NCBI GenBank assembly: GCA_031430415.1
Contig: JANPBN010000097.1
Coordinates: forward strand, 1 to 33,923
Reading direction: 5' to 3'
Length of the DNA stretch: 33,923 bases
Source of the DNA: Dehalococcoidia bacterium
GTDB lineage: Bacteria > Chloroflexota > Dehalococcoidia > DSTF01 > JACRBR01
Notes under the pieces: model-generated
Database searches by the model: none
The model's input: the letters and a program-made list of their open reading frames with translations, nothing else
What the model was told of the DNA's origin: nothing
Part shown: in pieces, positions 1 to 33,923 of the stretch
Layout of the letters: each line of letters starts with the position of its first letter
How positions within the stretch are numbered: the first letter of the stretch is position 1
Position numbers and translations under genes: made by a program

Positions 1-101
1 TGTTCGCGCAGGTGGCGCGGGAGAACGCCGAGCGGCGAATGTCGGGGGCGGCGCAGGAGGGACTGGCGTTGGCGCTGGATCCGGCGACGTACGCTGGATA
101 G
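1..101 (+). CDS. 3' end of a gene that starts left of the window (product unknown)
   Basis: Frame 3 is open from the window edge (FAQVARENAERRMSGAAQEGLALALDPATYAG) to a TAG at about 99..101. Only about 32 codons are visible and no motif was recognised. Confidence 0.25.
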   Translation, partial: FAQVARENAERRMSGAAQEGLALALDPATYAG

Positions 102-238
102 GACTCAGGGCCGAGGTTCCCGGCTCGATCCTGCCGAAGTCAATGTTGCCGGGCACACGATGTCGGGTTTTTGGTACGAGGCATACTAGTCCAAGGTGCG
201 TAACGGGCTCGCCCGAACACGATTTGGTCGTGGTGTCG

Positions 239-874
239 TCAGCATCCCCATCCAAGCCGCCTTTGCAAGCCGCCGGCGCTCCACTGGGGGTTGGCGACGA
301 TTGGGCTCGTGACGCCGAGTTGACACTCTGCGCCGTCCAGCATCCGGTCACCGTCGGTGTCGGCCAGAAGCGCGTCGGTGGAGATGCCGCTACACGCCGC
401 TCCAGTGGCTTCCTCTTGATCCGAGAGCCCATCATTGTCGTCATCCGGATCGCACGCGTCACCAGAAGCGTCCGAGTGAGGTTGCGTGAAGTCATCGAAC
501 GCCTTCGCCGGATGAAGGTCCACGAGGTCGCCGTCGGTGTTCAGCTGAATCGGGTTCGGCGCGACCGGGCAGTTGTCCTGCGATACGTTGGTGTTCAAGC
601 CAGTGTGGGTCGCGGACGGTACGTCCAGAAGGCCGTCAGCGTCGGTGTCAGCCCTGCACGGATCAGTGCCAACCACGACTTCGTCCGCGTCCGTCAGTCC
701 GTCGCCGTCGACGTCGCCCGCTGGGTCCGGAAGACCGAACGGGCATCCCGCGGTGATCGTGCCTGACGATTCTCGAACGTTCGTCCACCCCGCCGAAGAT
801 GCGGTACTGACTAGTGCGACGACAATGGCAACGGCCAAGGCGCATGCCGTATATCCAACGGTCAGTCGCGACAT
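239..874 (-). CDS. Secreted calcium-binding repeat protein (thrombospondin type-3-like DxDxDG loops) with a TasA/alternate-type signal peptide
   Basis: 211-aa ORF with an N-terminal hydrophobic segment (ACALAVAIVVALV). This is followed by SAGWTNVRESSGTITAG, which resembles the SipW-cognate/actinobacterial alternate-type signal motif (..W/F.D....SGN/T...AG). Acidic loops: DVDGDGLTDADE, DTDADGLLD, DDDNDGLSDQEE, DTDGDRMLDGAE. The start abuts the stop of the ORF at 875. Confidence 0.75.
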   Translation of the reverse strand: MSRLTVGYTACALAVAIVVALVSTASSAGWTNVRESSGTITAGCPFGLPDPAGDVDGDGLTDADEVVVGTDPCRADTDADGLLDVPSATHTGLNTNVSQDNCPVAPNPIQLNTDGDLVDLHPAKAFDDFTQPHSDASGDACDPDDDNDGLSDQEEATGAACSGISTDALLADTDGDRMLDGAECQLGVTSPIVANPQWSAGGLQRRLGWGC

Positions 875-1177
875 CTAGTGAATCTCCGCGGTCCAGCTGA
901 CTGACACCGCCCAAACGTTGCCAGCGCATTCCACCGGGAATGAGCTCGGCACCGAAACGGTAAGTTGCACCTGTTCGCTGCTGTAGGAAGACACGTGAAC
1001 CGTGTACCAATAACCACCTTGGCTCAGCGCCGGCAGCGGCTGAGGGGAACTACCAAGAAGGTGGTCGTCTTGAGTACTGAAGTTCGTGAGGTTGCTGATA
1101 ACAATCGAGAAATCGGGGTTGCTGCTGCAATCACCGCCCAGGTCGTCCAGCTCCGTGAACAAGGGAACCACGGTCAC
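875..1177 (-). CDS. C-terminal half of a TasA/camelysin-like secreted protein (probably frameshift-separated from 1191..1484)
   Basis: 100-aa ORF with a GTG start and no signal peptide of its own; the sequence is beta-rich. Its frame stays open upstream to a TAA at 1205..1207, reading NNSDSAWDL. Removing one A of the A4 run (1203..1206) would join this to the 1191..1484 ORF. Confidence 0.5.
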   Translation of the reverse strand: MTVVPLFTELDDLGGDCSSNPDFSIVISNLTNFSTQDDHLLGSSPQPLPALSQGGYWYTVHVSSYSSEQVQLTVSVPSSFPVECAGNVWAVSVSWTAEIH

Positions 1178-1190
1178 CAGGTCCCAAGCA

Positions 1191-1484
1191 CTATCGCTGT
1201 TGTTTTACAAGGCTGAGCGTCCAAGTGCGCCCTCCTCCGCCCGGCAGGAGCTGCTCATCATTCTCGAAGATGATCTCGTCAGCTCCACTGTCGTCACCAC
1301 CGTTGCAGGGCCCGCCGAAGTTTTGATACCACTCGCACACGTACAGGAGATCCGGCGACATACTGACGCTGATGTTGCCGCTGGCCGTCGGCGTGTCCGT
1401 CCACCCCGCCGCCACGATGGTCGTGACCGCCGCCGCGCTGGCAAGTCCCGCGACGGCCAACACCGTCCCTACTAACCGTCTCAT
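1191..1484 (-). CDS. N-terminal half of a TasA/camelysin-like secreted protein (signal peptide plus alternate-type motif)
   Basis: 97-aa ORF with GGGGAGG upstream of the ATG. Signal-like MRRLVGTVLAVAGLASAAAVTTIVAAGWTDTPTASGNISV matches the ..WTD.....SGN.. motif of TasA/alternate-type signal peptides. It ends abruptly (..TWTLSLVKQQR*) 13 nt before the next ORF. Confidence 0.6.
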   Translation of the reverse strand: MRRLVGTVLAVAGLASAAAVTTIVAAGWTDTPTASGNISVSMSPDLLYVCEWYQNFGGPCNGGDDSGADEIIFENDEQLLPGGGGRTWTLSLVKQQR

Positions 1485-1623
1485 GTTCGCCTCCCCGGTC
1501 GGTCGCGCCCGGCGGCCAACGACTAGAAGATTAACGTGAAGCGAAGCGTAGGCCGGATAAGGGCCAGCGTCTAGGGCCTGTCGGTCAAGTTCGGGAGGAA
1601 ATCGGCACGCTCCGAAGCCGGTA

Positions 1624-1794
1624 TTAGCGCGCGGTGGAAGCCACGACGAACCTCTCCAACTCCGCTCGGCTGATGCGGACCGTGCGCTTCGTCAGGCGGG
1701 TGGGTTTCAGCCGACCCGCTCTGCACAACGCCCAGTTCGCCGGCGCCGTCGCGAACGTCGCGTAGTCGGCGACGGTCTCAGAGTCCGTGTTGCG
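1624..1794 (-). pseudogene. Possible remnant of an excisionase/MerR-type helix-turn-helix gene (no usable start codon)
   Basis: The stop-to-stop frame reads RNTDSETVADYATFATAPANWALCRAGRLKPTRLTKRTVRISRAELERFVVASTAR*. The second half resembles the excisionase HTH pattern (..sGelpa.r.G.r.vrI.r.dLe.F.). There is no ATG/GTG near its 5' end. Confidence 0.2.
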
Positions 1795-1804
1795 TCATGG
1801 TAAG

Positions 1805-2068
1805 TCACGCGTCAACCACGTCCCGGACGCCGCACAGCGCGCCCGTGTGTGTATCGCCGTCCTTGGTGATGTCGAAGTCCACGATGTAGTTCGGCCCGAT
1901 CGATGCACCGACGCTCTGCGCCACTTGGGACAGATTTACCGCATTGACGGTCGTTTCGGCGTTGATCGGGGCGACTTCCTTGCCATCGCTGCACGTGTCG
2001 CCATCCGTTTTCAGGACGCTCGGGTCGGTGTTGTAGTGGCAGATCTCGCGCGCGTTGCCAAGCCGCTA
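1805..2068 (-). pseudogene. C-terminal fragment of a calcium-binding/dockerin-like secreted protein (no start codon; preceded by an in-frame TAG)
   Basis: The frame is absent from the ORF track because it has no Met. It reads RLGNAREICHYNTDPSVLKTDGDTCSDGKEVAPINAETTVNAVNLSQVAQSVGASIGPNYIVDFDITKDGDTHTGALCGVRDVVDA*. It shows coding-like GC3 and DGD/DxDxxxDG loops similar to neighbouring secreted proteins. Confidence 0.3.
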
Positions 2069-2196
2069 GGCACGACCTCTAGCGTCCGCCGAGCGCACAA
2101 GGCGTCCCCTCAGCTTCGCAGCTCGGAACGCGGGACATAAGCGATTGCCCATAACAACCGCACGTATCTGTTGTTCTCTTGCACAATCGTATTCGG

Positions 2197-2229
2197 CTTA
2201 ACCGCGGGCTAACCACGGAGGCGTATCGT
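2197..2229 (+). promoter_or_regulatory. SARP-type promoter: heptamer direct repeat (11-bp period) plus -10 box upstream of the repeat-protein gene
   Basis: CTTAACC(2197-2203)-GCGG-GCTAACC(2208-2214)-ACGGAGGCG-TATCGT(2224-2229). The geometry matches the three minus-strand sites at 24032, 30497 and 30796. It lies about 60 nt upstream of the ATG at 2291. Confidence 0.55.
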
Positions 2230-2290
2230 GGTGTCTGCCGGGGTTCCGACCGGTGGGCTACGCGCATATCGTGGAATCAGGAGAGAGCCA

Positions 2291-3349
2291 ATGCTGAACA
2301 ACATCTACCGACGGCTGGGCATGATGCTTATCGCCATCGCGGCGACGGGAGCGCTTATCCTCGGCGCCGCGTCACCGGCGTTCGCGGCAGACAGCGACGG
2401 GGACGGACTACAGGACGCAGACGAAGCGACGTACGGAACCAACCCTGCCGATCCCGACTCCGATGACGACGGACTCGTCGACGGCATCGAGGTTCTGTTT
2501 ACGCTGGATCCGCTGGACCCAGATACTGACGATGACGGCCTCAACGACGGGATCGAGGCAGTGTATGGCCTCAACCCGCTGGATTCCGATACCGACAACG
2601 ACGGACTGAGCGACGGCGATGAAGCGCTCGTGTACAACACGAACCCGCTGCTGGTCGACAGCGACAGCGACTACATCTCTGACGGGGATGAAGTCAACGT
2701 CTACGGAACGGATCCCAACGACCCGGACACGGACGGGGACGGCCTCTACGACATTTCTGAGATCGTTACCTATGGCACGGACCCGACCGACGCGGACAGT
2801 GATGACGACGGTCTCGATGATGGCATTGAGGTGTTCTTCGGCACGGACCCGAACGACGCTGACACGGACAACGACGGCCTGAGCGATGGCGACGAAGCGT
2901 ACGTGTATCACACGAATCCCTTCGATACGGACACGGACGACGACGGCTTGCAGGACGGCTTCGAAGTGGAAGTCGGCACGGACCCCGCTGACAGCGATTC
3001 CGACAACGATGCCATCAAGGACGGCGCGGATGTCGAGTTCGTGCAGACGGTGCTTCAGGGCATCTCGGACACGGTGTTCAAGAACGAGACGAACAAGGGT
3101 TCATGGCTATCGGAGCTCGACACAATCGAGAACTACATCCGGCTCGCCGTGTACCTCGACGCAATCGGTGCGGGCCCGTACGCGGAAGGTGTCGAGGCGC
3201 TGGCACTCGGTAAACTGAACGCGATTCTGCAGCACACCAACGGCTGCCCGACGGTACCGGATCAGAACGACAAGATCCTCGACTGCAACGCTCAGGCCGA
3301 GTTCCGGCCCGTGCTCCAGTTGCTCATATCGAACGTGACAGCGCTGTAA
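2291..3349 (+). CDS. Secreted protein with 10 tandem thrombospondin type-3-like calcium-binding repeats and a Cys-containing helical C-terminal module
   Basis: ATG at 2291 is preceded by AGGAGAGAG; the ORF-track start at 2228 lacks an RBS. Signal peptide MLNNIYRRLGMMLIAIAATGALILGAASPAFA/AD. Ten 22-23-aa repeats follow, of the form D[ST]D.DGL.DG.E...YGT[DN]P.D. The C-terminal ~100 aa are non-repetitive. Confidence 0.9.
   Translation: MLNNIYRRLGMMLIAIAATGALILGAASPAFAADSDGDGLQDADEATYGTNPADPDSDDDGLVDGIEVLFTLDPLDPDTDDDGLNDGIEAVYGLNPLDSDTDNDGLSDGDEALVYNTNPLLVDSDSDYISDGDEVNVYGTDPNDPDTDGDGLYDISEIVTYGTDPTDADSDDDGLDDGIEVFFGTDPNDADTDNDGLSDGDEAYVYHTNPFDTDTDDDGLQDGFEVEVGTDPADSDSDNDAIKDGADVEFVQTVLQGISDTVFKNETNKGSWLSELDTIENYIRLAVYLDAIGAGPYAEGVEALALGKLNAILQHTNGCPTVPDQNDKILDCNAQAEFRPVLQLLISNVTAL
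2390..3040 (+). repeat. In-frame tandem repeat array (about 66-69 bp unit, 10 copies) encoding the DxDxDG calcium-binding loops
   Basis: Repeats were read directly from the translation: DSDGDGLQDADEATYGTNPADP, DSDDDGLVDGIEVLFTLDPLDP, DTDDDGLNDGIEAVYGLNPLDS and so on, down to DSDNDAIKDGADVEF. Confidence 0.9.
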
Positions 3350-3371
3350 GGGCGCGGACACGAGAACTCTC

Positions 3372-3400
3372 GAAGGGGCGAAGCTTAAGGCTTCGCCCCT
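3372..3400. terminator. Bidirectional stem-loop between convergent genes
   Basis: AAGGGGCGAAGC (3372-3383), loop TTAAG, GCTTCGCCCCTT (3389-3400) form a perfect 12-bp GC-rich stem, followed by TTTC on the plus strand. It overlaps the stop codon of the minus-strand GT4 gene. Confidence 0.7.
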
Positions 3401-4527
3401 TTCTCATATACATCGCGATACACCTCCAGGTGGCGCGCGACACACCGCGTCCACGTCCACAAGCGTGCGCGTTCGGCGCCCGCGGCGACGAGACCGCGCC
3501 GCCGATCGCTGGAGCCGAGAACCTCGCGTATTGAGGCGGCGATTTCACCTTCGTTCGATGGGTTGAAGTACACGGCTGCATCACCCAAAACCTCGCGGAT
3601 CGCCGGCAGGTCGGACGCGACGACGGGCACGCCGCACGCGGCTGCCTGGAGAGGAGGCAGTCCGAATCCCTCGGCGAGCGAGGGAAACAAGAGCATCTCG
3701 GCATGCGTGTAGAGCGACCGGATGGTGGCGTCATCCAGCCCGTGCGCCAGTCGGACGCGTGGCGCGCACTCGAGCATGGCGACGAACTCCTCGATTGCCG
3801 CGGCGTGACCGGAGCCGGCATCGACGATCGCGACGAAGGAGTGGTGGAGTTCGCGCCTGGCGACGGCGTCGAACGCGACGAGGGCGCGGCGCAGGTTCTT
3901 GCGCGGCTCAAAGGATCCCGCGAAGAGCACGTACGGCTTGGCCAGACCCAGCGTTAGTAGGGGCGATGGGTCGGGGTTTGGAGCGAATGCGACGCCATTG
4001 GGTATCACCTCAATCCGCGACTCGGTTGCGCTCGTGACGGTCGTGATTTGTTTTCGCGAATCTTCGGAGACGGTGATCACGCGCGCGCTTCTAATGGCGC
4101 GGCGCAGGTTCCAACGATAGAACGCGCGGAGCCTCCACGGGAGGTCGGTGCCGTACAGGGTGAGCGGAATCACGTCGTGCACGGTCGTGATAACGGGGCA
4201 GTCCATTCCTGGAACGGGCGGCATGGACGCGCGGACGTGTGTTGCCGGTGCGTGGAAGAGGTCGAGATGATCGGCGGCGCCGGCACGGCGCAGCGTCCAC
4301 AACCGCGTTGCAATCGCGCCGAGCTTTTGTGGCGCCCTGGTGGACGGAGCGCGCCACGCCACGACGTCGGGCAGCCAAGCGGGTCGCGGTTCGCCCGGTG
4401 CGCCATAGGCGACGACCTCGACGCCGCCGATCGTGGCGAGACCGGAGATCAGGTGCTGCGCGTATTGCCCCATCCCGGTGAACAGCGTGGTGCCGGACAA
4501 TCCCCAGGCGTCGAATCCGATGCGCAT
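3385..4527 (-). CDS. Glycosyltransferase family 4 (GT-B fold); last gene of the cluster
   Basis: 380 aa. N-terminus MRIGFDAWGL is typical of GT4. The C-terminal donor-binding motif FPSLAEGFGLPPLQAAACGVPVVASD carries the E(x7)E signature. Confidence 0.9.
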   Translation of the reverse strand: MRIGFDAWGLSGTTLFTGMGQYAQHLISGLATIGGVEVVAYGAPGEPRPAWLPDVVAWRAPSTRAPQKLGAIATRLWTLRRAGAADHLDLFHAPATHVRASMPPVPGMDCPVITTVHDVIPLTLYGTDLPWRLRAFYRWNLRRAIRSARVITVSEDSRKQITTVTSATESRIEVIPNGVAFAPNPDPSPLLTLGLAKPYVLFAGSFEPRKNLRRALVAFDAVARRELHHSFVAIVDAGSGHAAAIEEFVAMLECAPRVRLAHGLDDATIRSLYTHAEMLLFPSLAEGFGLPPLQAAACGVPVVASDLPAIREVLGDAAVYFNPSNEGEIAASIREVLGSSDRRRGLVAAGAERARLWTWTRCVARHLEVYRDVYEKGAKP

Positions 4528-4530
4528 TCG

Positions 4531-5688
4531 CTAGGTGCGCACGCGCGGGCGCGCGCCGATCTCGTCGATGTGTTCGTCGATGCGGTGGGTGAAGGTGTCC
4601 CAACTGAACTGCGCGGCCCGCCCGCGAGCCTGTACGCCCATGCGATCGAGCGCGCAGTCACTCATCGCCTCCATGGCGCGCATAGCGCCGGCAAAGGCAG
4701 GCGCTGTATCTGGCAGCAAGAGGCCGGTGTGTCCGTCGACGACGGTTTCTCGTGGACCACCTCTGTCCGTCGCGAGCACCGGCTTGCCGCAGGCCATCGC
4801 TTCCAACGGTACAAGACCGAGGTCCTCGTTGAGTGCCGGATGAACCACCGCGTGGCTTCGCTGATAGAGGTGGACGAGTTCGTCATCACCCGGATTAGGG
4901 ACGAAACTGACGTCGGGGCGATCCGCCGCCAATGCGCGAAGATGACCAAGATAGGGTTCGCTCTTGCGGTCGACCATCCCGGCGATCACCAGCCTGAACG
5001 CATTGTCCGCCGGCCGGGGCTTGAAGAGTGTCCAGGCTTCGAGTGCCAACTCGACGTTCTTCGTCCACATGATGCGCCCGGGCACGAGGAAATAGGCATC
5101 GCGCGCACCGCCTGGGAGGAAACGGTCGCAATCGACGCCGTGGTAGGCGACTTCCACCCGGTCTGGGCTGACGAGGTTCGCGTCGAGCACGCGCCGCATG
5201 GTCTCGCGGCTGTTACAGAAGACTCTCGCGTAGCGCCGCCAGGCTGGCCGTTCGAGCCGAGCGTACAGCGTTGTCGCAAAGCGTTGCGGCAGATGCCGGC
5301 CATTCTGGAAGTACTGGCTGCGTGTCGCTTGGTCGTAGACGATTTTGAGCGGCGTCAGGCAGACGCAGGATGTCGGCACGGTCGTGCGAAGCGCAGTCAG
5401 ATTGCCAAGTCCTTCGCTGACGACGACCATAGCGTCGTGCGGCGTTGTATCGATCTTCTGGGTGAGGAGCGTGGCGCCGGCGCACGCGACATCGAGCAGG
5501 GAACGCCGCACCGAGACCTCGCGCAGCAGGCGGATGGGCATGCGCTGGAACTCCGGGAACGTGGCCTCCGGTTCGTAACGGTTGGTATAGAGCGTCCAGT
5601 CGTGGCGGCTGCGTGACATGAGTTCGAGTAGCGTGCGCTCAGCGCCGCCCTTGAGGTACACCCACGGATAGTAAAGTGCGGGTCTCAT
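4531..5688 (-). CDS. Glycosyltransferase family 4
   Basis: 385 aa. Motif HPALNEDLGLVPLEAMACGKPVLATDRGGPRETV. The ATG overlaps the upstream stop (ATGA at 5685-5688). Confidence 0.9.
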   Translation of the reverse strand: MRPALYYPWVYLKGGAERTLLELMSRSRHDWTLYTNRYEPEATFPEFQRMPIRLLREVSVRRSLLDVACAGATLLTQKIDTTPHDAMVVVSEGLGNLTALRTTVPTSCVCLTPLKIVYDQATRSQYFQNGRHLPQRFATTLYARLERPAWRRYARVFCNSRETMRRVLDANLVSPDRVEVAYHGVDCDRFLPGGARDAYFLVPGRIMWTKNVELALEAWTLFKPRPADNAFRLVIAGMVDRKSEPYLGHLRALAADRPDVSFVPNPGDDELVHLYQRSHAVVHPALNEDLGLVPLEAMACGKPVLATDRGGPRETVVDGHTGLLLPDTAPAFAGAMRAMEAMSDCALDRMGVQARGRAAQFSWDTFTHRIDEHIDEIGARPRVRT

Positions 5689-6866
5689 CGAGCTGCCTCA
5701 CGATAGACCTGGATCATCTCATCTGCGACGGCGTCCCAGCGGAAGCGCGCTGCATGGGCCAATCCGGCATTGGCGAGGCGCTCGTGCCGCCCGCGGTGGG
5801 TGAGCACAGAAGCGATCGTGTCGGCAAGCGCCTTCTCGTCCTCGGGATGGACGGTTGCCGCGGCAGGGCCGGCGATTTCGGCCAGCGCTGTGGTGCTGGA
5901 TGTGATGACGGGCGTGCCGCATGCCATCGCTTCGAGTGGCGGCAGTCCGTACCCCTCGTGAAGCGATGGATATGCGAAGACGTCTGCACCGGCGTACGCT
6001 GCAGGCAACTCCGCATCGTCGACATACCCGATGAATTGGATGCGGTCGCGCACGGCTGACTGCTCGTAGGCCGCGCGCACAGGGCCGGTTTTCCAGCCGC
6101 TCGCCCCTGCAATAACGAGGTGGTGCGGAAGGCCCTCCCGCCGCACGGCGACCTCGAACGACCGTATGAGCCGCGCAAGATTCTTCCGTGGCTCAACCGT
6201 ACCCACAAAAAGCACGTACGGCGTGGAAATCTTGCAGCGCGCGCGGAACGCTTCCACGGCGGAGCGTTCCTGAGGCATGAAGCGACTGCTTATGCCTTCA
6301 CCAACGATGCGGATCTTTGGTCGCACCGAGGGGAAGCGGGCGGCGAGTCGCTCCCCCGTGTAGGACGAAACGCACACGACGCGCGTGGCCTTCCGCATGG
6401 CGATCGCGGTGAGGACGCTGAGGTAGAGGTGCGATCGCAGGCGGTGCACAGAGCGGTCGAGGAACGCCATGTCGTGCACGGTGACGACGGATGGGCAGCG
6501 CAGCGCCACGGGCAGGATGTAGTTCGGCGAGTGGTAGACGTCGGGCTCGGTTCGGCGGACACCAAACGGAACGACGCACTGTTCCCATAGCGCGCGTGTG
6601 TATTCGTTTGGGGTAGGGAACGGCGCCCGCCTCCGCGTGATGGGAAGTGCGTCTAGCCCGTCGTCGGCCCTCGTCAGGAAGACATCCAGGCGCACACCAT
6701 CTGCCGTGGCCAGTGCGCGGATGAGCTCGTCGGTGTATCGCACTACACCCGAGAACTGGCCCCGAAGCGAGCGCCCCATCATTGCCACTCTCAGCGGCGC
6801 GATGTCATGCTCGATCCGGGATTCATCCGCAGCGAAGGGGCGATCGGTCGGCAGTGCGATGATCAT
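5685..6866 (-). CDS. Glycosyltransferase family 4
   Basis: Motif YPSLHEGYGLPPLEAMACGTPVITS. Start chosen at the internal ATG (MIIALPTD..), which forms an ATGA overlap with the stop of the GH99-like gene. The longer track ORF (to 6983) adds an Arg-rich extension that would overlap that gene by about 120 nt. Confidence 0.85.
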   Translation of the reverse strand: MIIALPTDRPFAADESRIEHDIAPLRVAMMGRSLRGQFSGVVRYTDELIRALATADGVRLDVFLTRADDGLDALPITRRRAPFPTPNEYTRALWEQCVVPFGVRRTEPDVYHSPNYILPVALRCPSVVTVHDMAFLDRSVHRLRSHLYLSVLTAIAMRKATRVVCVSSYTGERLAARFPSVRPKIRIVGEGISSRFMPQERSAVEAFRARCKISTPYVLFVGTVEPRKNLARLIRSFEVAVRREGLPHHLVIAGASGWKTGPVRAAYEQSAVRDRIQFIGYVDDAELPAAYAGADVFAYPSLHEGYGLPPLEAMACGTPVITSSTTALAEIAGPAAATVHPEDEKALADTIASVLTHRGRHERLANAGLAHAARFRWDAVADEMIQVYREAAR

Positions 6867-7972
6867 GGCGACGCACCGGGCATCGCTTTGAATCGGTCGA
6901 GGTAGCGCCGTGTGATCGCGATGTACTGGCGACCGAACTCGTCCGAATCGGCGATGTCGCTCGCCTCGTGAAACTCGTTCCATGTCTCGATGACGATCGT
7001 CCTCGCGCCGGTGTTCAACGCGCCTTCAAAGTTGCGCTCGTAGAACCGGCCATTCTCTCGATCCGCGAACCGTCCGCTGCGACCGGGACCGTCCAGCTCG
7101 CGCTCGTCGTATCCGGGGCCGACAGCGGCAATACTCGAACCGATGTCGCGAAACCCGGTCAGTGACGCGCCCCAGGCGTAGAATCCGTCCAGGTGTATCG
7201 GCCGTGACGGATCGAGCCCGCCATCGCCGACGTCGGTCGCAAATCGCCAGCTCGCCTCGGCGACGATGTAGGGTCGCACGCCGAAGTCCTCCTCGAACCG
7301 GCGCGAGACGTAGTCGAACAACTCCTGATCGAACGAGATCTCGAACCACGAAGCCCACATCCAGAGCGCCGGACGGCCGGAAACCATGGCCCACTGATCT
7401 CGCGGCAGGATGGAGTAGAAGGTGTTGATGAGGCTATAGAAACGGCGCTGATTGTCGGGGTTCGTAAAGTCGCGTTGCCCCTTCGGCCAGCGGCCGATGA
7501 GCCCTGTATCGAGGAACATGGCAATCTGAGGCGGATCCCCGCCTTCGGCTGACATGGCAGCCGCCGCACGCGACATGTTGGCGAGTCCCACGTCGCTCGA
7601 CGGCTCGGCATCGCCCCAGTAGACGGCGAGGGCGACATCGATGCCGGCGTCGGTCATGTCCGCGAATTGCTTCTTGAACCAGTCGGCGTTCCGGTAGCTC
7701 GCGTTCGGCTCGGCCGGGCGATCGGTGAGGGCGCCGTTGTGGGGGCCATCCGGCAAGTCGTACCAGTAGTAGAAATAGGTGTATGCCTGCCGTGGCTGGC
7801 TCGAATCGGGCGTTGCTTCGGCGAACGGCGGAAGCGCGACCGGTGGGCGGCTTCGCTTGGCCGAGGCGGAGACGCCCCAGAGTACGAAAAACGCCACGAC
7901 CAGGACGCCGCCAATGATGATCCAGCGCCGCCAGCGGTTCCGCCGTGTCGTCCCGCGCTCCATGAACGTCAC
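6863..7972 (-). CDS. Membrane-anchored GH99-like glycoside hydrolase (endo-alpha-mannosidase/mannanase family homologue)
   Basis: GTG start in a GTGA overlap with the upstream GT4. Basic N-terminus plus a single TM (WIIIGGVLVVAFFVLWGV). Blocks line up with GH99: YTYFYYWYDLPDG (FYYSWYGNPQFDG), GIDVALAVYWGD, LDGFYAWGASLTGF (FDGIYTYFATNGF), AAVGPGYDE (PSVGPGYID), IETWNEFHEASDI (ITSFNEWHEGTQIE). Both Glu of the N-E-x-H-E motif are present. Confidence 0.7.
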   Translation of the reverse strand: MTFMERGTTRRNRWRRWIIIGGVLVVAFFVLWGVSASAKRSRPPVALPPFAEATPDSSQPRQAYTYFYYWYDLPDGPHNGALTDRPAEPNASYRNADWFKKQFADMTDAGIDVALAVYWGDAEPSSDVGLANMSRAAAAMSAEGGDPPQIAMFLDTGLIGRWPKGQRDFTNPDNQRRFYSLINTFYSILPRDQWAMVSGRPALWMWASWFEISFDQELFDYVSRRFEEDFGVRPYIVAEASWRFATDVGDGGLDPSRPIHLDGFYAWGASLTGFRDIGSSIAAVGPGYDERELDGPGRSGRFADRENGRFYERNFEGALNTGARTIVIETWNEFHEASDIADSDEFGRQYIAITRRYLDRFKAMPGASP

Positions 7973-9156
7973 CGCGGCACCCCGGCGGCGGTCCGGGCTT
8001 CATCGAGCGACTGATCGGTGGCCGGAGCTCGGCCGGTGGCCGCGCGGTACACGTCCAATGTCTGGCGGGCTGTCTCCGCCCACGTGTAACGGCTGGCGCG
8101 GGCCCAGCCAGCCACGGACATCATCCGCTGCTCTCCGGGCGATGTGACGATGTCGAGGATTGCGGCGGCAAGAGCGGCATCGTCGAGGGGCGCCACAAGT
8201 CGCGCGGCGTCCCCAAGAATCTCTCGGTGCGCCGCCAGATCGGAGGCGATGACGGGTGTGCCCGCGGCCATCGCTTCGAGCGGCGGCAGGCCGAATCCTT
8301 CGGCGAGTGAAGGAAAGACGAACACTGTGGCATTCCGATACAACAAGGCGAGATCGCCATCGGTGAGGCCGGACACGATACGGACGCGACCATGCAGCCC
8401 AGACCGGCGAATCTCCTCATGGATGGGTATCGCGTCGCCAGAGCCGGCGGCTGCAACGACGACGAGCGCGAGGCCTGGTGCGGCGCTTGCCACGCGCGCA
8501 AACGCCTGAAGGACGGTGATGAGGTTCTTACGCGACTCGAACGAGCCCACGAACAGGACATAAGGCGTGACTTGATCGCGTCGCTCGCCGATGGGTGTCT
8601 GGACAACGCCGTTACAGACAACATCAAGCCGGTCAGCGGGCAGCGCCAGCAGACCAGAGATCTCGGCGCGCGATGCGCGGGAGACAGTGATGACGCGCGC
8701 GGCGCGGCGCACGGCGCCAAGGTTCCAGCGATACCACGCGCGCTGCCGCAACGGCAGCCGACGCGGGCCCTTACCGTACAGCGTCATCGGTATCACGTCG
8801 TGGAGCGTGACGACGAGCGGACACGTTAGGCGACGCGGGACGGGAGGCCATGCTGGCCGTGGATGCACCGTCGGCGCATGAACGACATCCAATCCGAGAT
8901 CGCGGGCTAGCTGAGGCAAGCGCCACATGTACGATGCGAGGAGCGAGAGCTTTCCGAGGTGGGGAACCGGAAGCATGTGTATGCCCACGCCATCGCTCGT
9001 TGTCATCGGGAGATCCGTACCCTCCGGAGCGAACAGCTCAATGCGGTGGTCGCCGGACGTGTCGGCGAGCGCACGTACGAGACCATCGACGTAACGTCCG
9101 ATGCCAGAGTAGCGCGTCTCTGGCCCCAGAATCGACGCGTCGATGCCGATCCTCAC
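7969..9156 (-). CDS. Glycosyltransferase family 4
   Basis: Motif FPSLAEGFGLPPLEAMAAGTPVIASD. Start set at the GTG (V)RIGIDASILG, which forms a GTGA overlap with the upstream stop. The track ORF extends to 9240 with an Arg-rich overlapping extension. Confidence 0.85.
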   Translation of the reverse strand: MRIGIDASILGPETRYSGIGRYVDGLVRALADTSGDHRIELFAPEGTDLPMTTSDGVGIHMLPVPHLGKLSLLASYMWRLPQLARDLGLDVVHAPTVHPRPAWPPVPRRLTCPLVVTLHDVIPMTLYGKGPRRLPLRQRAWYRWNLGAVRRAARVITVSRASRAEISGLLALPADRLDVVCNGVVQTPIGERRDQVTPYVLFVGSFESRKNLITVLQAFARVASAAPGLALVVVAAAGSGDAIPIHEEIRRSGLHGRVRIVSGLTDGDLALLYRNATVFVFPSLAEGFGLPPLEAMAAGTPVIASDLAAHREILGDAARLVAPLDDAALAAAILDIVTSPGEQRMMSVAGWARASRYTWAETARQTLDVYRAATGRAPATDQSLDEARTAAGVPR

Positions 9157-10370
9157 GACGCGACTCCGGTGTGCAAGATCTCGCCACAGACAACGGAGAG
9201 GTGCGCTTCGACGCGTCTGGCCGCGGACTCCCATGTCCACGATGCGGCGACTTCGCGGCCGTTGCGACCGAGTTCGCGCGCAGCCTGCTCGTCGGCGAGA
9301 ACCGCCGTGAGGGCAGCCGCAAAGGCCGGAGCGTCGCGCGGAGTGAGCAGGCCGGTGATCCCATCGATCACGCTTTCGGTGACGCCGCCTTCGCCTACAG
9401 CTATCACCGGCAGTTGCGCGGACATCGCTTCGAGCACAGCCAGCCCAAACGGTTCGGCGTGCGGGGCGTAAACAAACGCGCGCGCTCCCCCGTACGCCTG
9501 AGCGAGTTCGACATCGGTCACCCGTGCGCGGATCTCGAGCGAAACACTCCGCTCCATCGCCAGGCCGCGGAGGTGTTCGGCGACGCCCTCGTTCACGTGG
9601 TTGCCAACGATCAACAGCGGCGGGCGAAGCGCAGGCGACAAGAGAGCAAGCGACTCGATCAGGAACTCGAAGCCTTTGTGATGCTCGATCGCGCCGACCG
9701 ACAGCAGGTAACCGCCGTCCGATCGCCGCGGCGGAAAGCGCTCCGCATCGACGCCGAGGTAGCAGACGTGGGCGTCGCGTGCGTAGTAGCCGCGAATGAG
9801 CGAGGCGGTGTGCGCGGAGTTCGTCAGCACGGCCCGCGCGCGCGCGACGTTGCGCTGGTCTCGCCGCTTTGTGACGTCATCCAGAAGCGATTCCGCCGGC
9901 TTGTGCCAGAACGACCGCAAACGCTGATAGGCGGTAAGCGGGCCCGAATCGGGGCGGCATTCGTCCTGCAGGAAGCGACGGGGCGGTTCATGACAGTAAT
10001 ACGCGGCAGGTGTGCTCATGTACGCGAGCACGCTCGGCGCCTGGAGAAACTGACACGCACTCACGAGCGCCGCGTCGTATCGCGCGGCATCGATCTGTTC
10101 GGACATGTGCGCGTAGGCGTCCTCGAGGGCGTCAAGATCCTGGTAGCGGCGCATGTCGTTGAGGTAGAGGCCGAGGCGCTTCGGGCCGCGCGCACGGTAT
10201 GGCAACACGGTGACGCTGCCCGCGTACTCGTGGCTGTTCACGAACGCCCGGTCGGCGCTCTCCAGCGTGAAGACATCGATCTCGTGACGCTGCGCGAGGC
10301 GCTTGCACAGCTCATGGATCGCGCGGGCGGCGCCCCCGGACGGGTGGTTATGGACGAGCGCGATGCGCAT
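9153..10370 (-). CDS. Glycosyltransferase family 4
   Basis: Motif YAPHAEPFGLAVLEAMSAQLPVIAVGEGGVTESV. Start set at MRIALVHNHPSGGA, preceded by GGGAGGG at about 9 nt. This overlaps the Wzy-like gene end by 23 nt. The alternative start is 10427. Confidence 0.85.
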   Translation of the reverse strand: MRIALVHNHPSGGAARAIHELCKRLAQRHEIDVFTLESADRAFVNSHEYAGSVTVLPYRARGPKRLGLYLNDMRRYQDLDALEDAYAHMSEQIDAARYDAALVSACQFLQAPSVLAYMSTPAAYYCHEPPRRFLQDECRPDSGPLTAYQRLRSFWHKPAESLLDDVTKRRDQRNVARARAVLTNSAHTASLIRGYYARDAHVCYLGVDAERFPPRRSDGGYLLSVGAIEHHKGFEFLIESLALLSPALRPPLLIVGNHVNEGVAEHLRGLAMERSVSLEIRARVTDVELAQAYGGARAFVYAPHAEPFGLAVLEAMSAQLPVIAVGEGGVTESVIDGITGLLTPRDAPAFAAALTAVLADEQAARELGRNGREVAASWTWESAARRVEAHLSVVCGEILHTGVAS

Positions 10371-11886
10371 CGACGGTGCCCTCCCATTCAGCTTCGAGGG
10401 CAGGAGCGCGGACAGCGATTCCGGCAAACAGCCAGAAGAGGAATGTCACCTGTACCGCTGCCCACACGGGGTGATAGGCGCTCACGAAGAGCAAGCCCAC
10501 GCCGGCGCCCGCAGTGCCGAGCGTGATGGTCCGCAGCGCGACGTCCCGGACGCGGAGGCCGGCGAGCAAACTGTGGCATGTGGCCGTGAGGAGCATCGCA
10601 GCGAAGAGCACCAGTGCGACCACGCCCATCTCGAGGCCCATCTGCAGGTACCAGGTCTCGGTGGCCCACGGCGGCAGGCCGCCCTCGCCAAGACCGTTGG
10701 CTGTGATGGAGACGTGGCTACCGTTGCCCAATCCGAGACCCCACGGCCTCGCCCGGATGATCTCGACGCTATCGGTGATGAGACGCGTGTGCGCGCTGGC
10801 GGATGCCTCTTCGCCCGAAAACAGCTCGCGGAACACACCGAAGGATGCGCCCGAGACGATGAGGAATCCGAGCGCCATCGCGGCGACGCCCCACGACAAC
10901 CACGTCGCCTTGGCAAAGGAGCGTGACACCAGCACGAGGACGAGCAGACCCATCGCTGCGCCTGCGAGCGGCGCCCTGGCGATCGTCATGCCGAGCGTGC
11001 CGATCATGAGCAGCAAGAATGCTCCGGCCCAGACTTGCGAACGGCCACGAACCGAAAAGAAGAGCGCCGCTGCAACCGGGACCAGGAGTACCTGATAGAA
11101 CGCGAGGCCCAGATCCGCGAGGAACAGCGACGACGCGCGCGGCAGTTCGCCTGAACCGAGGATCCGCGACCGCACAAACTCGACCTCGTGCGGCGTGCCG
11201 ATGGCAGCGGTGAAGTCCTGGTACCCGAGCATGTTCAGCACGCCGTTGCTCAGGTTCGGCGCGGCGAACTGGACCACAGCGACGCCGGCGATCACGATGC
11301 TCAGCGCGATCAATACCTTCAGTATGAGCCGCACGTCGTCACGCGTGAGCGTCAGCCCCCGGCCGACGAAGTACGCAAGCAGGTAGAGCGCGTCTTGCCG
11401 AACCGCGAGCGCGCGCACGAACGGCGTGGAGCCGCCTACGCTTCCCGGATAGAGCGAATATCCAACGACGAGCGCGATAAACGACAACACGAGAATGTCG
11501 AGGAAATGCACACGGGGTGCGCGGCGCTGGAGGAACAACTCGTGAACCATGCGGACCGCGAGTACGACGATGATCTCGTCCTTCCACAGCTGACTGGCGC
11601 GCAAGACCGGAGTGGAGTGCGTGGCCGCAAATGCCGCGAACGAGATGAACCGGGCGAGCGTGATCAGCACCACAAGGGCGATGACGGTTCGGGTGGGCCA
11701 CTGCCAGGCGATCCACGCAAGCACGGCGGCGAACGCGAGAGCGAGCAGCAGAACGGACATGCCCGCGACTACGCTGCCAAACAGCACGACGCCGCCGAAG
11801 GCGACGAGCGCGGACACACCAGCGGCGCGGCGGACCCGCGCGAGTGCTCCCGATGGCGGGATGTAGGTGAACTCTGCGAAGGTCAC
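10348..11886 (-). CDS. Polytopic membrane protein of the O-antigen ligase/Wzy-polymerase-like family
   Basis: About 512 aa with at least 10 hydrophobic helices. It has a periplasmic-loop-like segment (RPWGLGLGNGSHV....TETWYLQMGLEMGVVAL) of the type seen in Wzy_C/WaaL-like proteins. GTG start (VTFAEFTY) is in a GTGA overlap with the upstream GT2. The track extension to 12090 is Arg/Pro-rich. Confidence 0.7.
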   Translation of the reverse strand: MTFAEFTYIPPSGALARVRRAAGVSALVAFGGVVLFGSVVAGMSVLLLALAFAAVLAWIAWQWPTRTVIALVVLITLARFISFAAFAATHSTPVLRASQLWKDEIIVVLAVRMVHELFLQRRAPRVHFLDILVLSFIALVVGYSLYPGSVGGSTPFVRALAVRQDALYLLAYFVGRGLTLTRDDVRLILKVLIALSIVIAGVAVVQFAAPNLSNGVLNMLGYQDFTAAIGTPHEVEFVRSRILGSGELPRASSLFLADLGLAFYQVLLVPVAAALFFSVRGRSQVWAGAFLLLMIGTLGMTIARAPLAGAAMGLLVLVLVSRSFAKATWLSWGVAAMALGFLIVSGASFGVFRELFSGEEASASAHTRLITDSVEIIRARPWGLGLGNGSHVSITANGLGEGGLPPWATETWYLQMGLEMGVVALVLFAAMLLTATCHSLLAGLRVRDVALRTITLGTAGAGVGLLFVSAYHPVWAAVQVTFLFWLFAGIAVRAPALEAEWEGTVDAHRARP

Positions 11887-12857
11887 TGTGCGAACACCGT
11901 TTCGAGACTGCGCTGTGCTGCGACGTCGACAGGATCGTGCGAATACGGCGCGGGCCCACCGCGGCGGCGGAGCACATCGAGCAACGCGCGCGTCTGGGCG
12001 TGGTAGTAGCTGTCGTGGCGGTGGCGGCGGGAGACCGCCGAGCGGACGCATGTCTTCGCGAGTGTGAGCGCCAGGCGGCCAGCGGCCCATGCGCGCACGA
12101 CCACTCCTCCGTGGCGAAAGGCGAGCATGAAATAGTTACGGCATGCGTAGTACCGCGCGATGCGCGGATCGAGGCGTTTCGTCGACTCGGAGACGGCGTG
12201 CCAGATCCGCGCGCGTGGAGCAAAGTACGTGCGCACGCCGCGTTTGCCGGCGGTGAGACACCAGTCGACGTCTTCGAGATAGAGAAAGTACCGCTCGTCC
12301 ATGGGTCCGGCGATGGCGGCACTTTCCTGCGACAGGAATAGAGAACAGCCAGACGCCCACTGCACTTCGCGCGCGCGATCGAACGATCCCGCTGGCAGGC
12401 CGAGCCCGATGTGCTCGCGATTCAGCCACGGCCACTTGAGGAGGCCACCGGCGCTCCAGATGCGTCCCTCTCCGCCTCCGACGAGGATTTCCGGCGCAAC
12501 GATCGCCGGGCCGTTGACCGTCTCCGCCGTTCGGACGAGTTCGGTGAGCGCGCTTGGGTCGGCGAGCGTGTCGTTGTTGAGCATCCACACGTACCTGACG
12601 CCAGCTTCGCGCGCCCAACGCATTCCCACGTTGCAGGCGCCGGCGTAGCCGAGGTTGCGTCCGGTGCGCACTATCTCGAGCTGCGAAAACTCGCGATCGA
12701 GCTCGTCGGCGGAACCATCGGTCGAGCCGTTGTCGATGACGGCGATGCGATAAGAGGTGTGGTCGAGGGCAAGCAACGAACCGAGACAGCGACGCGTTTG
12801 CGCCGCGCCGTTCCAGTTGATCACCACGATGCCTACCTGCTGCAACATTCCCGTCAT
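11883..12857 (-). CDS. Glycosyltransferase family 2 (WbbL/rhamnosyltransferase-like GT-A)
   Basis: VGIVVINWNGAAQTRRCLGSLLALDHTSYRIAVIDNGSTDGS, then NLGYAGACNVG and MLNNDT. Start at MTGMLQQ lies 5 nt after the upstream stop. The track extension to 13121 overlaps the upstream gene. Confidence 0.85.
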   Translation of the reverse strand: MTGMLQQVGIVVINWNGAAQTRRCLGSLLALDHTSYRIAVIDNGSTDGSADELDREFSQLEIVRTGRNLGYAGACNVGMRWAREAGVRYVWMLNNDTLADPSALTELVRTAETVNGPAIVAPEILVGGGEGRIWSAGGLLKWPWLNREHIGLGLPAGSFDRAREVQWASGCSLFLSQESAAIAGPMDERYFLYLEDVDWCLTAGKRGVRTYFAPRARIWHAVSESTKRLDPRIARYYACRNYFMLAFRHGGVVVRAWAAGRLALTLAKTCVRSAVSRRHRHDSYYHAQTRALLDVLRRRGGPAPYSHDPVDVAAQRSLETVFAQ

Positions 12858-12862
12858 CCCGC

Positions 12863-13525
12863 CTAGAACTCGTTCAGGACGACGCCGAGTACGGTGCTTC
12901 CAAGCCGCTCGATCTGCACGCGCGCGCGACGATGGACCGGCGCACCGGCATTCTGCGCGCGCATGACGTACAGCGCGTTGCCAGCTTTCCGTGCGGCGAG
13001 AAATCCGTCGCTGGAGAGCGTGGTTGGCGGCGTGTCGATGATCGTGTACATGTCCGAAGCGGCGGCGGCCTGAATCGCATCGTCGATGCGATAGCGGTTG
13101 TCCTGATTGGCCTCCGCCCATTGCATGAGGTAGACGCCCGGCCGGTTCGTCTCGGTGACCGACCGCCGCAGTTCCGGCGGAATACCATCGCGGAGTTGGC
13201 TGGCTCCGGCGCGGAACAACCGGCTCAGGGCGCCATGCTCCTCTTCGATCAACAGGACGCGGTGATCCTCGGCGAATGCAACCGCGAGATTCCCGGCGAC
13301 CAGTGATCGCCCATCGCCCGGGTGCGCGCTGACGACGGCGATGGCGCGGTTTGTCGAGTGCGTGAGGATCGCCTCGATATTCGCGCGGAGCAGCCGGAAT
13401 GACTGTGCGACCGCGCCCTCCGCCCGGCGGGAGATCAGCAACTCCGACATGTCCCGCGCGGGAGCAGTGCTGCCCGGACCAACCTGGTTGCCGTTGTGCG
13501 ATGGGGCTGGCGTAATGATCGACAT
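12863..13525 (-). CDS. BY-kinase-like (CpsD/CapB-type, MinD/ParA-fold) ATPase with degenerate catalytic motifs
   Basis: 220 aa, AGGAGG 5 nt upstream of the ATG. It follows the BY-kinase layout: AQSFRLLRANIE, a Walker-A-like VSAHPGDGRSLVAGNLA, and Walker B TIIDTPP. Walker A has R instead of K. The Walker A' position reads LLIEEEHG instead of LLIDaDLR. The protein ends ..GVVLNEF with no C-terminal Tyr cluster. Confidence 0.75.
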   Translation of the reverse strand: MSIITPAPSHNGNQVGPGSTAPARDMSELLISRRAEGAVAQSFRLLRANIEAILTHSTNRAIAVVSAHPGDGRSLVAGNLAVAFAEDHRVLLIEEEHGALSRLFRAGASQLRDGIPPELRRSVTETNRPGVYLMQWAEANQDNRYRIDDAIQAAAASDMYTIIDTPPTTLSSDGFLAARKAGNALYVMRAQNAGAPVHRRARVQIERLGSTVLGVVLNEF

Positions 13526-13533
13526 GCTGCCTC

Positions 13534-14904
13534 CTAACCCGTGATACGTGCGACTCGCCCGATCACGGGCGCCCCGAATTCGCGTTCGATGTCTTCCACG
13601 GTGACCGGCTCGCGTTCGAAGTAGGCCAGCACGTATACGGCGGTCACTGACACGAACACCGCTACGAAGACGCCTAGCGCGTACGTCAGGATCAACCAGA
13701 TCAGGCTTGTCTGCAGATGGGCATTTTGCAGGAGTAGCGCCCGGGCGCTCGCTGGTAACGTCCGCCCGGCGACTACGTCGATGACCTTCTGTTGCAGCGA
13801 GGACAGATGGGTCTCCGCGCGCTGCAAATCGAGGTTGAGCTTGCTGTACTGCGGCTCGAGCCCGGACAGTCGTTGTAATTCCGCCGTCTCGATCAGGATG
13901 GCGTTCCGAAGGACATCGGAGCCGGCCTGCGAACTGGCATCGGTGACGGTCAGCTGGTTCACGAGCGCCATCTGGGACTGGATCGCCCCGTCGAGCTGGG
14001 AGACGTTGTTGATGGATTGAAAGTCGCCGAGCGCGCCGACGGAGCCGTCAAAGTTGGCTTCGGCCTGGGCGAGCTGATCGCGCGCCTGGAGGAGAGGCGC
14101 TTCGCCTGCAGCACCGGCCTGCTCGAGGTCGGAGACACGATCGCGAAGACGAAGGACCGCGCTTTGCGAGAGCCCGACCTCAAACGACAGTCGCTCATAC
14201 TCTGGTTGGAGTCGAAGCAGCGACCCGAGTTGCCCCTGCGCGGCCGAAAGCGACGCGTTCTGCCCCGTTCCCTGCTGACCGCGGCCCGAAGTTGCCGAGA
14301 TCCGCGCCAATTGAAGCTGCGAGATCAGTCCGAGTTTCTGGTCGCGGCGCTGAGTCAGGGCATAGGCGTCGTTGTCGGTCTGAAAGCGCACCAATGCGCT
14401 GCGGGCTACATCGACATCGCCCTGTGCGATGTCGAGTTCTGTCTGGAACGCGCGCCGCACATCGCGACTATCCGGCGTGTTGATCTCGGCGAAGAGCACC
14501 TGCGCTTCCACCGCGGCGATGTTCGCGACGCGCAGCGCCGTTTCCTTGTCCGTGTGCTTGACTCGCACTTCGTACAGGAGGCTCGTGCTGGAACGACCCA
14601 CCGTCAGCTTCGGCTCGATGATCAGCCAGCCGCGCACCTGATCCGGCGTCGTGCCGTCGGCCAGCTTGGCGGCAATCCGTTCCGAAAGCGTCTCGCTTTC
14701 GGCGAGTGCATCGAACCCGATTTGCGCGGGCAAGTACTCGCCCGGCGGCGGGATGTACGACTGCAGTACGGCCACGGTAACGGCCGCCTCCGCCCTATCG
14801 GTGGCGCGGTGATAGGCCCAGAAACCGGCCAACGACACGACGATCGCGACGACAGGTACGAACCACCACCGAAGCAGCGCTCGAACAAACAGTCTCATCT
14901 CCAT
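13534..14904 (-). CDS. Polysaccharide co-polymerase / chain-length determinant (Wzz/CapA-like transmembrane modulator)
   Basis: 456 aa. N-terminal TM (WWFVPVVAIVVSLAGFWAY), a long Gln/Leu/Ala-rich helical middle region, and a C-terminal TM (LIWLILTYALGVFVAVFVSVTAVYVLAYF). It sits directly upstream of the BY-kinase-like gene. SD is AGGGGGTGG. Confidence 0.75.
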   Translation of the reverse strand: MEMRLFVRALLRWWFVPVVAIVVSLAGFWAYHRATDRAEAAVTVAVLQSYIPPPGEYLPAQIGFDALAESETLSERIAAKLADGTTPDQVRGWLIIEPKLTVGRSSTSLLYEVRVKHTDKETALRVANIAAVEAQVLFAEINTPDSRDVRRAFQTELDIAQGDVDVARSALVRFQTDNDAYALTQRRDQKLGLISQLQLARISATSGRGQQGTGQNASLSAAQGQLGSLLRLQPEYERLSFEVGLSQSAVLRLRDRVSDLEQAGAAGEAPLLQARDQLAQAEANFDGSVGALGDFQSINNVSQLDGAIQSQMALVNQLTVTDASSQAGSDVLRNAILIETAELQRLSGLEPQYSKLNLDLQRAETHLSSLQQKVIDVVAGRTLPASARALLLQNAHLQTSLIWLILTYALGVFVAVFVSVTAVYVLAYFEREPVTVEDIEREFGAPVIGRVARITG

Positions 14905-14916
14905 CGACCACCCCCT

Positions 14917-15975
14917 TTAGAGCACCGGCCTGCGAAACCGGATACTTCCACCAAGCAATGCGCCGAACGCGACGCAGTCATACGCAAAGTGAGCCAACGC
15001 CTTCGCAACGGGCCACCGGCCGCTCAACCGGCGCCGTGCAGCAAAGGCACCAAGGTACGGGAGCGTTAGGATGAGAGCCGCGCGGCGCCATCGCGCCAGC
15101 ACGACACCCGCGACGAATGCGTCGAACAGCGCGTGCGTCGGATGTACCCAGACGCCGAGCCACAGGTGACGGCGGAACTCTGGGTATCGTGCGGCCTTGG
15201 CCGGCCAGTTGTAGAAGCGACGAGGCTGCGTCACCCATGAGAATGCGGACAGCCGCATCACTTGATGGTGCACAAGCGCCGTCTCCGCGAACCTGGCGTC
15301 CCAACCGAGGCGGCGCACGCGCCAGCCGAGGTCCACGTCCTCCCAGTAGTGGCAATCCGGATCGAAGCCTCCGGCCGCCAGGATCGCTTCGCGCGGATAG
15401 CAGACATTGGAGGTCGAGAATGAGCCATCCAATCGCCGTGTTTCGATGAAGTGATTGAACAGCGGCTGCCGAGCGCCGGGAAGCGCCGCGGTGCGTCCCT
15501 GGACGATCCCGGTTCCCGCGCCGACAGCGGCGAGCATGGCGCGTAGCCAGCCGGCGGAGGGAACGCAGTCGCTGTCGGTAAATGCGACGTACCGGCCCCG
15601 CGCGAGGTCGACTCCTACGTTACGCGCGATGGCAGGGCCACAGTCACGGACCATTCGCACGCCCGTAAAGTCCACGGACGTGTGAGTGGCAACGTCACGC
15701 ATCAAGGCGGACGAGTCGTCGGTAGATGCGTTGTCGACGACGATCACTTCGTACTCGTCGTGCCGGAGGTTTTGGTCAAGCAGCGCAGCGATCGTTTGGG
15801 CGACGAGGTCGCGGCGATTCCGCGTCGGCACAACGACGGAGATGGCTGGCGCAGCGGAACGCGGGCCGCCGGTAGCGATAATGTCGTACAGGTCACGTCG
15901 CGCGCGGTTAGCGTCCGGCGCGGATGCCTGTGCTGGCGCGACTCCCTGGCCGTTGTGGCGCATCGTCAATGTCAC
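14917..15975 (-). CDS. Glycosyltransferase family 2 with C-terminal membrane segments (paralogue A)
   Basis: ISVVVPTRNRRDLVAQTIAALLDQ, VIVVDNASTDDS, DxD FTDSDCVPSAGWLR, DVDLGWRVRRLGW, hydrophobic C-terminus. Start is either the GTG at 15975 (GTGA overlap with the upstream stop) or the ATG at 15963. The track extension to 16116 overlaps the upstream gene. Confidence 0.8.
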   Translation of the reverse strand: MTLTMRHNGQGVAPAQASAPDANRARRDLYDIIATGGPRSAAPAISVVVPTRNRRDLVAQTIAALLDQNLRHDEYEVIVVDNASTDDSSALMRDVATHTSVDFTGVRMVRDCGPAIARNVGVDLARGRYVAFTDSDCVPSAGWLRAMLAAVGAGTGIVQGRTAALPGARQPLFNHFIETRRLDGSFSTSNVCYPREAILAAGGFDPDCHYWEDVDLGWRVRRLGWDARFAETALVHHQVMRLSAFSWVTQPRRFYNWPAKAARYPEFRRHLWLGVWVHPTHALFDAFVAGVVLARWRRAALILTLPYLGAFAARRRLSGRWPVAKALAHFAYDCVAFGALLGGSIRFRRPVL

Positions 15976-17012
15976 AGGACAATGCTCCGCTTCCGAATGC
16001 TGCTCTGGATCAGCGTGGCAGAGAGCAACGCCGAACTCTGCGCTTGCAGGGCGAACCTGGCGGCCGCTCGCCCCCAGCGCTTGGGAGGCCATACATCGCG
16101 CCGAACAGCGGGCCACGTCGTCTGGATCCAGGGCAGCGTCAGGAGCAACCCCGCACGGTGGCGCCGGCTCGCGGCCACACCAACGGCGGCAAGGCAGAAC
16201 ATGGCGCTCTGACGGTGCAGGAAGTAGCGGCCATAGAACGACGTCCGTCGCAGCTCTGGAATACGCGCCGCAAGCTCAGGCAGAATCTGGGCCGCGAGCG
16301 GCTGAAACAGGTAGCTCTTGAGCGAGATGGGTGAAGCCTGGTGGTAGACGATGGCATCCTGGGCAAACTCGGATCCGCTCCCCGCGCGCTTGATCCGCCA
16401 CGCGAGGTCCGTGTCATCGCCTCCCACCGGTTGCCCCCACGAGTAGGTGCGGAACTGTTCGTTGAAGCCCTGGTTCGCGATGAAAGCCTCGCGGCGGTAG
16501 AAGACGTTGGCCGTCGCGTACAGTCCGTCCTCATGATTGATCTCGTAGATCTGGTGCATGAAGAACGCCGGGTCGGGTCCATCCCACACCGGGCGAATCG
16601 GGCCGCAAACAACATCGACGCCCGGCTCGAAGCGGACGACCGCGCTGCGCAGCCACCCGGGCGAGGGCACGCAGTCGCTGTCGGTAAAGGCGAGGATCTC
16701 GCCGGATGCCATTTCGGCGCCGCGGTTACGAGAAGCGGCCGGGCCGTCGTCATCCTTACGCAGATAGCGCACGGGAAAGGGGCTCGCATTCATCGCGGCG
16801 CGCACGACGCCTTCGGTGCCGTCCGTGGAGGAGTTGTCGACGACGATGACTTCCATGCGGTCGACCGGATAGACCTGATTCGAGAGCGCGCCGAGAACAT
16901 CGCTCAGGAGGTGCGCCCGATTTCGCGTCGGGACGATCACGGTGACGCTCGGCCAGGCGGCGCGCAGGCCGGCTGCTTCTTCGTACGGCTGGACGGCGCT
17001 AGTACTCACCAA
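15972..17012 (-). CDS. Glycosyltransferase family 2 with C-terminal membrane segments (paralogue B)
   Basis: 346 aa, GTG start. SVTVIVPTRNRAHLLSDVLGALSNQ, VIVVDNSSTDGT, FTDSDCVPSPGWLR, DTDLAWRIKRAG. Same architecture as 14917..15975. Confidence 0.85.
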   Translation of the reverse strand: MVSTSAVQPYEEAAGLRAAWPSVTVIVPTRNRAHLLSDVLGALSNQVYPVDRMEVIVVDNSSTDGTEGVVRAAMNASPFPVRYLRKDDDGPAASRNRGAEMASGEILAFTDSDCVPSPGWLRSAVVRFEPGVDVVCGPIRPVWDGPDPAFFMHQIYEINHEDGLYATANVFYRREAFIANQGFNEQFRTYSWGQPVGGDDTDLAWRIKRAGSGSEFAQDAIVYHQASPISLKSYLFQPLAAQILPELAARIPELRRTSFYGRYFLHRQSAMFCLAAVGVAASRRHRAGLLLTLPWIQTTWPAVRRDVWPPKRWGRAAARFALQAQSSALLSATLIQSSIRKRSIVL

Positions 17013-17793
17013 GGGAACCCTCCCGTTTTGCCCGGTTCAAGGACCAGGTGAACGAATAGATCGCAGGCGGCAACAGGATCGCCGCCATGATGGTGAGGAT
17101 GACCACCTGCGGCGCCACGTCGATGAGGCTGGCGCCATCGAAGGCGGACCGGATGCCGGTCAGCGCGTGTGTCAGCGGGACAAGTTGGGTCAGCGGCTCG
17201 ACCCAGTCAGGGAGCGCCTGCACCGGGTAGATGGCGCCGCCAAGCACAGCTGTGACGGCGGAGTACGCGATCAGCACCGGATCGCCCTGCTTCACGAGAA
17301 GCATGAACGCCGCGGACATCGCACCCATCGCGAGAAAGGTGAGCATGGCGGGGATGAAGACCGCGATGACGGCGACCGGGTCGGCGCTGTGCCAGAAACC
17401 AAGAACGGCGACACCGAATACGACGAAGAGCGACATCCGGAACATGGAGAACAGGAAGCGGAATCCCCACAGCGATGCGAGGAGTTGGGTGTCGCTGATT
17501 GGTGCGAGCAGCATCGGCTCGAGTGTTCCCGCGCGCTGGTTGTCGTTGATCGCCCGCGGTATCGCCGCGAGACCCTGCATGAAGACATCCATGAACGCGA
17601 GCCCAAGGAAGATGAACGCGACGTAGCTGCCGTTCTCCTCTTCGATCAAGTCGGAGCGGCCGTTGATGGCGGTTCCCGTGAAGTAGATGAGGCCGATCAT
17701 GGTGAAGACGCCCGCGACCTGCCACACAGCGGCCAGCCGGTAGCTACCCCAGATCAAGAAGTCGCGGCGGAGGTACGCCATCGCCACGCTCAT
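16999..17793 (-). CDS. ABC-2 type exporter permease (Wzm/TagG-like)
   Basis: About 264 aa with six hydrophobic helices and the ABC-2 signature region QRAGTLEPMLLAPIS. ATG (MSVAMAYLRRDF) forms an ATGA overlap with the ATPase gene stop. The track extension to 17889 is Arg-rich. Confidence 0.8.
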   Translation of the reverse strand: MSVAMAYLRRDFLIWGSYRLAAVWQVAGVFTMIGLIYFTGTAINGRSDLIEEENGSYVAFIFLGLAFMDVFMQGLAAIPRAINDNQRAGTLEPMLLAPISDTQLLASLWGFRFLFSMFRMSLFVVFGVAVLGFWHSADPVAVIAVFIPAMLTFLAMGAMSAAFMLLVKQGDPVLIAYSAVTAVLGGAIYPVQALPDWVEPLTQLVPLTHALTGIRSAFDGASLIDVAPQVVILTIMAAILLPPAIYSFTWSLNRAKREGSLGEY

Positions 17794-18821
17794 GCCGGCA
17801 CCCGCTCTCGCGCTTCGACGCCGCGGCTGCGGGCGACGATCATGGTGAACATCTCCTCGAGAGTGAGTTCGCGTTTTCCGCACGACCACACATCGCCGCC
17901 GCTCTCGACGATGGACCGAACGATTGCGGGTACGGCTGCGGTGTCGCGCTTCAGGGCAAGTTCGAGGCGGTACTGATCGCCGCTGATGAGTACGGCCTTC
18001 AGCGAATCAACGCCCGGCACGGCGCGTAGTGACTCGATGGCCGCGTAGGTCAGCCCGCCGATGACGATCTGGTACAACTCGTCGGCCTGAAGCAGGTCAC
18101 GAAGTTCACCGATTTCGCCGATCATCTGGATCTCGCCAGAATCGATGAATGCAATCCGGTCGCAGAGCATTTCGGCTTCGGCCATGATGTTCGTCGCTAG
18201 GATCACGGTGCGTCGCTCATTGACGACGCGCTCGCGCACGAGTTGCCGGAGATCGAGTGCCGCCATCGGATCGAGTGCCCGCGTCGGTTCGTCCATGATC
18301 AGAATGTCAGGATCGTTGAGAAGCCCACGGGCGATGGATGCGCGCTGCTTCATCCCGGACGAGTAGTGGTGCATGCGGAGGTTCGCGGCGTGGGAGAGGC
18401 CCACGAGTTCGAGCAGTTCAAGCGCACGGCGCCGCGCGTCGCGGGCGGGAATACCGTAGAGCGCGGCGTAGAACAGCAGATTGTCGAGCGCCGAAAGGCG
18501 CCAGTAGAACGTGCGCTCGTCGCCGTACACGACGCCGATGCGCCTCCGAACCGCGAGGCTGTCCTTCACGACATCGAGCCCCGTGACGGTCGCCGTGCCG
18601 GAGGTCGGGATGCTGAGCGTCGAAAGGATCTTGACGAGCGTCGTCTTACCCGCGCCGTTCGGGCCGAGCAGTCCGAAGATCTCTCCATGCGGCACCGTCA
18701 GGCTGACGCTGTTCAATGCGACCTTGCCGGGCTCATGCTTGAAGATCGACTTCCATCCCTGCTGGGCCGGGAACTGCATCACAAGGTCGCGTGTCTGGAT
18801 CGCCGGCAGTGCGTGACTCAT
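17790..18821 (-). CDS. ABC transporter ATP-binding protein (DrrA/CcmA-like NBD with a ~100-aa C-terminal extension)
   Basis: Walker A GLLGPNGAGKTT, signature YSSGMKQR, Walker B ILIMDEPTRALD, H-loop region ILATNIM. Start MSHALPAIQTRDL is preceded by GGAGGA and forms an ATGA overlap with the upstream stop. The track ORF to 19271 is an Arg-rich extension. The C-terminal ~100 aa after the NBD are non-ABC. Confidence 0.9.
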   Translation of the reverse strand: MSHALPAIQTRDLVMQFPAQQGWKSIFKHEPGKVALNSVSLTVPHGEIFGLLGPNGAGKTTLVKILSTLSIPTSGTATVTGLDVVKDSLAVRRRIGVVYGDERTFYWRLSALDNLLFYAALYGIPARDARRRALELLELVGLSHAANLRMHHYSSGMKQRASIARGLLNDPDILIMDEPTRALDPMAALDLRQLVRERVVNERRTVILATNIMAEAEMLCDRIAFIDSGEIQMIGEIGELRDLLQADELYQIVIGGLTYAAIESLRAVPGVDSLKAVLISGDQYRLELALKRDTAAVPAIVRSIVESGGDVWSCGKRELTLEEMFTMIVARSRGVEARERVPA

Positions 18822-20635
18822 AGCGCGATCCTCCGCGCCTTGATGGAACCCACAACGAAACCGGCGAGCCACAGTCCCTGGCGTGCGCCGATCCCGGCAA
18901 CCGTTTTGGCTGAGTGAGGCCAGTTGCGTACCGGCCAGACATCGATGCGCGAGCTGACGGTGCCTACCCATGGCGCCGCGACGAGCAGCCATCGCCGCTG
19001 CCGGCGAGCCGCCGCCAGCGCGATGCCGGCCGCGGCAAGATCGAAGTACATCGTCTGGCGCGAGACGAAGATGCCGCTCACGAGCGTGCGATTTGCGTAC
19101 TCCGGTGCACGGGCAAGCAGCATCGGTACCTGCGCTGCGATGCGCATCTCCCGGCGCGGCCACCCTGCATTGGCCGCGTCGCGTGGGAACACGCGAAACT
19201 GGTAGACCTCTTCGCGGAACCGGGAGTTCCAGCCAAGCCGCCTCAAGCGCCACGCTAGCTCGGTATCCCATCCAAGCCTCGGTCCGCTCTGCGAATCGAA
19301 GGAGTCGGCGAAGCCACCCGCGGCAAGGGCGACGGCGTTGCGGTAAAAGGTGTTCGTGATCGGGAACATGTGCTCCGATGGCGGCGACTTCTCGTCCGGA
19401 TCGGGGCGCGTTCCGGCTACCTCGAGGTAGCGCTCCATGCTGCCATCGGCTGCGAAGATCGGCCCGGTGATGACCGCGGTGTCGCCGTCGAACCAGGTGA
19501 TCGCCGACTCGATCCAGTCCGGCGGCACGTGACAGGTGTCTTCGATGTGCGCTGAGATATCGCTGCGGAGCCCGGCCAGGACTTCGTTGCGAGAGGTTGG
19601 GCCGTCCACGCCAATGACCGTGCGGCGCACGTCACAGGCCGACGACCGCGCCATCGCGGCCACGATGTCCGGCGTATCGCGGTGGCGTCCGTCGTCGAGC
19701 ACGACGATCTCACGAAGCCCAGCGGGATACGTCTGGTCTTGCACGGCATCGAGCGTGGCGCGCAGGGCGGCGCCGCCGCTCCGCACGGACACGACGACGC
19801 TCACCGTTGGGTCGTCGATGCGCGTCTTGAGGCCTGCGCCATCGCCTGGGCGGCGCGCGCACTCGAGGATCAGAACATCGCGCAGGGTGGGGAGCGCCCA
19901 ACGAATCAGGCGGCCGGCTTTCCGCAGGGCGTATTCCGGCACGCTGAGGAGTTCCATCTCCATGAACGACTGCTCTGCCGTGACGGCGTCGCACCGCTGT
20001 ACGTGGAGGCCCGCTCCGCGCGCAATGTCGCGTAGTTCATCGCGATGGTAGAGTCGCGCCGTGTCGGTCGAAGGCCAGCCGAGCGAGAGCGCTGCAGTTT
20101 CGCCCTTCGGCGTGAAGGGCTTCCCGCGCATCGCCGAAAGCCGAAGGTCGAGTTTCGCCTGGTTTCGCGTCGCGACCAGGAGTTTGCCATGTGCTGCAAG
20201 CATGCGGCGGAGCGCGCGGAGTAGGCGCTGCGCATTCGGCTCGTCGAGTGCTTCGAGCACCAACGGAAGCACGATGAGGTCGTACGGCCCATCGGTCGCC
20301 TCGATGTCCGGCAGCGCGCTTGTAGTGACGTGGCGCGTCACGAAGCTCTTGGCCCCCTCAGTGAGGTAGGTGCCGGGAAGCTGCCACACACGAAGGTCCT
20401 TCGCGAATCGCGCCACGGACTCAACGAGCAGCGCGCTGCCGCCGATGATGAGCGTCCGGCCCGATGCGTGATGCTTCGACCGGCTGACAAGGTCGGCGAC
20501 GAGCGGCGCACCAAGCGTGAGATGGTGGTACGCGCGTTCGGCGATCTCGAGGTCATCGAGCACGTTCGCGACGAACGCGCGGGCCTCTTCTGGTGGCGGT
20601 GCGACAGCAGGAGCGGTGAGTGTCGTCGTCGTCAC
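18818..20635 (-). CDS. Fusion protein: N-terminal Rossmann/methyltransferase-like domain, GT2 glycosyltransferase domain, C-terminal membrane segments
   Basis: 605 aa; GTG start in a GTGA overlap. N-terminal ~270 aa: RTLIIGGSALLVESVA...YDLIVLPLVLEAL...GKLLVATRN, a class-I MTase-like layout with an atypical motif I. Middle: VSVVVSVRSGGAALRATLDAVQDQTYP, VVLDDG, DTELAWRLRRLGW (GT2). Hydrophobic C-terminus as in the two GT2 paralogues. Confidence 0.75.
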   Translation of the reverse strand: MTTTTLTAPAVAPPPEEARAFVANVLDDLEIAERAYHHLTLGAPLVADLVSRSKHHASGRTLIIGGSALLVESVARFAKDLRVWQLPGTYLTEGAKSFVTRHVTTSALPDIEATDGPYDLIVLPLVLEALDEPNAQRLLRALRRMLAAHGKLLVATRNQAKLDLRLSAMRGKPFTPKGETAALSLGWPSTDTARLYHRDELRDIARGAGLHVQRCDAVTAEQSFMEMELLSVPEYALRKAGRLIRWALPTLRDVLILECARRPGDGAGLKTRIDDPTVSVVVSVRSGGAALRATLDAVQDQTYPAGLREIVVLDDGRHRDTPDIVAAMARSSACDVRRTVIGVDGPTSRNEVLAGLRSDISAHIEDTCHVPPDWIESAITWFDGDTAVITGPIFAADGSMERYLEVAGTRPDPDEKSPPSEHMFPITNTFYRNAVALAAGGFADSFDSQSGPRLGWDTELAWRLRRLGWNSRFREEVYQFRVFPRDAANAGWPRREMRIAAQVPMLLARAPEYANRTLVSGIFVSRQTMYFDLAAAGIALAAARRQRRWLLVAAPWVGTVSSRIDVWPVRNWPHSAKTVAGIGARQGLWLAGFVVGSIKARRIAL

Positions 20636-21825
20636 GCGACCCCCGCCATGCGGCTATCGCGGGTGCGGCTCGATGCCATCGCCTCGAGCATGCCCTCGAG
20701 CTTGGCGCCAACGCGCGTGAGCGACCACGGCTCGGCCCACTCACGGCACGCCGCCGCGGTGCCCGGCTGGCGAGCGAGGTCGATGCCTGCGAGAACCGCG
20801 TCGGCGAGATCGTGGGCCGTGCGGTCACTCAGTAAATCGAAGTAGGTCTTGATCGGAACGGTCACGCCGACGCGTGGATCGGTGATGATCTCGCCGGGGC
20901 CGCTGTAGGCGCTACAGACGACGGGCGTCCCGGCAGCGAGCGACTCCGTCACCACCATGCCAAAGGCCTCCTCGACGGAGGGCAGTACGGTCACAGCGGC
21001 CTGAGCGTATGTGTGCGGCAAGCCTTCCAGCGTGCCGGGGCCGCGGATCTCGATGGCGTCGCGCGCCGAAGCGCTGCGCACGAGGTCGAGGCGCTCGAGC
21101 GTGTACACGTCGGAGCCGAAGTCGAATCCGACGAGACCGAACGGGCCGGCAAGCACGAGACGCGCCTCCGGGCAGCGGCGGTGTATTTCATCCCACGCGC
21201 GGAGCAACAGCGGGCCGCCCTTGCGGGGGTCGCCGAGGTCGCCGGTAAACAGCACCTGCGGGCGCGACAGATCCCGGCCGCCGAGTGGCTTGAATCGGTC
21301 CATATCAACGGGCGGTGGCAGTACCTCGACCGGAACGCCGTACTGCGCGGTGGCCTCGGCGGCGCCGTTCGGTGTCAGCGCGGCGACCTGGTTGGCGCGG
21401 CGCATCAACTGGTTGAACATCCACCGATCGAGCCGCCCGGGCCAGTAGTGATTCTTGACGATGAGGTGATAGAGGTACGGCAGGCCGATCCCCGCCTTGA
21501 GCAGAGGCGCCGCAACTACCGAGGAATAGCTCCACATGTGCGCGACGTCGTACTTGCCACGGATCAGGTGTTCCGTCGCACCGAGCCCGAACCCGTAGAG
21601 CCGCGCCAGCGGCCCGTACCGGTAGGTCAGCGGGTGCGAGAACTGGCGCAGATAGATTACGCGCACGGCGCCGTCATACGTCACGCGGGGCGCGCCGGGT
21701 TTGGACGTGATGATGTCCACCTCATGCCCCTGCGCCGCGAGGTAGCCGGACAGGTCGTGAATGCACCGCTCAGCGCCGCGGCGGATGTACGGCCAATACG
21801 TGGGATACGGGAAGACCACCTTCAT
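20632..21825 (-). CDS. Glycosyltransferase family 4
   Basis: 397 aa. N-terminus MKVVFPYPTYWPYIRRGAERCIHDL. Donor motif LPSVEEAFGMVVTESLAAGTPVVCSAYSGPGEII. Confidence 0.9.
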   Translation of the reverse strand: MKVVFPYPTYWPYIRRGAERCIHDLSGYLAAQGHEVDIITSKPGAPRVTYDGAVRVIYLRQFSHPLTYRYGPLARLYGFGLGATEHLIRGKYDVAHMWSYSSVVAAPLLKAGIGLPYLYHLIVKNHYWPGRLDRWMFNQLMRRANQVAALTPNGAAEATAQYGVPVEVLPPPVDMDRFKPLGGRDLSRPQVLFTGDLGDPRKGGPLLLRAWDEIHRRCPEARLVLAGPFGLVGFDFGSDVYTLERLDLVRSASARDAIEIRGPGTLEGLPHTYAQAAVTVLPSVEEAFGMVVTESLAAGTPVVCSAYSGPGEIITDPRVGVTVPIKTYFDLLSDRTAHDLADAVLAGIDLARQPGTAAACREWAEPWSLTRVGAKLEGMLEAMASSRTRDSRMAGVA

Positions 21826-21864
21826 GTGGTTGTTGTGCCTCGGCTTCGTTGCAATCCGCGCGTA

Positions 21865-22914
21865 CTACTTGAACGCGTGGAAGACGACTTTCGGAATCGG
21901 ATCCTGGAAGTTTGCGTGCAGGGTGAAGCGGGACTTCTCTTCCATGCGCGAGAACCGCGCGAGCTGAGCCCACACGCGATAGCACGTCGTGTTCGGGCGC
22001 CACCACACGTCACTCCGGCCCGAACCCGCGCGGGCGAATTGCGCCAGCGAGTTGCCGACGAACGCCTCGAGATCAGGGTGGTAGACATCGGCGAAGATCG
22101 CGAAGCCACCCGGCTTGACGACCTGCCAGACGGACTCCATCGCGCGGAGCGGCTCGCGAAGGTGAATGAGCAGGTCGCTGACGAAGACCATGTCGAACTG
22201 GCCGAGCTTCTCCGGATTCGCGTCGTAGACGCTGCAGATCACACGGTTGACCTTGGAGTTCTTGATCTCCTTGGCGATGCGGAATCCGACACCCATCTCG
22301 TGATCGACGCCCGACTTGTCGAACTCGTCCATCCAGTTCCGCGGAATGTCGATGTCGCGCATCGATGCGACGTCGATCGAGGTCACATCAGCGCCACGCC
22401 GCTCGAACTCGAACGCCCAGTAGCCGTCGAAGGTCGCGACATCGAGCACGCGCATGCCGGTCATGTCTTCGGGCAGATGGTAGAACGGCAGTTGGTCGCG
22501 GTGGTCGACGTAGCCCGGCGTCGAGACGCCATGGCCCAGGTCGATCGTGTGATACCACTGGTAGCCCGAGATCTTCTCGATGATCGCGCGCGCTTCGGGC
22601 GATGCCGGCTCGGTCAGCGGAGCGATCGGCTTGTTGGTGGGGCGGCCGGCCCGATAGATCGTCGGGTCGTCGTCGGTGTTGGGCGTGTGCCCATTGCCGT
22701 TCGTGTGCCCGTTGCCGTTCCCGTTGTGCCCACCCTTGCGCAGGCCGCTGATGCGGTCGAGCGCCGGGCGCACGACGTACTTGTACGGCACGCTGTTGCG
22801 CACTCGCTCAGCTTGCGTCGCGTCGAGCGCGATGCCGAGCTCCACGGAGCCGATGCGGATGCGGCGTTCGCGCTTCAGTGGCTCGGTCGGCCAGTTGCTT
22901 GTCTGCTGTGGCAT
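21865..22914 (-). CDS. Class I SAM-dependent methyltransferase, paralogue 1 (CmoB/DUF1698-like layout)
   Basis: Start at MPQQTSNW is preceded by GGAGGAGG; the track start 22977 has no RBS. Shared blocks with the other two paralogues: WYHTIDLGHGVSTPGYVDHR, VLDVATFDGYWAFEFERRGA, FDMVFVSDLLIHLREP. It carries a Gly/Asn/His-rich insert (GGHNGNGNGHTNGNGHT). Confidence 0.85.
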   Translation of the reverse strand: MPQQTSNWPTEPLKRERRIRIGSVELGIALDATQAERVRNSVPYKYVVRPALDRISGLRKGGHNGNGNGHTNGNGHTPNTDDDPTIYRAGRPTNKPIAPLTEPASPEARAIIEKISGYQWYHTIDLGHGVSTPGYVDHRDQLPFYHLPEDMTGMRVLDVATFDGYWAFEFERRGADVTSIDVASMRDIDIPRNWMDEFDKSGVDHEMGVGFRIAKEIKNSKVNRVICSVYDANPEKLGQFDMVFVSDLLIHLREPLRAMESVWQVVKPGGFAIFADVYHPDLEAFVGNSLAQFARAGSGRSDVWWRPNTTCYRVWAQLARFSRMEEKSRFTLHANFQDPIPKVVFHAFK

Positions 22915-22948
22915 GGTTCCTCCTCCGGTTTGGTGCGGCCGCACATCG

Positions 22949-23992
22949 TTATTCTGCGTGCGCGCCTGGGGGGACATGCCCCTTCAGAACTACCTTGTGG
23001 AACTTCCCGGCGCGGTTGGTCGCTTCGAACCGCGACACCTCTTCGATCGGGTCGAAGCCGGCGATCTCCATCATCCGTCGCATCGACTTGATGCTGTGGC
23101 GCCACCAGATGCCCATAACGCCGGTGCCCGTGAACTCGCTGACCGGGCGGTCCATCTCTTCGAGCTGTGGGTCGTAGGGCTCGGCGACGATGGCGCAGCC
23201 GCGAGAGACCGAGAACATGTTCTCGATCACCGTCTGCGGATCGCGCAGGCGCAGAAGCAGCTGGCTGATCAGCACGACATCGAACATGCCGAGCCGTTCG
23301 GGTGACACGTCGTAGACATTGACGGCGCGCCGCTCGGCCTTCGAGCCCAGGATCTGCTTCGCAAGCTGGAATCCCTGCCCGGGATATTCGATGCCGATGC
23401 TCGCCTGCTGGTCGTTCCAGATCTTGCGGTGGGAATCTTGCTGCTCGCCCCGTTCGCGCATGGCCTTCAGCTTCGCGAGGCGGGGAATGTCGTGCTCGAG
23501 CGGCGAATCGACATCGATGCCGACGACCTCGGTCGCGCCGCGGCGCTCCATCTCGAAGGACCAGAATCCGTCGTAGGTGCCAATGTCCAACCCTCGCCTG
23601 CCGGTGAGGTCTTCGGGCAGACCGAACAGCGGGACTGTGGCGCGGTTGTCGATGAAGCCCGGCGTGACGACGCCGTGCCCCAGGTCGATGGTGTGATACC
23701 AGCCGATCCCGGCGATGCGTTCGCGCATGTCCCGGGCCACCGGATCGTCATCGAGGGGCAGCGCCTCGGCTGTTGGCGCTTCGTTGACGGAGGTGACGTT
23801 CGGCGGTGCAGCATGCTCGCGCCGCCGGACGATGTCGAGGCCGGGACGCACGACGCGGCGATACAGACCGCTGTGCCGGACTTGCTCGGCCCGCTCAGCG
23901 TCGGCCGAGACTTCGACGCGGAAGCCGGCGATGCTGAAATCACGCTTGGTACGCGAAGCCAATTTTGGTTTCCTCGAGCGTTCGGCGGCCAC
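22949..23992 (-). CDS. Class I SAM-dependent methyltransferase, paralogue 2; first gene of the long downstream operon
   Basis: 347 aa, GTG start (GAGG 9 nt upstream); the alternative is TTG at 23962. Blocks: WYHTIDLGHGVVTPGFIDNR, GLDIGTYDGFWSFEMERRGA, FDVVLISQLLLRLRDP. Confidence 0.85.
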   Translation of the reverse strand: MAAERSRKPKLASRTKRDFSIAGFRVEVSADAERAEQVRHSGLYRRVVRPGLDIVRRREHAAPPNVTSVNEAPTAEALPLDDDPVARDMRERIAGIGWYHTIDLGHGVVTPGFIDNRATVPLFGLPEDLTGRRGLDIGTYDGFWSFEMERRGATEVVGIDVDSPLEHDIPRLAKLKAMRERGEQQDSHRKIWNDQQASIGIEYPGQGFQLAKQILGSKAERRAVNVYDVSPERLGMFDVVLISQLLLRLRDPQTVIENMFSVSRGCAIVAEPYDPQLEEMDRPVSEFTGTGVMGIWWRHSIKSMRRMMEIAGFDPIEEVSRFEATNRAGKFHKVVLKGHVPPGAHAE

Positions 23993-24031
23993 GCGCTGCG
24001 GCCTCGAATAGGTGGCATAGGGACGGTCGGT

Positions 24032-24065
24032 ATCTTATGGACAGGCGGTTAACCGATGGTTAACC
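24032..24065 (-). promoter_or_regulatory. SARP-type promoter: heptamer direct repeat plus -10 box upstream of methyltransferase paralogue 2
   Basis: The minus strand reads GTTAACC-ATCG-GTTAACC-GCCTGTCCA-TAAGAT. On the plus strand this is two GGTTAACC palindromes at 24047-24054 and 24058-24065, with ATCTTA at 24032-24037. It lies in the only long (207 nt) intergenic gap of the cluster, about 40-70 nt upstream of the start at 23992. Confidence 0.6.
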
Positions 24066-24199
24066 GGAACGACGGATTTGGCCTGCGCCGATCGCTGCCT
24101 GGCCCGCTATGAAGATGCGTTCAACCGGGGTACCGCGGCGAATCGGAATCGGCGGAGAGGCGGGAACGTCCGGCGCACGGAGTGCCAGTTATTGGCGGG

Positions 24200-25345
24200 T
24201 TAAATTCGGCGAATGCGCCGGCGGAGCGACTGCCAGAACGACGGCCTCATTTTCAGCACATCGTGCATCGGCAGCTCGCTGAGCGCTGCAACCAGCCGGC
24301 CCCCCGTCGCCGCGCCCACGCCGTCATCGAGCTGCTCATCGACATCGAGCATGGAACTGAGGATCACGATCTGACTGAACTGGTTGGCCACGGCGAGCCG
24401 GTAGTCGAGCCAGCAATCGTCATAGGAGTAATCTCGCACGCCGCCCTCCACGAGGAGCTCGTGGTATTGAGGCAGCAGCTCTCGTTCCGCGAGCGCGCGA
24501 TCGTTCGGCTGCAGGCTGCTGACGAACAGGTTCGCGATATCGATAGGCCCGCGGCCCCGCACGGCTGTCTGCCAGTCGATGAATGCTCGCGGCCCCCCCG
24601 CTTCGTCGAAGAGCACGTTGTTGACGCGCAGATCGCCGTGAACGAGCGTCTGCGGCGCCGTCGACAGCCGATCGACGACGGACTGGTCACGGGACAGCGT
24701 CGCACCGAGGCGAAGGATCACCGGCGGCATGTGCCGGCCGAAACGCCCCTCGAACGAACGCCACGCTCCCGGTCCTTCGGCGACGCCCAGCGCGGTGACG
24801 GATGGATCGTTGGGCGTGGGTAGCCAACGTTGGTCGCGAAGCTCGGCGGATTGCCACCAGGCCGCGTGCATTCCAGCTATCTGCTCGACGATGGCGCTCG
24901 CCTCGCTCAGGCTGCAGCCCCGGAGGAGGTCGCCGGCACGGGCACCGGTTACGTCCTCGAGCAGAAGCACGGCGCTCAGACCATCGGCGACGCCAAAGTA
25001 CATGGCGGGAACAGGGACGCCCACGCGCTCGGCCAGGGTGTCGTAGAAGTGCTGCTCGCGCTCGTAGATGCGTAGCCGCGACGCGATCTCGCGTGTGGCG
25101 GGGGCGCTCGACGGGAACTTCGCGATGAGTGTTACCGGGGCCTGATCCTCGGGGATGTCGTAGGTCAGACGCACGCGCACCACGCGCCCGGCCATGCCCT
25201 TGCCGGCGGGCTCCACATGAATGGACGCGACGTTCGCGCGCTGCAGCACAACGCCTCGGAGCGCAGCGGTGAGCCACGCGGCGCTGAGAGACTCCGGGCC
25301 GTCCGGGATGTCGCGGACGGGTGTGTGGCGCGTCGCGATTATCAT
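24200..25345 (-). CDS. APH/choline-kinase-fold phosphotransferase (eukaryotic-like kinase fold)
   Basis: 381 aa. Catalytic loop LVHGDLRVNNVLF (HxDxxxxN) and metal-binding IDWQ. Confidence 0.8.
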   Translation of the reverse strand: MIIATRHTPVRDIPDGPESLSAAWLTAALRGVVLQRANVASIHVEPAGKGMAGRVVRVRLTYDIPEDQAPVTLIAKFPSSAPATREIASRLRIYEREQHFYDTLAERVGVPVPAMYFGVADGLSAVLLLEDVTGARAGDLLRGCSLSEASAIVEQIAGMHAAWWQSAELRDQRWLPTPNDPSVTALGVAEGPGAWRSFEGRFGRHMPPVILRLGATLSRDQSVVDRLSTAPQTLVHGDLRVNNVLFDEAGGPRAFIDWQTAVRGRGPIDIANLFVSSLQPNDRALAERELLPQYHELLVEGGVRDYSYDDCWLDYRLAVANQFSQIVILSSMLDVDEQLDDGVGAATGGRLVAALSELPMHDVLKMRPSFWQSLRRRIRRI

Positions 25346-25351
25346 CAGCCG

Positions 25352-26950
25352 CTAGCCGCCGAGTTTCGCGATGACCTGGTTGAGGAGCACGAGCACCTTT
25401 GCCTGTGCGACACAGTCGGCGAGATAGTCGCCGGAACCACCGCATGAATCGACGTGCGGGCGCAGATCCTTCAGCGTAACGAGTGCGGCTGCGGGCGCGT
25501 TCGCTGCAATCTGGGCTGCCGCCGTCGCGAGCGGCGTGTTGATCTGAGAAGCGCTGGACCCTGGCGCGAATGCGGATCCGGGCAGCGCCGAGACGACGCC
25601 GGAGATCCAACTCGGGTCGGCGACAAGATAGCGGGCGAGTGCGAAGTCATCGCCGGCGGTACCGGGGTTGTAGGCATCGCCGACGAGAACCACGGCGCCA
25701 TCGGGAAACAGAGCCAGTGCGTGGGCGCCATCTGCTCCGCCGAAGAAGTCGGTGGTGACGTGGCCGCCGCTCCCGAAGGTTGCGTCGGGACTCCCATCCT
25801 GGTTGTAACGGAAGAGCGCGAAGTCAAAGCTGGTCGCCGGGTGGACGCTGTGGCCGGCGCCGATGATCTTGCCATCGGGCTGAATCGCGAGCCACAGGAT
25901 CTGGTCGTACTCGCCAGAGACATCGGTGACGCCGATGCCGGGTGCGCCGAACGCGGCAAATCCGGTGTCGAGACTGCCATTTGTGTTCAGCCGCATGATG
26001 GCGGCATCGTTGTCAGCGCCGGCCGGGTTGAACGCGTAGCCCGCCGCGACGATCTTTCCGTCGGCCTGGAGCGTCACGGCCCACGCGATGTCGGTTCCGC
26101 CGAGGAAGTCACGCATCACCAGGCCGCCCCAGCCGAATGACGCGTCGCGGCCACCGTTGGCGTTGTATCGCGCGACGGCCATGTCGTGGTTCGCCGTCTT
26201 GGGGTTGAACGCCATGCCGACGGCGACGATCCTTCCATCGGGCTGAAGAGCGATCTTCATCGCCGCGTCGTTGCTTCCCGCGAAGTCCGTCGTAACGAGC
26301 CCACCCCAACCGAAACTGCCGTCGCGGCTGCCGTTTGCGTTGTAGCGTGCCAGCGCGAACTCTGAGTTGTTTGCGGTCCGATAGGCGAATCCCGCAGCAA
26401 CGATCTTGCCATCGACCTGAACGGCGACACCGAGCACAGTGTCCGCGCCGCCGAAGAAGTCGGTCATGACGATGCCGCCCCAGCCAAACGTGCCGTCACG
26501 GCTGCCGTTCGCGTTGAGGCGCGCAATCCCGAAGTCCGCGTTTCCTGCCGCGCGATCAGCGCGCCCGGCAATCACGATCTTGCCATCCGGTTGAAGCGCG
26601 ACGGACAGGCCTTCGTCGTACCCGCCAACGAAGTCCACGAGGACGATGCCGCCCTGCCCAAACGACGGATCGAGCGTTCCGTTCGGCCGGTACCGAAGCA
26701 CGGTGGCATCGAACGATCCCGTCGACGGATTGCGGGCCTTACCGGCGATCACCATGTTTCCATCGGGTTGCACCGCCATGGAGAACGGCTCGTCCTCGTA
26801 CCCGCCGGCGCCGGAAACATCGAGGAGCGCTCGGCCGTTGGCGCCGAACGTTGGATCGAGCAGCACCGGTACGGTGGCCGCATCGGCGACGAGGAGGATC
26901 GAAAACAGCGCCGCAGAAGTTGCTGCGAGGAGAAGCAGCGCGCGTTTCAT
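25352..26950 (-). CDS. Secreted delta-60-repeat protein (7 repeats, predicted beta-propeller) with a Cys-containing helical C-terminal module
   Basis: Signal peptide MKRALLLLAATSAALFSILLVADA. Seven ~58-61-aa repeats follow, of the form [LR]D.[ST]FG.GG.V..DF.GG.D.A.AVALQ.DGKIV.AG.A.......DFA.ARYN.NGS. The ATG forms an ATGA overlap with the upstream methyltransferase stop. Confidence 0.85.
   Translation of the reverse strand: MKRALLLLAATSAALFSILLVADAATVPVLLDPTFGANGRALLDVSGAGGYEDEPFSMAVQPDGNMVIAGKARNPSTGSFDATVLRYRPNGTLDPSFGQGGIVLVDFVGGYDEGLSVALQPDGKIVIAGRADRAAGNADFGIARLNANGSRDGTFGWGGIVMTDFFGGADTVLGVAVQVDGKIVAAGFAYRTANNSEFALARYNANGSRDGSFGWGGLVTTDFAGSNDAAMKIALQPDGRIVAVGMAFNPKTANHDMAVARYNANGGRDASFGWGGLVMRDFLGGTDIAWAVTLQADGKIVAAGYAFNPAGADNDAAIMRLNTNGSLDTGFAAFGAPGIGVTDVSGEYDQILWLAIQPDGKIIGAGHSVHPATSFDFALFRYNQDGSPDATFGSGGHVTTDFFGGADGAHALALFPDGAVVLVGDAYNPGTAGDDFALARYLVADPSWISGVVSALPGSAFAPGSSASQINTPLATAAAQIAANAPAAALVTLKDLRPHVDSCGGSGDYLADCVAQAKVLVLLNQVIAKLGG
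25622..26860 (-). repeat. Seven in-frame ~175-185-bp divergent tandem repeats encoding the delta-60 blades
   Basis: Read from the translation. Repeats start at LDPTFGANG, LDPSFGQGG, RDGTFGWGG, RDGSFGWGG, RDASFGWGG, LDTGFAAFG and PDATFGSGG. Confidence 0.8.
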
Positions 26951-27927
26951 CGGGCGGAGACTTCCGTCGTGCGCGCGTGTGCCGGTGCGGCCGTATCGTC
27001 ACTCGAACGTCGCGCCCGGAAGATCACCTTTTCGACCGGAAACGGGTGGTGGTAGACCAGCGGCAAGCGCGCGACCTCGTCGACAGTATCGAAGCCGGCG
27101 ACCTGGAGCATTGTGCGCAGCGTCATCGTCGACGGCACGGACCAGATGTACTGGTAGAAGCCGAAGAACTGCGTCATGGCGGTGTTCCCCAGCCCCTCCA
27201 ACTCCGGATTGTACGGTTCGGCGAGGAGCAGGAACCCTCCCGGCTTCAGCATGGGGTAGATGCGTTCCAGCGCACGCTGCGGGTCGCGCAGGTGCAGCAT
27301 CAGATCGCTGACGAACACCATGTCGAAGGTGCCGAGGTCATGCGGCGAGAGATCGTACACGCTCACAGTTCGCCGCTCGACGCGCGAGCCGAGCAGTTCG
27401 TGGGCGAGGCGAAATCCGGCGCCTGTCGGCGTATCTTCGTCCGGGGCCATGCGTTCGAGCGTTCGGAGCGGAATGTCGGCGTGAAACCATGACGGGATGT
27501 CCGTGGCGACGACGACGGCGCCCCGGCGCTCCATCTCGAACGCCCAAAACCCGTCGAAGGTAGCGACTTCGAGCACGCGCATACCGTGCATGTCGGCGGG
27601 CAGGCAATAGCGATCCCTGATGGCGCGGTGGTCAACATATCCGGGCGTCACAACGCCGTGGGGCAGTTCAATGACGTGGTACCAGTCGACACCCTGAACG
27701 CGCTCGGCGATCGCGCGCGCTGGCGGAGACACGTACGCGGACGGATCGAGCGTGGCGCGCGTCCCGGGCAGATCCAGTGGCGCCGAAGACTGGGCGGCAC
27801 GGCCGAACAGCCGCAGGACGGGCGCGGCAAGGCGACGGATGCGGCGCGCCTGCCGCTCTTCGACGCCAAGCGCAATCTCGAAGCCCGCGATGCGGAGGCG
27901 TCGGCGCCGGACCATCGTGTCAGCCAT
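26947..27927 (-). CDS. Class I SAM-dependent methyltransferase, paralogue 3
   Basis: Start at MADTMVRRRRLRIAGF lies 11 nt after the upstream stop. The track extension to 28026 is Arg-rich and overlaps the upstream gene. Blocks: WYHVIELPHGVVTPGYVDHR, VLEVATFDGFWAFEMERRGA, FDMVFVSDLMLHLRDP. Confidence 0.85.
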   Translation of the reverse strand: MADTMVRRRRLRIAGFEIALGVEERQARRIRRLAAPVLRLFGRAAQSSAPLDLPGTRATLDPSAYVSPPARAIAERVQGVDWYHVIELPHGVVTPGYVDHRAIRDRYCLPADMHGMRVLEVATFDGFWAFEMERRGAVVVATDIPSWFHADIPLRTLERMAPDEDTPTGAGFRLAHELLGSRVERRTVSVYDLSPHDLGTFDMVFVSDLMLHLRDPQRALERIYPMLKPGGFLLLAEPYNPELEGLGNTAMTQFFGFYQYIWSVPSTMTLRTMLQVAGFDTVDEVARLPLVYHHPFPVEKVIFRARRSSDDTAAPAHARTTEVSAR

Positions 27928-27938
27928 TGTCGTCTTTC

Positions 27939-28706
27939 TCAGCTGCCGGCGGCGGCGGCCGCGCCATCGATTTCTGCGGTGGCTCGGCCGGCGGCCGGCG
28001 CGTAGCGTCGCGCGTGCTCCTGCCATGCCGGAGTCAACTCCTGCTGGTCCTTCAGCGTATCCATCGAACGCCAGAAACCACGGTGACGATAGATGTACAG
28101 ATCCTGCCGCTGCGCGAGATGTGGAAGCACATCGCGCTCAAGATTCTCGCCGTGCCAGCGATCGAAGGCCGACGAGTCGAACACGAAGAAGCCGGCGTTG
28201 ATCAATCGATCGGGGAGGATGGGCTTCTCCTCGAAGTGCGTGACGCATCCCTGGTCGTCCGAGTGCACAAGCCCGTACTGCGAGCGAAGCGGCACGGCCG
28301 TCATCGTCGCGTTCCCTCGATGCGTCTCGTGGAACTCGACGAGCGCTGCGAGGTCGATGTCGCCCAGTCCATCGCAATATGTCGCGTGGAACGTGGGCGT
28401 CAGGTAGTCGCGGCAACCAAGGATGCGGCCGCCTGTGCCGGTCGTATCGCCCGTATCGACGCAGCGTACACGCCATCCGAGGGCGTCCTCTCGTCGCGCG
28501 AAATGGTCGATGATTTGGTCTTTCAGGTAGCCGACCGAGAGCACGAAGTCACGGTATCCGGCGGCAGCGTAGATGCGCATGACCTGCTCAACGATCGGCG
28601 CATCGCCGACGTCCATCAGAGCCTTCGGCATGCGCTGCGTGTACGGGTAGGCGCGGGTACCGAGTCCGCCGCACAGGATCACCACGGTCATGTCGCGCTG
28701 CGTCAT
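27939..28706 (-). CDS. rfbF: Glucose-1-phosphate cytidylyltransferase-like sugar nucleotidyltransferase
   Basis: About 255 aa. VVILCGGLGTRAYPYTQRMPKALMDVGDAPIV, VDTGDTTGTGGRI, YCDGLGDIDL, INAGFFVFD and HRGFWRSMDTLKD follow the RfbF pattern. The ATG (MTQRDMTVV) forms an ATGA overlap with the upstream stop; the alternative ATG is at 28691. Confidence 0.75.
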   Translation of the reverse strand: MTQRDMTVVILCGGLGTRAYPYTQRMPKALMDVGDAPIVEQVMRIYAAAGYRDFVLSVGYLKDQIIDHFARREDALGWRVRCVDTGDTTGTGGRILGCRDYLTPTFHATYCDGLGDIDLAALVEFHETHRGNATMTAVPLRSQYGLVHSDDQGCVTHFEEKPILPDRLINAGFFVFDSSAFDRWHGENLERDVLPHLAQRQDLYIYRHRGFWRSMDTLKDQQELTPAWQEHARRYAPAAGRATAEIDGAAAAAGS

Positions 28707-29743
28707 CGGACGCTCCCGTTGGCGCCGGCCTTCGCGAACTCGCGTGGCAGCGATGGCTCGAATCCCAGGAACTCGCGATACCACCGCACGCTCTGCATGA
28801 TGCCCGAATCCAGGGACACTTGCGGCGCCCAGTCGAGGATCCGTGCCGCCTTCTCCGAGGAGAGCCATTGCCGTGCTATCTCGCCGCGGTTCTGGCCCTG
28901 AATGACAGGCTCCAACGGCGCCGGAGCGTGCGCGAGAATCTGGCGAACGATCTCGAGCACAGAGTAACCCCGTCCCCAGCCGAAGTTGAACGCCTGCCCG
29001 CGCACATCGTCGCGACCGACGTTCCGCGCGAGGGTCAAGTATGCATCGACCGCGTCACTCACGTACATGTAGTCTCGCTCAAGCGTTCCATCGCTGCGGA
29101 TCACCGGCGCCTCGCCGTTGAGCATCGAGCGGATGGTGCCGGGGACGACGCGGGACCAGTTCAGGTCGCCGGGGCCGTAGATGTTCGCGCAGCGAACGAT
29201 TGCCATCGGCAGGCTATAGGTGACGGCGTAGCTGCGGGCGATCGTCTCCGCACAGAGCTTGGACGCGTCGTAGGGGTAGACCGCGGACAACGGACTATCC
29301 TCGTGGTACGGAAGAACCGGTTGATCGCCATACACCTTGTCGCTCGAGGCGAAGACGAGGCTCTGAAGGAACGAACTCTGTCGGGCTGCCTCCAGCAGCG
29401 TCCAGGTTCCGCGGATGTTCGACTCGAACGTCGACAGCGGCGAGCGATTCGCGACGCCTACGATGGCCTGGGCAGCGAGATGGAAGCAGTGCTGCACCTC
29501 GTATTCGTTGAAGGCGCGTTCAACGGTGGCGTAGTCGGCGATCGAACCGTGGACGATCTCCACCCGGCCGGTGAGGCCGAGCATGTCCAGCCGCCTGTCG
29601 CCACGTGAGTCGCGGAGAATGCCGACGACGTGCGCGCCCTGCTCGACGAGAGCAGCAGCGAGTTGACTCCCCACAAAGCCACCGATGCCGGTGACAAGCG
29701 CTCGCTGCCCACGCCAGTAGCCGGTGCCGTTGTTCGAGGCCAT
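28703..29743 (-). CDS. Extended-SDR NAD-dependent sugar dehydratase/epimerase (CDP-glucose 4,6-dehydratase-like)
   Basis: YWRGQRALVTGIGGFVGSQLA (GxxGxxG), SSDKVYG and the catalytic YPYDASK (YxxxK). The N-terminal YWRG..LVTG and the position next to the rfbF-like gene suggest RfbG-type. Start at ATG 29743 (AAGGGAG about 7 nt upstream) overlaps the upstream TAA by 1 nt (TAATG). Confidence 0.65.
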   Translation of the reverse strand: MASNNGTGYWRGQRALVTGIGGFVGSQLAAALVEQGAHVVGILRDSRGDRRLDMLGLTGRVEIVHGSIADYATVERAFNEYEVQHCFHLAAQAIVGVANRSPLSTFESNIRGTWTLLEAARQSSFLQSLVFASSDKVYGDQPVLPYHEDSPLSAVYPYDASKLCAETIARSYAVTYSLPMAIVRCANIYGPGDLNWSRVVPGTIRSMLNGEAPVIRSDGTLERDYMYVSDAVDAYLTLARNVGRDDVRGQAFNFGWGRGYSVLEIVRQILAHAPAPLEPVIQGQNRGEIARQWLSSEKAARILDWAPQVSLDSGIMQSVRWYREFLGFEPSLPREFAKAGANGSVR

Positions 29744-30471
29744 TACCATGCTCCCTTGCCGCTGACGATCACGGGAATTGTCCGTGCGAGAATCCAGATG
29801 TCGAGCCAAAGGGACCAGTCCCGCGCGTACCGGATGTCCATTTCCACCATCTCGCCAAACGACAACAAGCTGCGACCGTTCACCTGCCACAGACCTGTGA
29901 TGCCGGGCACGGCCAGCACACGGTGCGCGTGGTAGTCGCTCAGTGGGTTGCCCGCTTCCTCCGGCAGGGCGGGACGCGGCCCGACGAGGCTCATATCGCC
30001 GCGGAGCACGTTGAACAGCTGCGGCAGCTCATCGATGCTGAAGCGGCGGATCCAGCCGCCGACAGAGGTGCGTCGAGGGTCATGCTTGATCTTGAAGAGC
30101 GGTCCGTCAGCTTGGTTTTGGTTCGCCAGGCCACCCTTGGCGACATGGGCGTTCACAGCCATCGAGCGAAACTTGTACATACGGAACGGACGCCCGCTGA
30201 GCCCGACGCGCTCCTGCACGTGGAGTACCGGCCCACTGGAGTCGAGCTTGATCGCTAGCGCCACGACGAGCATTGGCGGGCCGAGCAAGACGAGTCCGGC
30301 CGCAGCGACGACGATGTCAATCAACCGCTTGAGCGCCATCTGGAGGCGCTTGGCCTGCTGGCCCCACGAAGTCGGCGCCGGAATCACCCACATGGCGCTC
30401 ACAGCCACCAGGCGAAGCGATTCTGCGGGCAGCGGTGTCGCGGTCAATGTGGTGCCGAGATGCTGTTCCAT
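29743..30471 (-). CDS. Initiating phosphoglycosyl transferase (bacterial sugar transferase family, small WbaP/WcaJ/PglC-like)
   Basis: 242 aa. LKRLIDIVVAAAGLVLLGPPMLVVALAIKLDS re-entrant helix, then RPFRMYKFRSM, GPLFKIKHDPR, DELPQLFNVLRGDMSLVGPRP, PGITGLWQV. GAAGGA lies 8 nt upstream of the ATG. Confidence 0.9.
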   Translation of the reverse strand: MEQHLGTTLTATPLPAESLRLVAVSAMWVIPAPTSWGQQAKRLQMALKRLIDIVVAAAGLVLLGPPMLVVALAIKLDSSGPVLHVQERVGLSGRPFRMYKFRSMAVNAHVAKGGLANQNQADGPLFKIKHDPRRTSVGGWIRRFSIDELPQLFNVLRGDMSLVGPRPALPEEAGNPLSDYHAHRVLAVPGITGLWQVNGRSLLSFGEMVEMDIRYARDWSLWLDIWILARTIPVIVSGKGAW

Positions 30472-30496
30472 CGTGCGTGTCCTTCGCGTCGCCGAG

Positions 30497-30529
30497 AACC
30501 TAGCAACGGGTGGTTAAGCCTCGGTTAAG
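30497..30529 (-). promoter_or_regulatory. SARP-type promoter: heptamer direct repeat plus -10 box upstream of the phosphoglycosyl transferase operon
   Basis: The minus strand reads CTTAACC-GAGG-CTTAACC-ACCCGTTGC-TAGGTT. On the plus strand this is GGTTAAG at 30512-30518 and 30523-30529, with AACCTA at 30497-30502. The repeats overlap the last codons and stop of the 71-aa ORF. Confidence 0.6.
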
Positions 30530-30729
30530 TCGCGCCTTGCGTCATCCGTCTTGATGACGGTTCGAATAAATGAAAGCGCGTGAGCAAACTCGCGAAAGCG
30601 CATTCCGGCGTTTGTCGCGACGTGCCGAATCTCGCCGTGCTCCACCATGCCGGGCTCTTCGACCCACAGGCGGATGACGAACGTCTCATAACGCTTTGTG
30701 CTGGCGGGATGTCCGCGAGTGGTCCGCAA
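30514..30729 (-). CDS. Small (71 aa) protein of unknown function
   Basis: TTG start, preceded by GGGGGTAG. The sequence MRTTRGHPASTKRYETFVIRLWVEEPGMVEHGEIRHVATNAGMRFREFAHALSFIRTVIK.. has the pattern F-V-I-R-L-W..E, then G-x-I-x-H-V, then F..L..FI. I recognise this pattern from uncharacterised small proteins. It has its own SARP-type promoter. Confidence 0.5.
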   Translation of the reverse strand: MRTTRGHPASTKRYETFVIRLWVEEPGMVEHGEIRHVATNAGMRFREFAHALSFIRTVIKTDDARRDLTEA

Positions 30730-30795
30730 TGGCTACCCCCAAGATCGCCCGTACGCGATCTCCATCGCTATCGCGCAGGTGCGCGGCTAACGCGG

Positions 30796-30828
30796 ATGGT
30801 ACGGGGACGTGGTTAACTGGTAGTTAAG
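30796..30828 (-). promoter_or_regulatory. SARP-type promoter: heptamer direct repeat plus -10 box upstream of the 71-aa ORF
   Basis: The minus strand reads CTTAACT-ACCA-GTTAACC-ACGTCCCCG-TACCAT. On the plus strand this is GGTTAAC at 30811-30817, AGTTAAG at 30822-30828 and ATGGTA at 30796-30801. It lies about 30 nt downstream of the SARP gene stop. Confidence 0.55.
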
Positions 30829-30858
30829 GCCGTGCGACGCCCTGGACGAGAGGGGTGA

Positions 30859-31863
30859 TCATGGAAATAGCGACTCAAACGCACGTACCGTGTCTGTGCC
30901 GGGAGAAGCGCCGATCTCTCGTTTGAGCATCGTGCGACAGACGGCGTACCAGGCGCCGGCGCGCGCATGCTGATTCAACGCGCCGTGGCACTGCATCAGC
31001 ATGCGGTAGGCGTCCTCGCGGCAAGGATCCGCATCGATGATCTTGTGGCAATAGCGAATGGCGTCCCGCGCATCGCCGTTCTGCATGGCAAGTTCCGCGA
31101 GATTGCTCACGATCTCCAAGTACACGTCGCGTAGCTGTTCGCGACGGATGATCGTCCAATCGTCGTAGATGTCTTCTTCGAGCAGGTCGCCGGCGTACAG
31201 ACGCTCGGCCTCGCGGTACTCGCGGCGCGCGAGTTCAATCTCTTGGGCAGCTTGAAACGCCGTGCCGCGCCGCCAGTGCCGCTCCAGCGATTCGGTATCG
31301 ATCCAGACCTTGGCATCCCGGTTCAGGCCGTATGTGCCATCCCGGAAGACCACCCAGCGGTCATGCGTGCCCGCCGTCCTTCCGGGTTCCAGAATGCTGC
31401 GCAGGTTGTGCGCTGCGACCTTCAGTGACACGCCGCCGGTGACCGGGTCGGTGTCAGGCCACAGCATCTCCATAAGTGCGTCTCGCGGCAAGATGCGATC
31501 CCTGTGGCTGGCGAGGATCTTCAAGAGCGAACGAGCCTTGCCACCGAGGCGAGCGGTGACATCCTCACCATTCACAGCGACACGGAACGACGCCATCATG
31601 TGGATCGCGAGGCTAGGGGACGGGGCGGCGCCGCGATCTGTTTTGATCGCGTCCGTATCGCTCGCTGCATCGTCGCGCAGCAGGTAGGGCGGCACGTCCG
31701 ACCGGGGGGACGCCATTCTGCGTGTGGTCACGTTGTGCCCCTCGATAACTGGAGCGCCCTCAACGCGGAAACGACGGACTGTAGCGCGGCCGCGAGTGCC
31801 GCACGATGCATGCTCGAAAACAGAAGCCACCCCCAGAGGCACGGCTTCCTTGCCTTGCACCAT
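30859..31863 (-). CDS. SARP-family transcriptional activator (OmpR-type winged helix plus BTAD domain; AfsR/DnrI/RedD family)
   Basis: FRVAVNGEDVTARLGGKARSLLKILASHRDRILPRDALMEMLWPD is a Trans_reg_C-like domain. The TPR-like BTAD follows (AQEIELARREYREAERLYAGDLLEEDIYDDW...REDAYRMLMQCHGALNQHARAGAWYAVCRTMLKREIGASP). The start is uncertain: ATG at 31863 gives an ~88-aa N-terminal extension, while ATGs at 31599/31596 (MMASFRV) give a canonical ~245-aa small SARP. None has a clear SD. Confidence 0.85.
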   Translation of the reverse strand: MVQGKEAVPLGVASVFEHASCGTRGRATVRRFRVEGAPVIEGHNVTTRRMASPRSDVPPYLLRDDAASDTDAIKTDRGAAPSPSLAIHMMASFRVAVNGEDVTARLGGKARSLLKILASHRDRILPRDALMEMLWPDTDPVTGGVSLKVAAHNLRSILEPGRTAGTHDRWVVFRDGTYGLNRDAKVWIDTESLERHWRRGTAFQAAQEIELARREYREAERLYAGDLLEEDIYDDWTIIRREQLRDVYLEIVSNLAELAMQNGDARDAIRYCHKIIDADPCREDAYRMLMQCHGALNQHARAGAWYAVCRTMLKREIGASPGTDTVRAFESLFP

Positions 31864-32018
31864 CTGCCTGACGCATGCTGGTCGCCACCTCTACGGGGAA
31901 GGCGACGCCCTACAACGGCTTTTATGTAGCCGTTAGCGCGTTATGTTCCGAATGTCATGTAGTTTCGGCCGCTCGTCGCCGACCGTACCGCCGCGCGGGG
32001 AGCGACGGCATCGTGGCT

Positions 32019-32046
32019 AGTATACGCGCGTCACCCGTTCTGTCAA
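32019..32046 (-). promoter_or_regulatory. Near-consensus housekeeping-sigma promoter pointing toward the SARP gene
   Basis: The minus strand reads TTGACA (32046-32041), a 16-nt spacer, then TATACT (32024-32019). This would give a leader of about 150 nt before the ATG at 31863. Confidence 0.4.
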
Positions 32047-32106
32047 CCGACAAACGCAAATTCACGCGGCTCAATTCGGCGTGTTCACGCGAAGATCGCG
32101 CGCTCA

Positions 32107-32364
32107 GTGGCGCAGTTTTCATGGGCCGTTTGGTGGGCAACTATCGACCTTGTCGTGTTCGCTCTGAGAACGTTTACTGAGCCTCCCCGGGACGACATGT
32201 ATGACCGCGAGTGCGTGATGACGCTTGCAGCGTCTCTCGAGTATGAAGATGAAGCTCAGTGGCTGGTCGAGCACCGGCACTTGTACTTCATCGGCCTGCG
32301 CGGCACGGGCATCCGCGGCAGCGCTGGCTGGGCCATTCGTGACCTCGCCGGAGCGCCTGTGTGA
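32107..32364 (+). CDS. Hypothetical small protein (weak call)
   Basis: 85-aa ORF. The 3' two-thirds (from MYDRECVMTLAASLEYEDEAQWLVEHRHLYFIGLRG) look coding by third-position G/C. No recognisable motif and no clear RBS. Confidence 0.25.
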   Translation: MAQFSWAVWWATIDLVVFALRTFTEPPRDDMYDRECVMTLAASLEYEDEAQWLVEHRHLYFIGLRGTGIRGSAGWAIRDLAGAPV

Positions 32365-32480
32365 CCACCTGGTGCCGACACCGCCAAATAGGCCGAAAGA
32401 CGACAATAACCTTCCTCGATGCGACTACCGAAGCGTCTGCCTGACCGCGCATCGCGCCAGCGCCGACCGCACACGATTTG

Positions 32481-32750
32481 TCATGGTGTCGGGTCACCGT
32501 CAGCCTGTGCGACCGCAATATCCATGAGCTCTCGCCGGTCTCCCGCATCCATCGTGGCGACTGTGTCCTCCAGTCGATCGCGGGCTTCAACTCCCCGCTC
32601 AAAGAACAGGTAGACGAAGACGTTGATTCCGCCGCCCTGCGCCGCCGCCGTGCTTACGAGCCGCCAGCCATCCGTAGCCATGCGGTTGCAGATGTCCTCG
32701 GCGTCGCCCGTGCCGCCCGTATCGCTCATGCGGACCTTGTACTCAATCAC
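32481..32750 (-). CDS. DUF4177-like small protein
   Basis: 89 aa. (V)IEYKVRMSD....ICNRMATDGWRLVSTAAA......VFVYLFFER matches the DUF4177 pattern (M.EYKV ... GWeLvsv ... l.fkR). The GTG start forms a GTGA overlap with the unlisted upstream 50-aa ORF. Confidence 0.6.
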   Translation of the reverse strand: MIEYKVRMSDTGGTGDAEDICNRMATDGWRLVSTAAAQGGGINVFVYLFFERGVEARDRLEDTVATMDAGDRRELMDIAVAQADGDPTP

Positions 32751-32899
32751 CGTTCGTTCCGTCTCTTCGCCTCGTCAGTGAGCACGGCAACCAGGCGGTC
32801 CACGTCCTTCCTGTTCGCGGTCGTTACCGCGCCGTCCGCCAGGTGCGCACGCGCTCGCTTCCGAATCGCTTTCAGATCGGTCTTGAATGGCTCCTTCAT
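32747..32899 (-). CDS. Unlisted 50-aa ORF (below the ORF-track cutoff), translationally coupled to the DUF4177 gene
   Basis: ATG at 32899 is preceded by AGAGGA at about 7 nt. It reads MKEPFKTDLKAIRKRARAHLADGAVTTANRKDVDRLVAVLTDEAKRRNER*. The first ~40 aa resemble, from memory, the N-terminus of a ferritin-like/bacterioferritin-related family (..L..R..AR.HI..GAVT....DR..V..LN). Confidence 0.4.
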   Translation of the reverse strand: MKEPFKTDLKAIRKRARAHLADGAVTTANRKDVDRLVAVLTDEAKRRNER

Positions 32900-32989
32900 G
32901 GAACAATCCTCTCGGCTCATTCGTCCTGATGTTCAATCTGCGACACTGGGTTGCCAGACCGAAGATACCGAATCGAACGGGAGCCGAAC

Positions 32990-33376
32990 ATGGCCACGAA
33001 GCACACGTACTTGAAGACGCACATCTTGAGCGGAGCTGCGCTCTGGTTCTCACTGTCGGCGGAAGACGCGGCGTTACGGGATCGGGCGGCGGCCGCACGA
33101 TCCGGGCGCGTCGCGAAGACACTCGTCAAGGAGGGGCACCTCCGCGTTACGCTGATCGTCTTGCGACGAGGCGCCGCTCTCGGTGCGCACCAGGTTGACG
33201 GCGTCGTAAGCGTCCAGGTTCTCCGCGGACGCGCGCGCATCTCCGTTGAAGGTAGGATTGTGGACTTGTCCCGAGGCGAGCTTCTTGTCTTGGATCAAGC
33301 GGTGACACACACGGCGGAGGCGTTGGTCGACTGCGCACTGTTGGTCACTGTTGCGATGGCGGCGACGGAAACGTGA
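32990..33376 (+). CDS. Cupin-domain protein
   Basis: ATG at 32990 is preceded by GGGAG at about 7 nt; the track start at 32951 is a TTG. MATKHTYLKTHILSGAALWFSL...AKTLVKEGHLRVTLIVLRRGAALGAHQVDGVVSVQVLRGRARISVEGRIVDLSRGELLVLD has a cupin-like beta pattern. Confidence 0.6.
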   Translation: MATKHTYLKTHILSGAALWFSLSAEDAALRDRAAAARSGRVAKTLVKEGHLRVTLIVLRRGAALGAHQVDGVVSVQVLRGRARISVEGRIVDLSRGELLVLDQAVTHTAEALVDCALLVTVAMAATET

Positions 33377-33484
33377 CGGCGCTCGTAAGCAGCGCACACG
33401 TGCGCCTGCTATCTCGACGGCGCGACCGAGGCGTCCGTCAATCGACCGTGTCGGCGACGACGACTGCCGTTCGCCAAGCAGCAG

Positions 33485-33923
33485 CTACATCGTGGTTGGG
33501 AGAACGTCGGGGAATACGAGGACTACGGTGCCATACGCGACCAGCCCGAGCGCAGCGAGATTCACGGCAAGACGGCTGATCGGGAGGGACTTTTCCGCGA
33601 AGATCAGGACCGTGATCAGCGCCATCGCAGCGATGTTCATCATGCCGAGCGGAAAGAGGATAACGAAGAGGAACCAGCAGCAACCGAGACAGTACATACC
33701 ATGCTCAACGCCCATCCGAAGTGCGCCGCCTGGGCCATCGCGCCATGAGTTGAGGAGCCAGGACATCGGCGAGTGGCACTTGGACAGGCAGATCCGCTTC
33801 AGCGGCGACAATTGATAGATGCCCGCCACGATCATCACCGCGCCGCCGATGCGCGGTGCGTTGTCCATCAGCCACATGGAACGACTAGCGAGCTCCTCCG
33901 CGGCAACCGCCGCGGCGAATGCC
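33485..33923 (-). CDS. DUF2182-like predicted metal-binding integral membrane protein (5' end beyond the window)
   Basis: YQLSPLKRICLSKCHSPMSWLL..WRDGPGGALRMGVEHGMYCLGCCWFLFVILFPLGMMNIAAMA matches the DUF2182 signature (YQ.tPLK..CL..C..P...GxxHGxxCxGCCW). The frame remains open from the listed Met at 33877 to the window edge. Confidence 0.7.
   Translation of the reverse strand, partial: AFAAAVAAEELASRSMWLMDNAPRIGGAVMIVAGIYQLSPLKRICLSKCHSPMSWLLNSWRDGPGGALRMGVEHGMYCLGCCWFLFVILFPLGMMNIAAMALITVLIFAEKSLPISRLAVNLAALGLVAYGTVVLVFPDVLPTTM

Follow-up and report, generated by a model that had tools for sequence, protein, structure and literature searches.

Positions 2197..2229 of the 33,923-nt stretch of DNA analysed here (the window) very likely form a SARP-type promoter, by which the gene for a putatively secreted TSP3-repeat protein would be controlled together with a surface-glycan cluster; the gene product would most likely act as an extracellular partner of the glycan. 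The initial annotation had placed this distal gene in the regulon of the cluster's SARP. Sequence comparison supports that placement through the score of the site under a matrix built from other genomes, the presence of the same motif in 19 of 80 homologue loci, the conservation of the site in front of orthologues, and a C-terminal domain held in common with a protein of the cluster.

The regulator and the glycan cluster

One long glycan cluster lies directly downstream of the SARP gene. The features of this part of the window are:

32019..32046, minus strand: sigma-70-like promoter TTGACA-16-TATACT (11/12) before the SARP gene
30859..31863, minus strand: SARP-family regulator with an OmpR-type winged helix and a BTAD, assigned by Pfam and structure alignments
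30514..30729, minus strand: conserved 71-aa ORF, the predicted first SARP target
3385..30471, minus strand: glycan cluster
25352..26950, minus strand: putatively secreted DUF5122 (delta-60) propeller protein; its final ~105 residues share homology with the C-terminal domain of the TSP3 protein
3385..4527, minus strand: GT4, the last gene of the cluster

Both Pfam domains of the regulator score above their cut-offs, Trans_reg_C with 31.7 bits (cut-off 26.2) and BTAD with 78.8 bits (cut-off 22.1). The protein aligns over its full length to AfsR (8hvr_I) and EmbR (2fez_A), although its similarity to AfsR is low (E 2e-4). Homologues have lengths of 248-311 aa, so translation probably begins near 31599. 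As read from the DNA, the SARP gene itself is without a repeat-type promoter and has an ordinary sigma-70-like one instead. The conserved 71-aa protein beside the SARP could also act in regulation.

The cluster encodes a priming sugar transferase, a dehydratase/epimerase, a nucleotidyltransferase, four methyltransferases and a kinase. Also encoded are an ABC-2 exporter, several GT2 and GT4 enzymes and a methyltransferase-GT2 fusion. The cluster further holds a Wzy_C protein, a co-polymerase and tyrosine-kinase-like pair, a GH99-like protein and the DUF5122 propeller.

A probable repeat-type promoter in front of the TSP3 gene

The region upstream of the TSP3 gene holds the following features:

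2197..2203, plus strand: upstream repeat CTTAACC, at about -39..-33 if the transcription start is near 2236
2208..2214, plus strand: downstream repeat GCTAACC, 11 bp after the first repeat, with gcgg between them
2224..2229, plus strand: -10 hexamer TATCGT, 9 bp after ..TAACC, with the spacer acggaggcg
2280..2287, plus strand: ribosome-binding site GGAGAGAG, followed by the ATG at 2291
2291..3349, plus strand: gene for the putatively secreted TSP3-repeat protein (352 codons, 352 aa)

The TSP3 gene thus has the heptamer-N4-heptamer-N9-TAnnnT arrangement of the cluster that the initial annotation had described, in the form CTTAACC-N4-GCTAACC-N9-TATCGT. The direct repeats start at 2197 and 2208, an 11-bp period. 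The 9 bp between ..TAACC of the 3′ repeat and TATCGT become 8 bp if the heptamer is read as TTAACCN, and 62 nt separate the -10 from the ATG at 2291. There is no -35-like hexamer at this promoter, the sequence 17 bp upstream of TATCGT being ACCGCG, and no sigma-70-like promoter was matched anywhere in 1700..3700. An alternative-sigma promoter with TTAACC as its -35 was rejected, as it would leave 9 or 20 bp between the two elements. A start codon at GTG 2228 was also rejected: it lies inside the -10, is without a ribosome-binding site, and the orthologues begin at the equivalent of ATG 2291.

Three sites of the same kind lie within the region of the regulator and its cluster:

30796..30828, minus strand: operator/promoter B, CTTAACT-N4-GTTAACC-N9-TACCAT, just past the SARP stop and before the 71-aa ORF (29.9 bits)
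30497..30529, minus strand: operator/promoter C, CTTAACC-N4-CTTAACC-N9-TAGGTT, before the priming sugar transferase and the cluster (32.0 bits)
24032..24064, minus strand: operator/promoter D, GTTAACC-N4-GTTAACC-N9-TAAGAT, internal, before the methyltransferase gene 22949..23992 (33.5 bits)

The full pattern, including N9-TAnnnT, occurs exactly four times in the window, and each occurrence is upstream of a gene and directed at it. None of the four operator regions contains a sigma-70-like -35. When only TAACC-N6-TAACC is sought, with at most one mismatch, the 33,923-nt window gives 6 matches against 0.17 expected, and half of its TAACC pentamers fall inside such pairs.

The sites were scored with a weight matrix trained on 27 sites of other genomes, all sites of the window and of TSP3 genes being left out. 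The TSP3-gene site reaches 23.7 bits under this matrix and is the fourth best in the window, the next candidate, a non-site, scoring 13.4. In simulated windows (n=40) the best score under the same matrix averages 2.6 bits and has a maximum of 17.8. Judged by a matrix from other genomes, the TSP3-gene site is significant. Among the four it ranks lowest, on account of its second repeat GCTAACC, in which a C stands at a position that is T in 29 of 33 aligned sites.

The motif in loci of SARP homologues

We found 83 SARP homologues at E <= 1e-10, nearly all of them metagenomic; in the species-genome loci they fall in Chloroflexota MAGs. The closest homologue loci are L002 (65% identity, labelled 'Chloroflexia', Microflora Danica) and L003 (63%, a Dehalococcoidia soil MAG). 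A repeat pair lies no more than 300 nt past the SARP stop in 19 of 80 homologue loci, where background density would lead one to expect 0.27. The motif accompanies SARP homologues down to 34% identity, including loci in which no homologue of the small ORF was detected. On these counts the repeat motif is tied to this SARP subfamily.

Alignment in register of 33 sites from ~10 clusters gives nTTAAC(C/T)-N4-nTTAACC-N9-TAnnnT, with an 11-bp period throughout. Exactly 9 bp past the second repeat, 32 of these sites have the T, 32 the A and 30 the final T of the -10, and the sites had been selected without use of the -10. The orthologous clusters have a common gene order (SARP, small ORF, priming transferase, dehydratase, nucleotidyltransferase, methyltransferase, DUF5122, kinase, methyltransferases, GT4), and in them the repeat pair stands before the small ORF, the first biosynthetic gene, the DUF5122 gene and the methyltransferase block.

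TSP3 orthologues and their promoters

A homology search with the whole protein returned 6398 matches, mostly unrelated TSP3-repeat proteins. True orthologues were told by their C-terminal domain, which matches that of the window protein down to a 14-residue insertion. They are the gene at 8360..9424 of L002 (52% identity) and proteins P0002, P0015 (locus L089) and P0008 (locus L090), the last three having been recognised among the whole-protein matches by their C-terminus. Counting the window, three orthologue promoters could be read; locus L090 is without the 5′ end of the gene. The three are:

Window: CTTAACC-N4-GCTAACC-N9-TATCGT, 62 nt to the ATG; gene convergent with GT4, the cluster's last gene
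L002: ATTAACC-N4-ATTAACC-N9-TAAAGT, 64 nt to the ATG; gene just upstream of that for the SARP
L089: TTTAACC-N4-CTTAACC-N10-TATCTT, 60 nt to the ATG; gene in convergent orientation to a DUF5010 cluster gene (59% identity)

All three retain both repeats, the -10 and its spacing from the ATG, whereas the flanks are not conserved. The spacer before the -10 is one base longer in L089 (N10) than in the window and L002 (N9). A ribosome-binding site occupies the same place as in the window, GGAGG in L002 and AAGGAGG in L089. This comparison rests on an alignment of the three upstream regions anchored on the repeats, as MAFFT misaligned L089. The position of the gene has shifted while the site, its spacing and its distance to the ATG have been kept, as selection on a functional promoter would predict.

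In three genomes the TSP3 gene sits at the cluster or beside the cluster's regulator; in L089 it is at a cluster end. The linkage of gene and cluster is not universal, because the gene that follows the L090 orthologue is unrelated and the contig of P0002 contains no recognisable cluster gene. In a metagenome scan with an alignment of the C-terminal domain, the TSP3 pattern saturated the output, and just two distant loci emerged (L082 and L083); their proteins share the C-terminal domain, and neither operator repeats nor a SARP lie close by. The same domain, run against the species genomes, yielded no confirmed relative.

The TSP3 protein and its C-terminal domain

The TSP3 gene and its 3′ flank comprise:

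2291..2386, plus strand: signal peptide, residues 1-32, read by eye
2390..3025, plus strand: ten TSP3 repeats, residues 34-245 (Pfam TSP3_bac)
3026..3346, plus strand: helical C-terminal domain with a Cys319/Cys332 loop, residues 246-352
3372..3402, either strand: 14-bp GC-rich hairpin, terminator-like on both strands (-29 kcal/mol, z -3.9 and -4.4)

Read by eye, the N-terminus, MLNNIYRRLGMMLIAIAATGALILGAASPAFA|AD, resembles a Sec signal peptide in its n and h regions and its AxA motif: the n-region is basic, the hydrophobic core is 19 residues long and the AxA motif reads AFA|A (…ASPAFA|ADSD). The N-termini of the orthologues have ASA|A or ALA|L immediately before the first repeat. These features suggest that the TSP3 protein is secreted.

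The repeats begin at residues 34, 56, 78, 100, 123, 146, 169, 191, 214 and 236, with a period of 22-23, and the match to Pfam TSP3_bac (PF18884) has an E of 1.1e-34. Ten DxDxDG repeats had been annotated originally. All ten units are present, but the strict motif is found in eight of them, those at 123 (DSDSDY) and 236 (DSDNDA) being degenerate. Asp and Glu make up 34% of the repeat region, and this composition, together with the motif, leads us to expect that the repeats bind Ca2+. An AlphaFold model built from ten relatives (pLDDT 88) has ten regular repeat units with short helices, followed by a helical bundle. Compared with the PDB, the model gave no significant structural match for the C-terminal bundle; the best local match, to the calcium-binding loops of Bap region B (7c7u), is not significant at E 0.6.

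The gene is convergent with the last gene of the cluster, as originally described, this being the minus-strand GT4 at 3385..4527. The hairpin at 3372..3402 lies between the two and overlaps the GT4 stop codon. With a convergent neighbour and a strong hairpin between them, the TSP3 gene looks like a transcription unit of its own. The distance from this gene to the regulator, first given as about 27 kb, measures 28.6 kb; 27 kb better fits the distance to the cluster's first promoter.

A further link between gene and cluster, beyond what the first reading had observed, is the homology of the TSP3 protein's C-terminal domain to that of the cluster's propeller protein. The two C-termini share the pattern ADPxW..VV..LP..AF … DGCGxxPDxDDxIxDCxAQ..VR.L. 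The DUF5122 propeller gene has its own operator in L003, L004, L005, L084, L085 and L087. An exhaustive search found 134 representative protein clusters with the domain, which in every case is located at the very C-terminal end and which stands behind TSP3 repeats in 43 of 60 sampled proteins. Ahead of the TSP3 repeats and C-terminal domain, other proteins have passenger domains such as VWA7_N, PD40 propellers, peptidases, PKD and LRR. Given these varied passengers, the window protein appears to be a bare 'stalk plus C-terminal domain' form of a modular surface-protein family.

Pfam FIMAH (PF22888) matches three of eight aligned relatives of the domain, with a best E of 7.4e-7. It reaches 17.3 bits (cut-off 24.8) on the tail of the L004 propeller, and does not match the window copy (residues 246-352) even at E 5. 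The literature searched for FIMAH returned only papers on fimA/fimH.

Proposed mechanism and alternative explanations

From the features, statistics and conservation described above, we infer SARP binding, the start site and co-expression as follows. The two TTAACC repeats, spaced by 11 bp, would replace a -35 at a fixed distance upstream of the TAnnnT -10. Two protomers of the SARP encoded at 30859..31863 would sit next to each other on the repeats, at ~-40 to -19, and bring in RNA polymerase. From a start near 2236, transcription would give a monocistronic mRNA with a ~55-nt leader, ending at the hairpin 3372..3402. Once the SARP is made or activated, four units would be switched on: the 71-aa ORF, the cluster from its first gene, the internal methyltransferase/glycosyltransferase block and the TSP3 gene. 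The TSP3 product would then be exported via its signal peptide. It would consist of an acidic TSP3 stalk, expected to bind Ca2+, and a FIMAH-like helical C-terminal domain. The most likely role of such a protein is that of an extracellular or cell-surface partner of the glycan, and the TSP3 protein and the polysaccharide could then deserve the label 'matrix module' that the initial annotation suggested.

The idea that 2197..2229 is a chance match, or a recent and functionless local copy of the cluster promoter, has next to nothing left to recommend it. The site does have the lowest score of the four and lies 28 kb from the regulator, but its 23.7 bits exceed the simulated maximum of 17.8, and the repeats, -10 and spacing are kept in L002 and L089 where the flanks are not. 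This explanation may be regarded as largely refuted. A real pair of repeats could instead be read by another factor, such as an unlinked regulator or the 71-aa protein, whose ORF accompanies the SARP in every orthologous cluster. However, no DNA-binding domain is recognisable in the small protein, SARP homologues down to 34% identity come with the motif even where no small-ORF homologue was detected, and 11-bp direct repeats placed 8-9 bp from a -10 and replacing the -35 are the published signature of a SARP. We therefore consider control by another factor improbable, and SARP control remains our preferred reading of the promoter.

What the TSP3 protein does is a separate matter. It could be co-regulated with the glycan yet unrelated to it, a general calcium-binding surface or stalk protein under the same switch. 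The TSP3 and C-terminal module is joined to many unrelated passenger domains in other organisms, and relatives are found away from any glycan cluster, so this possibility deserves some weight. It is nevertheless doubtful, as the gene lies at the cluster or beside its regulator in three genomes and its C-terminal domain is common to the cluster-embedded propeller protein, which has its own operator in six loci. A partnership with the glycan is the reading we favour. One speculative reading concerns how the two might be joined: the FIMAH-like helical Cys-loop domain might bind the polymer of the cluster, or might be the acceptor for attachment by a Wzy_C-family protein, though we think either rather unlikely. 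If it were true, the SARP of these uncultured Chloroflexota would switch on a complete self-assembling surface layer of glycan, propeller protein and Ca2+-bridging TSP3 stalk protein, and the module of TSP3 repeats and C-terminal domain would be a general surface-display device.

Relation to known systems

The geometry of the window site is the same as that of Streptomyces SARP promoters (AfsR/afsS; the targets of ActII-ORF4 and DnrI), and the regulators have a winged helix and a BTAD in both cases. The recognised sequence differs: the window repeat is TTAAC(C/T), unlike the Streptomyces SARP repeat, which is TCGAGCG-like. The targets differ as well, being an antibiotic pathway in Streptomyces and, in the uncultured Chloroflexota host of the window, a surface-glycan cluster and putative secreted proteins. 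The published rule for SARP promoters is direct repeats 11 bp, one helical turn, or 22 bp apart, with the 3′ repeat 8 bp from the -10 (PMC10936776). The afs box of AfsR spans -40..-19 and overlaps a poor -35, and two SARP protomers occupy adjacent positions, touching sigma region 4 and the alpha C-terminal domain (PMC10936776). Assuming a start 6-7 nt past the -10, the window repeats would lie at ~-39 to -22 and the 22-bp box at ~-40 to -19.

EmbR and GSU1771 are partial precedents for a SARP-type regulator that acts on envelope or biofilm functions. EmbR of Mycobacterium tuberculosis is a SARP-fold regulator linked to cell-envelope glycan genes. GSU1771 of Geobacter sulfurreducens is a SARP-type regulator linked to biofilm and exopolysaccharide production (PMC10599522). 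EmbR has an FHA domain and GSU1771 a receiver domain, whereas the window SARP is small and has no sensor domain. Neither is known to have a TTAACC-type operator or a TSP3 target.

Known bacterial TSP3 proteins (PF18884; OmpA-linked forms; Myxococcus CglD and MtsC/MtsD) have tandem DxDxDGxxDxxE units, by which thrombospondin type 3 repeats bind calcium, and form an extracellular or surface family. The window protein differs in having no OmpA, barrel, VWA or other passenger domain, only the stalk and the C-terminal domain. Its likeness to the known TSP3 families is at the repeat level only, because all NCBIfam matches fall far below their cut-offs. The Rap proteins of Rhizobium leguminosarum are secreted, calcium-binding and act on exopolysaccharide (PMC9298526); they are cadherin-like and leave by type I secretion. 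They offer a functional analogy alone, that of a Ca2+-binding protein with a matrix polysaccharide, since the folds differ, the proteins are not homologous and the Rap proteins are not known to share control by a SARP.

To our knowledge, SARPs have been studied almost exclusively as actinomycete antibiotic switches. No description of a Chloroflexota SARP/TSP3/glycan system was found in the literature searched. The mechanism proposed here would be the known SARP mode, in an unusual phylum and with unusual targets. A small SARP with a readable recognition sequence, in an uncultured soil Chloroflexota, provides a way to read regulons in unculturable genomes. The predicted regulon is conserved and consists of the surface-glycan cluster, a small protein and two putative secreted proteins. 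An otherwise anonymous TSP3 repeat protein gains a context from it, and its C-terminal domain may connect secreted proteins to a surface polymer.

A repeated octamer at the -10 and beyond it

The octamer TATCGTGG that begins with the -10 occurs twice on the plus strand, as the initial annotation had noted:

2224..2231, plus strand: first copy of TATCGTGG
2267..2274, plus strand: second copy of TATCGTGG, 43 nt from the first

The suggestion that the second copy might be an alternative -10 or an additional site is not supported: neither L002 nor L089 has a counterpart, and no repeats precede it. In its favour, the simulated probability of that octamer recurring within 70 nt is 0.3%. An exact repeat of any 8-mer, however, appears in 26% of simulations of 151 nt of the same composition. 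The second copy has neither TTAACC repeats nor a -35 upstream of it, and a start 6-8 nt after it would hit the GGAG of the ribosome-binding site. Structure in the leader RNA is no stronger than chance (z +0.5). A second -10 or an additional protein-binding site at this position is thus very improbable, and the second copy of the octamer is probably a chance repeat.

Shared C-terminal domain and secreted proteins

The predicted calcium-binding repeat protein encoded at 2291..3349 (the TSP3 protein) and the secreted DUF5122 propeller of the glycan cluster end in the same helical domain, which in both carries a CxxxxDxDDxIxDC loop.

3026..3346 (+), shared helical C-terminal domain, TSP3 protein copy
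25355..25675 (-), shared helical C-terminal domain, DUF5122 propeller copy

The domain occurs in 134 representative protein clusters, is C-terminal in all of them and mostly follows TSP3 repeats. Its likeness to FIMAH is weak.

Three further frames lie near the TSP3 gene.

239..874 (-), second signal-peptide protein, with TSP3-like repeats
1191..1484 (-), predicted small secreted protein
1805..2067 (-), open frame containing …CHYNTDPSVLKTDGDTCSDGKEVAPINAETTVNAVNLSQV…, resembling a TSP3/dockerin-like C-terminus

No SARP-type site was found near the first two genes. Both products have AGWT(N/D) directly behind the hydrophobic segment. No start codon follows the stop ahead of the third frame, which may be what is left of a gene.

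Export and assembly genes

The glycan cluster holds the genes listed here together, along with a separate kinase and four methyltransferases, a mixture that does not fit any single textbook export pathway.

12863..14904 (-), ABC-2 exporter
16999..19271 (-), co-polymerase/tyrosine-kinase-like pair
10348..12090 (-), Wzy_C protein

The SARP regulator and its operators

The longest SARP ORF (30859..31863, minus strand) encodes 334 aa, while homologues have 248-311 aa, and its N-terminus extends about 88 residues beyond theirs; translation probably begins at Met89/90 (about 31599) or at Met50. Immediately 3′ of this gene, with an operator of its own, lies a short ORF that matches nothing in Pfam or NCBIfam.

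30514..30729 (-), 71-aa ORF, pattern …RYETFVIRLW…HGEIRHV…RF…FI…

Both its placement after the SARP gene and its operator are kept in the homologous loci L002-L005 and L084-L088, and the ORF may encode a partner of the regulator or be its first target.

In L002 (9598..9630), the SARP gene lies directly downstream of the TSP3 gene on the same strand, and a scan between the two found no terminator-like hairpin. Inspection by eye shows a sequence, TTGACA…TAAATA, that resembles a promoter for the SARP gene in this locus. Read-through from the SARP-dependent promoter into the SARP gene could create positive feedback in L002.

A weaker repeat pair in the window overlaps the kinase gene's stop codon and has no -10.

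24172..24204 (-), TTTAACC-N4-AATAACT, 13.4 bits

Comparable extra pairs lie about 130 nt upstream of the methyltransferase-block promoters of L003 and L084. Four loci with more distant SARP homologues (L016, L019, L023 and L046) carry three consecutive TTAAC(C/T) repeats at 11-bp spacing, rather than two, right behind the SARP stop codon.

Follow-up and report, generated by a model that had tools for sequence, protein, structure and literature searches.

A glycan-assembly operon from a Dehalococcoidia bacterium, possibly a merger of two assembly modules

The window analysed here, a whole 33.9-kb contig, carries on its minus strand an unbroken chain of 24 tightly packed genes (30471 to 3385, 27 kb). 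We read the chain as a single operon with which an uncultured Chloroflexota bacterium, monoderm and bearing an S-layer, makes a cell-surface glycan that is methylated and possibly phosphorylated; two assembly modules, one of ABC-transporter type and one of Wzy type, may have been merged in it. This is the best reading of the locus, and taken as a whole it has, in our estimate, a probability of slightly less than 0.4. Among Chloroflexota metagenome-assembled genomes (MAGs) the locus is conserved, and many relatives have the same mix of known components. A PCP (Wzc/Wzz-fold) protein, a pseudokinase, a GT2, a Wzy_C protein and GT4s keep one order in all related loci (L001-L010, L014-L023, L026-L028, L031-L035, L039-L041, L044 and L089); the PCP, the pseudokinase, the Wzy_C protein and glycosyltransferases form the invariant core.

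Gene content and packing

By Pfam and NCBIfam scans, the chain encodes one Bac_transf phosphoglycosyl transferase (PGT), two enzymes of sugar-nucleotide type, ten glycosyltransferases (6 GT4, 4 GT2), one APH-like kinase and four methyltransferases, of which three stand alone and one is fused to a GT2. It also encodes an ATPase and a permease of ABC-2 type, a PCP-fold protein with two TM segments, the CapB-like partner of the latter, a polytopic protein of the Wzy_C family, a beta-propeller that is secreted and a GH99-like protein that is anchored in the membrane. Together with fold matches, these scans bear out the gene inventory of the preliminary description and its label of a ‘hybrid’ locus. 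The coding sequences sum to 26,850 nt (overlaps counted twice) against a span of 27,087 nt. With the start codons that we chose, on which these counts depend, genes overlap by 4 nt at 11 of the 23 junctions and by 7-23 nt at 3 more. The ATGA/GTGA overlaps reported earlier (at 5685, 6863, 7969, 9153, 11883, 15972, 17790, 18818, 20632, 26947 and 28703) are all present, as is the TAATG at 29743. The chance of an A or G before TGA is about 1/2, and so by themselves the 4-mers are no proof; support for the chosen starts comes from orthologue alignments, which begin at them or within a few residues.

The conserved core and the ABC module

The following genes would make up the Wzy-type module:

29743..30471, minus strand: initiating polyprenyl-phosphate PGT, 242 aa (Pfam Bac_transf 219 bits)
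14917..15975, minus strand: GT2 glycosyltransferase, companion of the PCP core (Glycos_transf_2 94 bits)
13534..14904, minus strand: PCP-fold protein, 456 aa, no kinase domain (two TM segments; AF2 fold)
12863..13525, minus strand: CapB-like P-loop protein of BY-pseudokinase type, 220 aa (phmmer to CapA/CapB chimeras, E 2.5e-15)
11883..12857, minus strand: GT2 glycosyltransferase, rhamnosyltransferase-like (Glycos_transf_2 70 bits; NCBIfam rhamnosyltran 68 bits, under cut-off)
10348..11886, minus strand: Wzy_C-family polytopic membrane enzyme, about 10-12 TM (Pfam Wzy_C 36 bits, cut-off 31.7)
9153..10370, minus strand: GT4 glycosyltransferase (Glycos_transf_1 90 bits)
7969..9156, minus strand: GT4 glycosyltransferase (Glycos_transf_1 101 bits)
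6863..7972, minus strand: putative DUF5010/GH99-like glycoside hydrolase, membrane-anchored (Pfam DUF5010, Glyco_hydro_99; N-terminal TM anchor)
5685..6866, minus strand: GT4 glycosyltransferase (Glycos_transf_1 111 bits)
4531..5688, minus strand: GT4 glycosyltransferase (Pfam/NCBIfam scan)
3385..4527, minus strand: GT4 glycosyltransferase, the operon's last gene (Pfam/NCBIfam scan)

The PGT has the C-terminal catalytic domain of EPS_sugtrans/WbaP/WcaJ (NCBIfam) and a single TM-like hydrophobic segment. The 456-aa and 220-aa proteins, for which Pfam gives no significant match, had been described as a Wzz-like co-polymerase and a BY-kinase-like partner. The first call is upheld by an AF2 model (pLDDT 81), in which N- and C-terminal TM helices enclose a long helical exo-domain; its Foldseek matches are Wzc (E 3e-7), WzzE/WzzB (about 1e-3) and KpsE (about 1e-2). 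NCBIfam matches to KpsE/EpsF are weak, and homologues are named KpsE/RkpR by JGI. The partner is indeed a homologue of S. aureus CapB, but it is pseudokinase-like: Walker A reads GDGRS, with Arg in place of Lys, Walker A' has degenerated, Walker B (DTPP) is retained, and the protein has no C-terminal Tyr cluster. The motif G[DE]GR[ST] and Tyr-free tails are found in 17 of the 17 loci matched by motif scan (window included), and also in L016 and L020. The only documented pairs of a PCP-2 and a BY pseudokinase belong to Wzx/Wzy pathways (EcpK/EpsV, HfsB/HfsA; PMC12004946). The orthologue of the GT2 at 14917..15975 adjoins the PCP gene in L015, L020 and L028; the GH99-like protein, predicted to face outward, is kept in most relatives, and the GT4 family of 4531..5688 is widespread (729 matches at E<1e-60, Dormibacteraeota and Acidimicrobiales MAGs among them).

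The Wzy_C gene, whose start is overlapped by the stop of the GT2 at 11883..12857, had been called Wzy/O-antigen-ligase-like, and both the HMM check (Wzy_C) and the best fold match place its product in the Wzy/WaaL superfamily. The top Foldseek match of the AF2 model (pLDDT 86) is WaaL (7TPG, 2e-5), followed by FtsW/RodA; among orthologues, Arg/Asp/Glu residues are invariant and His366 nearly so. The modelled fold is closest to a ligase, and instead of a polymerase the protein might be a ligase for an ABC-exported polymer, the first of two alternatives offered earlier; comparing its profile with E. coli WaaL, WzyE, WcaD and WbbH gave no guidance. This alternative is less favoured, however, since the PCP, the pseudokinase and the Wzy_C protein remain linked even in loci that lack the ABC module (L028, L040 and L041). 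That module consists of five genes:

20632..21825, minus strand: GT4 glycosyltransferase, first gene of the module (Pfam Glyco_transf_4, Glycos_transf_1)
18818..20635, minus strand: methyltransferase-GT2 fusion (MT-GT2), 605 aa (Pfam Methyltransf_23, residues 99-212; Glycos_transf_2, residues 279-403)
17790..18821, minus strand: ABC ATPase, DrrA/ABCA-like (Pfam ABC_tran 108 bits; DrrA1-3_C, weak)
16999..17793, minus strand: ABC-2 permease, six TM segments (ABC2_membrane_3, ABC2_membrane)
15972..17012, minus strand: GT2 glycosyltransferase, companion of the ABC pair (Glycos_transf_2 102 bits)

The GT4 lies directly upstream of MT-GT2 in L001, L006, L022, L026 and L035. The MT-GT2 stop overlaps the ATPase start (ATGA), and the adjacency of these two genes is conserved in relatives. 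The arrangement resembles the slg clusters, in which WsaE/Wzm/Wzt are ABC-dependent, methyl-capped glycan modules (PMC2943079); here an MT-GT fusion and an ABC-2 pair are coupled in translation. An ABC-2 pair is thus present, but its earlier description as the hallmark of ABC-dependent polymer export does not carry over to its sequence, which is DrrA/ABCA-like and not Wzm/Wzt-like. The ATPase scores highest with drrA among 187 NCBIfam families (251 bits), its best PDB matches are the ABCA4/3/7/1 NBDs (E 1e-60 to 1e-54) and 4YER, and it carries a DrrA-type C-terminal domain and no Wzt-type carbohydrate-binding domain. In the PDB, a permease profile of 10 orthologues matched only ABCG23-like/ABCH chains (E 4e-11), and no Wzm, TarG or KpsM chain reached E 10. 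The pair is not recognisable as a Wzm/Wzt, KpsMT or TagGH; its sequence family is DrrA/ABCA/ABCH (drug/lipid exporters), and NCBIfam and PDB searches linked it specifically to no glycan exporter of proven function.

Although of a drug/lipid family, the pair is conserved within the cluster: the module is attached in about 15 of the 18 assessable lineages. The identities of the ABC pair and Wzy_C fall in step (71/64% in L001, 61/60% in L002, 56/48% in L015 and 49/37% in L014). The module nevertheless behaves as a separable unit. In L015, the ATPase-permease-GT2-methyltransferase unit is inverted as a block; in L028, the GT4, MT-GT2, ABC pair and GT2 are absent together, and the core is intact from the 14917-15975 GT2 orthologue to DUF5010. 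A GT2 resembling that of the ABC module is present without any ABC pair in L040 and L041, which blurs the module boundary.

Flippase genes and the two proposed routes

As described before, neither a Wzx flippase nor a Wza/OPX-like protein is encoded in the window: no ORF scanned matches MOP/Polysacc_synt or Poly_export, and the only polytopic proteins are the permease and Wzy_C. Because the window is a whole contig, this statement holds for the locus and need not hold for the genome. The missing OPX is unremarkable, as Chloroflexota is a monoderm phylum (PMC10284905). In the distant L014/L016-L018/L050, L032 and the Dormibacteraeota MAG L020, which count as two to three lineages, a Polysacc_synt (MOP) flippase ends the same operon, and in L020 it completes a canonical Wzx/Wzy/PCP set. 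Relatives were inspected to about 3-10 kb past the cluster ends; L089, the closest long contig, has no Wzx within 9 kb downstream. The ABC pair might replace Wzx, but L014 and L016 carry both, so that there the pair must be more than a stand-in for Wzx.

The comparative data favour the second of the earlier alternatives, merged routes, over the first: the core holds together without the ABC module, that module is separable, and an in-operon Wzx stands beside the same core in distant lineages (L014/L016, L032 and L020). With merged routes, the ABC module would be responsible for both the synthesis and the export of a methyl-capped chain, or segment of a chain, of its own. The Wzy-type route would use the PGT, the GT2s at 14917-15975 and 11883-12857 and the five GT4s to build repeat units on polyprenyl phosphate in the cytoplasm. 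The Wzy_C enzyme would join these units outside the membrane, controlled by a ring of the split PCP-2b-like co-polymerase and the CapB-like pseudokinase scaffold, and the outward-facing GH99-like hydrolase may then trim or release the polymer. The two products would presumably be combined on the surface, as with the cell-wall polysaccharide loci of dual-pathway type in lactococci and enterococci; merged ABC and polymerase/co-polymerase loci exist in monoderms (PMC9574508). The flippase of the Wzy branch would here be unlinked, outside the window. The window also contains no second initiating enzyme (TM-bearing GtrB-like GT2, or WecA/TagO type) and no joining enzyme of GT-C or LCP type, and so the two-module model needs several unseen, unlinked genes.

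Sugar supply, modification and flanking genes

The remaining operon genes and the two flanking genes are:

30859..31863, minus strand: SARP-type regulator (Trans_reg_C and BTAD)
28703..29749, minus strand: SDR of the NDP-hexose 4,6-dehydratase/epimerase family (Pfam Epimerase, GDP_Man_Dehyd)
27939..28706, minus strand: sugar-1-phosphate nucleotidyltransferase (Pfam NTP_transferase)
26947..27927, minus strand: SAM methyltransferase, paralogue 1 of 3 (Pfam Methyltransf_23/11/12; cross-matches the other two)
25352..26950, minus strand: secreted delta-60/DUF5122 beta-propeller (Pfam DUF5122 208 bits; NCBIfam delta_60_rpt 356 bits)
24200..25345, minus strand: soluble APH/EcKL-fold kinase, candidate sugar kinase (Pfam EcKL, APH)
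22949..23992, minus strand: SAM methyltransferase, paralogue 2 (Pfam Methyltransf_23; weak TIGR04290-family match)
21865..22914, minus strand: SAM methyltransferase, paralogue 3 (Pfam Methyltransf_23/11)
2228..3349, plus strand: secreted TSP3-repeat protein, Ca-binding type (Pfam TSP3_bac 117 bits)

The top NCBIfam matches of the SDR (CDP-glucose 4,6-dehydratase, 180 bits) and the nucleotidyltransferase (glucose-1-P cytidylyltransferase, 183 bits) are both under their cut-offs. For the kinase, no PDB relative was found below E 0.05, and WbdD was not matched. The SDR may start at 29749 or 29743, and alternative starts exist for methyltransferase paralogues 1 (28026) and 3 (22977); a Shine-Dalgarno-like GGAGGAGG lies upstream of 22914.

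The SARP-type regulator is directly upstream of the operon on the same strand, and a BTAD protein flanks the cluster in L019 too. The TSP3-repeat protein is a conserved neighbour of the distal end (L002/3, L022/23, L025/26 and L089). The beta-propeller, whose N-terminus is signal-peptide-like, is kept in L006-L009 and L015, and it has in common with the TSP3-repeat protein a C-terminal domain of about 100 aa (hhalign probability 98.9%, E 1.3e-17).

Composition of the operon

The operon is a single chain of 24 minus-strand genes, from 30471 down to 3385. These genes, in transcription order, and those of the two flanks are listed below.

Genes of the glycan operon, numbered in order, and flanking genes (operon genes assigned with Pfam/NCBIfam models unless another source is given)
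Gene 1, minus strand: small Bac_transf phosphoglycosyl transferase (PGT)
Gene 2, minus strand: NDP-hexose 4,6-dehydratase/epimerase-family SDR
Gene 3, minus strand: sugar-1-P nucleotidyltransferase (nearest, below cut-off, the CDP-glucose pair)
Gene 4, minus strand: methyltransferase
Gene 5, minus strand: delta-60/DUF5122 beta-propeller with a signal peptide
Gene 6, minus strand: APH/EcKL-fold kinase
Genes 7-8, minus strand: methyltransferases, paralogous to the gene 4 product
Gene 9, minus strand: GT4 glycosyltransferase
Gene 10, minus strand: methyltransferase-GT2 (MT-GT2) fusion
Genes 11-12, minus strand: ABC ATPase, then ABC-2 permease (6 TM)
Genes 13-14, minus strand: two GT2 glycosyltransferases
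Gene 15, minus strand: 456-aa protein with one TM helix at either end (fold search; without a Pfam match)
Gene 16, minus strand: 220-aa P-loop protein (CapB homology)
Gene 17, minus strand: GT2
Gene 18, minus strand: 512-aa Wzy_C protein, about 10-12 TM
Genes 19-20, minus strand: two GT4s
Gene 21, minus strand: DUF5010/GH99-like protein with an N-terminal membrane anchor
Genes 22-24, minus strand: three GT4s
30859-31863, minus strand: SARP-type (BTAD) regulator, upstream flank, same strand as the operon
2228-3349, plus strand: secreted TSP3-repeat protein, downstream flank, convergent

Pfam and NCBIfam bear out the count of ten glycosyltransferases in the preliminary description, and both place the initiating PGT within the cluster in the Bac_transf family. 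A TM scan finds no TM segments in any of the glycosyltransferases (including all four GT2s), in the methyltransferases or in the kinase. Two of the GT4s, at 4531-5688 and 5685-6866, retain ~60% identity in L014, L031, L039 and L044 (L-numbers denote related loci from metagenome-assembled genomes, MAGs), where Wzy_C identity is 32-38%; the protein of gene 15 is also far less conserved than these two GT4s in distant clusters. The family of the first of them has 729 matches at E<1e-60, MAGs of Dormibacteraeota and Acidimicrobiales among them. Judging from this conservation, the two enzymes probably build a portion of the glycan that is itself conserved.

The ATGA/GTGA overlaps and the TAATG that had been taken as a sign of extreme packing are all found in the sequence. 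Overlaps of 4 nt occur at 11 of the 23 junctions and overlaps of 7-23 nt at three further ones (with the start codons chosen in this report), and the single sizeable intergenic gap, of 207 nt (23993-24199), lies between the kinase gene and the next methyltransferase gene. About half of TGA stops are expected to show such a 4-mer by chance; the start calls are validated not by the 4-mers themselves but by the alignments of orthologues, which begin at residues 1-7 for most of the overlapping genes. The packing is thus ordinary translational coupling in a high-GC operon and not a feature in its own right. GC content is even across the window (0.62-0.67), and a horizontal island was rejected on this basis. 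A scan of the window with Rfam matched no RNA feature, and a tRNA-Gln(CTG) predicted by ARAGORN at 7326-7399 on the minus strand is most likely a false positive, because it lies inside the conserved DUF5010/GH99-like coding sequence.

Two units in the related loci

Related loci were gathered by exact-protein look-ups, by a scan of GTDB genomes anchored on the MT-GT2 fusion and by a metagenome scan anchored on Wzy_C, and all window proteins were mapped onto them by tblastn. The relatives are MAGs labelled Dehalococcoidia, Chloroflexia, Chloroflexota or Chloroflexi bacterium, together with one distant cluster in a Candidatus Dormibacteraeota MAG. Among these MAGs are CAWIYS01 (L007), GCA_030649945.1 (L008), JAJTXQ01 (L009) and GCA_016213115.1 (L089), and L041 lies on a 1.1-Mb contig. 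L006 and L007 retain all 24 genes in the same order, PGT first and GT4s last, and L008-L010, L022 and L026 largely do so. Every locus contains the core, which runs GT2, PCP protein (gene 15), CapB-like protein (gene 16), GT2, Wzy_C and GT4s, usually with the DUF5010 gene. The ABC module (GT4, MT-GT2, ATPase, permease and GT2) is present in ~15 distinct lineages (the window; L001/7; L002/3/8; L004/5/9; L006; L010; L014/16-18/50; L032; L015; L019; L021; L022/23; L026; L033; L035; L044), and its identity falls in parallel with that of Wzy_C. Counted by the permease and nucleotide-binding domain (NBD) pair, it is within the operon in ~15 of the 18 assessable lineages.

Rearrangements divide the operon along the same lines. 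The block of ATPase, permease, GT2 and methyltransferase is inverted as a unit in L015; in L028 the GT4, MT-GT2, ABC pair and GT2 are jointly absent, with the remainder intact, and the ABC pair is absent from L040 and L041 as well. A Polysacc_synt (MOP/Wzx) gene lies at the distal end of the operon in the L014/L016-18/L050 lineage, in its relative L032 and in L020, the Dormibacteraeota cluster, and in the L014/L016 operon it occurs together with the ABC pair. At each of these loci Wzx is flanked by conserved proteins of ~327 aa and ~960 aa, and the three proteins of this trio are 48%, 54% and 40% identical between L016 and L020. The PCP/pseudokinase/Wzy_C trio thus behaves as one unit, which may be accompanied by Wzx, by the ABC pair, by the two together or by none of them; the ABC pair, to judge from its behaviour, belongs to a second unit that has glycosyltransferases and a methyltransferase of its own. 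The Wzx trio occupies 15930-21209 in L016 and 11652-17022 in L020, and begins at 19722 in L032; its ~327-aa protein is without a Pfam match, and its ~960-aa protein is soluble, with a faint HAD (Hydrolase_3) signal.

Within the second unit, the best NCBIfam family of the ATPase is drrA, at 251 bits (cut-off 312), followed by GldA, NodI and others; no TagH, KpsT or Wzt model is among its best 25 NCBIfam matches. In the PDB, the NBDs of ABCA4, ABCA3, ABCA7 and ABCA1 (E 1e-60 to 1e-54) and T. maritima 4YER come first, and the best 60 matches are ABCA, NosF, MetN and similar proteins, with no Wzt, TarH or KpsT chain among them. [quoted passage not shown] A permease profile built from 10 sequences finds solely ABCG23-like chains in the PDB (E 4e-11), and no glycan-exporter TMD reaches E 10 in that search. 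Membership of the Wzm/Wzt, KpsMT or TagGH families was rejected on this ranking in NCBIfam and the PDB. By sequence, the pair is assigned to the type-V ABC-2 exporters, in their drug/lipid/lipo-oligosaccharide branch; we infer its role in glycan export from genomic context, not from family membership. The stop codon of the MT-GT2 fusion gene overlaps the start of the ATPase gene, and the fusion has a putative role in chain termination.

The pair could, then, be an unrelated drug or lipid efflux system that merely lies inside the cluster, and its best families, DrrA/DrrB of daunorubicin resistance and the eukaryotic ABCA/ABCH lipid exporters, agree with such a view. However, it is found in the same position, with overlapping start and stop codons on both sides, in ~15 lineages at 36-64% Wzy_C identity, and it rearranges together with the GT2 and the methyltransferase. 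Because of this conservation and the codon overlaps, a hitch-hiking drug pump, already disfavoured, is effectively excluded, and we consider it very improbable.

Assembly proteins and candidate routes

The Wzy_C protein scores 36 bits in Pfam against a threshold of 31.7. Its AF2 model (pLDDT 86) has WaaL 7TPG as its best Foldseek match (E 2e-5), followed by FtsW/RodA; other ligases, polymerases and O-OTases are not among the best 50 Foldseek matches listed. Sequence and profile searches of the PDB matched nothing, and hhalign comparisons of the family profile with E. coli WaaL, WzyE, WcaD and WbbH all gave probabilities <1%. Across the family, the large external loop carries a near-invariant His366; Arg163, Arg176, Arg250 and Arg304 are invariant and Arg239 is nearly so. 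On its predicted fold, the protein is placed in the Wzy/WaaL/SEDS superfamily, an assignment at superfamily level that holds for a polymerase and a ligase alike.

The 456-aa protein has no match in Pfam and, by phmmer and profile searches of the PDB, gives coiled-coil noise alone; it was a fold search that identified it as a PCP. The AF2 model (pLDDT 81, 16 homologues) has two TM helices, an alpha/beta base and long helical hairpins, and it matches Wzc at E 3e-7, WzzE/WzzB at ~1e-3, and FepE and KpsE at ~1e-2. NCBIfam gives weak KpsE/EpsF matches, and the JGI names for homologues are KpsE/RkpR. The modelled fold marks it as a genuine PCP-family member without a kinase domain.

Its 220-aa partner had been described as BY-kinase-like. 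The fold family is upheld by homology to S. aureus CapB (E 2.5e-15), but the kinase motifs are not: the P-loop, GDGRS, has Arg at the catalytic-Lys position of BY kinases, Walker A' is degenerate and the C-terminus (...VVLNEF) is without the Tyr cluster, while Walker B (IIDTPP) is retained. The G[DE]GR[ST] motif and a Tyr-free tail are found at all 17 loci of a motif scan (window included) and also in L016 and L020, so that the Lys-to-Arg substitution spans Chloroflexota and one Dormibacteraeota MAG. By its motifs, the protein is consistent with a recently defined class, the BY pseudokinases that act as scaffolds for PCP-2 proteins without a kinase domain, as in the pairs EpsV/EcpK of M. xanthus and HfsA/HfsB of C. 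crescentus (PMC12004946). There, too, a kinase-less PCP is accompanied by a stand-alone BYK-fold protein without a Tyr-rich tail or catalytic residues (PMC12004946), but the hosts of those pairs are diderms that also have Wzx, Wzy and OPX. EcpK is without any Walker motif, whereas the family in the window keeps the P-loop, with its conserved Lys-to-Arg change, and an intact Walker B; for this reason, nucleotide binding may persist in it.

In textbooks, Wzx/Wzy-dependent and ABC-transporter-dependent glycan assembly are alternative routes. The preliminary description had called the locus a hybrid of the two, and the term stands: the Wzy_C protein falls in the right superfamily, and the ABC pair, though DrrA-like, is conserved with the cluster. 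Our best reading, tentative at a probability a little below 0.4, is the second of the two alternatives offered there, in which two routes are merged in one operon. One would be a Wzy-type core, read as such because pairs of a PCP-2 protein and a BY pseudokinase have elsewhere been described only alongside Wzy polymerases (PMC12004946). The other would be the ABC-type module, with its MT-GT fusion coupled to an ABC-2 pair, a coupling that is also found in methyl-capped S-layer glycan and O-antigen systems (PMC2943079). The flippase, a second initiator and a joining enzyme would then all be unlinked.

Lactococci and enterococci provide the nearest precedent for merged routes, in their dual-pathway loci for cell-wall polysaccharide (L. 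lactis cwps and E. faecalis epa; PMC9574508). These likewise combine in one locus an ABC-dependent chain and a second chain, which depends on a flippase and a polytopic polymerising enzyme and is regulated by a Wzz-like protein with two TM segments (PMC9574508), and their hosts are also monoderm, hence without OPX. However, cwps and epa have their own flippase (WpsG/Wzx), second initiator (WpsA/B) and GT-C or LCP joining enzyme; the window has none of these, which weakens the merged-route reading, and it is also without rml genes. The PCP in the window, in turn, has a CapB-like pseudokinase partner, and the ABC pair is DrrA-like where that of cwps/epa is RgpCD/Wzm-Wzt-like. A strict Lactococcus-type 'dual-chain' locus was rejected, since second initiator, flippase and GT-C/LCP enzyme are all missing from the window.

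Searches for these parts confirm the earlier observation that neither a MOP flippase nor a Wza/OPX protein is in view. No MOP flippase is present in the window, nor within ~3-10 kb of the cluster in closer relatives; in L089, the closest long contig, there is none within 9 kb past the operon. With Wzx and its two flanking proteins as queries, tblastn finds no match in the window or at any locus besides L014/L016-18/L050, L032 and L020. The window also contains no TM-bearing GtrB-like GT2 or WecA/TagO-type protein that could serve as a second initiator, and no match to an LCP or GT-C joining enzyme. There is no Poly_export match in the window, but this absence is expected and carries no weight, because Chloroflexota, cultured Dehalococcoidia included, are monoderm and S-layered (PMC10284905).

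The missing flippase may have another explanation: the DrrAB-like pair itself could flip polyprenyl-PP-linked repeat units, which Wzy_C would polymerise under the control of the PCP and pseudokinase, the MOP protein having been replaced in most lineages. A hydrophobicity scan finds that the permease and Wzy_C are the sole polytopic proteins of the window and of every closer relative. Moreover, the ABC pair is in the operon in ~15 lineages, as their sole linked translocase, against two to three with Wzx, and the nearest relatives of its NBD (ABCA, DrrA and NodI) export lipids or lipo-oligosaccharides, so that a lipid-linked oligosaccharide would be a better fit than a long polymer. ABC flippases can do the job of a MOP protein: Wzk of H. 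pylori is reported to move O-antigen and to be able to substitute for MurJ (PMC2841628, PMC4990322), and it is this ABC transporter, not Wzx, that moves the polyprenyl-PP-linked glycan before a Wzy_C-family enzyme, WaaL, handles it (PMC2841628). Wzk, though, is a PglK/MsbA-type half-transporter and not an ABC-2 pair, and its route has no PCP. The relatives also argue against a flippase role, as Wzx co-exists with the ABC pair in the L014/L016 operon, and the pair is lost (L028) or moved (L015) along with its own glycosyltransferases and methyltransferase, which suggests that it serves their product rather than that of the core. In L028, L040 and L041 the same core is present without Wzx or the ABC pair in its vicinity; unlinked flippases thus clearly occur in this locus family. 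We know of no type-V ABC-2 transporter that feeds a Wzy polymerase, and on balance we consider such an arrangement unlikely here.

Merged routes must also be weighed against the first alternative of the preliminary description, a single ABC-dependent route. In the cytoplasm, the whole glycan would be built on one lipid carrier and modified by the soluble methyltransferases and the kinase, before the ABC-2 pair exports it. Wzy_C would act as a ligase or O-oligosaccharyltransferase, like those of slg or O-antigen/WaaL systems, and pass the glycan on to an acceptor that could be a secreted or S-layer protein. Around the exporter, PCP and pseudokinase together would serve as a cage, like that of KpsE, or as a length gauge. 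Such a route requires no unseen gene. It has a model in the slg loci of G. stearothermophilus and Paenibacillus alvei, with their WbaP-type PGT, ABC-2 exporter, soluble glycosyltransferases (in G. stearothermophilus), MT-GT fusion WsaE adjoining and overlapping the transporter genes wzm/wzt, Wzy_C-domain transferase WsaB, tight packing and nearby surface-protein gene (PMC2943079). Several features of the window point the same way: the WaaL fold match of Wzy_C with its conserved His366 and Arg set, the predicted cytoplasmic location of all modifying enzymes, the weak KpsE-family signals of the PCP protein, a private C-terminal domain common to two secreted proteins tied to the locus, and the S-layered, monoderm nature of Dehalococcoidia (PMC10284905).

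However, slg has no PCP/BY-like pair and no glycoside-hydrolase-like protein, its glycosyltransferases are far fewer, and its Wzt is predicted to bind the methylated cap, whereas the ATPase in the window, with its DrrA-type C-terminal domain, does not have the domain for cap recognition that would be expected with methyl or phosphate marks as export signals. A single route also leaves the invariant linkage of PCP and pseudokinase unexplained, and all known pairs of this kind accompany Wzy polymerases (PMC12004946). The PCP/pseudokinase/Wzy_C trio is kept without the ABC module in L028, L040 and L041 and adjoins Wzx in L020 and L016, and a glycoside-hydrolase-like protein anchored in the membrane typically accompanies secreted polymers, not protein glycosylation. 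We therefore regard a single ABC-dependent route as doubtful.

Two further systems share features with the window. A type-V ABC-2 exporter is common to the window, the E. coli O8/O9a system (WbdA-D, Wzm/Wzt) and the group-2 capsule system KpsMT-KpsE, where KpsE is an example of a PCP-family member that works with an ABC exporter. Also shared are GT4/GT2 polymerising enzymes, together with a methyltransferase and a kinase that would be available to cap the non-reducing end. However, neither cluster has a Wzy_C protein, the PCP fold in the window scores better against Wzc than against KpsE, and the Wzt carbohydrate-binding module is absent. The kinase in the window has no similarity to WbdD: it has no PDB relative below E 0.05, with WbdD unmatched, and a WbdD-like chain-terminating function was rejected for it.

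The observation itself is real and reproducible across many uncultured Chloroflexota: in many lineages a conserved operon permanently couples an ABC-2 exporter to Wzy_C, a PCP and a BY pseudokinase, usually without a linked Wzx. Every part is of a known family, and the combination itself is new. Depending on the reading, the locus could show how two routes combine outside lactic-acid cocci, that a Wzy polymerase can be fed by an ABC-2 transporter, or that ABC exporters can be served by PCP/pseudokinase complexes. Should the ABC pair have taken over the job of Wzx in most lineages, delivering repeat units to a Wzy polymerase under a PCP-2b/BY-pseudokinase ring, which we think improbable, it would define a fourth, 'ABC-fed Wzy' glycan route in monoderm Terrabacteria. 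Through the locus, BY pseudokinases become known from monoderm phyla as well, in a form marked by the conserved Lys-to-Arg change in the P-loop, and the almost uncultured, S-layered Chloroflexota of Dehalococcoidia type gain a first concrete candidate for the synthesis of an envelope glycan. The value of the locus is that of a well-defined, testable system rather than a new principle.

Secreted proteins and neighbouring genes

In at least five lineages, the gene for the TSP3-repeat protein directly adjoins the distal end of the operon. It is convergent with the operon in the window (2228-3349, plus strand), L002/3 (18105-19322 in L002), L022/23 (18601-19743 in L022) and L025/26 (18469-19611 in L026), and co-directional in L089 (12518-13921). 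The protein shares a C-terminal domain of ~100 aa (encoded at ~3050-3346) with the delta-60 propeller of the operon (~25355-25650); hhalign of the two orthologue alignments gives a probability of 98.9% and E 1.3e-17 over 91 columns. The domain, covered by no Pfam model, has the motif nGCPxxPDxnDxIxDCxAQxxvR with two conserved Cys, and it could be a glycan-binding, anchoring or acceptor module. The TSP3 protein may have a functional link to the glycan, as a surface protein that is anchored or glycosylated.

The SARP/BTAD regulator is a possible candidate for a cluster-specific regulator. A regulator of this type also flanks the cluster in L019 (13641-14360), where it is downstream and on the opposite strand. 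In L089, RAMA, phage-integrase, ParB_N and DNA-methylase genes (14274-17485) directly follow the cluster and its TSP3 gene; this mobile-element-like patch is absent from the window. The GT4s of L039 are followed by a polytopic PMT_2 (GT-C) protein (10236-11675). Upstream of the cluster in L028 (7-5838) are two AsnB-like amidotransferases, an HPr-kinase-like P-loop protein and an NTP_transf_5 protein, and downstream (18745-20097) is a GH99/WbsX-like protein with a dockerin.

Follow-up and report, generated by a model that had tools for sequence, protein, structure and literature searches.

A DUF5010-type protein of the GH99 superfamily as a candidate polymer-processing glycanase in a conserved polysaccharide cluster of a Dehalococcoidia bacterium

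The stretch of DNA analysed here (33,923 nucleotides, contig JANPBN010000097.1 of assembly GCA_031430415.1; hereafter the window) belongs to a Dehalococcoidia bacterium, an organism known from metagenome assemblies only. It carries a polysaccharide cluster of about 27 kb, encoded on a single strand, in which a GH99-like gene sits between genes for GT4 glycosyltransferases. Pfam GT4 models match both flanking genes and six window genes in total, in agreement with the initial annotation, which had counted six GT4 enzymes. The genes of interest are as follows.

3385..5688, (-) strand: two further GT4 genes closing the operon (4531-5688 and 3385-4527)
5685..6866, (-) strand: downstream GT4 glycosyltransferase, with an ambiguous start (ATG 6866 or about 80 nt further downstream)
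6863..7972, (-) strand: ORF of the GH99 superfamily (DUF5010 type), existence confirmed
7969..9240, (-) strand: upstream GT4 glycosyltransferase
9153..17012, (-) strand: conserved upstream module overall, with synteny in 15 loci
9153-10427, (-) strand: GT4 of the upstream module
10348-12090, (-) strand: Wzy_C-type membrane protein
11883-13121, (-) strand: GT2 of the upstream module
12863-13525, (-) strand: tyrosine autokinase
13534-14904, (-) strand: chain-length (PCP) protein
14917-17012, (-) strand: two GT2 genes

The GH99-like ORF encodes 369 amino acids from GTG 7972 or 366 from ATG 7963, the codon at which the protein-database gene call (P0001) begins and which sets the residue numbers used below unless stated. 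Tight packing of same-strand genes around it is confirmed. The sequences GTGA (7972-7969) and ATGA (6866-6863), read initially as 4-nt overlaps with both GT4 genes, are present, but whether the genes actually overlap hinges on the start codon chosen. With ATG 7963, a 5-nt gap separates the ORF from the upstream gene and there is no overlap. On the other side, the conserved N-terminus of the downstream GT4 (LRVAMMGRSLRG) starts about 80 nt past the stop of the GH99-like gene, and its orthologues in two related loci (L001 and L002) have starts at least 137 and at least 86 nt downstream, respectively. Given this gap and the ambiguous downstream start, the translational coupling on both sides that had also been proposed is not confirmed. 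A scan for promoters and terminators near the GH99-like gene returned hits at chance level only.

The arrangement of the cluster is conserved well beyond this genome. Among 80 related genome loci, 15 have their genes arranged as PCP, tyrosine kinase, GT2, Wzy, several GT4s and then the GH99-like gene, and in 12 of these 15 a GT4 gene lies directly upstream of the latter. The 15 loci belong to Chloroflexota, Actinomycetota and Dormibacterota. The tie of the GH99-like gene to polysaccharide biosynthesis, conserved across three phyla, is not accidental. Relatives are numerous: about 340 protein clusters (50% identity) match at E <= 1e-30, and 316 GTDB species-representative genomes contain genes for relatives. 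Some of the homologues are free-standing, outside biosynthetic clusters; no CAZyme family is enriched among 123 neighbours of these non-cluster homologues.

Several lines of sequence comparison indicate that homology to GH99 extends across the entire domain of the protein, as the initial annotation had it. A single-sequence phmmer search finds the similarity at E 1e-6, and a search with the family profile finds it at E 6e-14. Full-length GH99 sequences were taken from metagenome loci. In profile-profile comparison with GH99 over the full length, hhalign gives a probability of 99.7% (E 6e-26, about 22% identity over aligned columns) in global mode and of 99.15% (E 4e-19) in local mode. Furthermore, the AlphaFold model (pLDDT 89.5, pTM 0.85) predicts a GH99-type (beta/alpha)8 barrel: GH99 structures take the first 36 places among its Foldseek matches in the PDB (E 3e-14 to 1.6e-11), with moderate TM-scores of 0.55-0.68, and GH71 structures rank after all of them at E about 1e-8.

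As a family, by contrast, DUF5010 is a better assignment than GH99, and two GH99 signature motifs appear not to be kept. DUF5010 (PF16402) is the best Pfam match (49.3 bits against a 23.7-bit cut-off), extending over residues 93-359 and profile positions 37-317 of 333 (281 positions). Pfam GH99 (PF16317) passes its 33-bit cut-off with 37.7 bits over residues 281-342 only, corresponding to model positions 246-306 of 341 (61 positions). PF16402 is the precomputed domain in nearly all homologues, which NCBI names 'DUF5010 domain-containing protein'; no NCBIfam model matches the window protein. Since its DUF5010 score is just 49 bits, the clade of the window protein must stand far from the family that the Pfam model describes. 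The protein belongs to a distinct, uncharacterised clade of the GH99/GH71 superfamily that carries the Pfam label DUF5010, and is not a typical GH99. A full-text literature search found nothing on DUF5010, and nothing relevant was found on 5NGW or on GH99 with exopolysaccharide clusters.

The features of the protein discussed below are located as follows.

7925..7945, (-) strand: Arg-rich RRNRWRR, residues 7-13, predicted cytoplasmic flank
7865..7921, (-) strand: single hydrophobic helix, residues 15-33 (IIIGGVLVVAFFVLWGVSA), mean Kyte-Doolittle 2.55 over a 19-mer
7757..7777, (-) strand: beta-1 motif YFYYWYD, residues 63-69, aligning with FYYNWYG of BtGH99
7505..7516, (-) strand: FLDT at the end of beta-3, residues 150-153, at the position of GH99 H[I/L]EP
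7169..7189, (-) strand: DGFYAWG, residues 259-265, proposed equivalent of GH99 DGFYTYF (manual, topology-based alignment)
7109..7120, (-) strand: GPGY, residues 282-285, common to GH99, with G282, P283 and G284 invariant
6965..6979, (-) strand: N-E-F-H-E, residues 329-333, with the predicted catalytic pair E330 and E333

The N-terminus has six Arg among its first 14 residues, followed by the hydrophobic helix, which the AlphaFold model extends over residues 8-34; three basic residues lie C-terminal to it. The helix would be either a signal anchor or a signal peptide, uncleaved or cleavable. A basic stretch followed by an N-terminal hydrophobic helix is found in 39 of 43 homologues, many of which have an R-R-(x)-W motif ahead of the helix. 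In addition, some homologues have a Cys just past the hydrophobic segment, resembling a lipoprotein signal, and some carry dockerin domains. The catalytic domain is predicted, by the positive-inside rule only, to be extracytoplasmic; the Arg-rich flank and the single hydrophobic helix agree in this with the topology proposed initially.

The putative active site is strongly conserved. WNEFHEAS aligns on NEWHE of BtGH99, and its two Glu residues (E330 and E333, or E333 and E336 when counted from the GTG) match E329 and E332 of BtGH99; the roles of the two Glu in GH99 have been described (PMC6001782). Motif 5 of GH99 is defined as E-W-[H/G]-E, with E329/E332 in Bt and E333/E336 in Bx (PMC11025385). 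It corresponds here to E330-F-H-E333, in which neither Glu varies among 43 homologues of 37-67% identity; this supports the N-E-x-H-E motif with both acids that was recognised from the start. W67, W116, D152, T153, G282, P283, G284, R302 and E326 are also invariant in this set; Y285 of GPGY is conserved in the family consensus, outside the invariant columns.

Two other GH99 motifs differ. F150-L-D152-T-G aligns with motif 3, H[I/L]EPY (PMC11025385), and keeps the acid alone, as Asp. In a manual alignment, W264 of DGFYAWG appears to take the place of BxGH99 Tyr252 (MANEA Y323, motif 4), as in GH71. The automatic aligners hhalign and MAFFT L-INS-i conflict with the strand order of the model in beta-4 to beta-6 and place DGFYAWG elsewhere, and the equivalence to Tyr252 is therefore a manual proposal. 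Since FLDTG replaces H[I/L]EPY and a Trp apparently stands at Tyr252, the protein may depart from GH99 in its specificity and even in its stereochemistry. As a general point, a retaining enzyme could be a transglycosylase instead of a hydrolase.

The reading that we consider probable is that the protein acts as a membrane-tethered endo-alpha-glycanase, comparable to PslG, that processes the polymer of its own cluster. The gene would be expressed together with those for the cytoplasmic GT4 and GT2 enzymes, the Wzy-like protein and the chain-length regulator/tyrosine kinase pair. The tethered (beta/alpha)8 barrel, with its Glu-x-x-Glu pair, would then cleave the alpha-linked polysaccharide of the cluster internally at the outer face of the membrane. 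As with PslG in the Psl system, the outcome may be trimming, chain-length control, release or the clearing of stalled polymer. It is conceivable, though less likely than not, that the sugar at the point of cleavage is manno-configured and that the cut follows the neighbouring-group mechanism of GH99, through a 1,2-anhydro sugar. The likeness to polymer-trimming hydrolases of exopolysaccharide loci had been noticed initially, and, by analogy with PslG, BcsZ, AlgL and PelA, a polymer-processing hydrolase seems the most economical reading (PMC9075953, PMC6813494, PMC8829089).

Compared with GH99, the window protein shares the predicted barrel, the whole-domain homology, the FYYxWY motif of beta-1, GPGY, R-E-N-G and N-E-[WF]-H-E. 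It differs by FLDTG, by the probable Tyr-to-Trp change beside the first Glu and by an extra hairpin between beta-5 and beta-6. Moreover, it is predicted to be membrane-anchored and is encoded in a biosynthetic operon, whereas GH99 enzymes belong to catabolic loci or to the Golgi. The closest functional parallel is PslG (GH39) of the Pseudomonas aeruginosa psl operon, also a hydrolase encoded inside an exopolysaccharide operon and tethered to the inner membrane, whose gene likewise lies between glycosyltransferase genes. However, the GH family of PslG is an unrelated one that uses classical retaining chemistry, and its diderm host has outer-membrane export. PslG is bound to the inner membrane, contributes to Psl production through its hydrolytic activity and has the chain-length protein PslE as an interaction partner (PMC6813494). 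More generally, exopolysaccharide clusters commonly carry hydrolase genes (PMC9075953). BcsZ, AlgL, PelA and PgaB are similarly degradative enzymes that are co-encoded with biosynthesis and act outside the cytoplasm on nascent polymer (PMC4928890, PMC8829089, PMC9894940, PMC5933820), but they serve synthase-dependent systems and have other folds and families. The GH71 alpha-1,3-glucanases Agn1p and AnGH71C share the superfamily, the cleft and a D/E-x-x-E dyad in the same place; their first acid is Asp, they are inverting and they have a C-terminal beta-sandwich, whereas the window protein has Glu and no extra domain.

MmpH of the mycobacterial methylmannose polysaccharide is another polymer-specific endo-hydrolase encoded with biosynthetic genes. 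The initial annotation had extended the likeness to such hydrolases; as homology it is rejected because the folds differ, MmpH being an unrelated (alpha/alpha)6 barrel (PMC9883506).

The strongest alternative, which we nevertheless regard as unlikely, is a true GH99-type endo-alpha-1,2-mannosidase or mannanase in a cluster that makes an alpha-mannan-like polymer. The E-x-H-E motif has Glu first as in GH99 (Asp in GH71), and W116 falls at the position of MANEA W189, a residue associated with a -2 subsite that prefers mannose. GT4 enzymes, which are retaining and mostly form alpha-linkages, would suit such a polymer. So would the kinase, methyltransferases and ABC-2 exporter encoded in the upstream half of the window, which recall the pathway that makes the capped polymannan O-antigen in E. 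coli O9a. However, the match to Pfam GH99 is confined to 61 positions and DUF5010 scores higher, and motifs 3 and 4 are not conserved (motif 4 by the manual alignment). Furthermore, no mannose-specific sugar-nucleotide genes (GDP-mannose) were found in the window; the sugar-nucleotide genes that it does carry are all similar to the types of glucose-1-phosphate cytidylyltransferase and CDP/dTDP-glucose 4,6-dehydratase, and the GT4 matches give no hint of sugar specificity. The window thus offers no pointer to mannose, and the alpha-mannan-like backbone suggested initially is left unproven.

It is very unlikely that the protein is instead an extracytoplasmic transglycosylase or ligase performing a retaining transfer of polymer segments (branching, cross-linking or attachment to the wall). 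Such a function would fit a gene that is a fixed member of a biosynthetic module, in a window where neither an LCP-type ligase nor Wzx was found. The related WbsX domain (Glyco_tran_WbsX, PF14307) is annotated as a glycosyltransferase. It gives weak, below-cut-off C-terminal matches in two long-form homologues and is on record for one homologue, P0093; the window protein itself has no match to it at E <= 0.01. But the name WbsX was given from gene context alone, and the literature search on it returned almost only filarial antigen papers. No dedicated transferase occurs among the characterised members of the GH99/GH71 superfamily, and the free-standing homologues, some of them dockerin-bearing, resemble ordinary secreted hydrolases.

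The least probable alternative is an inverting alpha-glucanase of the GH71 kind, whose substrate would be an alpha-glucan product or a foreign alpha-glucan. It would account for the significant Foldseek matches to GH71, for the Trp at the Tyr252-equivalent position (the GH71 state) and for the sub-threshold matches of the neighbouring GT4s to glycogen-synthase-type models, but the first acid is invariantly Glu where GH71 almost exclusively has Asp, every GH99 structure outranks GH71 in the fold search and the Trp assignment depends on the manual alignment.

A further role may be imagined, although we hold it to be highly improbable: rather than being a housekeeping trimmer, the protein would be dedicated to releasing or terminating the polymer of a Wzy-type pathway in monoderms. 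Tethered beside the polymerase, it would use GH99-type neighbouring-group chemistry to sever the completed alpha-linked chain from the lipid-linked stem or to pass it on to an acceptor in the wall. Alternatively, a terminal capped disaccharide would be removed after export, a route considered because of the kinase, methyltransferase and ABC-exporter genes upstream. If true, a new CAZy family would be needed, one with a function in biosynthesis.

The arrangement described here is a familiar one, and the enzyme family that would fill the role is unstudied and new. These data would provide the first functional context for DUF5010. Since the clade mixes a GH99-like Glu-x-x-Glu pair with a putative GH71-like Trp, it would lend itself to testing how minor changes in the active site may switch between the retaining-epoxide and inverting mechanisms. 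From a practical point of view, DUF5010-type enzymes are candidates for the specific degradation of biofilm matrices. Finally, the rule by which an exopolysaccharide operon encodes a glycanase of its own would be extended to a new enzyme superfamily and to poorly studied phyla, namely Chloroflexota, Dormibacterota and uncultured Actinomycetota.

The ORF at 6863..7972 (-) encodes 369 aa from GTG 7972; an identical protein in a public collection (P0001) has 366 aa and starts at ATG 7963, from which residues are numbered here (three more from the GTG). The initial annotation regarded this protein as a homologue of GH99 endo-mannosidases. A single-sequence search against PDB sequences retrieved GH99 enzymes only, over residues 281-341 only (E 1e-6), and a 43-homologue profile lowered the E-value to 6e-14 and also matched the beta-1 motif. 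An alignment of 25 GH99 sequences was obtained from full-length GH99 genes recovered in metagenome loci. For instance, an ORF of locus L081 is as long as the PDB chain of BtGH99 (382 aa) and includes a stretch 100% identical to the 60 residues of BtGH99 used as query. hhalign matched the target family to this alignment with a probability of 99.7% globally (E 6e-26) and 99.15% locally (E 4e-19; target 13-366 against Bt 3-379, 22% identity). Furthermore, the AlphaFold2 model, a confident one (pLDDT 89.5, pTM 0.85), begins with a helix at residues 8-34 and continues as a (beta/alpha)8-type barrel. A PDB fold search with this model ranks 36 structures first that are all GH99 enzymes (human MANEA, Bt and Bx; TM-score 0.55-0.68, E 3e-14 to 1.6e-11). 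Therefore, the proposed homology and fold are real. The next ranks are 5NGW (E 6e-10), a PDB entry named 'Glycoside hydrolase-like protein', then GH71 alpha-1,3-glucanases (about 1e-8). No sequence similarity of 5NGW to the target-family profile was found, nor any relevant paper mentioning it in our literature search, the entry being unpublished or unindexed.

The target is not a straightforward GH99 member: it shares overall homology, fold and motifs 5 and 1 with that family, and differs in its best Pfam model and in motif 3. The best Pfam model is DUF5010 (PF16402; 49.3 bits, residues 93-359), the GH99 model exceeding its threshold via a 61-residue C-terminal block alone. Every named homologue is a 'DUF5010 domain-containing protein', and 'DUF5010' is absent from about 8 million full texts. 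The target was mapped to the five GH99 signature motifs (PMC11025385). The catalytic acids noted in the initial annotation are both present: motif 5 (E-W-[H/G]-E in GH99) is kept as E330-F-H-E333, both Glu being invariant in 43 homologues. Motif 1 (W189 in MANEA) is kept as the invariant W116. Motif 3 (H[I/L]EPY) reads F-L-D152-T-G, the acid alone being retained, and the Tyr of motif 4 (Bx Y252) is probably changed to W264, if DGFYAWG aligns on DGFYTYF. This last alignment agrees with the strand order of the model but is not reproduced by automatic aligners, so the equivalence stays putative. GH99 and GH71 have their acid dyad at a common position (PMC12394665); retaining GH99 enzymes use Glu as the first acid, next to a Tyr, and inverting GH71 enzymes use Asp, next to a Trp. 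The target combines the Glu of GH99 with what appears to be the Trp of GH71. In BxGH99, the O2 of the -1 mannose is the site of action of E333, and E336 serves as acid (PMC6001782); a target that kept this mechanism would be expected to have a manno-configured sugar at -1.

The N-terminus carries six Arg in residues 1-14, then the sole strongly hydrophobic segment (15-33, mean Kyte-Doolittle score 2.55), with a possible A-S-A cleavage site. This matches the basic stretch and single transmembrane segment described before, and the positive-inside rule predicts, as had been proposed, an extracytoplasmic barrel. Three basic residues lie within 15 residues after the segment. Of 43 homologues, 39 show a basic stretch and hydrophobic helix, the helix typically being preceded by 3-8 basic residues and followed by 0-3; several have a Cys right after the segment, like lipoprotein signals, and some carry dockerin domains. 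In many homologues, a series of Arg residues that ends in Trp, R-R-(x)-W, stands immediately before the helix (window 7925-7945 (-); P0002, P0005, P0018, P0020, P0025, P0049, P0074 and P0079), and the window protein also has basic residues on the far side (AKRSR). This run may be a mere positive-inside anchor or a Tat-like signal.

The target belongs to a single minus-strand polysaccharide cluster spanning 3.4-31.9 kb of the window.

Genes of the cluster in transcription order
30859-31863 (-): SARP/BTAD regulator
29743-30471 (-): small polyprenyl-phosphate sugar-phosphate transferase
28703-29890 (-): SDR, nearest to CDP/dTDP-glucose 4,6-dehydratases
27939-28868 (-): nucleotidyltransferase, nearest to glucose-1-phosphate cytidylyltransferase
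next (-): three SAM methyltransferases
25352-26950 (-): beta-propeller repeat protein, 532 aa, six delta-60/DUF5122 repeats (356 bits)
24200-25345 (-): APH-type kinase
20632..21825 (-): GT4
18818-20635 (-): methyltransferase-GT2 fusion
17790-19271 and 16999-17889 (-): ABC-2 exporter, ATPase and permease
next (-): two GT2
13534-14904 (-): chain-length protein (PCP)
12863-13525 (-): tyrosine autokinase
11883-13121 (-): GT2
10348-12090 (-): Wzy_C-type membrane protein
9153..10427 and 7969..9240 (-): two GT4
6863..7972 (-): target
5685..6866, 4531..5688 and 3385..4527 (-): three GT4

GT4 Pfam models strongly match six genes, including both neighbours of the target, as initially described. No Wzx flippase, LCP ligase or GDP-mannose genes were found in the window. 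The delta-60/DUF5122 gene lies between methyltransferase and kinase genes. In the upstream half (16999-28026 (-)), the APH-type kinase, three SAM methyltransferases, methyltransferase-GT2 fusion and ABC-2 exporter recall the chain-terminating kinase/methyltransferase and Wzm/Wzt logic of capped O-polysaccharides, in the same cluster as genes for Wzy, PCP and a tyrosine kinase. Two genes, at 2228-3349 (+) and 239-874 (-), encode secreted proteins that contain calcium-binding repeats of the bacterial TSP3 (thrombospondin type 3) kind; the former converges on the cluster end, as does one (11889-13013) in L003, a related Dehalococcoidia locus where it and a methyltransferase gene come after the target homologue.

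Tight same-strand packing around the target is certain. The 4-nt overlaps initially reported depend on start-codon choice, and translational coupling with the flanking GT4 genes is only possible. GTGA (7972-7969) and ATGA (6866-6863) are present; a start at ATG 7963 leaves a 5-nt gap to the upstream gene. In the downstream GT4, the conserved N-terminal sequence (LRVAMMGRSLRG) begins about 80 nt past the target stop, and the earliest possible starts of the orthologous genes lie 137 nt (L001) and 86 nt (L002) past the stop in the pair of loci nearest to the window. A consensus scan of 2000..18000 found no promoter-like sites, and terminator-like sites at chance level only. Longest-ORF calls at 9153-10427, 10348-12090, 11883-13121 and 12863-13525 (-) overlap consecutively by 80-260 nt; hence, these genes probably start further downstream than their first start codon, which makes the coordinates upper bounds.

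Relatives are encoded by 316 loci (one genome scanned per GTDB species), and an exhaustive profile search gave 337 protein clusters (50% identity) at E <= 1e-30, a number that rises to 1614 at E <= 1e-10. Of the 80 top-ranking loci, 15 encode, in unchanged order, homologues of the window proteins of the PCP, kinase, GT2, Wzy-like and GT4 types, the module being incomplete in some because of short contigs. They belong to Chloroflexota (L001-L007, L012, L018), uncultured Actinomycetota (L016, L019, L026, L034, L046) and Dormibacterota (L017). The target homologue is at or near the module end, and a GT4 gene abuts upstream in 12 of the 15. L001 and the window are collinear, down to the three GT4 genes that follow the target. 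With BtGH99 as root, a neighbour-joining tree places the short cluster-embedded forms in three basal groups; all other loci, mostly Verrucomicrobiota and Planctomycetota, fall in one derived clade. Proteins of this clade have 500-900 aa, C-terminal extensions matching no Pfam family, and neighbours in which no CAZyme family is enriched. Together, these results indicate that the short, membrane-anchored form has a conserved association with biosynthesis.

In long forms, about 150 residues at the C-terminus make up a conserved extension (L029 9896-12376, L066 9824-11455, L014 8343-9953 and, in an Aquisphaera insulae isolate, L070 189-1877). It has a recurring motif, YxYF..DD.F, VEYFD, W+TA.F.L.DARF and NQN.GADFR in that order, and could be an undescribed carbohydrate-binding module. 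At about 20 loci, Verrucomicrobiota where checked, a conserved gene is divergently transcribed beside the long-form gene (L030 7659-9770 (-); L022, L024, L025, L027, L028, L036, L041, L050, L053, L058, L062, L068, L072 and others). Its product (about 680-730 aa, hydrophobic N-terminal segment) has no common Pfam family, weakly matches one long-form protein (L058; E 8e-6) and, by eye, seems to hold repeats like the long-form C-terminal domain.

The target is predicted to be active, since its catalytic residues are invariant, and would be tethered at the outer face of the membrane and inherited within a module that also comprises cytoplasmic glycosyltransferases, a PCP/kinase pair and a Wzy-like protein. 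We consider it fairly probable, and the likeliest reading, that it acts on the product of its own module. Many exopolysaccharide operons encode their own hydrolase or lyase (PMC4928890, PMC9075953, PMC8829089, PMC9894940). The closest precedent is PslG, which is associated with the inner membrane, interacts with the PCP protein PslE and contributes to Psl production through its hydrolytic activity (PMC6813494). The initial likeness to the methylmannose-polysaccharide hydrolase MmpH stands as functional analogy; homology is ruled out, MmpH being an (alpha/alpha)6 barrel and the modelled target a (beta/alpha)8-type one. A strict GH99 mannanase acting on the suggested alpha-mannan-like backbone is unlikely, as the window holds nothing mannose-specific. 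A transglycosylase or ligase is less likely still, and a GH71-like inverting alpha-glucanase is the least probable.

Overall, the initial observation is confirmed except for the overlaps, and its interpretation is supported in part. The enzyme represents a new family within the GH99/GH71 superfamily, namely a DUF5010-like clade, and probably fills an already well-known role. Its main value is that DUF5010 gains a function open to testing and that its active site looks like a natural intermediate of the GH99 and GH71 types.

Follow-up and report, generated by a model that had tools for sequence, protein, structure and literature searches.

In the WbdD-type systems of E. coli, a kinase and a methyltransferase act together on a surface glycan. 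The characterised terminators all reside within a coiled-coil 'ruler' protein, and the terminated systems all have a carbohydrate-binding module (CBM) on Wzt (PMC11231755). Methyltransferase-kinase pairs without homology to WbdD are also known: two such terminators have been described, one with an APH-like kinase (PMC11231755). The phosphate-specific methyltransferase of WbdD relies on an anion pocket (Arg/Asn/Gln/His) as well as on His and Arg residues (PMC3482155). Here, we analyse a stretch of 33,923 nt from a Dehalococcoidia bacterium (hereafter the window), for which an earlier note had proposed a split system of this kind.

Organization and distribution of the cluster

The minus strand of the window encodes a glycan cluster with three methyltransferases (MT1, MT2, and MT3), a kinase of EcKL/APH fold, and an exporter of ABC-2 type. 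The four open reading frames of MT1, MT2, the kinase, and MT3 lie on this strand at the coordinates of the earlier note, and an independent gene call on the same DNA in a second assembly gave identical boundaries (349, 347, 381, and 326 aa, respectively). The gene order is repeated in about 17 loci of Chloroflexota/Dehalococcoidia, all of them from metagenome-assembled genomes. It is shared by L002, L004, L005, L009, L010, L086/L108, L105, and L110-L112, while in L007 and L008 the cluster is rearranged.

The core of the cluster is found with and without the kinase. All the genes from 12863..13525 to 30859..31863 described here are on the minus strand. The core starts with the primer enzyme, a polyprenyl-phosphate glycosyl-1-phosphate transferase (Bac_transf; 29743..30471; PF02397 219 bits, TIGR03025 289 bits) and two NDP-hexose genes: a 4,6-dehydratase-like SDR (28703..29743; PF01370, PF16363), whose best match is CDP-glucose 4,6-dehydratase (TIGR02622 180 bits, below the cut-off of 278), and a sugar-1-phosphate nucleotidylyltransferase (27939..28706; PF00483), whose best match is glucose-1-phosphate cytidylyltransferase (TIGR02623 183 bits, below the cut-off of 300). 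It further includes at least two methyltransferases of CmoB fold and a GT4 glycosyltransferase (20632..21825; PF13439, PF00534) with orthologs (55-79% identity) in every locus reaching that position. A 605-aa fusion follows (18818..20635), made of an N-terminal methyltransferase-like part (weak Methyltransf_23), a GT2 domain (PF00535), and a hydrophobic C-terminal end. Next come the exporter, which has its ATPase and ABC-2 permease in one gene string with the methyltransferases and the kinase, as previously noted, and two paralogous GT2 glycosyltransferases (15972..17012, MftF/EpsD-like, and 14917..16116). Finally, downstream of the GT2 genes lies a conserved polysaccharide co-polymerase (PCP)-like protein with two transmembrane segments (13534..14904; weak KpsE/BexC match) and with orthologs in other loci. 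A BY-kinase-like P-loop protein (CpsD-like; 12863..13525; TIGR01007 and TIGR03029, both sub-threshold) adjoins it.

The kinase-less sister clusters L106, L107, and L109 retain the methyltransferases, the GT4, the GT2 fusion, and the ABC exporter. The NDP-hexose genes are retained in L106 and L107; the sequence of L109 begins downstream of their position. Some loci have extra kinase copies and two to four methyltransferase copies, an arrangement as compatible with stoichiometric decoration as with a single cap.

The window also contains a tandem palindrome, GGTTAACC-N3-GGTTAACC, that is a candidate operator. One copy (24047..24065) lies between the kinase and MT2 and precedes the start of MT2 by 55-73 nt; a second, similar copy (30512..30530) precedes the start of Bac_transf by 41-59 nt. 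The motif occurs three times in the window for 0.01 expected, and at equivalent positions across the cluster loci (25 matches in 328 kb vs. 2 in 1,385 kb of other loci).

We give about an even chance to the view that the cluster, conserved in uncultured Chloroflexota (Dehalococcoidia-type genomes), makes a cell-envelope glycan by an ABC-transporter-dependent route and carries an optional three-gene decoration module. Alternatively, the cluster might specify a glycolipid or natural-product-like pathway comparable to that of mycobacterial PGL/GPL, in which several O-methyltransferases per-methylate a deoxyhexose carried by a lipid or small aglycone, export is through a DrrAB-type pump, and the kinase modifies or inactivates the small molecule. 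DrrA and DrrB are indeed the best family matches of the ATPase and the permease, antibiotic and steroid kinases are neighbours of the kinase, and GT1-family (EryCIII-like) glycosyltransferases are found in the variants L004, L105, and L106. A putative SARP/BTAD-type regulator (30859..31863; weak AfsR-type SARP match) also adjoins the cluster; a BTAD gene occupies its position in L002, L105, and L108. However, the glycosyl-1-phosphate transferase is always present where the sequence reaches, and there are at least four polymer-type GT2/GT4 enzymes. Together with the PCP-like protein and a Wzy_C protein nearby (10348..12090; also in L003), these enzymes are hallmarks of polysaccharide assembly. 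PKS, NRPS, and lipid-synthesis genes were not seen in any locus. We thus regard such a pathway as unlikely.

Three methyltransferase lineages

Over about 300 aa, the three methyltransferases share 41-42% pairwise identity and 87 invariant columns, and all pass the cut-off of Pfam Methyltransf_23 (35-46 bits for a cut-off of 27). They are paralogous class-I enzymes, as the earlier note had claimed, and the shared motifs it had listed (WYH[TV]I[DE]L.HGV.TPG, [DE][VI][AG]T[FY]DG[FY]W[AS]FE[FM]ERRGA, and FD[MV]V..S.L.L.LR[DE]P) were all found. The N-terminal motif R.RI.G is literal in MT3 (RLRIAG), but reads RIRIG in MT1 and FSIAG in MT2; only one Arg and one Ile of this region are invariant across the methyltransferases.

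MT1, MT2, and MT3 correspond to three separate orthologous lineages. MT1 (21865..22914; Methyltransf_23, 37 bits) is a SAM-dependent enzyme of the CmoB-like fold family and of 'Asp/His' type. It is a member of the core, always adjoins the GT4 gene, has orthologs (52-78% identity) at the equivalent position in other loci, and forms its own clade in the methyltransferase tree, with an invariant SD..LH motif. MT3 (26947..27927; 46 bits), another SAM methyltransferase of 'Asp/His' type, travels with the NDP-hexose genes and adjoins RfbF/RfbG-like genes. Its AF2 model (pLDDT 89) is compact, lacks long helices, and has CmoB and the sugar methyltransferase EvdMO1 as fold neighbours. Of the 120 listed MT3-like matches, 103 fit the motif pattern, and all 103 show Asp and His as the two post-beta4 residues; the other 17 were not matched by the search pattern. 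Extensive O-methylation of the polymer, which the earlier note had offered as an alternative, fits MT1 and MT3.

MT2 (22949..23992) represents the kinase-linked lineage. Its clade in the tree contains only kinase-adjacent genes, and in 14 out of the 14 loci extending that far MT2 immediately follows the kinase or a second copy of the kinase. This lineage alone shows substitutions at family-invariant columns (Asp to Gln, His to Arg, and His to Asn), with altered active-site residues (IDNR, SQLLLRLRDP, and LDIGT). Of 75 MT2-type protein clusters, 71 carry the signature. An insertion of about 22 aa is also specific to the clade. In a weak HMM alignment (12 bits), the post-beta4 columns align to G197 and H201 of CmoB, beside Y200, and M196, G197, and Y200 of CmoB contact the transferred group (PMC4482062). 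If this weak alignment holds, the MT2 substitutions are at the methyl-transfer site. The specific pairing of the kinase with the MT2 lineage and the deviant active site of the latter fit a WbdD-like chemistry in which a kinase acts before a methyltransferase.

The kinase and its linkage to MT2 and a secreted propeller

The predicted kinase (24200..25345) scores well above the cut-offs of Pfam EcKL (65 bits for 22) and APH (56 bits for 23), which bears out the previous description of an APH-fold enzyme. Its catalytic residues are intact (K76, E97, H236, D238, and N243 are invariant, D257 nearly so). The AF2 model (pLDDT 93) is compact and without long helices; its fold neighbours are small-molecule kinases at TM-scores of at most 0.51, and the fold does not reveal the acceptor. 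All 13 cluster orthologs carry a basic amphipathic tail at the C-terminus; of 20 others, 19 lack it. All orthologs with at least 42% identity are inside the cluster, adjoining a methyltransferase and near an ABC exporter, whereas none of about 90 homologs from other phyla with at most 39% identity is linked to it. This co-occurrence rules out a stray antibiotic kinase.

Directly upstream of the kinase there is always a gene encoding D60, a secreted delta-60/DUF5122 beta-propeller (25352..26950; TIGR02608 356 bits, PF17164 208 bits). It has a signal peptide and a C-terminal helical region with two Cys, and both the signal peptide and a conserved C-terminus are found in orthologs. D60 is present in the 14 kinase-bearing loci and in none of the three kinase-less ones. 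The three genes for D60, the kinase, and MT2 make up one contiguous accessory triad, which is complete in 14 loci and missing as a whole from three (L106, L107, and L109). However, the kinase-bearing loci group as a single clade in the trees of GT4 and ATPase, and the co-occurrence may thus reflect a single gain or loss rather than repeated, independent association. The triad remains contiguous in the rearranged L007 and L008, where the other parts of the cluster are inverted, and in three additional loci picked via MT2-type proteins the D60-kinase pair was directly upstream in all three. The triad is an add-on unit that probably decorates the polymer with phosphate or methyl-phosphate.

Chain termination and export

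The earlier note suggested that the kinase and a methyltransferase cap the non-reducing end, halting elongation and licensing export, with the C-terminus of the ATPase as the cap reader. Several traits are in line with this: an ABC-transporter-dependent pathway with a polyprenyl-phosphate primer enzyme, the invariable adjacency of the kinase and MT2, the membrane-directed tail of the kinase, and the precedent of the two non-homologous terminators mentioned above. Yet WbdD is absent from the profile and fold matches of the kinase and the methyltransferases, and no coiled-coil ruler was found, the kinase and methyltransferase models being compact.

The ATPase (17790..18821) is of DrrA/ABCA-like type and matches positions 7-300 of the 302 of TIGR01188; its partner is an ABC-2 permease (16999..17793; PF01061, PF12698). 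The extension of about 100 aa reported at the C-terminus of the ATPase measures about 108 aa, but is a generic DrrA1-3_C-type (DUF4162) domain and not a Wzt CBM. PDB entry 4YER aligns with residues 35-332 of the ATPase, PF13732 matches 6 of 8 orthologs, Wzt_C has no match in the ATPase or its orthologs at E-values up to 10, and the PDB search found no Wzt CBM for the C-terminus. Moreover, kinase-less clusters keep the same exporter and C-terminal domain, which shows that exporter and glycosyltransferases are independent of the kinase. Neither chain termination nor cap-gated export is therefore supported, and the cluster fails as a member of the WbdD systems because the hallmarks of E. coli WbdD capping are absent. 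What survives of the split system is the kinase-MT2 pairing, which fits a two-step chemistry; the full terminator seems to us quite unlikely.

Other roles for the kinase

An anomeric sugar-1-kinase could feed the nucleotidylyltransferase, as in salvage of AmgK-MurU/NahK type, with the methyltransferases acting on nucleotide sugars rather than on the polymer. The presence of N-acetylhexosamine 1-kinase among the top fold neighbours of the kinase, the nucleotidylyltransferase and dehydratase within the cluster, and the sugar-binding EvdMO1 as neighbour of MT3 would agree with such precursor supply. The genetic linkage points elsewhere: L106 and L107 keep both NDP-hexose genes without a kinase, L007 and L008 have the kinase without either gene within 10 kb, and it is MT3 that travels with them, the invariant partners of the kinase being D60 and MT2. 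A basic amphipathic tail is also unexpected in a soluble salvage kinase. This makes precursor supply very unlikely. Finally, that the kinase and MT2 phosphorylate or methylate D60 itself, and not the glycan, before or during its secretion is highly improbable despite their strict linkage (a 6-nt gap or an overlap between the genes for D60 and the kinase), given the Sec-type signal peptide of D60, the small-molecule substrates of EcKL/APH relatives, the RNA or small-molecule substrates of the methyltransferases' family neighbours, and the glycan genes surrounding the module.

A model and its relation to known systems

The reading that best accounts for these data, in which we have moderate confidence, is a methylated, ABC-transporter-dependent glycan with an optional module in which the kinase would phosphorylate the lipid-linked glycan and MT2 would possibly methylate the phosphate. 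Assembly of the glycan on polyprenyl phosphate would take place on the cytoplasmic side of the membrane. MT1 and MT3 would O-methylate sugar hydroxyls, with the Asp/His pair probably serving as general base, and the target of MT3 is probably the residue derived from the NDP-6-deoxyhexose branch. The kinase, held at the membrane by its C-terminal tail, would phosphorylate a sugar hydroxyl on the lipid-linked glycan. With its acidic and general-base residues lost and an Arg acquired, MT2 would act on the product of the kinase, and methylation of the phosphate would be the most economical reaction. The ABC-2 transporter would then export the product without cap-gating. In the most speculative step, the co-inherited D60, whose role we infer purely from linkage, may bind, anchor, or process the modified glycan outside the cell.

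Compared with WbdD, the logic of capping and export gating is unsupported here, but the chemistry proposed for the kinase/MT2 module is alike. The proposed succession of kinase and MT2 would be a two-step chemistry identical in kind to that of both Klebsiella O7 ORF6 and WbdD.

Gene content of the locus

The window (33.9 kb, ~65% G+C) carries a nearly unbroken string of minus-strand genes. The four genes on which the earlier note was built are real: the class-I methyltransferases (MTs) MT1 (21865..22914), MT2 (22949..23992), and MT3 (26947..27927), and the kinase (24200..25345), have identical boundaries in the gene calls of a second assembly of the same DNA (L001). The paralogy of the three methyltransferases is also confirmed. 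They are 41–42% identical in pairwise comparisons, share 87 invariant columns, and contain all the long blocks quoted in that note; the N-terminal 'R.RI.G' motif that it listed with them is common to the three loosely at best. The ABC exporter does lie in the same locus, with the ATPase (17790..18821) and the ABC-2 permease (16999..17793) encoded five and six genes downstream of the kinase.

Read along the minus strand, on which all the following genes lie, a SARP/BTAD regulator (30859..31863) precedes a polyprenyl-phosphate glycosyl-1-phosphate transferase (Bac_transf, 219 bits; 29743..30471), hereafter the primer transferase, and two NDP-hexose genes. The latter encode a 4,6-dehydratase-like enzyme (28703..29743) and a sugar-1-phosphate nucleotidylyltransferase (27939..28706), both with best matches to CDP-glucose enzymes under the equivalog cut-offs. 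Then come MT3, a secreted delta-60/DUF5122 beta-propeller that we call D60 (25352..26950), the kinase, MT2, MT1, a GT4 (20632..21825), a 605-aa MT-like/GT2 fusion (18818..20635), the ATPase and permease, two GT2s (15972..17012 and 14917..16116), a PCP-like protein (13534..14904), a BY-kinase-like protein (12863..13525), a further GT2 (11883..13121), a Wzy_C protein (10348..12090), and five GT4s with a GH99/DUF5010-like protein (3385..10427). The primer transferase, the ABC ATPase, the ABC-2 permease, and the cytoplasmic GT2/GT4 enzymes constitute an ABC-transporter-dependent glycan pathway on polyprenyl phosphate; no Wzx flippase was seen in the cluster.

Several of these proteins have peculiarities of their own. 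The N-terminal MT-like domain of the 605-aa fusion has a weak Pfam score, and no match in some orthologs; its motif I seems degenerate by eye (LIIGGSA, without an acidic residue), and the domain may either be left over as a structural element or act as a terminating methyltransferase like that of WsaE. The BY-kinase-like protein scores far under the family cut-offs and has an apparently degenerate Walker A (HPGDGRS, by eye), with Arg for Lys. A role as a pseudo-kinase that partners the PCP-like protein is possible. The DUF5010/GH99-like protein, which has an N-terminal membrane anchor, is encoded amid the GT4 genes (6863–7972) and recurs beside the clusters of other Chloroflexota/Dehalococcoidia metagenome genomes (L003 19916–20929, L105 3561–4502, L106 2078–3154); it may be a glycan-processing hydrolase. 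Long plus-strand ORFs antisense to the genes (522–692 aa; 21013–23091, 4048–5616, and 8850–10526) have no family matches and are an expected artefact of 65% G+C.

The propeller, the kinase, and MT2 form an accessory triad

The gene order is common to many of the compared loci (L002, L004, L005, L009, L010, L086/L108, L105, and L110–L112). Kinase homologs with at least 42% identity were found in Chloroflexota genomes only, all within the cluster, and the ~90 homologs with at most 39% identity, from many phyla, are never in it. The earlier note would have given up its reading for a kinase that grouped with antibiotic or small-molecule kinases and did not co-occur with the cluster. The grouping with small-molecule kinases is indeed observed (see below), but the co-occurrence is there as well, because the orthologs lie in the cluster and its gene order is conserved.

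Each of the three methyltransferases has orthologs in other loci, as judged by reciprocal scores and a neighbour-joining tree. MT3 adjoins the NDP-hexose genes and MT1 adjoins the GT4, and MT2 invariably follows the kinase gene, or a second copy of it, without an intervening gene. Three clusters are kinase-less (L106, L107, and L109); they came from the loci picked via MT3-like proteins, i.e., not via the kinase. They retain the NDP-hexose genes (where the sequence reaches), two to four MTs, the GT4, the GT2 fusion, the ABC exporter, and the PCP-like gene, and none of them has D60, the kinase, or an MT2-type gene. The three loci picked via MT2-type proteins all have D60 and the kinase directly upstream. 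L007 and L008 are rearranged: their other genes are inverted, but D60, the kinase, and MT2 remain adjacent. We conclude from these kinase-less clusters, MT2-picked loci, and conserved contiguity that D60, the kinase, and MT2 are an accessory triad, jointly present in 14 loci and jointly absent in three. The GT4 and ATPase trees both place the kinase-bearing loci in a single clade that excludes the kinase-less ones, and the pattern of presence and absence may reflect a single gain or loss. Because the kinase-bearing loci are a single clade, we downgraded the co-occurrence as independent statistical evidence.

The triad module appears to be diversifying. Many variants encode a second, more divergent kinase paralogue (38–43% identity), either upstream of D60 or right after the first kinase, and some encode GT1-family (EryCIII-like/GT28) glycosyltransferases; the variants with a second kinase and/or a GT1 are L004, L105, L111, L087, L088, L009, L010, and L110. 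We also noticed that the C-terminus of D60 (25352–25600) resembles that of a TSP3-repeat protein (3040–3349; gene 2228..3349), with 29% identity and a pairwise E-value of 0.002. Both proteins are secreted, and the shared end is a helical region of ~60 aa with two conserved Cys, kept in all D60 orthologs (...GC..PD..DW..C.AQ..VR.L....KL). This region may be a shared anchoring/sorting domain.

A candidate operator in kinase-bearing clusters

GGTTAACC-N3-GGTTAACC, a palindromic motif repeated in tandem with a period of 11 nt, occurs at positions 24047–24065, 30512–30530, and 2196–2214 of the window, i.e., upstream of MT2, of the primer-transferase operon, and of the TSP3-repeat protein gene (three copies observed, 0.01 expected). 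It is found at equivalent positions in L002, L004, L005, L007–L010, L086, L088, L105, L110, and L111. In total, the kinase-bearing cluster loci contain 25 matches in 328 kb, against two in 1385 kb of unrelated loci and zero in the kinase-less clusters. We regard the motif as a candidate operator at which a regulator of the cluster could bind; a SARP/BTAD gene adjoins the cluster. An Rfam scan of the entire window, including the 207-nt gap between the kinase and MT2, matched no riboswitch or other RNA element, and promoter and terminator consensus sites between 16.5 and 32.5 kb were not above the count in shuffled sequences.

MT2 differs from the other methyltransferases at the predicted acceptor site

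MT1, MT2, and MT3 match the Pfam family Methyltransf_23 with 35–46 bits (cut-off 27). They are class-I SAM methyltransferases: L119, D125, G126, and D143 (motif I and the acidic post-beta-2 position) are invariant, and the modelled fold is of the Rossmann type. The model of MT3 (pLDDT 89) is closest to CmoB (TM-score 0.55–0.57), followed by the sugar-binding methyltransferase EvdMO1, ToxA, and others; a single-sequence PDB search with MT3 returned weak generic matches only. MT3 has more than 3,000 homologs. The named ones belong to metagenome genomes of Dehalococcoidia, Chloroflexota, or Dormibacteraeota, and JGI labels the homologs 'tRNA (mo5U34)-methyltransferase'. In some loci (L110 885–2708, L112 2028–3845; proteins P0286 and P0293), two domains of the same family are fused in one protein of ~600 aa at the MT3 position.

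An identification as CmoB does not hold. The scores with TIGR00452 and NF011650 are 21–32 bits (cut-offs of 275 and 209), K91 of CmoB is replaced by an almost invariant His (from motif spacing, by eye), and Y200 by Leu (HMM alignment). CmoB R315 possibly corresponds to an invariant Lys of the family (by eye). Lys-91 is critical for carboxy-SAM use in CmoB (PMC4482062), and we set aside a CmoB-like carboxymethyl transfer because this residue is replaced.

The differences between MT2 and its paralogues bear on the acceptor. The motif pattern is matched by 103 of the 120 listed MT3-like proteins, and Asp and His occupy both post-beta4 positions in all 103. These positions align to CmoB G197 and H201, flanking Y200 (HMM alignment). 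The CmoB residues M196, G197, and Y200 touch the group being transferred, and sulfate binds in the pocket (PMC4482062). The MT2 clade has a specific insertion of ~22 residues and changes at otherwise invariant columns: VDHR becomes IDNR, SDLLLHLRDP becomes SQLLLRLRDP, and LDVAT becomes LDIGT. This signature is present in 71 of 75 MT2-type protein clusters. The loss of the Asp and of two His, with the gain of Arg, Gln, and Asn, would be expected if the acceptor were an anionic phosphate, not a hydroxyl needing deprotonation. The signature strengthens the idea of a WbdD-like two-step chemistry performed by the kinase and MT2.

An EcKL/APH-type kinase with a basic tail

The kinase belongs to the EcKL/APH superfamily of small-molecule kinases, both by its Pfam scores (EcKL 65 bits, cut-off 22; APH 56 bits, cut-off 23) and by its catalytic residues. 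The beta-3 Lys, the alpha-C Glu, and the HGDxxxxN loop (K76, E97, H236, D238, and N243) are invariant, and the metal-binding D257 is conserved in at least 90% of the sequences. The AF2 model (pLDDT 93, pTM 0.91) is compact, with a tail of ~20 aa as its sole extension. Its nearest solved folds are Rv3168, 25-hydroxysteroid kinase, N-acetylhexosamine 1-kinase (NahK), APH(4), and APH(2''), with macrolide phosphotransferases (Mph) and choline kinase as further neighbours, all with TM-scores of at most 0.51. The profile search also found the kinase domain of ACAD10/11 and the viomycin and hygromycin kinases; the single-sequence PDB search gave weak generic matches only.

The C-terminal tail is rich in Arg, Trp, and Leu and has a net charge of +2 to +13 in the cluster kinase orthologs (13/13), and it is absent in 19 of 20 non-cluster homologs. 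We interpret it as a membrane-binding amphipathic helix, which would place the kinase where the lipid-linked glycan is assembled.

Weak matches of the methyltransferases to phosphoethanolamine N-methyltransferases suggested a route from phosphoethanolamine to phosphocholine, with a kinase, three N-methylations, and a cytidylyltransferase. We rejected it because these matches are confined to the C-terminal part, the half that is generic to MT folds, because the nucleotidylyltransferase is paired with a 4,6-dehydratase, and because the kinase-less clusters keep this pair.

The exporter resembles DrrA and is kept in kinase-less clusters

The ATPase aligns end to end with the DrrA model TIGR01188 (7–300 of 302; 249.7 bits, cut-off 312.45), and its residues 35–332, C-terminal domain included, align with PDB 4YER; its best PDB matches are the nucleotide-binding domains of ABCA transporters. 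An ORF at 17790..19271 over-extends the gene by ~150 codons. PF13732 (DrrA1-3_C) scores 19–21 bits in the ATPase of the window (cut-off 27.4) and is found in six of eight orthologs (E-values down to 3.6e-5). At E ≤10, the C-terminal domain taken alone has PF13732 as its sole match, and Wzt_C is not matched. A PDB profile search with this domain retrieved no carbohydrate-binding module (CBM) of Wzt and nothing significant, which excludes a detectable Wzt CBM. The kinase-less clusters keep the same type of C-terminal domain. None of these searches supports the suggestion that this domain reads a glycan cap: it resembles the DrrA1-3_C type, it matches neither Wzt_C nor a Wzt CBM, and it is kept without the kinase.

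Such an exporter might suggest that the product is a methylated glycolipid, akin to PGL or GPL, exported by a Drr-type pump, and the SARP regulator and occasional GT1 enzymes would fit this explanation. It accounts poorly, however, for the primer transferase, the PCP-like protein, the Wzy_C protein, and the numerous polymer-type glycosyltransferases, and we regard it as unlikely.

We see still less probability in a true WbdD-like cap, added by the kinase and methyltransferases and gating export. In the characterised polymerase-terminator systems, the terminator lies within a coiled-coil 'ruler' protein, and a CBM on the ABC ATPase admits capped chains only (PMC11231755). Neither element is apparent here. 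Besides the compact kinase, the longest helix in the MT3 model has 19 residues, MT1 and MT2 have 349 and 347 aa, and ~60 residues separate the domains of the MT-like/GT2 fusion. The MT profile matched 43 PDB sequences (E ≤10), and WbdD was not one of them; nor did it appear in the best 60 matches of the kinase profile or in the top 50 Foldseek matches of either the kinase or the MT3 model. Finally, the kinase-less clusters keep an orthologous exporter and glycosyltransferases without the kinase, D60, and MT2, which, at the level of genomes, argues against a co-requirement of terminator and exporter.

A model for the decoration of the glycan

We propose that the core genes direct the synthesis of a polyprenyl-linked, O-methylated glycan, which the DrrA-like ABC-2 transporter would export, with MT1 and MT3 acting as hydroxyl O-methyltransferases. 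In one clade, a membrane-tethered kinase would phosphorylate the lipid-linked glycan, MT2 would then modify the phosphorylated product, probably to a methyl phosphate, and the co-inherited secreted propeller would bind or act on the modified glycan outside the cell. The overall picture, an O-methylated ABC-exported glycan with a kinase/MT2/propeller decoration module in one clade, seems to us evenly poised between right and wrong. The methyl-phosphate step itself, i.e., MT2 acting on a phosphorylated glycan, is a tentative assignment that we think possible rather than probable. We are more doubtful of the boldest version, in which the triad installs methyl phosphate as a third system, of independent origin and split into separate proteins throughout. 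The membrane-tethered EcKL-type kinase would phosphorylate the lipid-linked glycan, a CmoB-fold methyltransferase with the Asp/His to Gln/Arg change would methylate that phosphate, and D60 would read the mark outside the cell, in place of a Wzt carbohydrate-binding module inside.

The kinase might instead be a salvage sugar-1-kinase feeding the nucleotidylyltransferase, and NahK is among its nearest folds. This is very unlikely, since L106 and L107 keep the nucleotidylyltransferase without the kinase, and L007 and L008 have the kinase without a nucleotidylyltransferase nearby. That the kinase and MT2 modify the propeller protein itself is the explanation to which we give hardly any credence.

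The decoration of an ABC-exported glycan by the triad would, if the sequence-based assignments hold, describe a kinase/methyltransferase system in an uncultured phylum. Dehalococcoidia-type Chloroflexota are abundant, most have not been cultured, and to our knowledge almost nothing is known of their envelope glycans. Our literature search returned nothing functional on DUF5122/delta-60 proteins or on O-methylated wall polysaccharides of Chloroflexi. The cluster provides a conserved and well-bounded gene set for a predicted methylated surface polymer of these bacteria. It also suggests a working function for a large methyltransferase family (>3,000 metagenomic members) that pipelines now label CmoB, in which the Asp/His versus Gln/Arg signature predicts whether a paralogue acts on a hydroxyl or on a phosphorylated acceptor. 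If the boldest version were true, there would be at least three evolutionary origins of methyl-phosphate decoration on glycans, from differing kinase and methyltransferase folds, and the decoration would be uncoupled here from the coiled-coil ruler and CBM checkpoint logic of Enterobacteria. It would also give DUF5122/delta-60 proteins a first function, as an extracytoplasmic 'cap reader' in Chloroflexota envelopes.

Comparison with known systems

Several regiospecific O-methyltransferase paralogues per cluster are typical of the mycobacterial glycans and glycolipids MMP/MGLP, GPL, and PGL. In the S-layer glycan of Geobacillus, made by an ABC-transporter-dependent pathway, WsaE adds a 2-O-methyl cap with an MT domain fused to GT2 domains. 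The cluster resembles these systems in its set of paralogous predicted O-methyltransferases and in its MT-like/GT2 fusion, which recalls WsaE. We know of no kinase or propeller module in any of them, and PDB searches detected no sequence relationship between the cluster methyltransferases and their solved members. The closest solved fold, CmoB, shares with the cluster enzymes a W-x-[KH] ... G-V motif ~38 residues before motif I and an FD..F/S....H.R.P segment after beta-4, but the cluster enzymes occur in a context of glycan synthesis, not of tRNA modification. The ATPase resembles DrrAB/ABCA-type ABC-2 exporters, with matches to the DrrA model, 4YER, ABCA nucleotide-binding domains, and PF13732. 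It remains under the TIGR01188 cut-off, however (250 versus 312), and its gene lies in a cluster of the polysaccharide type, in which one would expect an exporter like Wzm/Wzt or TarGH.

Like the WbdD-Wzt system of Escherichia coli O9a and Klebsiella pneumoniae O3, the cluster encodes an ABC-transporter-dependent glycan on polyprenyl phosphate and pairs a kinase with a SAM methyltransferase. The methyltransferase of WbdD is specific for a phosphate acceptor, requires H132, H133, and R203, and has an anion pocket made of R31, R36, N34, Q35, and H197 (PMC3482155); the His/Arg/Asn/Gln-rich predicted acceptor site of MT2 recalls both sets of residues. The two systems also differ. Kinase and methyltransferase are separate proteins here and a single fused polypeptide in WbdD; the kinase has an EcKL/APH small-molecule-kinase fold instead of a Src/ROCK-like one; the MT fold is CmoB-like; there is neither a coiled-coil ruler nor a CBM on the ATPase; and the kinase module is dispensable for the core and co-inherited with a secreted propeller. 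Because homology, fusion, ruler, and CBM are lacking and the kinase is dispensable for the core, the system cannot be classed as WbdD-type. The earlier note was only partly right in its headline reading. Its observation is real, and more structured than it could see; phosphorylation by the kinase followed by methylation by MT2 survives as a chemistry, and the logic of capping and export licensing is not supported.

K. pneumoniae O7 uses a methyltransferase-kinase pair unrelated to WbdD, whose kinase domain is aminoglycoside-kinase-like (PMC11231755). In that system, a coiled coil and a CBM-like domain are part of ORF6, a single giant polypeptide, and Wzt has a CBM, whereas the activities of the cluster reside on separate small proteins without ruler or CBM. 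ORF6 indicates that methyl-phosphate chemistry arose more than once, and its methyltransferase is fused to GT2 modules in a manner that recalls the 605-aa fusion of the cluster. The nearest match of its kinase domain is a kinase of the aminoglycoside type (AmiN; PMC11231755), a member of the superfamily to which the cluster kinase belongs.

Follow-up and report, generated by a model that had tools for sequence, protein, structure and literature searches.

A double repeat in the gap between a kinase gene and a methyltransferase gene, referred to here as site A, is interpreted as an internal promoter of the SARP type that lacks a -35 element, lies inside a surface-glycan cluster and is activated by the SARP encoded with this cluster. 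We assign this reading a probability of about two in three (0.68). The geometry of the site fits the rule published for SARP promoters, by which direct repeats follow each other at 11 or 22 bp and 8 bp separate the 3' repeat from the -10 hexamer (PMC10936776). The window analysed is the whole 33.9-kb contig (33,923 nt) of a 2.85-Mb metagenome-assembled genome with 66% G+C from an uncultured soil Chloroflexota.

Layout of the glycan locus and its predicted transcripts

The minus-strand genes from 30729 to 3385 constitute a surface-glycan assembly locus, as read from Pfam matches and the gene map of the window. The gene order starts with a conserved 71-aa ORF, an initiating sugar transferase, an epimerase/dehydratase and a nucleotidyl transferase. 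It continues with three paralogous methyltransferases, a DUF5122 propeller protein and an APH/EcKL kinase, followed by eleven GT2/GT4 glycosyltransferases, one of which is fused to a methyltransferase-like region, and ends with an ABC-2 exporter, a Wzy_C-like protein and a GH99-like protein. The features that define the regulatory layout of the locus are:

30859..31650, minus strand: small SARP gene with OmpR-type winged helix and BTAD domain (Pfam), just upstream of the glycan locus
24200..25345, minus strand: APH/EcKL-type kinase gene (Pfam), last gene of the predicted proximal operon, without a terminator after it
22949..23962, minus strand: class I methyltransferase gene (Pfam Methyltransf_23), first gene of the predicted distal operon, frame open from GTG 23992
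3385..22977, minus strand: remainder of the predicted distal operon in tight packing, with methyltransferase, GT4/GT2 glycosyltransferase, ABC-2 exporter, Wzy_C-like and GH99-like genes
3373..3401, no strand assigned: 12-bp GC-rich hairpin between convergent genes (-29.6 kcal/mol, z -5.5)

For the methyltransferase gene, TTG 23962 is a more likely start than GTG 23992, because a ribosome-binding site (GAGGAAA) precedes the TTG and the orthologues align from residue 15-16. The gap between the kinase and methyltransferase genes measures at least 207 nt; with the TTG start it amounts to 237 nt and the leader to about 60 nt.

In the initial annotation no convincing terminator was seen after the kinase gene at 24200, and we reached the same result. 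Between the kinase stop and the boxes no terminator-like site consisting of a GC-rich hairpin and a U tract was found, and 24020-24215 contained no unusually stable fold (z -0.6 against shuffled sequence). Rfam families gave zero matches across the entire window, and the small ORFs in the gap were merely short frames without conservation. Further downstream, the largest intergenic gap within the distal operon is 39 nt (21826-21864), which agrees with the earlier statement that no gap exceeds about 40 nt down to about 3385 and that a transcript of roughly 20 kb is to be expected; we predict about 20.6 kb. The hairpin at 3373-3401 is likely to form the end of this operon.

Most likely the cluster is thus divided into a proximal unit of 6.3 kb and a distal unit of 20.6 kb, with a separate promoter for the 71-aa ORF. 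This predicted division is drawn from the SARP geometry of site A, its conservation in five clusters, the lack of a later promoter-sized gap and the lack of a preceding terminator. The annotation had described two SARP-driven operons. Of this claim, the internal start is backed by the SARP-type geometry and by genome comparison, in which 5/5 clusters keep the site, whereas the role of the SARP as the activator is rivalled by a PhoB-like regulator.

Elements of site A

The double box and the TAAGAT hexamer facing the methyltransferase gene were present exactly as first described, the string quoted at that time (CGGTTAACCGATGGTTAACCGG) being located at 24046-24067 on the plus strand. The site comprises:

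24058..24065, minus strand: distal (upstream) repeat GGTTAACC with core TTAACY, from the sequence
24047..24054, minus strand: proximal (downstream) repeat GGTTAACC, 11 bp from the distal repeat and 9 nt ahead of the -10
24032..24037, minus strand: -10 hexamer TAAGAT of the TAnnnT class, from the sequence

The two copies of GGTTAACC are 11 bp apart from start to start, and the minus strand reads GGTTAACC-atc-GGTTAACC-gcctgtcca-TAAGAT. The distance of 9 nt between the end of TTAACC and the -10 becomes the canonical 8 only if the following semi-conserved G/A is counted into the repeat; in 15/16 sites one of these two bases follows TTAACC. None of the hexamers found 16-18 nt upstream of TAAGAT (CCATCG, ACCATC and AACCAT) resembles TTGACA, hence a -35 of this type is absent, and a consensus scan of 23000-25500 did not find a sigma-70-type promoter. 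Four properties expected of a SARP promoter are combined at site A: repeats with an 11-bp period, about 8 bp to the -10, no -35 and a SARP encoded alongside.

A promoter reading from the boxes into the plus strand was considered and rejected. Nine nt downstream on this strand the sequence is GATTTG and not TAnnnT, which makes the boxes unidirectional. A second TAAC pair, ATTTAACC-cgc-CAATAACT, is located at 24187-24205 on the minus strand, 140 bp upstream of the boxes. This pair was discarded as a site. No -10 accompanies it, its sequence overlaps the stop and the conserved C-terminal codons of the kinase gene, and G019 lacks it; a similar pair occurs in L020. It may just represent conserved C-terminal codons.

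Proposed activation of site A

According to the proposed mechanism, two 11-bp direct-repeat units with the core TTAACY, spanning approximately -40 to -19, would replace the -35 element. The TAAGAT -10 would follow, and transcription is predicted to begin near 24025. A head-to-tail pair of the cluster SARP (30859..~31650) would bind both repeats on one face of the helix and would recruit RNA polymerase by analogy to AfsR, with region 4 of sigma docking on the activator and not on a -35 element. The resulting transcript of about 20.6 kb would extend from the methyltransferase gene to the hairpin at about 3385. Since the boxes are not preceded by a terminator, transcripts reading through from the proximal operon probably supplement those begun internally. 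Three sister promoters, serving the small ORF, the proximal 6.3-kb operon and a secreted TSP3-repeat protein, would be turned on by the same activator.

Sister promoters and rarity of the layout in the genome

The sister promoters of site A, designated B, C and D, were identified by their pattern:

30796..30829, minus strand: promoter C, CCTTAACT-acc-AGTTAACC-N9-TACCAT, ahead of the 71-aa ORF (30514..30729); orthologous position kept in 11 other loci
30497..30530, minus strand: promoter B, ACTTAACC-gag-GCTTAACC-N9-TAGGTT, ahead of the phosphoglycosyl transferase gene
2196..2229, plus strand: promoter D, GCTTAACC-gcg-GGCTAACC-N9-TATCGT, ahead of the TSP3-repeat protein gene

The layout nnTTAACY-N3-nnTTAACC-N9-TAnnnT is found four times in the 2.85-Mb genome, and all four occurrences are on this contig, intergenic and correctly oriented. 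The pattern YTAACY-N5-YTAACY-N8-10-TAnnnT also resulted in four genomic matches, which are the same four sites, compared to about 0.015 expected by our own estimate from base composition. With a weight matrix derived from 12 sites of three other genomes, the four sites of the window scored 22-30 bits and site A 29.2 bits. The maximum in shuffled genomes was about 16-18 bits, a value obtained with a 16-site matrix and not with the 12-site one. A chance origin of site A is excluded. Repeated motifs other than the boxes were not seen in the cluster.

Sites orthologous to promoter D precede the TSP3 genes of G019 and G014. In the window, the -10 of this promoter (TATCGT, 2224-2229) overlaps GTG 2228, which opens the TSP3-repeat ORF; the start of this ORF is therefore probably the in-frame ATG 2291 behind GGAGAG. 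The 71-aa ORF (30514-30729, minus strand) contains the motif YETFVIRLW...HGEIRHV...RF, has no Pfam or NCBIfam match and is kept after the first box promoter, with 39-54% identity, in all eleven other SARP loci that reach past it.

The SARP gene and its association with the boxes

The SARP of the window scored above the Pfam cut-offs for both of its domains (Trans_reg_C 31.7 bits, cut-off 26.2; BTAD 78.8 bits, cut-off 22.1) and matched the AfsR SARP domain (8hvr_I, E 9e-5) and EmbR (2fez, E 2e-4) over its full length. By these sequence matches it qualifies as a bona fide small SARP. Its ORF is open to ATG 31863 (334 aa). Homology among the orthologues begins only at about residue 71-81, so that translation probably starts further downstream and the protein measures about 250-265 aa. 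The orthologues share the putative recognition helix SLKVxxHNLR.

SARP orthologues were retrieved by an alignment-based scan of genome contigs; a query with the single protein gave none. In 12 loci with an orthologous SARP gene a TAACY box promoter is located close by. Eight metagenome contigs carry SARP orthologues of 50-62% identity, and in 8/8 of them a TAACY box promoter lies immediately 3' of the SARP stop. The box after the SARP stop persists in contigs whose downstream cluster is arranged in another gene order. No box promoter accompanies the SARP homologues of 32-36% identity. Among 41 related genomes, 4-5 strict matches to the layout occurred only in the three with a SARP orthologue, all of them within the cluster, and the other genomes had 0-2. 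The boxes always accompany the SARP orthologue wherever the contig extends far enough, a synteny which, across such close kin, does not count as independent evidence.

In five metagenome contigs (L122-L125 and L128) ABC exporter genes directly adjoin a module of the SARP gene, a box promoter, the small ORF and a phosphoglycosyl transferase gene, so that the regulatory head is found again with a glycan cluster of different organisation.

Conservation of the promoter in related genomes

Five syntenic clusters were compared, namely that of the window and those of G019, L020, G009 and G014. The SARP of the window shares 62-64% identity with that of G019, 63% with that of L020 and 43-45% with that of G009, where the SARP gene is divergently oriented; the G014 contig ends short of the SARP position. 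A box promoter is located directly upstream of the orthologous methyltransferase gene in 5/5 clusters. The orthologous sites are:

G019: CCTTAACT-ccc-GGTTAACC-N9-TACACT
L020: GGTTAACT-gtg-ACATAACC-N9-TATGAT
G009: CGTTAACT-ggg-ACTTAACT-N10-TACTCT
G014: GGTTAACT-ggc-CGTTAACC-N9-TATATT

The flanks have diverged too far for a free MAFFT alignment, which misplaced the boxes, and a box-anchored comparison was used instead. Conservation was then confined to the TTAAC cores and the TA...T hexamer, with the flanks at background; the mean majority-base count over the five clusters is 4.05 of 5 in the box versus 2.7-2.8 outside.

The other cluster promoters show the same constraints. The TTAACY core is invariant in 40/40 half-sites, derived from 20 cluster promoters in five genomes, and the 11-bp period is found at 20/20 cluster sites. 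The spacing of 9 nt to the -10 is shared by the three other sites of the window and by 15/16 sites in the other four clusters, the exception being the G009 orthologue of site A with 10 nt, and TAnnnT stands at equal distance in the other cluster sites.

The head promoter and the methyltransferase promoter are present wherever sequence is available, and the other internal box promoters vary in number. The number of internal promoters thus appears to be evolutionarily fluid. Extra box promoters without a counterpart in the window were observed before the GT4_c orthologue (G019 and G009) and before the DUF5122 orthologue (L020 and G009). The positions of such extra promoters are 13864(-) in L013, 14909(-), 33835(-) and 33861(+) in the joined G009 stretch (L017+L018+L015), and 5009(+) in L020. 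G009 has a back-to-back divergent pair of box promoters. In G014, the methyltransferase orthologue (G014:C12:355896-356885) contains one in-frame TGA, and the adjoining methyltransferase paralogues look fragmented. Either decay of this cluster copy or an assembly error may be the cause.

Possible alternative regulators of site A

A different regulator of the OmpR family has to be considered for the same boxes. A PhoB/PhoP-like regulator encoded at the pstS...phoU locus (C320) might bind them as a tandem dimer, i.e. as PHO-type operators, and turn on the cluster when phosphate is limiting; it might do so independently of the SARP, in competition with it or in cooperation. We regard this as a real but rather unlikely rival. 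When pstS-family genes were retrieved by protein family alone, with the motif not used, ten sites of the form CGTTAAyn-N3-CGTTAAyn-N9(10)-TAnnnT were found upstream of them in nine related genomes and, in addition, at the pstS of our own genome; TTAA-core direct repeats of this period and spacing precede pstS-family genes in at least 10 related genomes. Such pstS boxes occur across the order, also in genomes lacking this SARP. The own pstS (TIGR02136, 270.8 bits, above the cut-off) shares a contig with genes of a PhoU-like protein and, at C320:8543-9253, a PhoB-like regulator in an operon-like arrangement, and strict single matches in SARP-less genomes precede pstS-like, histidine-phosphatase and OmpR-type regulator genes. 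By definition a PHO box contains two direct-repeat units of 11 nt; in Streptomyces, sites of PhoP and AfsR overlap, and the Pho regulon activates teichuronic-acid genes (PMC4415409). At site A, too, two 11-nt units replace the -35. Of the pstS-type box CGTTAAyn, site A shares the TTAA core but not the CG; the genes downstream are devoted to glycan synthesis and export, and the polymer they make may or may not spare phosphate. Given the common geometry, an OmpR-family PhoB-like regulator could bind the cluster boxes as well. What speaks against such a regulator acting alone is the sequence of the half-sites and the company they keep. TAAC[CT] is present in 40/40 cluster half-sites versus 6/22 pstS half-sites (Fisher 3e-10) and CG at positions 1-2 in 6/40 versus 15/22 (5e-5), all of these being counts that are not phylogenetically independent; site A itself has GG and not CG at positions 1-2. 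Moreover, the boxes always travel with the SARP orthologue where the contig reaches far enough, and a cluster-situated activator needs target sites, for which the cluster offers no other repeated motif.

The symmetry of the repeats suggests a second kind of alternative. The initial annotation stated correctly that each repeat of site A is a perfect 8-bp palindrome, unlike at the other three sites; two such repeats occur only at site A among the four sites of the window (the others being GCTTAACC/GGCTAACC, ACTTAACC/GCTTAACC and CCTTAACT/AGTTAACC), and the 21-nt sequence CGGTTAACC-gat-GGTTAACCG is itself an inverted repeat. The palindromes could accordingly be bound at this junction alone by a further factor, a repressor or co-regulator that forms symmetric dimers. 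Evolution of the site makes this very improbable, and the proposal of a second dimeric factor did not survive the comparison: the dyad is not kept in the orthologues (CCTTAACT/GGTTAACC, GGTTAACT/ACATAACC, CGTTAACT/ACTTAACT and GGTTAACT/CGTTAACC), both palindromes being found in 0/4 orthologous sites and none at all in three, and the GG..CC flanks are not conserved across these sites. GGTTAACC is found in 4/40 cluster half-sites, as expected with positions 1-2 free. A regulon of this palindrome was searched for and dismissed; of its 5 copies in the 2.85-Mb genome, the three outside site A are isolated and without a partner. Nor did Pfam matches and gene content point to any regulator gene in the cluster other than the SARP gene. 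The double palindrome is rather a by-product, because the TTAA core is self-complementary and the flanking positions 1-2 are free. A further alternative, in which the repeat arose by chance or has no function and a single transcript from the promoter near 30500 covers the entire cluster, agrees with the missing terminator after the kinase gene and is nevertheless extremely improbable in view of the genome-wide uniqueness of the layout, the fixed distance to TAnnnT and the retention of the site at the same junction in five diverged genomes.

Activation by the cluster SARP is our preferred interpretation. The pstS promoter of this genome (C320:3860-3905) has three CGTTAAyn repeats, and the same class of repeats with an 11-bp period and 9-10 nt to TAnnnT occurs at the loci L097-L108. 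The CGTTAAyn repeats probably represent the PHO box of this lineage and are closely related to the SARP boxes of the cluster. That the SARP and a PhoB-like regulator recognise overlapping TTAA-core repeats, so that the cluster would integrate a pathway signal and phosphate status, is a speculative and rather unlikely idea. If it held true, cross-talk in the style of PhoP and AfsR would have arisen outside the actinomycetes and would govern the synthesis of an envelope polymer instead of antibiotics.

Comparison with known systems

Small SARPs of actinomycetes of the ActII-ORF4, DnrI and RedD type are encoded at the edge of their clusters, paired repeats are located at several promoters, and internal promoters with such repeats divide the clusters into operons. 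The system of the window resembles this type in having a SARP gene at the edge and repeats shared by several promoters including an internal one. It differs in that its target is a polysaccharide assembly and export locus and its host belongs to another phylum; SARPs are described mainly from actinomycetes, where they control secondary-metabolite clusters (PMC10936776).

The closest structural model is AfsR on the afs box of the afsS promoter in Streptomyces coelicolor (8hvr, 8k60, 8jke). The 22-bp afs box covers -40 to -19, and region 4 of sigma sits on the activator dimer (PMC10936776). As at site A, the afs box consists of two 11-bp units at about -40 to -19 and is followed by 6 bp and the -10 hexamer, the -35 being weak or absent. 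AfsR likewise has an OmpR-type winged helix and a BTAD domain, and the protein of the window matches its SARP domain over the full length. In contrast to AfsR, the core recognised here would be TTAACY and not the afs box sequence, the protein is a small SARP without NOD and TPR domains, the host is a member of the Chloroflexota, and the target is a surface-glycan cluster instead of a regulator of antibiotic synthesis.

PHO boxes of PhoB/PhoP and the overlapping operators of PhoP and AfsR in Streptomyces (afsS, pstS, phoRP and glnR) also consist of 11-nt units arranged head to tail in place of the -35 (PMC4415409). By analogy, the pstS and cluster boxes of the lineage studied here, which share the TTAA core and the geometry, may recall two regulators with overlapping sites. 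The two sets of boxes are distinct in detail: the cluster boxes have an invariant TAACY with positions 1-2 free, whereas CGTTAA is favoured and positions 7-8 are variable in the pstS boxes. The PhoP-activated teichuronic-acid genes of Bacillus subtilis, the tua operon with its TTAACA-like PhoP repeats, provide a further parallel, since there too an envelope glycopolymer operon lies behind direct repeats of an OmpR-family activator; unlike that operon, the glycan locus has a dedicated SARP gene.

The design found here is the classical one, in which a small SARP encoded in the cluster acts through paired repeats at several promoters, and is not a new mechanism. New are the core motif TTAACY, the Chloroflexota host and the glycan locus as the target, by which the SARP promoter design is extended to another phylum and another class of targets. 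For this large surface-glycan locus a well-supported regulatory map is obtained with a single small SARP and four promoters, among them the internal one that is conserved, and from this map the fragment suited to activating the cluster in a heterologous host can be chosen. The similarity to the pstS boxes suggests that envelope glycan synthesis may be tied to phosphate status, a link that can be tested.

A further box promoter outside the cluster

On another contig of the same genome a fifth box-like promoter, CCTTAACG-gcc-CGTTAACG-N9-TATCGT, is located at C2:2204(-) and scored 20 bits, i.e. above the shuffle maximum. It precedes a gene of the histidine-phosphatase family and may belong either to the SARP or to the Pho regulon. 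The orthologues of this gene in G001 and G018 have CCTTAACC-ccc-CGTTAACC.

Follow-up and report, generated by a model that had tools for sequence, protein, structure and literature searches.

A shared cysteine-loop four-helix bundle at the C-termini of two otherwise unrelated secreted proteins associated with a Dehalococcoidia glycan cluster

The window, that is the whole 33,923-nucleotide stretch of Dehalococcoidia DNA analyzed here, holds two genes for secreted proteins that differ in their scaffolds and agree in their C-terminal tails. One lies on the reverse strand at 25352..26950 and encodes a delta-60 / DUF5122 beta-propeller of 532 aa with a Sec signal peptide and seven repeats; matches to PF17164 (DUF5122; 1.7e-62, six stretches) and TIGR02608 (4.7e-109, seven stretches) place it among the delta-60 proteins, and its translation ends in ...AAALVTLKDLRPHVDSCGGSGDYLADCVAQAKVLVLLNQVIAKLGG. 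Direct reading of the junctions shows its start codon overlapping the end of the methyltransferase gene upstream (ATGA) and a kinase gene beginning 6 nt past its own stop. The other gene, at 2291..3349 on the forward strand, encodes a secreted protein built of bacterial TSP3 repeats (Pfam TSP3_bac, PF18884; 2.1e-34, eight stretches, above the HMM cut-off and with DxDxDGxxD units), with the signal peptide MLNNIYRRLGMMLIAIAATGALILGAASPAFA and a translated C-terminus reading ...ALALGKLNAILQHTNGCPTVPDQNDKILDCNAQAEFRPVLQLLISNVTAL. Translation probably begins at the ATG at 2291, with the open frame extending back to a GTG at 2228. An assignment of this protein as a CglD or MtsD equivalog was rejected, with NCBIfam scores far under the cut-offs. 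That the two scaffolds are otherwise unrelated, as the initial annotation had it, is borne out by these family assignments.

The genes around the propeller form a glycan cluster on the reverse strand. Its downstream part (3385..25345), delineated by Pfam scans and kept in the same order in six other genomes, comprises six GT4 glycosyltransferases along with GT2 glycosyltransferases, a DUF5010/GH99-like protein, a Wzy_C-domain protein (10348-12090, reverse strand), a P-loop protein, a 456-aa protein of unknown type (13534-14904), an ABC-2 permease with its ATPase, a methyltransferase-GT2 fusion, two methyltransferases and an EcKL/APH-type kinase (24200-25345, reverse strand). The upstream part (26947..31863; Pfam scan and synteny) encodes a methyltransferase, a sugar-nucleotidyltransferase, an NAD-dependent epimerase/dehydratase, a Bac_transf initiating sugar transferase and a BTAD/SARP-type regulator (30859-31863, reverse strand). 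The window has an even GC content (0.63-0.67; genome, 0.658), and its composition thus gives no hint of recent transfer.

Both tail-bearing proteins travel with this conserved ABC-transporter-type cluster in the present Dehalococcoidia lineage, in agreement with the initial proposal that they are tied to one locus. The delta-60-tail gene sits inside the same operon-like cluster in seven genomes (that of the window and six others), and the TSP3-tail gene flanks the cluster in 3/3 genomes that have it; two relatives (G009, 97% complete) have the delta-60 copy alone, without a TSP3 copy. True orthologues of the adjacent kinase (at least 45% identity) are confined to genomes in which the delta-60-tail gene is present too. 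Each genome of the lineage has one or two carriers of the module, and across the phylum, in 400 Chloroflexota genomes searched, the module turned up in that of the window alone; a weak order-level match in genome G037 was discarded as a low-complexity HlyD-like protein. The suggested check for recurrence beside similar clusters elsewhere came out negative: the 119 neighboring ORFs at 19 metagenome loci outside the lineage were heterogeneous and showed no enrichment of glycosyltransferases or ABC-2 components. Hence, a polysaccharide cannot be the general partner of the module.

The tail of the delta-60 protein (25355-25618, reverse strand; 88 aa, residues 445-532) and that of the TSP3-repeat protein (3029-3346, forward strand; 106 aa) are homologous along their whole ~90-105 residues. 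The initial annotation had noted a resemblance over the last ~90-100 aa, and the peptides that it quoted are present as described, with the delta-60 coordinates given on the forward strand, whereas the gene lies on the reverse strand. The resemblance is stronger than was then thought and the shared region longer, beginning at D-[PV]-x-[WF] ('DPSWISGVVSALPGSAF' and 'DVEFVQTVLQGISDTVF') and extending to the C-terminus. Profile-profile alignment of three TSP3 tails with five delta-60 tails by hhalign gave a probability of 99.0% and an E-value of 7.6e-18 over 89 aligned columns, with a score of 95.7 against at most 15.9 for one reversed and 30 column-shuffled controls. The Ala/Leu composition that had been raised as a possible cause is thereby ruled out, and the other outcome that would have spoken against the claim, a lack of profile-profile similarity, did not arise. 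In pairwise comparison the likeness is weak (BLASTP, E 0.002 at 29% identity over 59 aa), and phmmer searches inside the window's genome gave no link between the two tails, returning on C310 a match that was out-of-frame junk and was discarded. As a single query, the TSP3 tail recovered the delta-60 tails of relatives at E-values of 2e-5 to 4e-3.

AlphaFold2 predicts the same fold for both tails, an up-down four-helix bundle with a short helix 1, a conserved 'LP..AF' turn and helices 2, 3 and 4. The two independent models agree in the order of all elements, among them a beta-bridge that joins the 'AF' turn to the cysteine loop. Confidence is high for both the delta-60 module (pLDDT 96.6, pTM 0.86; helices 2-10, 23-38, 42-56 and 69-87) and the TSP3 module (pLDDT 97.1, pTM 0.88; helices 2-11, 20-45, 49-68 and 86-104), the latter with helices 2 and 3 extended by a 14-aa insertion. 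Helices 3 and 4 are linked by an acidic loop of 9-12 residues with the consensus VDGCGxxPDxNDWIxDCxAQ, bracketed by two invariant cysteines. Both cysteines, which had been noted as common to the two tails from the outset, and the glutamine that follows them are invariant in alignments of 54 and 92 sequences, and the cysteines would pair in a disulfide that clamps the loop once the protein is exported. Among 166 family modules, the spacing C-x12-C is found in 142, a tryptophan within the loop in 153, and the mean net charge of the loop is -3.6. The TSP3 module has the C-x12-C spacing (Cys codons 3245-3247 and 3284-3286) and the delta-60 module a short C-x9-C variant (Cys codons 25442-25444 and 25412-25414). 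The near-invariant tryptophan is absent from both window copies, which have Tyr or Lys in its place. With this residue missing and the delta-60 loop shortened, the window copies may not bind the ligand of typical members.

The module belongs to a large, unannotated family whose members almost always form the very C-terminal end of signal-peptide proteins. Neither tail is covered by a Pfam or NCBIfam model. A profile search returned 1657 cluster representatives at E<=1e-3, 478 of them at E<=1e-10, and the module HMM scores 63.6 bits on the delta-60 tail and 76.3 bits on the TSP3 tail. In the best 150 of the 1657, the module is placed at the extreme C-terminus in 146, contains exactly two cysteines in 146 and is preceded within 25 aa by a TSP3-like motif in 115, and seven proteins carry two or three copies. 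Recurrence on other secreted proteins, which had been predicted, is thus amply seen: 92 full-length matches include the scaffolds TSP3_bac (48), PD40 (10), DUF5122 (9), FG-GAP (5) and VWA7_N (5), together with Big_9, PKD, cadherin, LRR and beta-helix, and Exo_endo_phos and dienelactone hydrolase proteins also carry the module. A word-indexed search of a set of 5.8 billion proteins recovered only the query itself for each tail, which reflects the sensitivity limit of that search rather than absence of relatives, and a sequence profile search of the PDB with the tail alignment gave nothing below E 0.49.

The closest named domain is FIMAH (PF22888), of which the module is probably a distant relative, forming a divergent cysteine-loop branch of the FIMAH/'FHB' bundle family. 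Alignments by hhalign gave probabilities of 91.9% (E 6.9e-7, 83 columns) and 91.1% (E 1e-6), with 82-83 columns in register, against at most 1% for one reversed and 15 shuffled controls. The initial annotation could name no domain, and this stands insofar as the PF22888 model (gathering score 24.8 bits) misses the tail: hmmscan at E<=10 gave no FIMAH match for the two tails and eight orthologous tails. Genome-wide, PF22888 is absent from G000, G009, G019 and G030, and in G014 it matches a different gene. FIMAH and the module appear alike as helical bundles of ~80-90 residues with four helices in identical order. They have the common sequence logic 'L..L..aE..i..G....A...L..L/F', and both end secreted multidomain proteins whose scaffolds overlap (Exo_endo_phos, PKD/Big_9, TSP3), FIMAH being C-terminal in 16/18 Chloroflexota examples. 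However, the two invariant cysteines and the acidic 'DGCG..PD.NDWI.DC' loop are missing from FIMAH, which has 'AF.nev.aq.Gk.I' instead and shows no preference for preceding TSP3 motifs. In Foldseek searches, the short delta-60 model found a chain of 7NSN as its best match (TMq 0.74, probability 0.98, but E 0.34), whereas the long TSP3 model ranked the same structure only 45th (TMq 0.39), and neither model had a match at E<=0.001; since four-helix bundles are widespread, a likeness in fold is weak evidence by itself. 7NSN is the GH92 alpha-1,2-mannosidase of Neobacillus novalis (NnGH92), with a C-terminal four-helix bundle, FHB, at residues 1321-1411 (PMC10167667), and the FIMAH profile falls on this domain (residues 1332-1406, E 0.084). 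Without FHB, binding of the enzyme to insoluble yeast cell wall is roughly halved (PMC10167667), a hint of a binding role for the module. The family is now tied to a domain that is likewise poorly understood, so the kinship transfers little functional information, and literature searches on FIMAH and on the delta-60 repeat found nothing relevant.

While homology and fold are established for the two tails, their role is inferred. The reading that we favor, to which we give an even chance, is that both tails are one autonomous extracytoplasmic domain of ~90 residues that acts as a docking or anchoring end-piece, with the cluster's glycan as the most likely partner in this lineage. The C-terminal bundle would fix whichever scaffold carries it (beta-propeller, TSP3 spacer, Ig-like adhesin or hydrolase) to a partner in the cell envelope or matrix, in a mode analogous to that of dockerins, SLH domains or CBMs. 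In this lineage the partner would most likely be the glycan of the ABC-transporter-type cluster that is inherited alongside, or else a component that leaves the cell together with that glycan. Such docking would account for two features of the locus: the translational coupling of a secreted propeller within a sugar operon whose other products are cytoplasmic, and the presence beside the cluster of a second protein with this tail. Of the anchoring, sorting or polysaccharide-docking role proposed initially, the classical sorting tag falls with the lack of a transmembrane segment and a general link to glycans with the 119 neighboring ORFs. A bolder version, which we regard as unlikely, would make the bundle a widespread calcium-dependent 'plug' whose disulfide-stapled acidic Trp loop binds a specific envelope glycan or receptor, part of a general surface-display system in soil and sediment bacteria that here would tether both carriers to the cluster's methylated, kinase-modified glycan; the partner binding, the calcium site and the disulfide are all putative.

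Just as unlikely, in our judgment, is that the module is a passive and ligandless structural cap, that is a folding nucleus or a C-terminal stopper lending stability to the calcium-binding, otherwise floppy TSP3 'wire', or a closure for the propeller. The TSP3-type motif that so often precedes the module fits a cap, and in eukaryotic thrombospondins the type-3 repeats wrap a C-terminal globular domain. The accessory domains of NnGH92, too, matter mainly for structural integrity (PMC10167667). Against this, the module is equally conserved on TSP3-free scaffolds such as the delta-60 and PD40 propellers, self-closing folds that need no cap; the second and third copies in some proteins would be unneeded; and the conserved, exposed, acidic loop with its tryptophan resembles a binding surface rather than a core. 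Somewhat less probable is oligomerization, in which bundles would pair or trimerize and cross-link their carriers, such as the delta-60 propeller and the TSP3 protein, into a surface lattice or matrix. Helical bundles often oligomerize, two different carriers of the tail are inherited along with one locus and multi-copy proteins exist, but the single chain is already a closed and confident bundle in the AlphaFold2 models, with no spare exposed hydrophobic helix, and the delta-60 copy occurs without a same-tail companion in the two relatives mentioned above, as does a single carrier at most metagenome loci.

The tie to the locus could also arise through glycosylation, the carriers being acceptor substrates of the cluster, the Wzy_C protein a possible O-oligosaccharyltransferase and the tail, or the Ser/Thr/Ala-rich linker between helices 1 and 2, the recognition site. 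The Wzy_C gene does lie together with an initiating transferase and an ABC exporter, and the delta-60 tails do have such linkers (e.g. 'PGSSASQINTPLATAAA'), but the linker is conserved neither in the wider family nor in the TSP3 tails, the family at large is not found beside glycosylation genes and nothing at this locus separates an O-oligosaccharyltransferase from a polymerase or ligase. We regard this explanation as improbable. That the resemblance comes from chance or composition of Ala/Leu-rich amphipathic helices, or from a C-terminal secretion or sorting signal of known type, is very improbable as a whole, and its chance and composition part is already refuted: the weak BLASTP hit and the lack of a phmmer link within the genome would suit it, but they stand against the profile-profile alignment with its clean controls and the hundreds of strong family members in which Cys, Cys and Gln are invariant. 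Against a sorting signal, both carriers have N-terminal Sec signal peptides, and the tail has neither a transmembrane segment nor a basic end nor a match to an NCBIfam sorting domain.

The analysis delimits a domain family of well over a thousand sequence clusters that is blank in current Pfam and NCBIfam annotation. The family sits at the working end of many secreted adhesin-like and hydrolytic proteins, and the ligand of the tail, once learned, would annotate all of them together. The Dehalococcoidia locus offers an unusually clear handle: two carriers are inherited along with a single defined glycan cluster, within which one of the two is translationally coupled, and the ligand hypothesis that follows can be tested. 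Should the module prove to be only a structural cap, annotation and structure prediction would still gain a useful new boundary for a domain, but no more than that.

Among other known systems, the sorting and anchoring tags LPXTG, PEP-CTERM, GlyGly-CTERM and T9SS CTD and the SLH/CBM domains are, like the module, C-terminal on diverse secreted proteins and share its presumed role in envelope retention. Unlike them, the module is a soluble helical bundle without transmembrane helix, basic tail or beta-sandwich; none of these families has an NCBIfam or Pfam match in it, and both tails end in an amphipathic bundle helix (...VLVLLNQVIAKLGG / ...VLQLLISNVTAL) instead of a hydrophobic transmembrane helix with a basic tail. 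The best Foldseek matches of the TSP3 model were the plant pectin-methylesterase/invertase inhibitors 1X8Z, 1X90 and 1X91 (TMq 0.53-0.58), at values that are not significant (E about 0.3-0.9, identity 14-19%). These inhibitors are extracellular, disulfide-stabilized helical bundles; they belong to another kingdom and stand alone rather than being appended as tails, and the likeness is most likely a fold analogy. Dockerins (PF00404) consist of paired EF-hand-like repeats, as opposed to a predicted four-helix bundle, and Pfam scans of the carriers, tails, orthologues and family scaffolds gave no dockerin match; in contrast to the dockerin system, the module has just one or two carriers per genome here. 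In deployment the two are alike: both are small, C-terminal on many unrelated secreted scaffolds, at times duplicated and close to acidic calcium-type motifs, and the dockerin serves as our working analogy for the module, one plug on many proteins.

The delta-60 protein gene (25352-26950, minus strand) encodes 532 aa in which seven delta-60/DUF5122 beta-propeller repeats follow a Sec-type signal peptide (MKRALLLLAATSAALFSILLVADA), and the TSP3-repeat protein gene (2291-3349, plus strand) encodes a signal peptide followed by bacterial TSP3 repeats. The initial annotation held that these otherwise unrelated secreted proteins share a Cys-containing helical C-terminus, here the final 88 residues of the former (delta-60 tail; 25355-25618, minus strand) and the final 106 of the latter (TSP3 tail; 3029-3346, plus strand). 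Pfam and NCBIfam bear out the unrelated scaffolds (propeller versus TSP3 repeats) and place zero models over either tail, down to E<=10. The source genome bin is fragmented and comprises 2.85 Mb in 666 contigs at 65.8% GC, the window being contig C97, and a genome-wide search found these two copies only. Pairwise similarity is marginal by BLASTP (29% identity over 59 residues, E 0.002), and phmmer within the window genome did not connect the tails. Searched alone against 60 related genomes, the TSP3 tail recovered two TSP3 orthologues and, at per-genome E-values of 2e-5 to 4e-3, four delta-60 orthologues by their tails. Aligning three TSP3 tails with five delta-60 tails in hhalign gave 99.0% probability and E 7.6e-18 over 89 columns, with a score of 95.7 against at most 15.9 for controls (a reversed and 30 column-shuffled alignments), which rules out chance similarity. 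The orthologue profiles hence settle the homology despite the marginal BLASTP result, and the proposed resemblance, which an insignificant profile-profile comparison was set beforehand to overturn, is confirmed over a longer stretch than first seen, from D-[PV]-x-[WF] to the C-terminus. The two tails are homologous copies of a single four-helix domain, hereafter the Cys-loop module, that folds autonomously and forms the C-terminus of two unrelated secreted proteins; a classical sorting tag is excluded as the module's identity. At one locus in a relative (L015/L020; G014, contig C12, about 357.9-361.2 kb) the delta-60 gene is broken into two ORFs of 417 aa and 176 aa, of which the shorter has the tail; the cause is either a frameshift in a pseudogene or a mistake in the assembly.

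AlphaFold2 models built on small alignments, a comparison that the initial annotation had recommended, are very confident and show an identical order of elements in the delta-60 tail (pLDDT 96.6, pTM 0.86; helices 2-10, 23-38, 42-56 and 69-87) and the TSP3 tail (pLDDT 97.1, pTM 0.88; helices 2-11, 20-45, 49-68 and 86-104). In both models one beta-bridge joins the helix 3/4 loop to the conserved 'AF' turn that follows helix 1, and a 14-residue insertion in the TSP3 tail lengthens its helix 2/3 hairpin. Two cysteines, which had been noted as conserved, bracket the helix 3/4 loop; neither varies in alignments of 54 and of 92 sequences, nor does a Gln three residues past the second Cys, and the module has exactly two cysteines in 146/150 cases. 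Among 166 family members the loop is spaced C-x12-C in 142, contains Trp in 153 and carries a net charge of -3.6 on average. Since the carriers have signal peptides, a loop-stapling disulfide would be the simplest reading of the cysteine pair. Both window copies are atypical (25412-25444, minus strand; 3245-3286, plus strand), with Tyr and Lys in place of the loop Trp, and the loop of the delta-60 copy is unusually short at C-x9-C.

With a profile made from nine tails, a search of 1.84 billion cluster representatives retrieved 1,657 proteins at E<=1e-3 (478 at E<=1e-10), and the recurrence that the initial annotation proposed to look for extends to many other scaffolds. Among the best 150 of the 1,657, the module lies no more than 12 residues from the C-terminus in 146, follows a TSP3-type D.D.DG..D motif at most 25 residues upstream in 115, and is present in two or three copies in seven proteins. 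Pfam domains on 92 full-length matches were TSP3_bac (48), PD40 (10), DUF5122 (9), DPPIV_N (6), FG-GAP (5) and VWA7_N (5), along with Big_9, PKD, cadherin-like, LRR and beta-helix, and the module itself fell under zero models; Exo_endo_phos and dienelactone-hydrolase proteins are also carriers. P0004, P0005, P0006, P0008 and P0052 are among the family members with two or three copies or in a divergent subgroup, which has the loop 'DGCxxSGxPDxNDWIxDC' and no N-terminal 'DPxW' start. The module occurs on 76 metagenome contigs, nearly all with one carrier each, and the long loci inspected range in GC from 0.43 to 0.67. In Chloroflexota it is rare, being found in 5/93 genomes of the order, all within the window's own family, and in none of a phylum-wide sample of 400 others. 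The module thus defines a solid new domain family that has many members and sits on a wide variety of architectures.

The initial annotation could assign no named domain, which stands insofar as the Pfam FIMAH model (PF22888, 81 positions) never detected the module in any search, but a distant relationship to FIMAH is probable. Against the PDB, Foldseek ranked 7NSN first for the delta-60 tail model (TMq 0.74, 91 columns, probability 0.98, E 0.34), whereas the longer TSP3 tail model best matched plant pectin-methylesterase inhibitors (TMq 0.53-0.58), with 7NSN at rank 45; no match to either model was significant. 7NSN is a multidomain GH92 mannosidase of Neobacillus novalis whose C-terminus is a four-helix bundle, FHB (residues 1321-1411), to which the structure paper assigns no function (PMC10167667). 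FIMAH is the family corresponding to FHB, and a profile of 15 Chloroflexota FIMAH domains reached 7NSN 1332-1406 at E 0.084 only. In hhalign, 166 module sequences matched 18 FIMAH domains at 91.9% probability (E 6.9e-7, 83 columns, helix 1 to helix 4 in register), compared with 1% or less for reversed and 15 shuffled controls, and independent alignments gave 91.1% (E 1e-6). Like the module, FIMAH is C-terminal (16/18 cases) and sits on overlapping scaffolds (Exo_endo_phos, 5'-nucleotidase, PKD/Big_9, TSP3). With the hhalign and scaffold evidence in favor and the PF22888 and Foldseek results against, the module is probably a distant Cys-loop branch of FIMAH-like bundles; it lies outside Pfam FIMAH as currently defined, as a distinct unannotated branch near it. 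A protein in G014 (L034; C6:4152-7325) has TSP3 repeats and then a canonical FIMAH domain, and as this relative also carries the Cys-loop module, the two types of bundle take the same place in protein architecture within a single genome.

A glycan-assembly cluster that is encoded wholly on the minus strand lies between and around the two carrier genes. Its order is BTAD regulator, Bac_transf initiating transferase, epimerase/dehydratase, nucleotidyltransferase, methyltransferase, delta-60 protein, EcKL/APH kinase, two methyltransferases, GT4, methyltransferase-GT2 fusion, ABC ATPase, ABC-2 permease, GT2s, a 456-aa unknown, a P-loop protein, a further GT2, a Wzy_C protein and four more GT4s with a DUF5010/GH99-like protein between them. 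An ARAGORN tRNA-Gln(CTG) call within the DUF5010/GH99-like ORF (7326-7399 in 6863-7972, minus strand) is probably a false positive in a coding region. The part at 16999-28026 (minus strand) combines the ABC-2 exporter pair, the kinase and four methyltransferase domains. In those ABC-transporter-dependent O-antigen systems that have a WbdD-type kinase/methyltransferase, this enzyme caps the chain end and so controls length, and the cluster presumably resembles them.

The delta-60 start codon shares bases with the stop of the methyltransferase gene (ATGA), the kinase gene begins 6 nt past the delta-60 stop, and the gene order around the delta-60 gene is kept in six other genomes. Three genomes possess the TSP3-tail gene, and in each it flanks the cluster: at the far end in the window, immediately upstream of the regulator in L018, and 18 kb off on the same contig in G014. 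Kinase orthologues (>=45% identity) are confined to relatives in which the delta-60-tail gene is present as well, other matches being paralogues (<=42%). EcKL/APH-type kinases have expanded into a set of paralogues across this Dehalococcoidia family, where a single genome has as many as 5 and matches at E<=1e-40 occur in 44/61 genomes (in G000 on contigs C16, C19, C49 and C487). Conserved order, the flanking TSP3-tail gene and the kinase distribution together show that the carriers are co-inherited with the glycan cluster in this lineage. The suggestion that both tails are tied to one locus therefore holds here but not generally, as three loci inspected singly and 119 neighboring ORFs from 19 metagenome loci lacked glycosyltransferase or ABC-2 transporter enrichment.

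The carriers might themselves be glycosylation substrates; the module might alternatively be an oligomerization domain or, on its many TSP3 scaffolds, a passive cap for the TSP3 wire. We favor a C-terminal docking or anchoring end-piece, in which the conserved acidic loop would be a binding surface, possibly calcium-dependent given the TSP3 neighborhood. By analogy, the sole experiment on a relative, in which FHB deletion cut binding to insoluble yeast cell wall by about half (PMC10167667), points weakly to cell-wall binding. At this locus the cluster's glycan product would be the natural candidate partner, a putative but concrete ligand hypothesis. The initial interpretation is accordingly supported in part. 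The arrangement of the carriers, a variable functional domain, then a TSP3 spacer, then a constant C-terminal module, is the same pattern as in dockerins, SLH domains and CBMs.

Follow-up and report, generated by a model that had tools for sequence, protein, structure and literature searches.

A small SARP regulator and four predicted heptamer direct-repeat promoters before surface-glycan and secreted-protein genes of an uncultured Chloroflexota bacterium

The window, which is the whole stretch of 33,923 nucleotides analysed here from a Dehalococcoidia bacterium, contains the gene of a small SARP activator and four predicted SARP-dependent promoter elements (boxes 1-4), a reading that is supported by the layout, statistics and conservation of the boxes (Table 1). 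Judged by sequence and fold tests, the product of the regulator gene is a genuine small SARP. That this SARP activates the four box promoters is, as a whole, the best explanation of the findings, and we put its probability at roughly 0.8. The organism and its relatives are all uncultured metagenome-assembled genomes (MAGs), and the closest of these genomes, from Chloroflexota, carry the label Dehalococcoidia or Chloroflexia and are non-actinobacterial.

Table 1. Positions of the regulator gene, the predicted promoter elements and the predicted target genes in the window.
Feature	Position	Strand	Details
SARP activator gene, small	30859..31716	-	285 aa as called in GCA_031422835.1
Near-consensus housekeeping promoter, TTGACA-16-TATACT	32019..32046	-	upstream of SARP gene; promoter scan, 11/12 matches
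Box 1 (predicted)	30796..30828	-	CTTAACT (30828-30822), ACCA, GTTAACC (30817-30811), 9-nt spacer, -10 TACCAT (30801-30796); 28.2 bits
71-aa gene, unannotated	30514..30729	-	TTG start; GGGGG ribosome-binding site 30740-30736
Box 2 (predicted)	30497..30529	-	CTTAACC (30529-30523), GAGG, CTTAACC (30518-30512), 9-nt spacer, -10 TAGGTT (30502-30497); 25.8 bits
First operon	24200..30471	-	behind box 2; Pfam and NCBIfam
Weak box-like sequence, TTTAACC-CGCC-AATAACT	24172..24204	-	no TAnnnT; end of kinase gene, about 130 bp upstream of box 3
Box 3 (predicted)	24032..24064	-	GTTAACC (24064-24058), ATCG, GTTAACC (24053-24047), 9-nt spacer, -10 TAAGAT (24037-24032); 24.4 bits
Second, long co-directional gene array	3385..23992	-	behind box 3; Pfam and NCBIfam
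Secreted TSP3 (bacterial thrombospondin type 3, calcium-binding) repeat protein gene	2291..3349	+	Pfam TSP3_bac, E 2.1e-34
Box 4 (predicted)	2197..2229	+	CTTAACC (2197-2203), GCGG, GCTAACC (2208-2214), 9-nt spacer, -10 TATCGT (2224-2229); 25.4 bits

Two Pfam domains were found in the SARP protein, both with scores above their curated cut-offs. The BTAD match (78.8 bits, E 6.9e-22) spans profile positions 1-143 of 146, and the Trans_reg_C match, for which the cut-off is 26.2 bits, reached 31.7 bits (E 1.6e-7). The protein starts with an OmpR/PhoB-type winged helix that is followed directly by BTAD, and in the AlphaFold model the winged-helix domain has the expected pattern of helices and strands. 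AfsR was the sole NCBIfam match, phmmer matched AfsR (8hvr) and EmbR (2fez), and the best six Foldseek matches of the model were AfsR (8k60, 8hvr) and EmbR (2ff4, 2fez) at E 2e-10 to 8e-9, headed by the SARP domain of AfsR in transcription complexes (8k60, 8hvr; E 2e-10, TM 0.80, about 250 columns). Neither a receiver domain (no Response_reg match in Pfam) nor an FHA domain was found in the protein. The reading frame stays open further 5', to an ATG at 31863 that corresponds to 334 aa, and residues 1-77 are predicted to be disordered (pLDDT below 50 in the AlphaFold model). The BTAD and Trans_reg_C matches and the AfsR/EmbR fold match bear out the proposal of the earlier note that a SARP gene adjoins the boxes.

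The promoter upstream of the SARP gene has a perfect TTGACA -35 element, and a matrix scan found no heptamer box there. Autoregulation of the SARP gene via a box was rejected, because only the consensus housekeeping promoter, and no box, lies upstream. A riboswitch or other known RNA was also considered, and no Rfam match was found at gathering thresholds in the long SARP leader or elsewhere.

All four boxes share the form NTTAACY-N4-NYTAACC-N9-TAnnnT. In each of them two 7-bp units recur in the same orientation with an 11-bp period. Exactly 9 nt separate TAnnnT from the final C of the proximal heptamer (8 nt if the register TTAACCN is used), and 20 nt separate it from the end of the distal repeat. 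By reading the sequence, no -35 element was found at 17 nt in any of the four promoters (0-2 of 6 matches). Each box lies upstream of, and in the same orientation as, a gene: box 1 faces the 71-aa open reading frame (TTG start at 30729), box 2 a Bac_transf gene (ATG at 30471), box 3 a methyltransferase-like gene (start at 23992 or 23962) and box 4 the gene of the TSP3-repeat protein (ATG at 2291). Thus, the shared geometry and the placement upstream of co-oriented genes that had been read by eye hold at all four sites, as do the 11-bp period and the distance of 8-9 bp from the proximal heptamer to TAnnnT, which is 9 nt throughout. The sequences of the four sites are exactly as first quoted, and a single coordinate changes: the third site spans 24064..24032 and does not start at 24065. 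The proposed SARP architecture is likewise supported, since the geometry equals that reported for SARPs (PMC11301090, PMC10972967). The GGTTAACC units of box 3 are palindromic, and the pair can be read on the plus strand too. A fifth site at 24204, the weak box-like sequence in Table 1, was rejected; it scored 13-16 bits, inside the null range, has no -10 element and is probably non-functional.

The window DNA has 64% G+C, in which AT-rich hexamers are conspicuous by eye, with a risk of selection bias. The pattern STTAACY-N4-SYTAACC occurs at four sites in the window versus 0.03 expected; a fifth match arises because the palindromic GGTTAACC pair of box 3 is also read in reverse. The longer pattern TTAACY-N5-YTAACC-N9-TAnnnT gave four matches versus 0.00 expected and none in 100 shuffles, and TTAACC alone occurs nine times versus 2.5 expected, with eight of the nine copies inside the four sites. 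These motif counts in the organism's own genome cover the 34 kb of the window. An independent matrix was built from 11 sites of other genomes only and was set against a null of 500 Markov shuffles, which had a maximum of 20.2 bits and a 95th percentile of 11.4. The relatives-only matrix scored the four boxes at 28.2, 25.8, 25.4 and 24.4 bits, and the next-best match in the window had 15.8 bits and no -10 element. When 1.15 Mb (the window and 80 genome loci) was searched with a relaxed pattern, 31 sites were found versus 0.25 expected, but because the search pattern fixes the 9 nt, neither these 31 sites nor those of L082-L084 are an independent test of the spacing. Each of the relaxed-pattern sites either separates a SARP gene from the small gene or belongs to a cluster promoter in a close relative.

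About 70 orthologues of the SARP were found, with 50-68% identity. In about 35 Chloroflexota loci the small gene, of the same family as the 71-aa gene of the window, lies directly 3' of the SARP gene, and the interval between the two holds 2-4 heptamers repeated every 11 bp; in these arrays the last heptamer is 9 nt from TAnnnT wherever a TAnnnT is recognisable. The 9-nt spacer is present at every site of the window and of the close relatives. In seven close relatives, boxes stand before orthologues of the window targets or before the gene of a delta-60 propeller. A box precedes the small gene in the window, L002-L005, L082-L084 and L085-L090, Bac_transf in L003, L004 and L082, the methyltransferase-like gene in L002, L004 and L083, the DUF5122 gene in L003, L005 and L084, and the gene of a TSP3-like secreted protein in L002. 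Because related genomes keep the boxes before the same genes, the original assignment of the boxes to the SARP holds. In L011 a box directly follows the SARP gene and the small gene is absent. An alternative gene order, FHA gene-small gene-SARP gene, occurs in L013, L018 and L091-L099, and no TTAACC-type boxes were found near this arrangement. Distant members of the SARP clade (about 36-42% identity) head clusters that start with a WHD-AAA ATPase, or with Pvc16_N and a tail sheath; in these relatives the cassette of SARP and small gene heads contractile-injection-system (eCIS) clusters, not a glycan cluster. No injection-system genes (sheath, tube, baseplate or Pvc15-type AAA ATPase) were found in the 34-kb window.

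The first operon encodes a polyprenyl glycosylphosphotransferase (Bac_transf), an epimerase/dehydratase, a nucleotidyl transferase, a methyltransferase, a delta-60/DUF5122 propeller and an APH-like kinase, and its gene order is repeated in L001, L083 and L084. The second array encodes methyltransferases, GT4 and GT2 glycosyltransferases, an ABC-2 transporter pair and a chain-length-determinant-like protein, along with a tyrosine autokinase, a Wzy_C protein and a GH99/DUF5010-like protein. The matrix scan found no further boxes within this array, which may be transcribed as one unit. The TSP3 gene has GGAGAG before its ATG and a signal peptide after it, and the protein has partial NCBIfam matches to CglD and MtsD. 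By Pfam and NCBIfam, the regulon proposed in the earlier note, an exopolysaccharide locus plus secreted calcium-binding proteins, was correctly named; one TSP3 protein is described here.

Box 1 is predicted to drive the 71-aa gene, which belongs to a conserved uncharacterised family and had been missed by the earlier note. The gene has no call in the GenBank assembly, an exact-sequence look-up found no called gene, and its TAA stop falls within the second heptamer of box 2. The family (36 representatives at E<1e-3; 85 clusters) has the motif YETFVIRLW..HGEIRHV..RF..A..FI, and the 71-aa protein matched no family in Pfam or NCBIfam. Its AlphaFold model (pLDDT 82) consists of three strands and then a helix in a unit of about 45 residues, and has neither a significant match to a solved fold (best E 0.55) nor any likeness to a DNA-binding fold. 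The long repeat proteins P0075 and P0093, which were among the first matches of the 71-aa protein, were discarded as spurious. A candidate fusion of the small domain with Bac_transf in L005, in which an internal MKRGLD start is present, was not used; it may be genuine, or a frame of about 70 codons may simply have stayed open in DNA rich in G+C. Because the small gene is found beside SARP genes whatever the cargo, and in two gene orders, we consider the 71-aa protein more likely to assist or modulate the SARP, as a partner of it, than to be a glycan enzyme, and this is the weakest step of our reading.

The recognition helix of the SARP varies with the heptamer. His, as in the helix LKVAAHNLR, is found with TTAACC and Arg in four loci dominated by TTCACC, while Lys changes to Arg with CTAATT or TTAATT and to Asn with TTAAGC. 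The match is partial, as His-type SARPs are also found beside mixed TTAACC/TTCACC arrays. This covariation favours the SARP as the probable reader of the boxes, and it is suggestive only, because the lineages are few and probably related.

We propose that each pair of TTAACC heptamers, with its 11-bp period, would be occupied by two adjacent SARP protomers on the same face of the DNA helix, and that the heptamer pair would take the place of the -35 element at the four promoters. The bound SARP would then recruit or stabilise the RNA polymerase with the housekeeping sigma factor on the TAnnnT -10 element, as AfsR does at afsS. A near-consensus promoter without a box lies before the SARP gene itself; the switch would therefore depend on how much SARP is present, or on how active it is, and not on direct autoregulation. 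The gene of the 71-aa protein, directly downstream of the SARP gene, would be the core target across the family; the other direct targets would be the operon that starts with the priming glycosylphosphotransferase, the long array of methyltransferase, glycosyltransferase and export genes, and the gene of the secreted protein with TSP3 calcium-binding repeats.

It is conceivable that the boxes are real and are read by another protein, either the small protein or an unlinked OmpR/PhoB-type regulator, with the SARP a mere neighbour. The association of the boxes with the small gene is almost as tight as that with the SARP gene, and direct repeats at an 11-bp period are generally used by the OmpR/PhoB class, whose response regulators bind 7-bp repeats with a 10-11-bp period. 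However, L011 has a SARP gene and a box without the small gene, the three strands and helix of the small-protein model are unlike a DNA-binding fold, and no other winged-helix regulator is encoded in the window. Furthermore, the recognition helix of the SARP changes alongside the heptamer, and the offset of 8-9 nt from the -10 element is a SARP signature (PMC11301090). Another reader is thus unlikely, and the SARP is the better candidate.

It is still less probable that TTAACC is the -35 element of an alternative sigma factor, for example of the ECF type. Although such a factor would fit a shared upstream element and the absence of a housekeeping -35 at the four promoters, the hexamers are 9 and 20 nt from the -10 element and not 16-18 nt, and they form arrays of 2-4 copies with 11-bp phasing, for which a sigma factor has no need. 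The -10 element itself is of the housekeeping TAnnnT type, like the TATACT of the SARP gene, and these loci have no conserved sigma factor gene. Both a plain -35 and an ECF-sigma promoter were rejected as readings of TTAACC because of the spacing and the phased multi-copy arrays. As for chance or non-regulatory sequence, such as remnants of short repeats, a finding made by eye among AT-rich hexamers visible in G+C-rich DNA is prone to selection bias. Nevertheless, the counts stand at 4 versus 0.00 expected in the window and 31 versus 0.25 in 1.15 Mb, the flanks and spacers are mutually dissimilar, and the position of the boxes is kept before orthologous genes though the SARPs share only 50-68% identity. 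By the statistics and the conservation, chance is effectively refuted. Activation of the four promoters by the SARP is the reading that we retain.

The SARP-box system described here is a new example of a well-known design. The classical SARP heptamer is TCGAGNN-like, compared with (N)TTAACY here, and to our knowledge no conserved small-protein partner has been described for ActII-ORF4, DnrI or RedD. SARPs bind heptameric direct repeats that overlap the -35 position, with a classical unit of 11 bp and 2-3 or more repeats (PMC10972967). ActII-ORF4, DnrI and RedD are of the same size class and two-domain layout as the SARP of the window and are encoded at the edge of the cluster that they control, and heptamers at an 11-bp period replace the -35 element at several promoters of one cluster (PMC10972967); their targets, in contrast, are antibiotic pathways in Actinobacteria.

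AfsR of Streptomyces coelicolor (8hvr, 8k60) has the same SARP-domain fold (TM 0.80), but it is far larger, at nearly 1000 aa, and also contains NB-ARC and TPR domains; the SARP here has about 250-285 aa. The identity between the two is about 21-22%, the heptamer here is TTAACC and not the afs box, and the host is a member of the Chloroflexota with glycan and secreted-protein targets. AfsR has a target gene with a regulatory product, as is proposed here for the 71-aa gene. The afsS gene adjoins afsR and encodes a 63-aa protein; the 71-aa gene would be a parallel to afsS by gene position only. At afsS, the two direct repeats bound by AfsR overlap the -35 position, and the downstream DNA-binding domain is 8 bp upstream of the -10 element (PMC11301090). 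The spacing between -35 and -10 of the afsS promoter is 20 bp (PMC11301090), and the distal repeat here is 20 nt from the -10 element. EmbR of Mycobacterium tuberculosis (2fez, 2ff4) shares the core of winged helix and BTAD, but has a C-terminal FHA domain, which the SARP of the window lacks, and is controlled by Ser/Thr phosphorylation. It regulates cell-envelope polysaccharide genes, the emb arabinosyltransferases. An FHA gene is found beside the small gene and the SARP gene in the related arrangement elsewhere, which may be compared with the FHA domain of EmbR. At pho boxes, response regulators of the PhoB/OmpR type bind through tandem winged helices, and the 7-bp direct repeats there, set 4 bp apart, stand in for the -35 element. 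Unlike these regulators, the SARP of the window has BTAD and no receiver domain, and the offset from the -10 element is of the SARP type.

SARPs have been described as 'exclusively found in actinobacteria' (PMC10972967). However, non-actinobacterial BTAD regulators have been reported before, beside eCIS loci (PMC8213781) and as GSU1771 (PMC10599522). BTAD has been named a 'shell' regulatory domain of eCIS loci (Geller et al. 2021, PMC8213781), and the parts of that paper on which we draw give neither an operator nor a small-protein partner for these regulators; the cassette of the window is instead predicted to control a glycan locus. GSU1771 of Geobacter sulfurreducens is a non-actinobacterial regulator of the SARP type with biofilm and exopolysaccharide phenotypes (PMC10599522), but it has a receiver domain, is not closely related, and has no reported heptamer operator, and its loss leads to thicker biofilms (PMC10599522). 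Our literature search found no paper that links SARPs with Chloroflexota or describes a TTAACC operator.

On a broader view, which we offer tentatively and consider rather doubtful, the SARP gene and the gene of about 70 aa may act together as a regulatory cassette of two genes found widely in Chloroflexota, in which the small protein would be a new SARP partner (a co-activator, an anti-activator or a feedback element). Along with its phased heptamer promoter, this cassette may have moved between quite different cargoes: injection systems in most lineages, and a surface glycan and a secreted adhesin here.

Reviews still treat SARPs as antibiotic regulators of Actinobacteria only. Here, the full SARP promoter design was recovered by sequence alone at dozens of loci in uncultured Chloroflexota, where it precedes surface-glycan and secreted-protein genes and, in relatives, genes of contractile injection systems. 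The analysis also flags an unannotated, conserved family of small proteins tied to SARPs, and the natural variants of helix and heptamer are material for the study of SARP DNA specificity. With a concrete predicted operator and a predicted regulon in hand, expression of this one gene, the SARP, could be a way to activate clusters of this kind from uncultivable organisms.

The four heptamer-pair sequences quoted in the earlier note were all found letter for letter in the window, just upstream of genes and in gene orientation in 4 of 4 cases; only the start of the third site, placed at 24065, was off, its span being 24064..24032. The core pattern STTAACY-N4-SYTAACC has 4 places in the window against 0.03 expected, and the full pattern, with a 9-nt spacer and TAnnnT added, has 4 against 0.00 expected. 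TTAACC alone occurs 9 times against 2.5 expected, with 8 of the 9 copies inside the four sites (boxes 1-4). To avoid circularity, we built a 33-column matrix from 11 sites of other genomes only. It gave the four boxes 24.4-28.2 bits and nothing else in the window more than 15.8 bits; 500 Markov-shuffled versions of the window reached 20.2 bits at most (95th percentile 11.4). In none of the four box promoters does a -35-like hexamer stand at the usual 17 nt, in contrast to the SARP gene's own promoter (TTGACA-16-TATACT). At the end of the kinase gene, ~130 bp ahead of box 3, a degenerate pair without a -10 (TTTAACC-CGCC-AATAACT) scored within the null range.

The regulator ORF next to the boxes matched the Pfam bacterial transcriptional activator domain BTAD (E 6.9e-22) and, with E 1.6e-7, Trans_reg_C, each beyond its curated cut-off, and its sole NCBIfam match was the AfsR model, over the SARP region of AfsR. 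In phmmer searches against solved structures, AfsR and EmbR matched across both domains. An AlphaFold model built from 31 orthologues had a mean pLDDT of 79 (>90 over most of residues 85-334), and its six best Protein Data Bank matches were EmbR and, as part of transcription complexes, the SARP domain of AfsR (8k60, 8hvr; E 2e-10, TM 0.80). These sequence and fold matches bear out the claim that a SARP gene adjoins the boxes. The first 77 residues of the 334-aa ORF lack conservation and have predicted disorder; the true start is more likely the 285-aa start used in GCA_031422835.1, or one near it. Thus, the regulator is a small SARP without a sensor domain. The leader between its promoter and coding region, up to 150-400 nt depending on the start codon, had no Rfam match.

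Box 1 lies 30 bp past the SARP stop codon and points at a 71-aa ORF (the small gene) that is absent from the GenBank annotation of the same contig and was not named in the earlier note. An exhaustive search without a profile turned up 36 representative relatives and a profile search 85 clusters, all 'hypothetical', so that, judged by sequence, the ORF is a real gene. Neither the protein nor its relatives belong to a Pfam family. The family motif is YETFVIRLW..HGEIRHV.S...RF....A..FI, and the model (pLDDT 82; three strands and a helix) matched no solved fold. The second heptamer of box 2 contains the TAA stop codon of the small gene; therefore, the order of the locus is SARP gene, box, small gene, box, glycan operon. 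In the close relative L005, the small-protein domain and a Bac_transf priming transferase share one 320-aa open frame with a box ahead at 9577, which could be a real fusion, or simply a G+C-rich linker that stays open, with MKRGLD as an internal start. In four Actinomycetota loci (L060, L064, L065, L066) and one of Anaerolineales (L054), the domain is embedded in 290-405-aa proteins whose N-terminus is helix-hairpin-helix-like or coiled-coil and which have a linker rich in Pro and Ala and a common C-terminal domain (~110 aa) of no known function.

The window holds a ~27-kb glycan locus on a single strand. By Pfam and NCBIfam, its first genes encode a polyprenyl glycosylphosphotransferase, a sugar-nucleotide epimerase/dehydratase and a nucleotidyl transferase; after them come several methyltransferases, a delta-60/DUF5122 propeller protein and an APH-like kinase. 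GT4 and GT2 glycosyltransferases and an ABC-2 exporter are also encoded, and at the far end lie genes for a chain-length-determinant-like protein accompanied by a tyrosine autokinase, for a Wzy_C protein and for a GH99-like protein. Box 4, on the opposite strand, lies ahead of a signal-peptide protein with bacterial thrombospondin type 3 (TSP3) calcium-binding repeats. The earlier note's description of the predicted regulon, an exopolysaccharide locus plus secreted calcium-binding proteins, is correct. In close relatives, additional boxes stand ahead of orthologues of the window's target genes or of the delta-60 propeller gene; their spacers and flanks differ from locus to locus, so that they cannot be duplicates of a single DNA segment.

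Features typical of two export routes are combined in the glycan locus. One set, an ABC-2 transporter together with several methyltransferases and the APH-like kinase, recalls chain-terminating systems of the WbdD type; the other is the Wzy_C protein with the chain-length determinant and tyrosine autokinase. A second TSP3-repeat ORF near the window start has no box upstream and overlaps a plus-strand ORF; either could be the real one. A tRNA-Gln (CTG) that ARAGORN places within the DUF5010/GH99-like ORF, in the stretch matched by Pfam, is most likely spurious.

Coordinates of features in the window and in loci or contigs of other genomes or metagenomes (L-numbers)
Feature	Location	Strand	Remark
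Box 1	30796..30828	-	
Box 2	30497..30529	-	
Box 3	24032..24064	-	
Box 4	2197..2229	+	
Degenerate pair	24172..24204	-	
SARP gene	30859..31716	-	ORF open to 31863
SARP leader	31717..32018	-	promoter 32046..32019
Small gene	30514..30729	-	TTG start, GGGGG ribosome-binding site, 71 aa
Mixed export hallmarks	10348..25345	-	
Second TSP3-repeat ORF	239..874	-	overlaps 143..766 (+)
tRNA-Gln call	7326..7399	-	in ORF 6863..7972
L005 open frame	8535..9497	-	
Second TTAACC pairs	L086 ~3250-3290; L087 ~2060-2100		
Box before priming transferase (Bac_transf)	L003, L004, L082		
Box before methyltransferase-like gene after kinase	L002, L004, L083		
Box before delta-60 propeller (DUF5122)	L003, L005, L084		
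Box before TSP3-like secreted protein	L002		
Cassette heading injection-system clusters	L007, L008, L012, L015, L016, L019, L020, L022, L023, L026, L031		~200-700 bp after SARP gene
Same, further loci	L034, L040		
FHA-small-SARP arrangement	L013 398..1781; L018 2246..3599	-	
Same arrangement	L091-L099		

SARP orthologues (50-68% identity) are common in metagenomes, and a one-genome-per-species scan gave 80 loci, nearly all from Chloroflexota MAGs. With tblastn and an HMM of the small protein, the small gene was found directly after the SARP gene in ~25 of the 80 loci, and likewise in 3 further contigs and 6 metagenome contigs. The intergenic stretch carries 2-4 heptamers with an 11-bp period in essentially all such loci, and the last heptamer stands 9 nt from TAnnnT wherever the latter is recognisable, a spacing that the search pattern itself fixed for some sites. 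The window's group and Ktedonobacter (four copies) have TTAACC/T as heptamer, one Dehalococcoidia group has a TTAACC-TTAACC-TTCACC-TTTACC array, and other lineages have mostly TTCACC, CTAATT or TTAATT. A relaxed pattern found 31 sites in 1.15 Mb against 0.25 expected, all 31 in the SARP-small gene intergenic position or in a cluster promoter of a close relative. In L086 and L087, a second TTAACC pair without a clear TAnnnT lies ~150-200 bp upstream of the small-gene box; these pairs may be auxiliary sites.

The cassette (SARP gene, box and small gene) also occurs in Chloroflexota that are more distantly related, directly followed there by a WHD (PF22977)-AAA ATPase of Pvc15 type (~735 aa), or by Pvc16_N and phage tail sheath genes. 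From their predicted gene content, these are contractile-injection-system clusters, not glycan loci. BTAD has already been counted among the 'shell' regulatory domains of these loci (PMC8213781). A second conserved arrangement has an FHA-domain gene, the small gene and the SARP gene, with no TTAACC-type box found nearby; L013 and L018 have two SARP genes each. The small gene thus adjoins a SARP gene in both gene orders, whether the cargo is a glycan locus or an injection-system cluster, and for this reason the small protein may work with the regulator.

SARPs bind heptameric direct repeats overlapping the -35 region, classically in units of 11 bp and in two, three or more copies (PMC10972967), and the downstream DNA-binding domain of AfsR lies 8 bp ahead of the -10 (PMC11301090). 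The box geometry agrees with this published repeat length, period and -10 offset, as the earlier note had proposed. It is unlikely that the small protein or another winged-helix protein reads the boxes: the window encodes no winged-helix protein besides the SARP, and L011 has kept the SARP gene and box with the small gene absent, both of which favour the SARP as reader. The predicted recognition helix also varies with the heptamer, having His with TTAACC arrays, Arg in four TTCACC-dominated loci, Lys to Arg with CTAATT or TTAATT, and Lys to Asn with TTAAGC. This covariation would favour the SARP as well, and is only suggestive because the lineages are few and related. We infer SARP binding and activation throughout, and put the probability that the boxes are SARP-dependent promoter elements at about 0.8.

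The observation in the earlier note is confirmed and its interpretation supported. All tests that could be applied place the system in the SARP class, and it is predicted to work like SARP systems, departing from them solely in the customary actinobacterial distribution; SARP-like regulators outside Actinobacteria are already recorded (PMC8213781, PMC10599522). The literature search found no report of this operator or of the small partner. New here are the phylum, the sequence of the heptamer, the class of targets and the conserved, unannotated small-protein neighbour. The case is well supported and practically useful, but the mechanism itself is expected.
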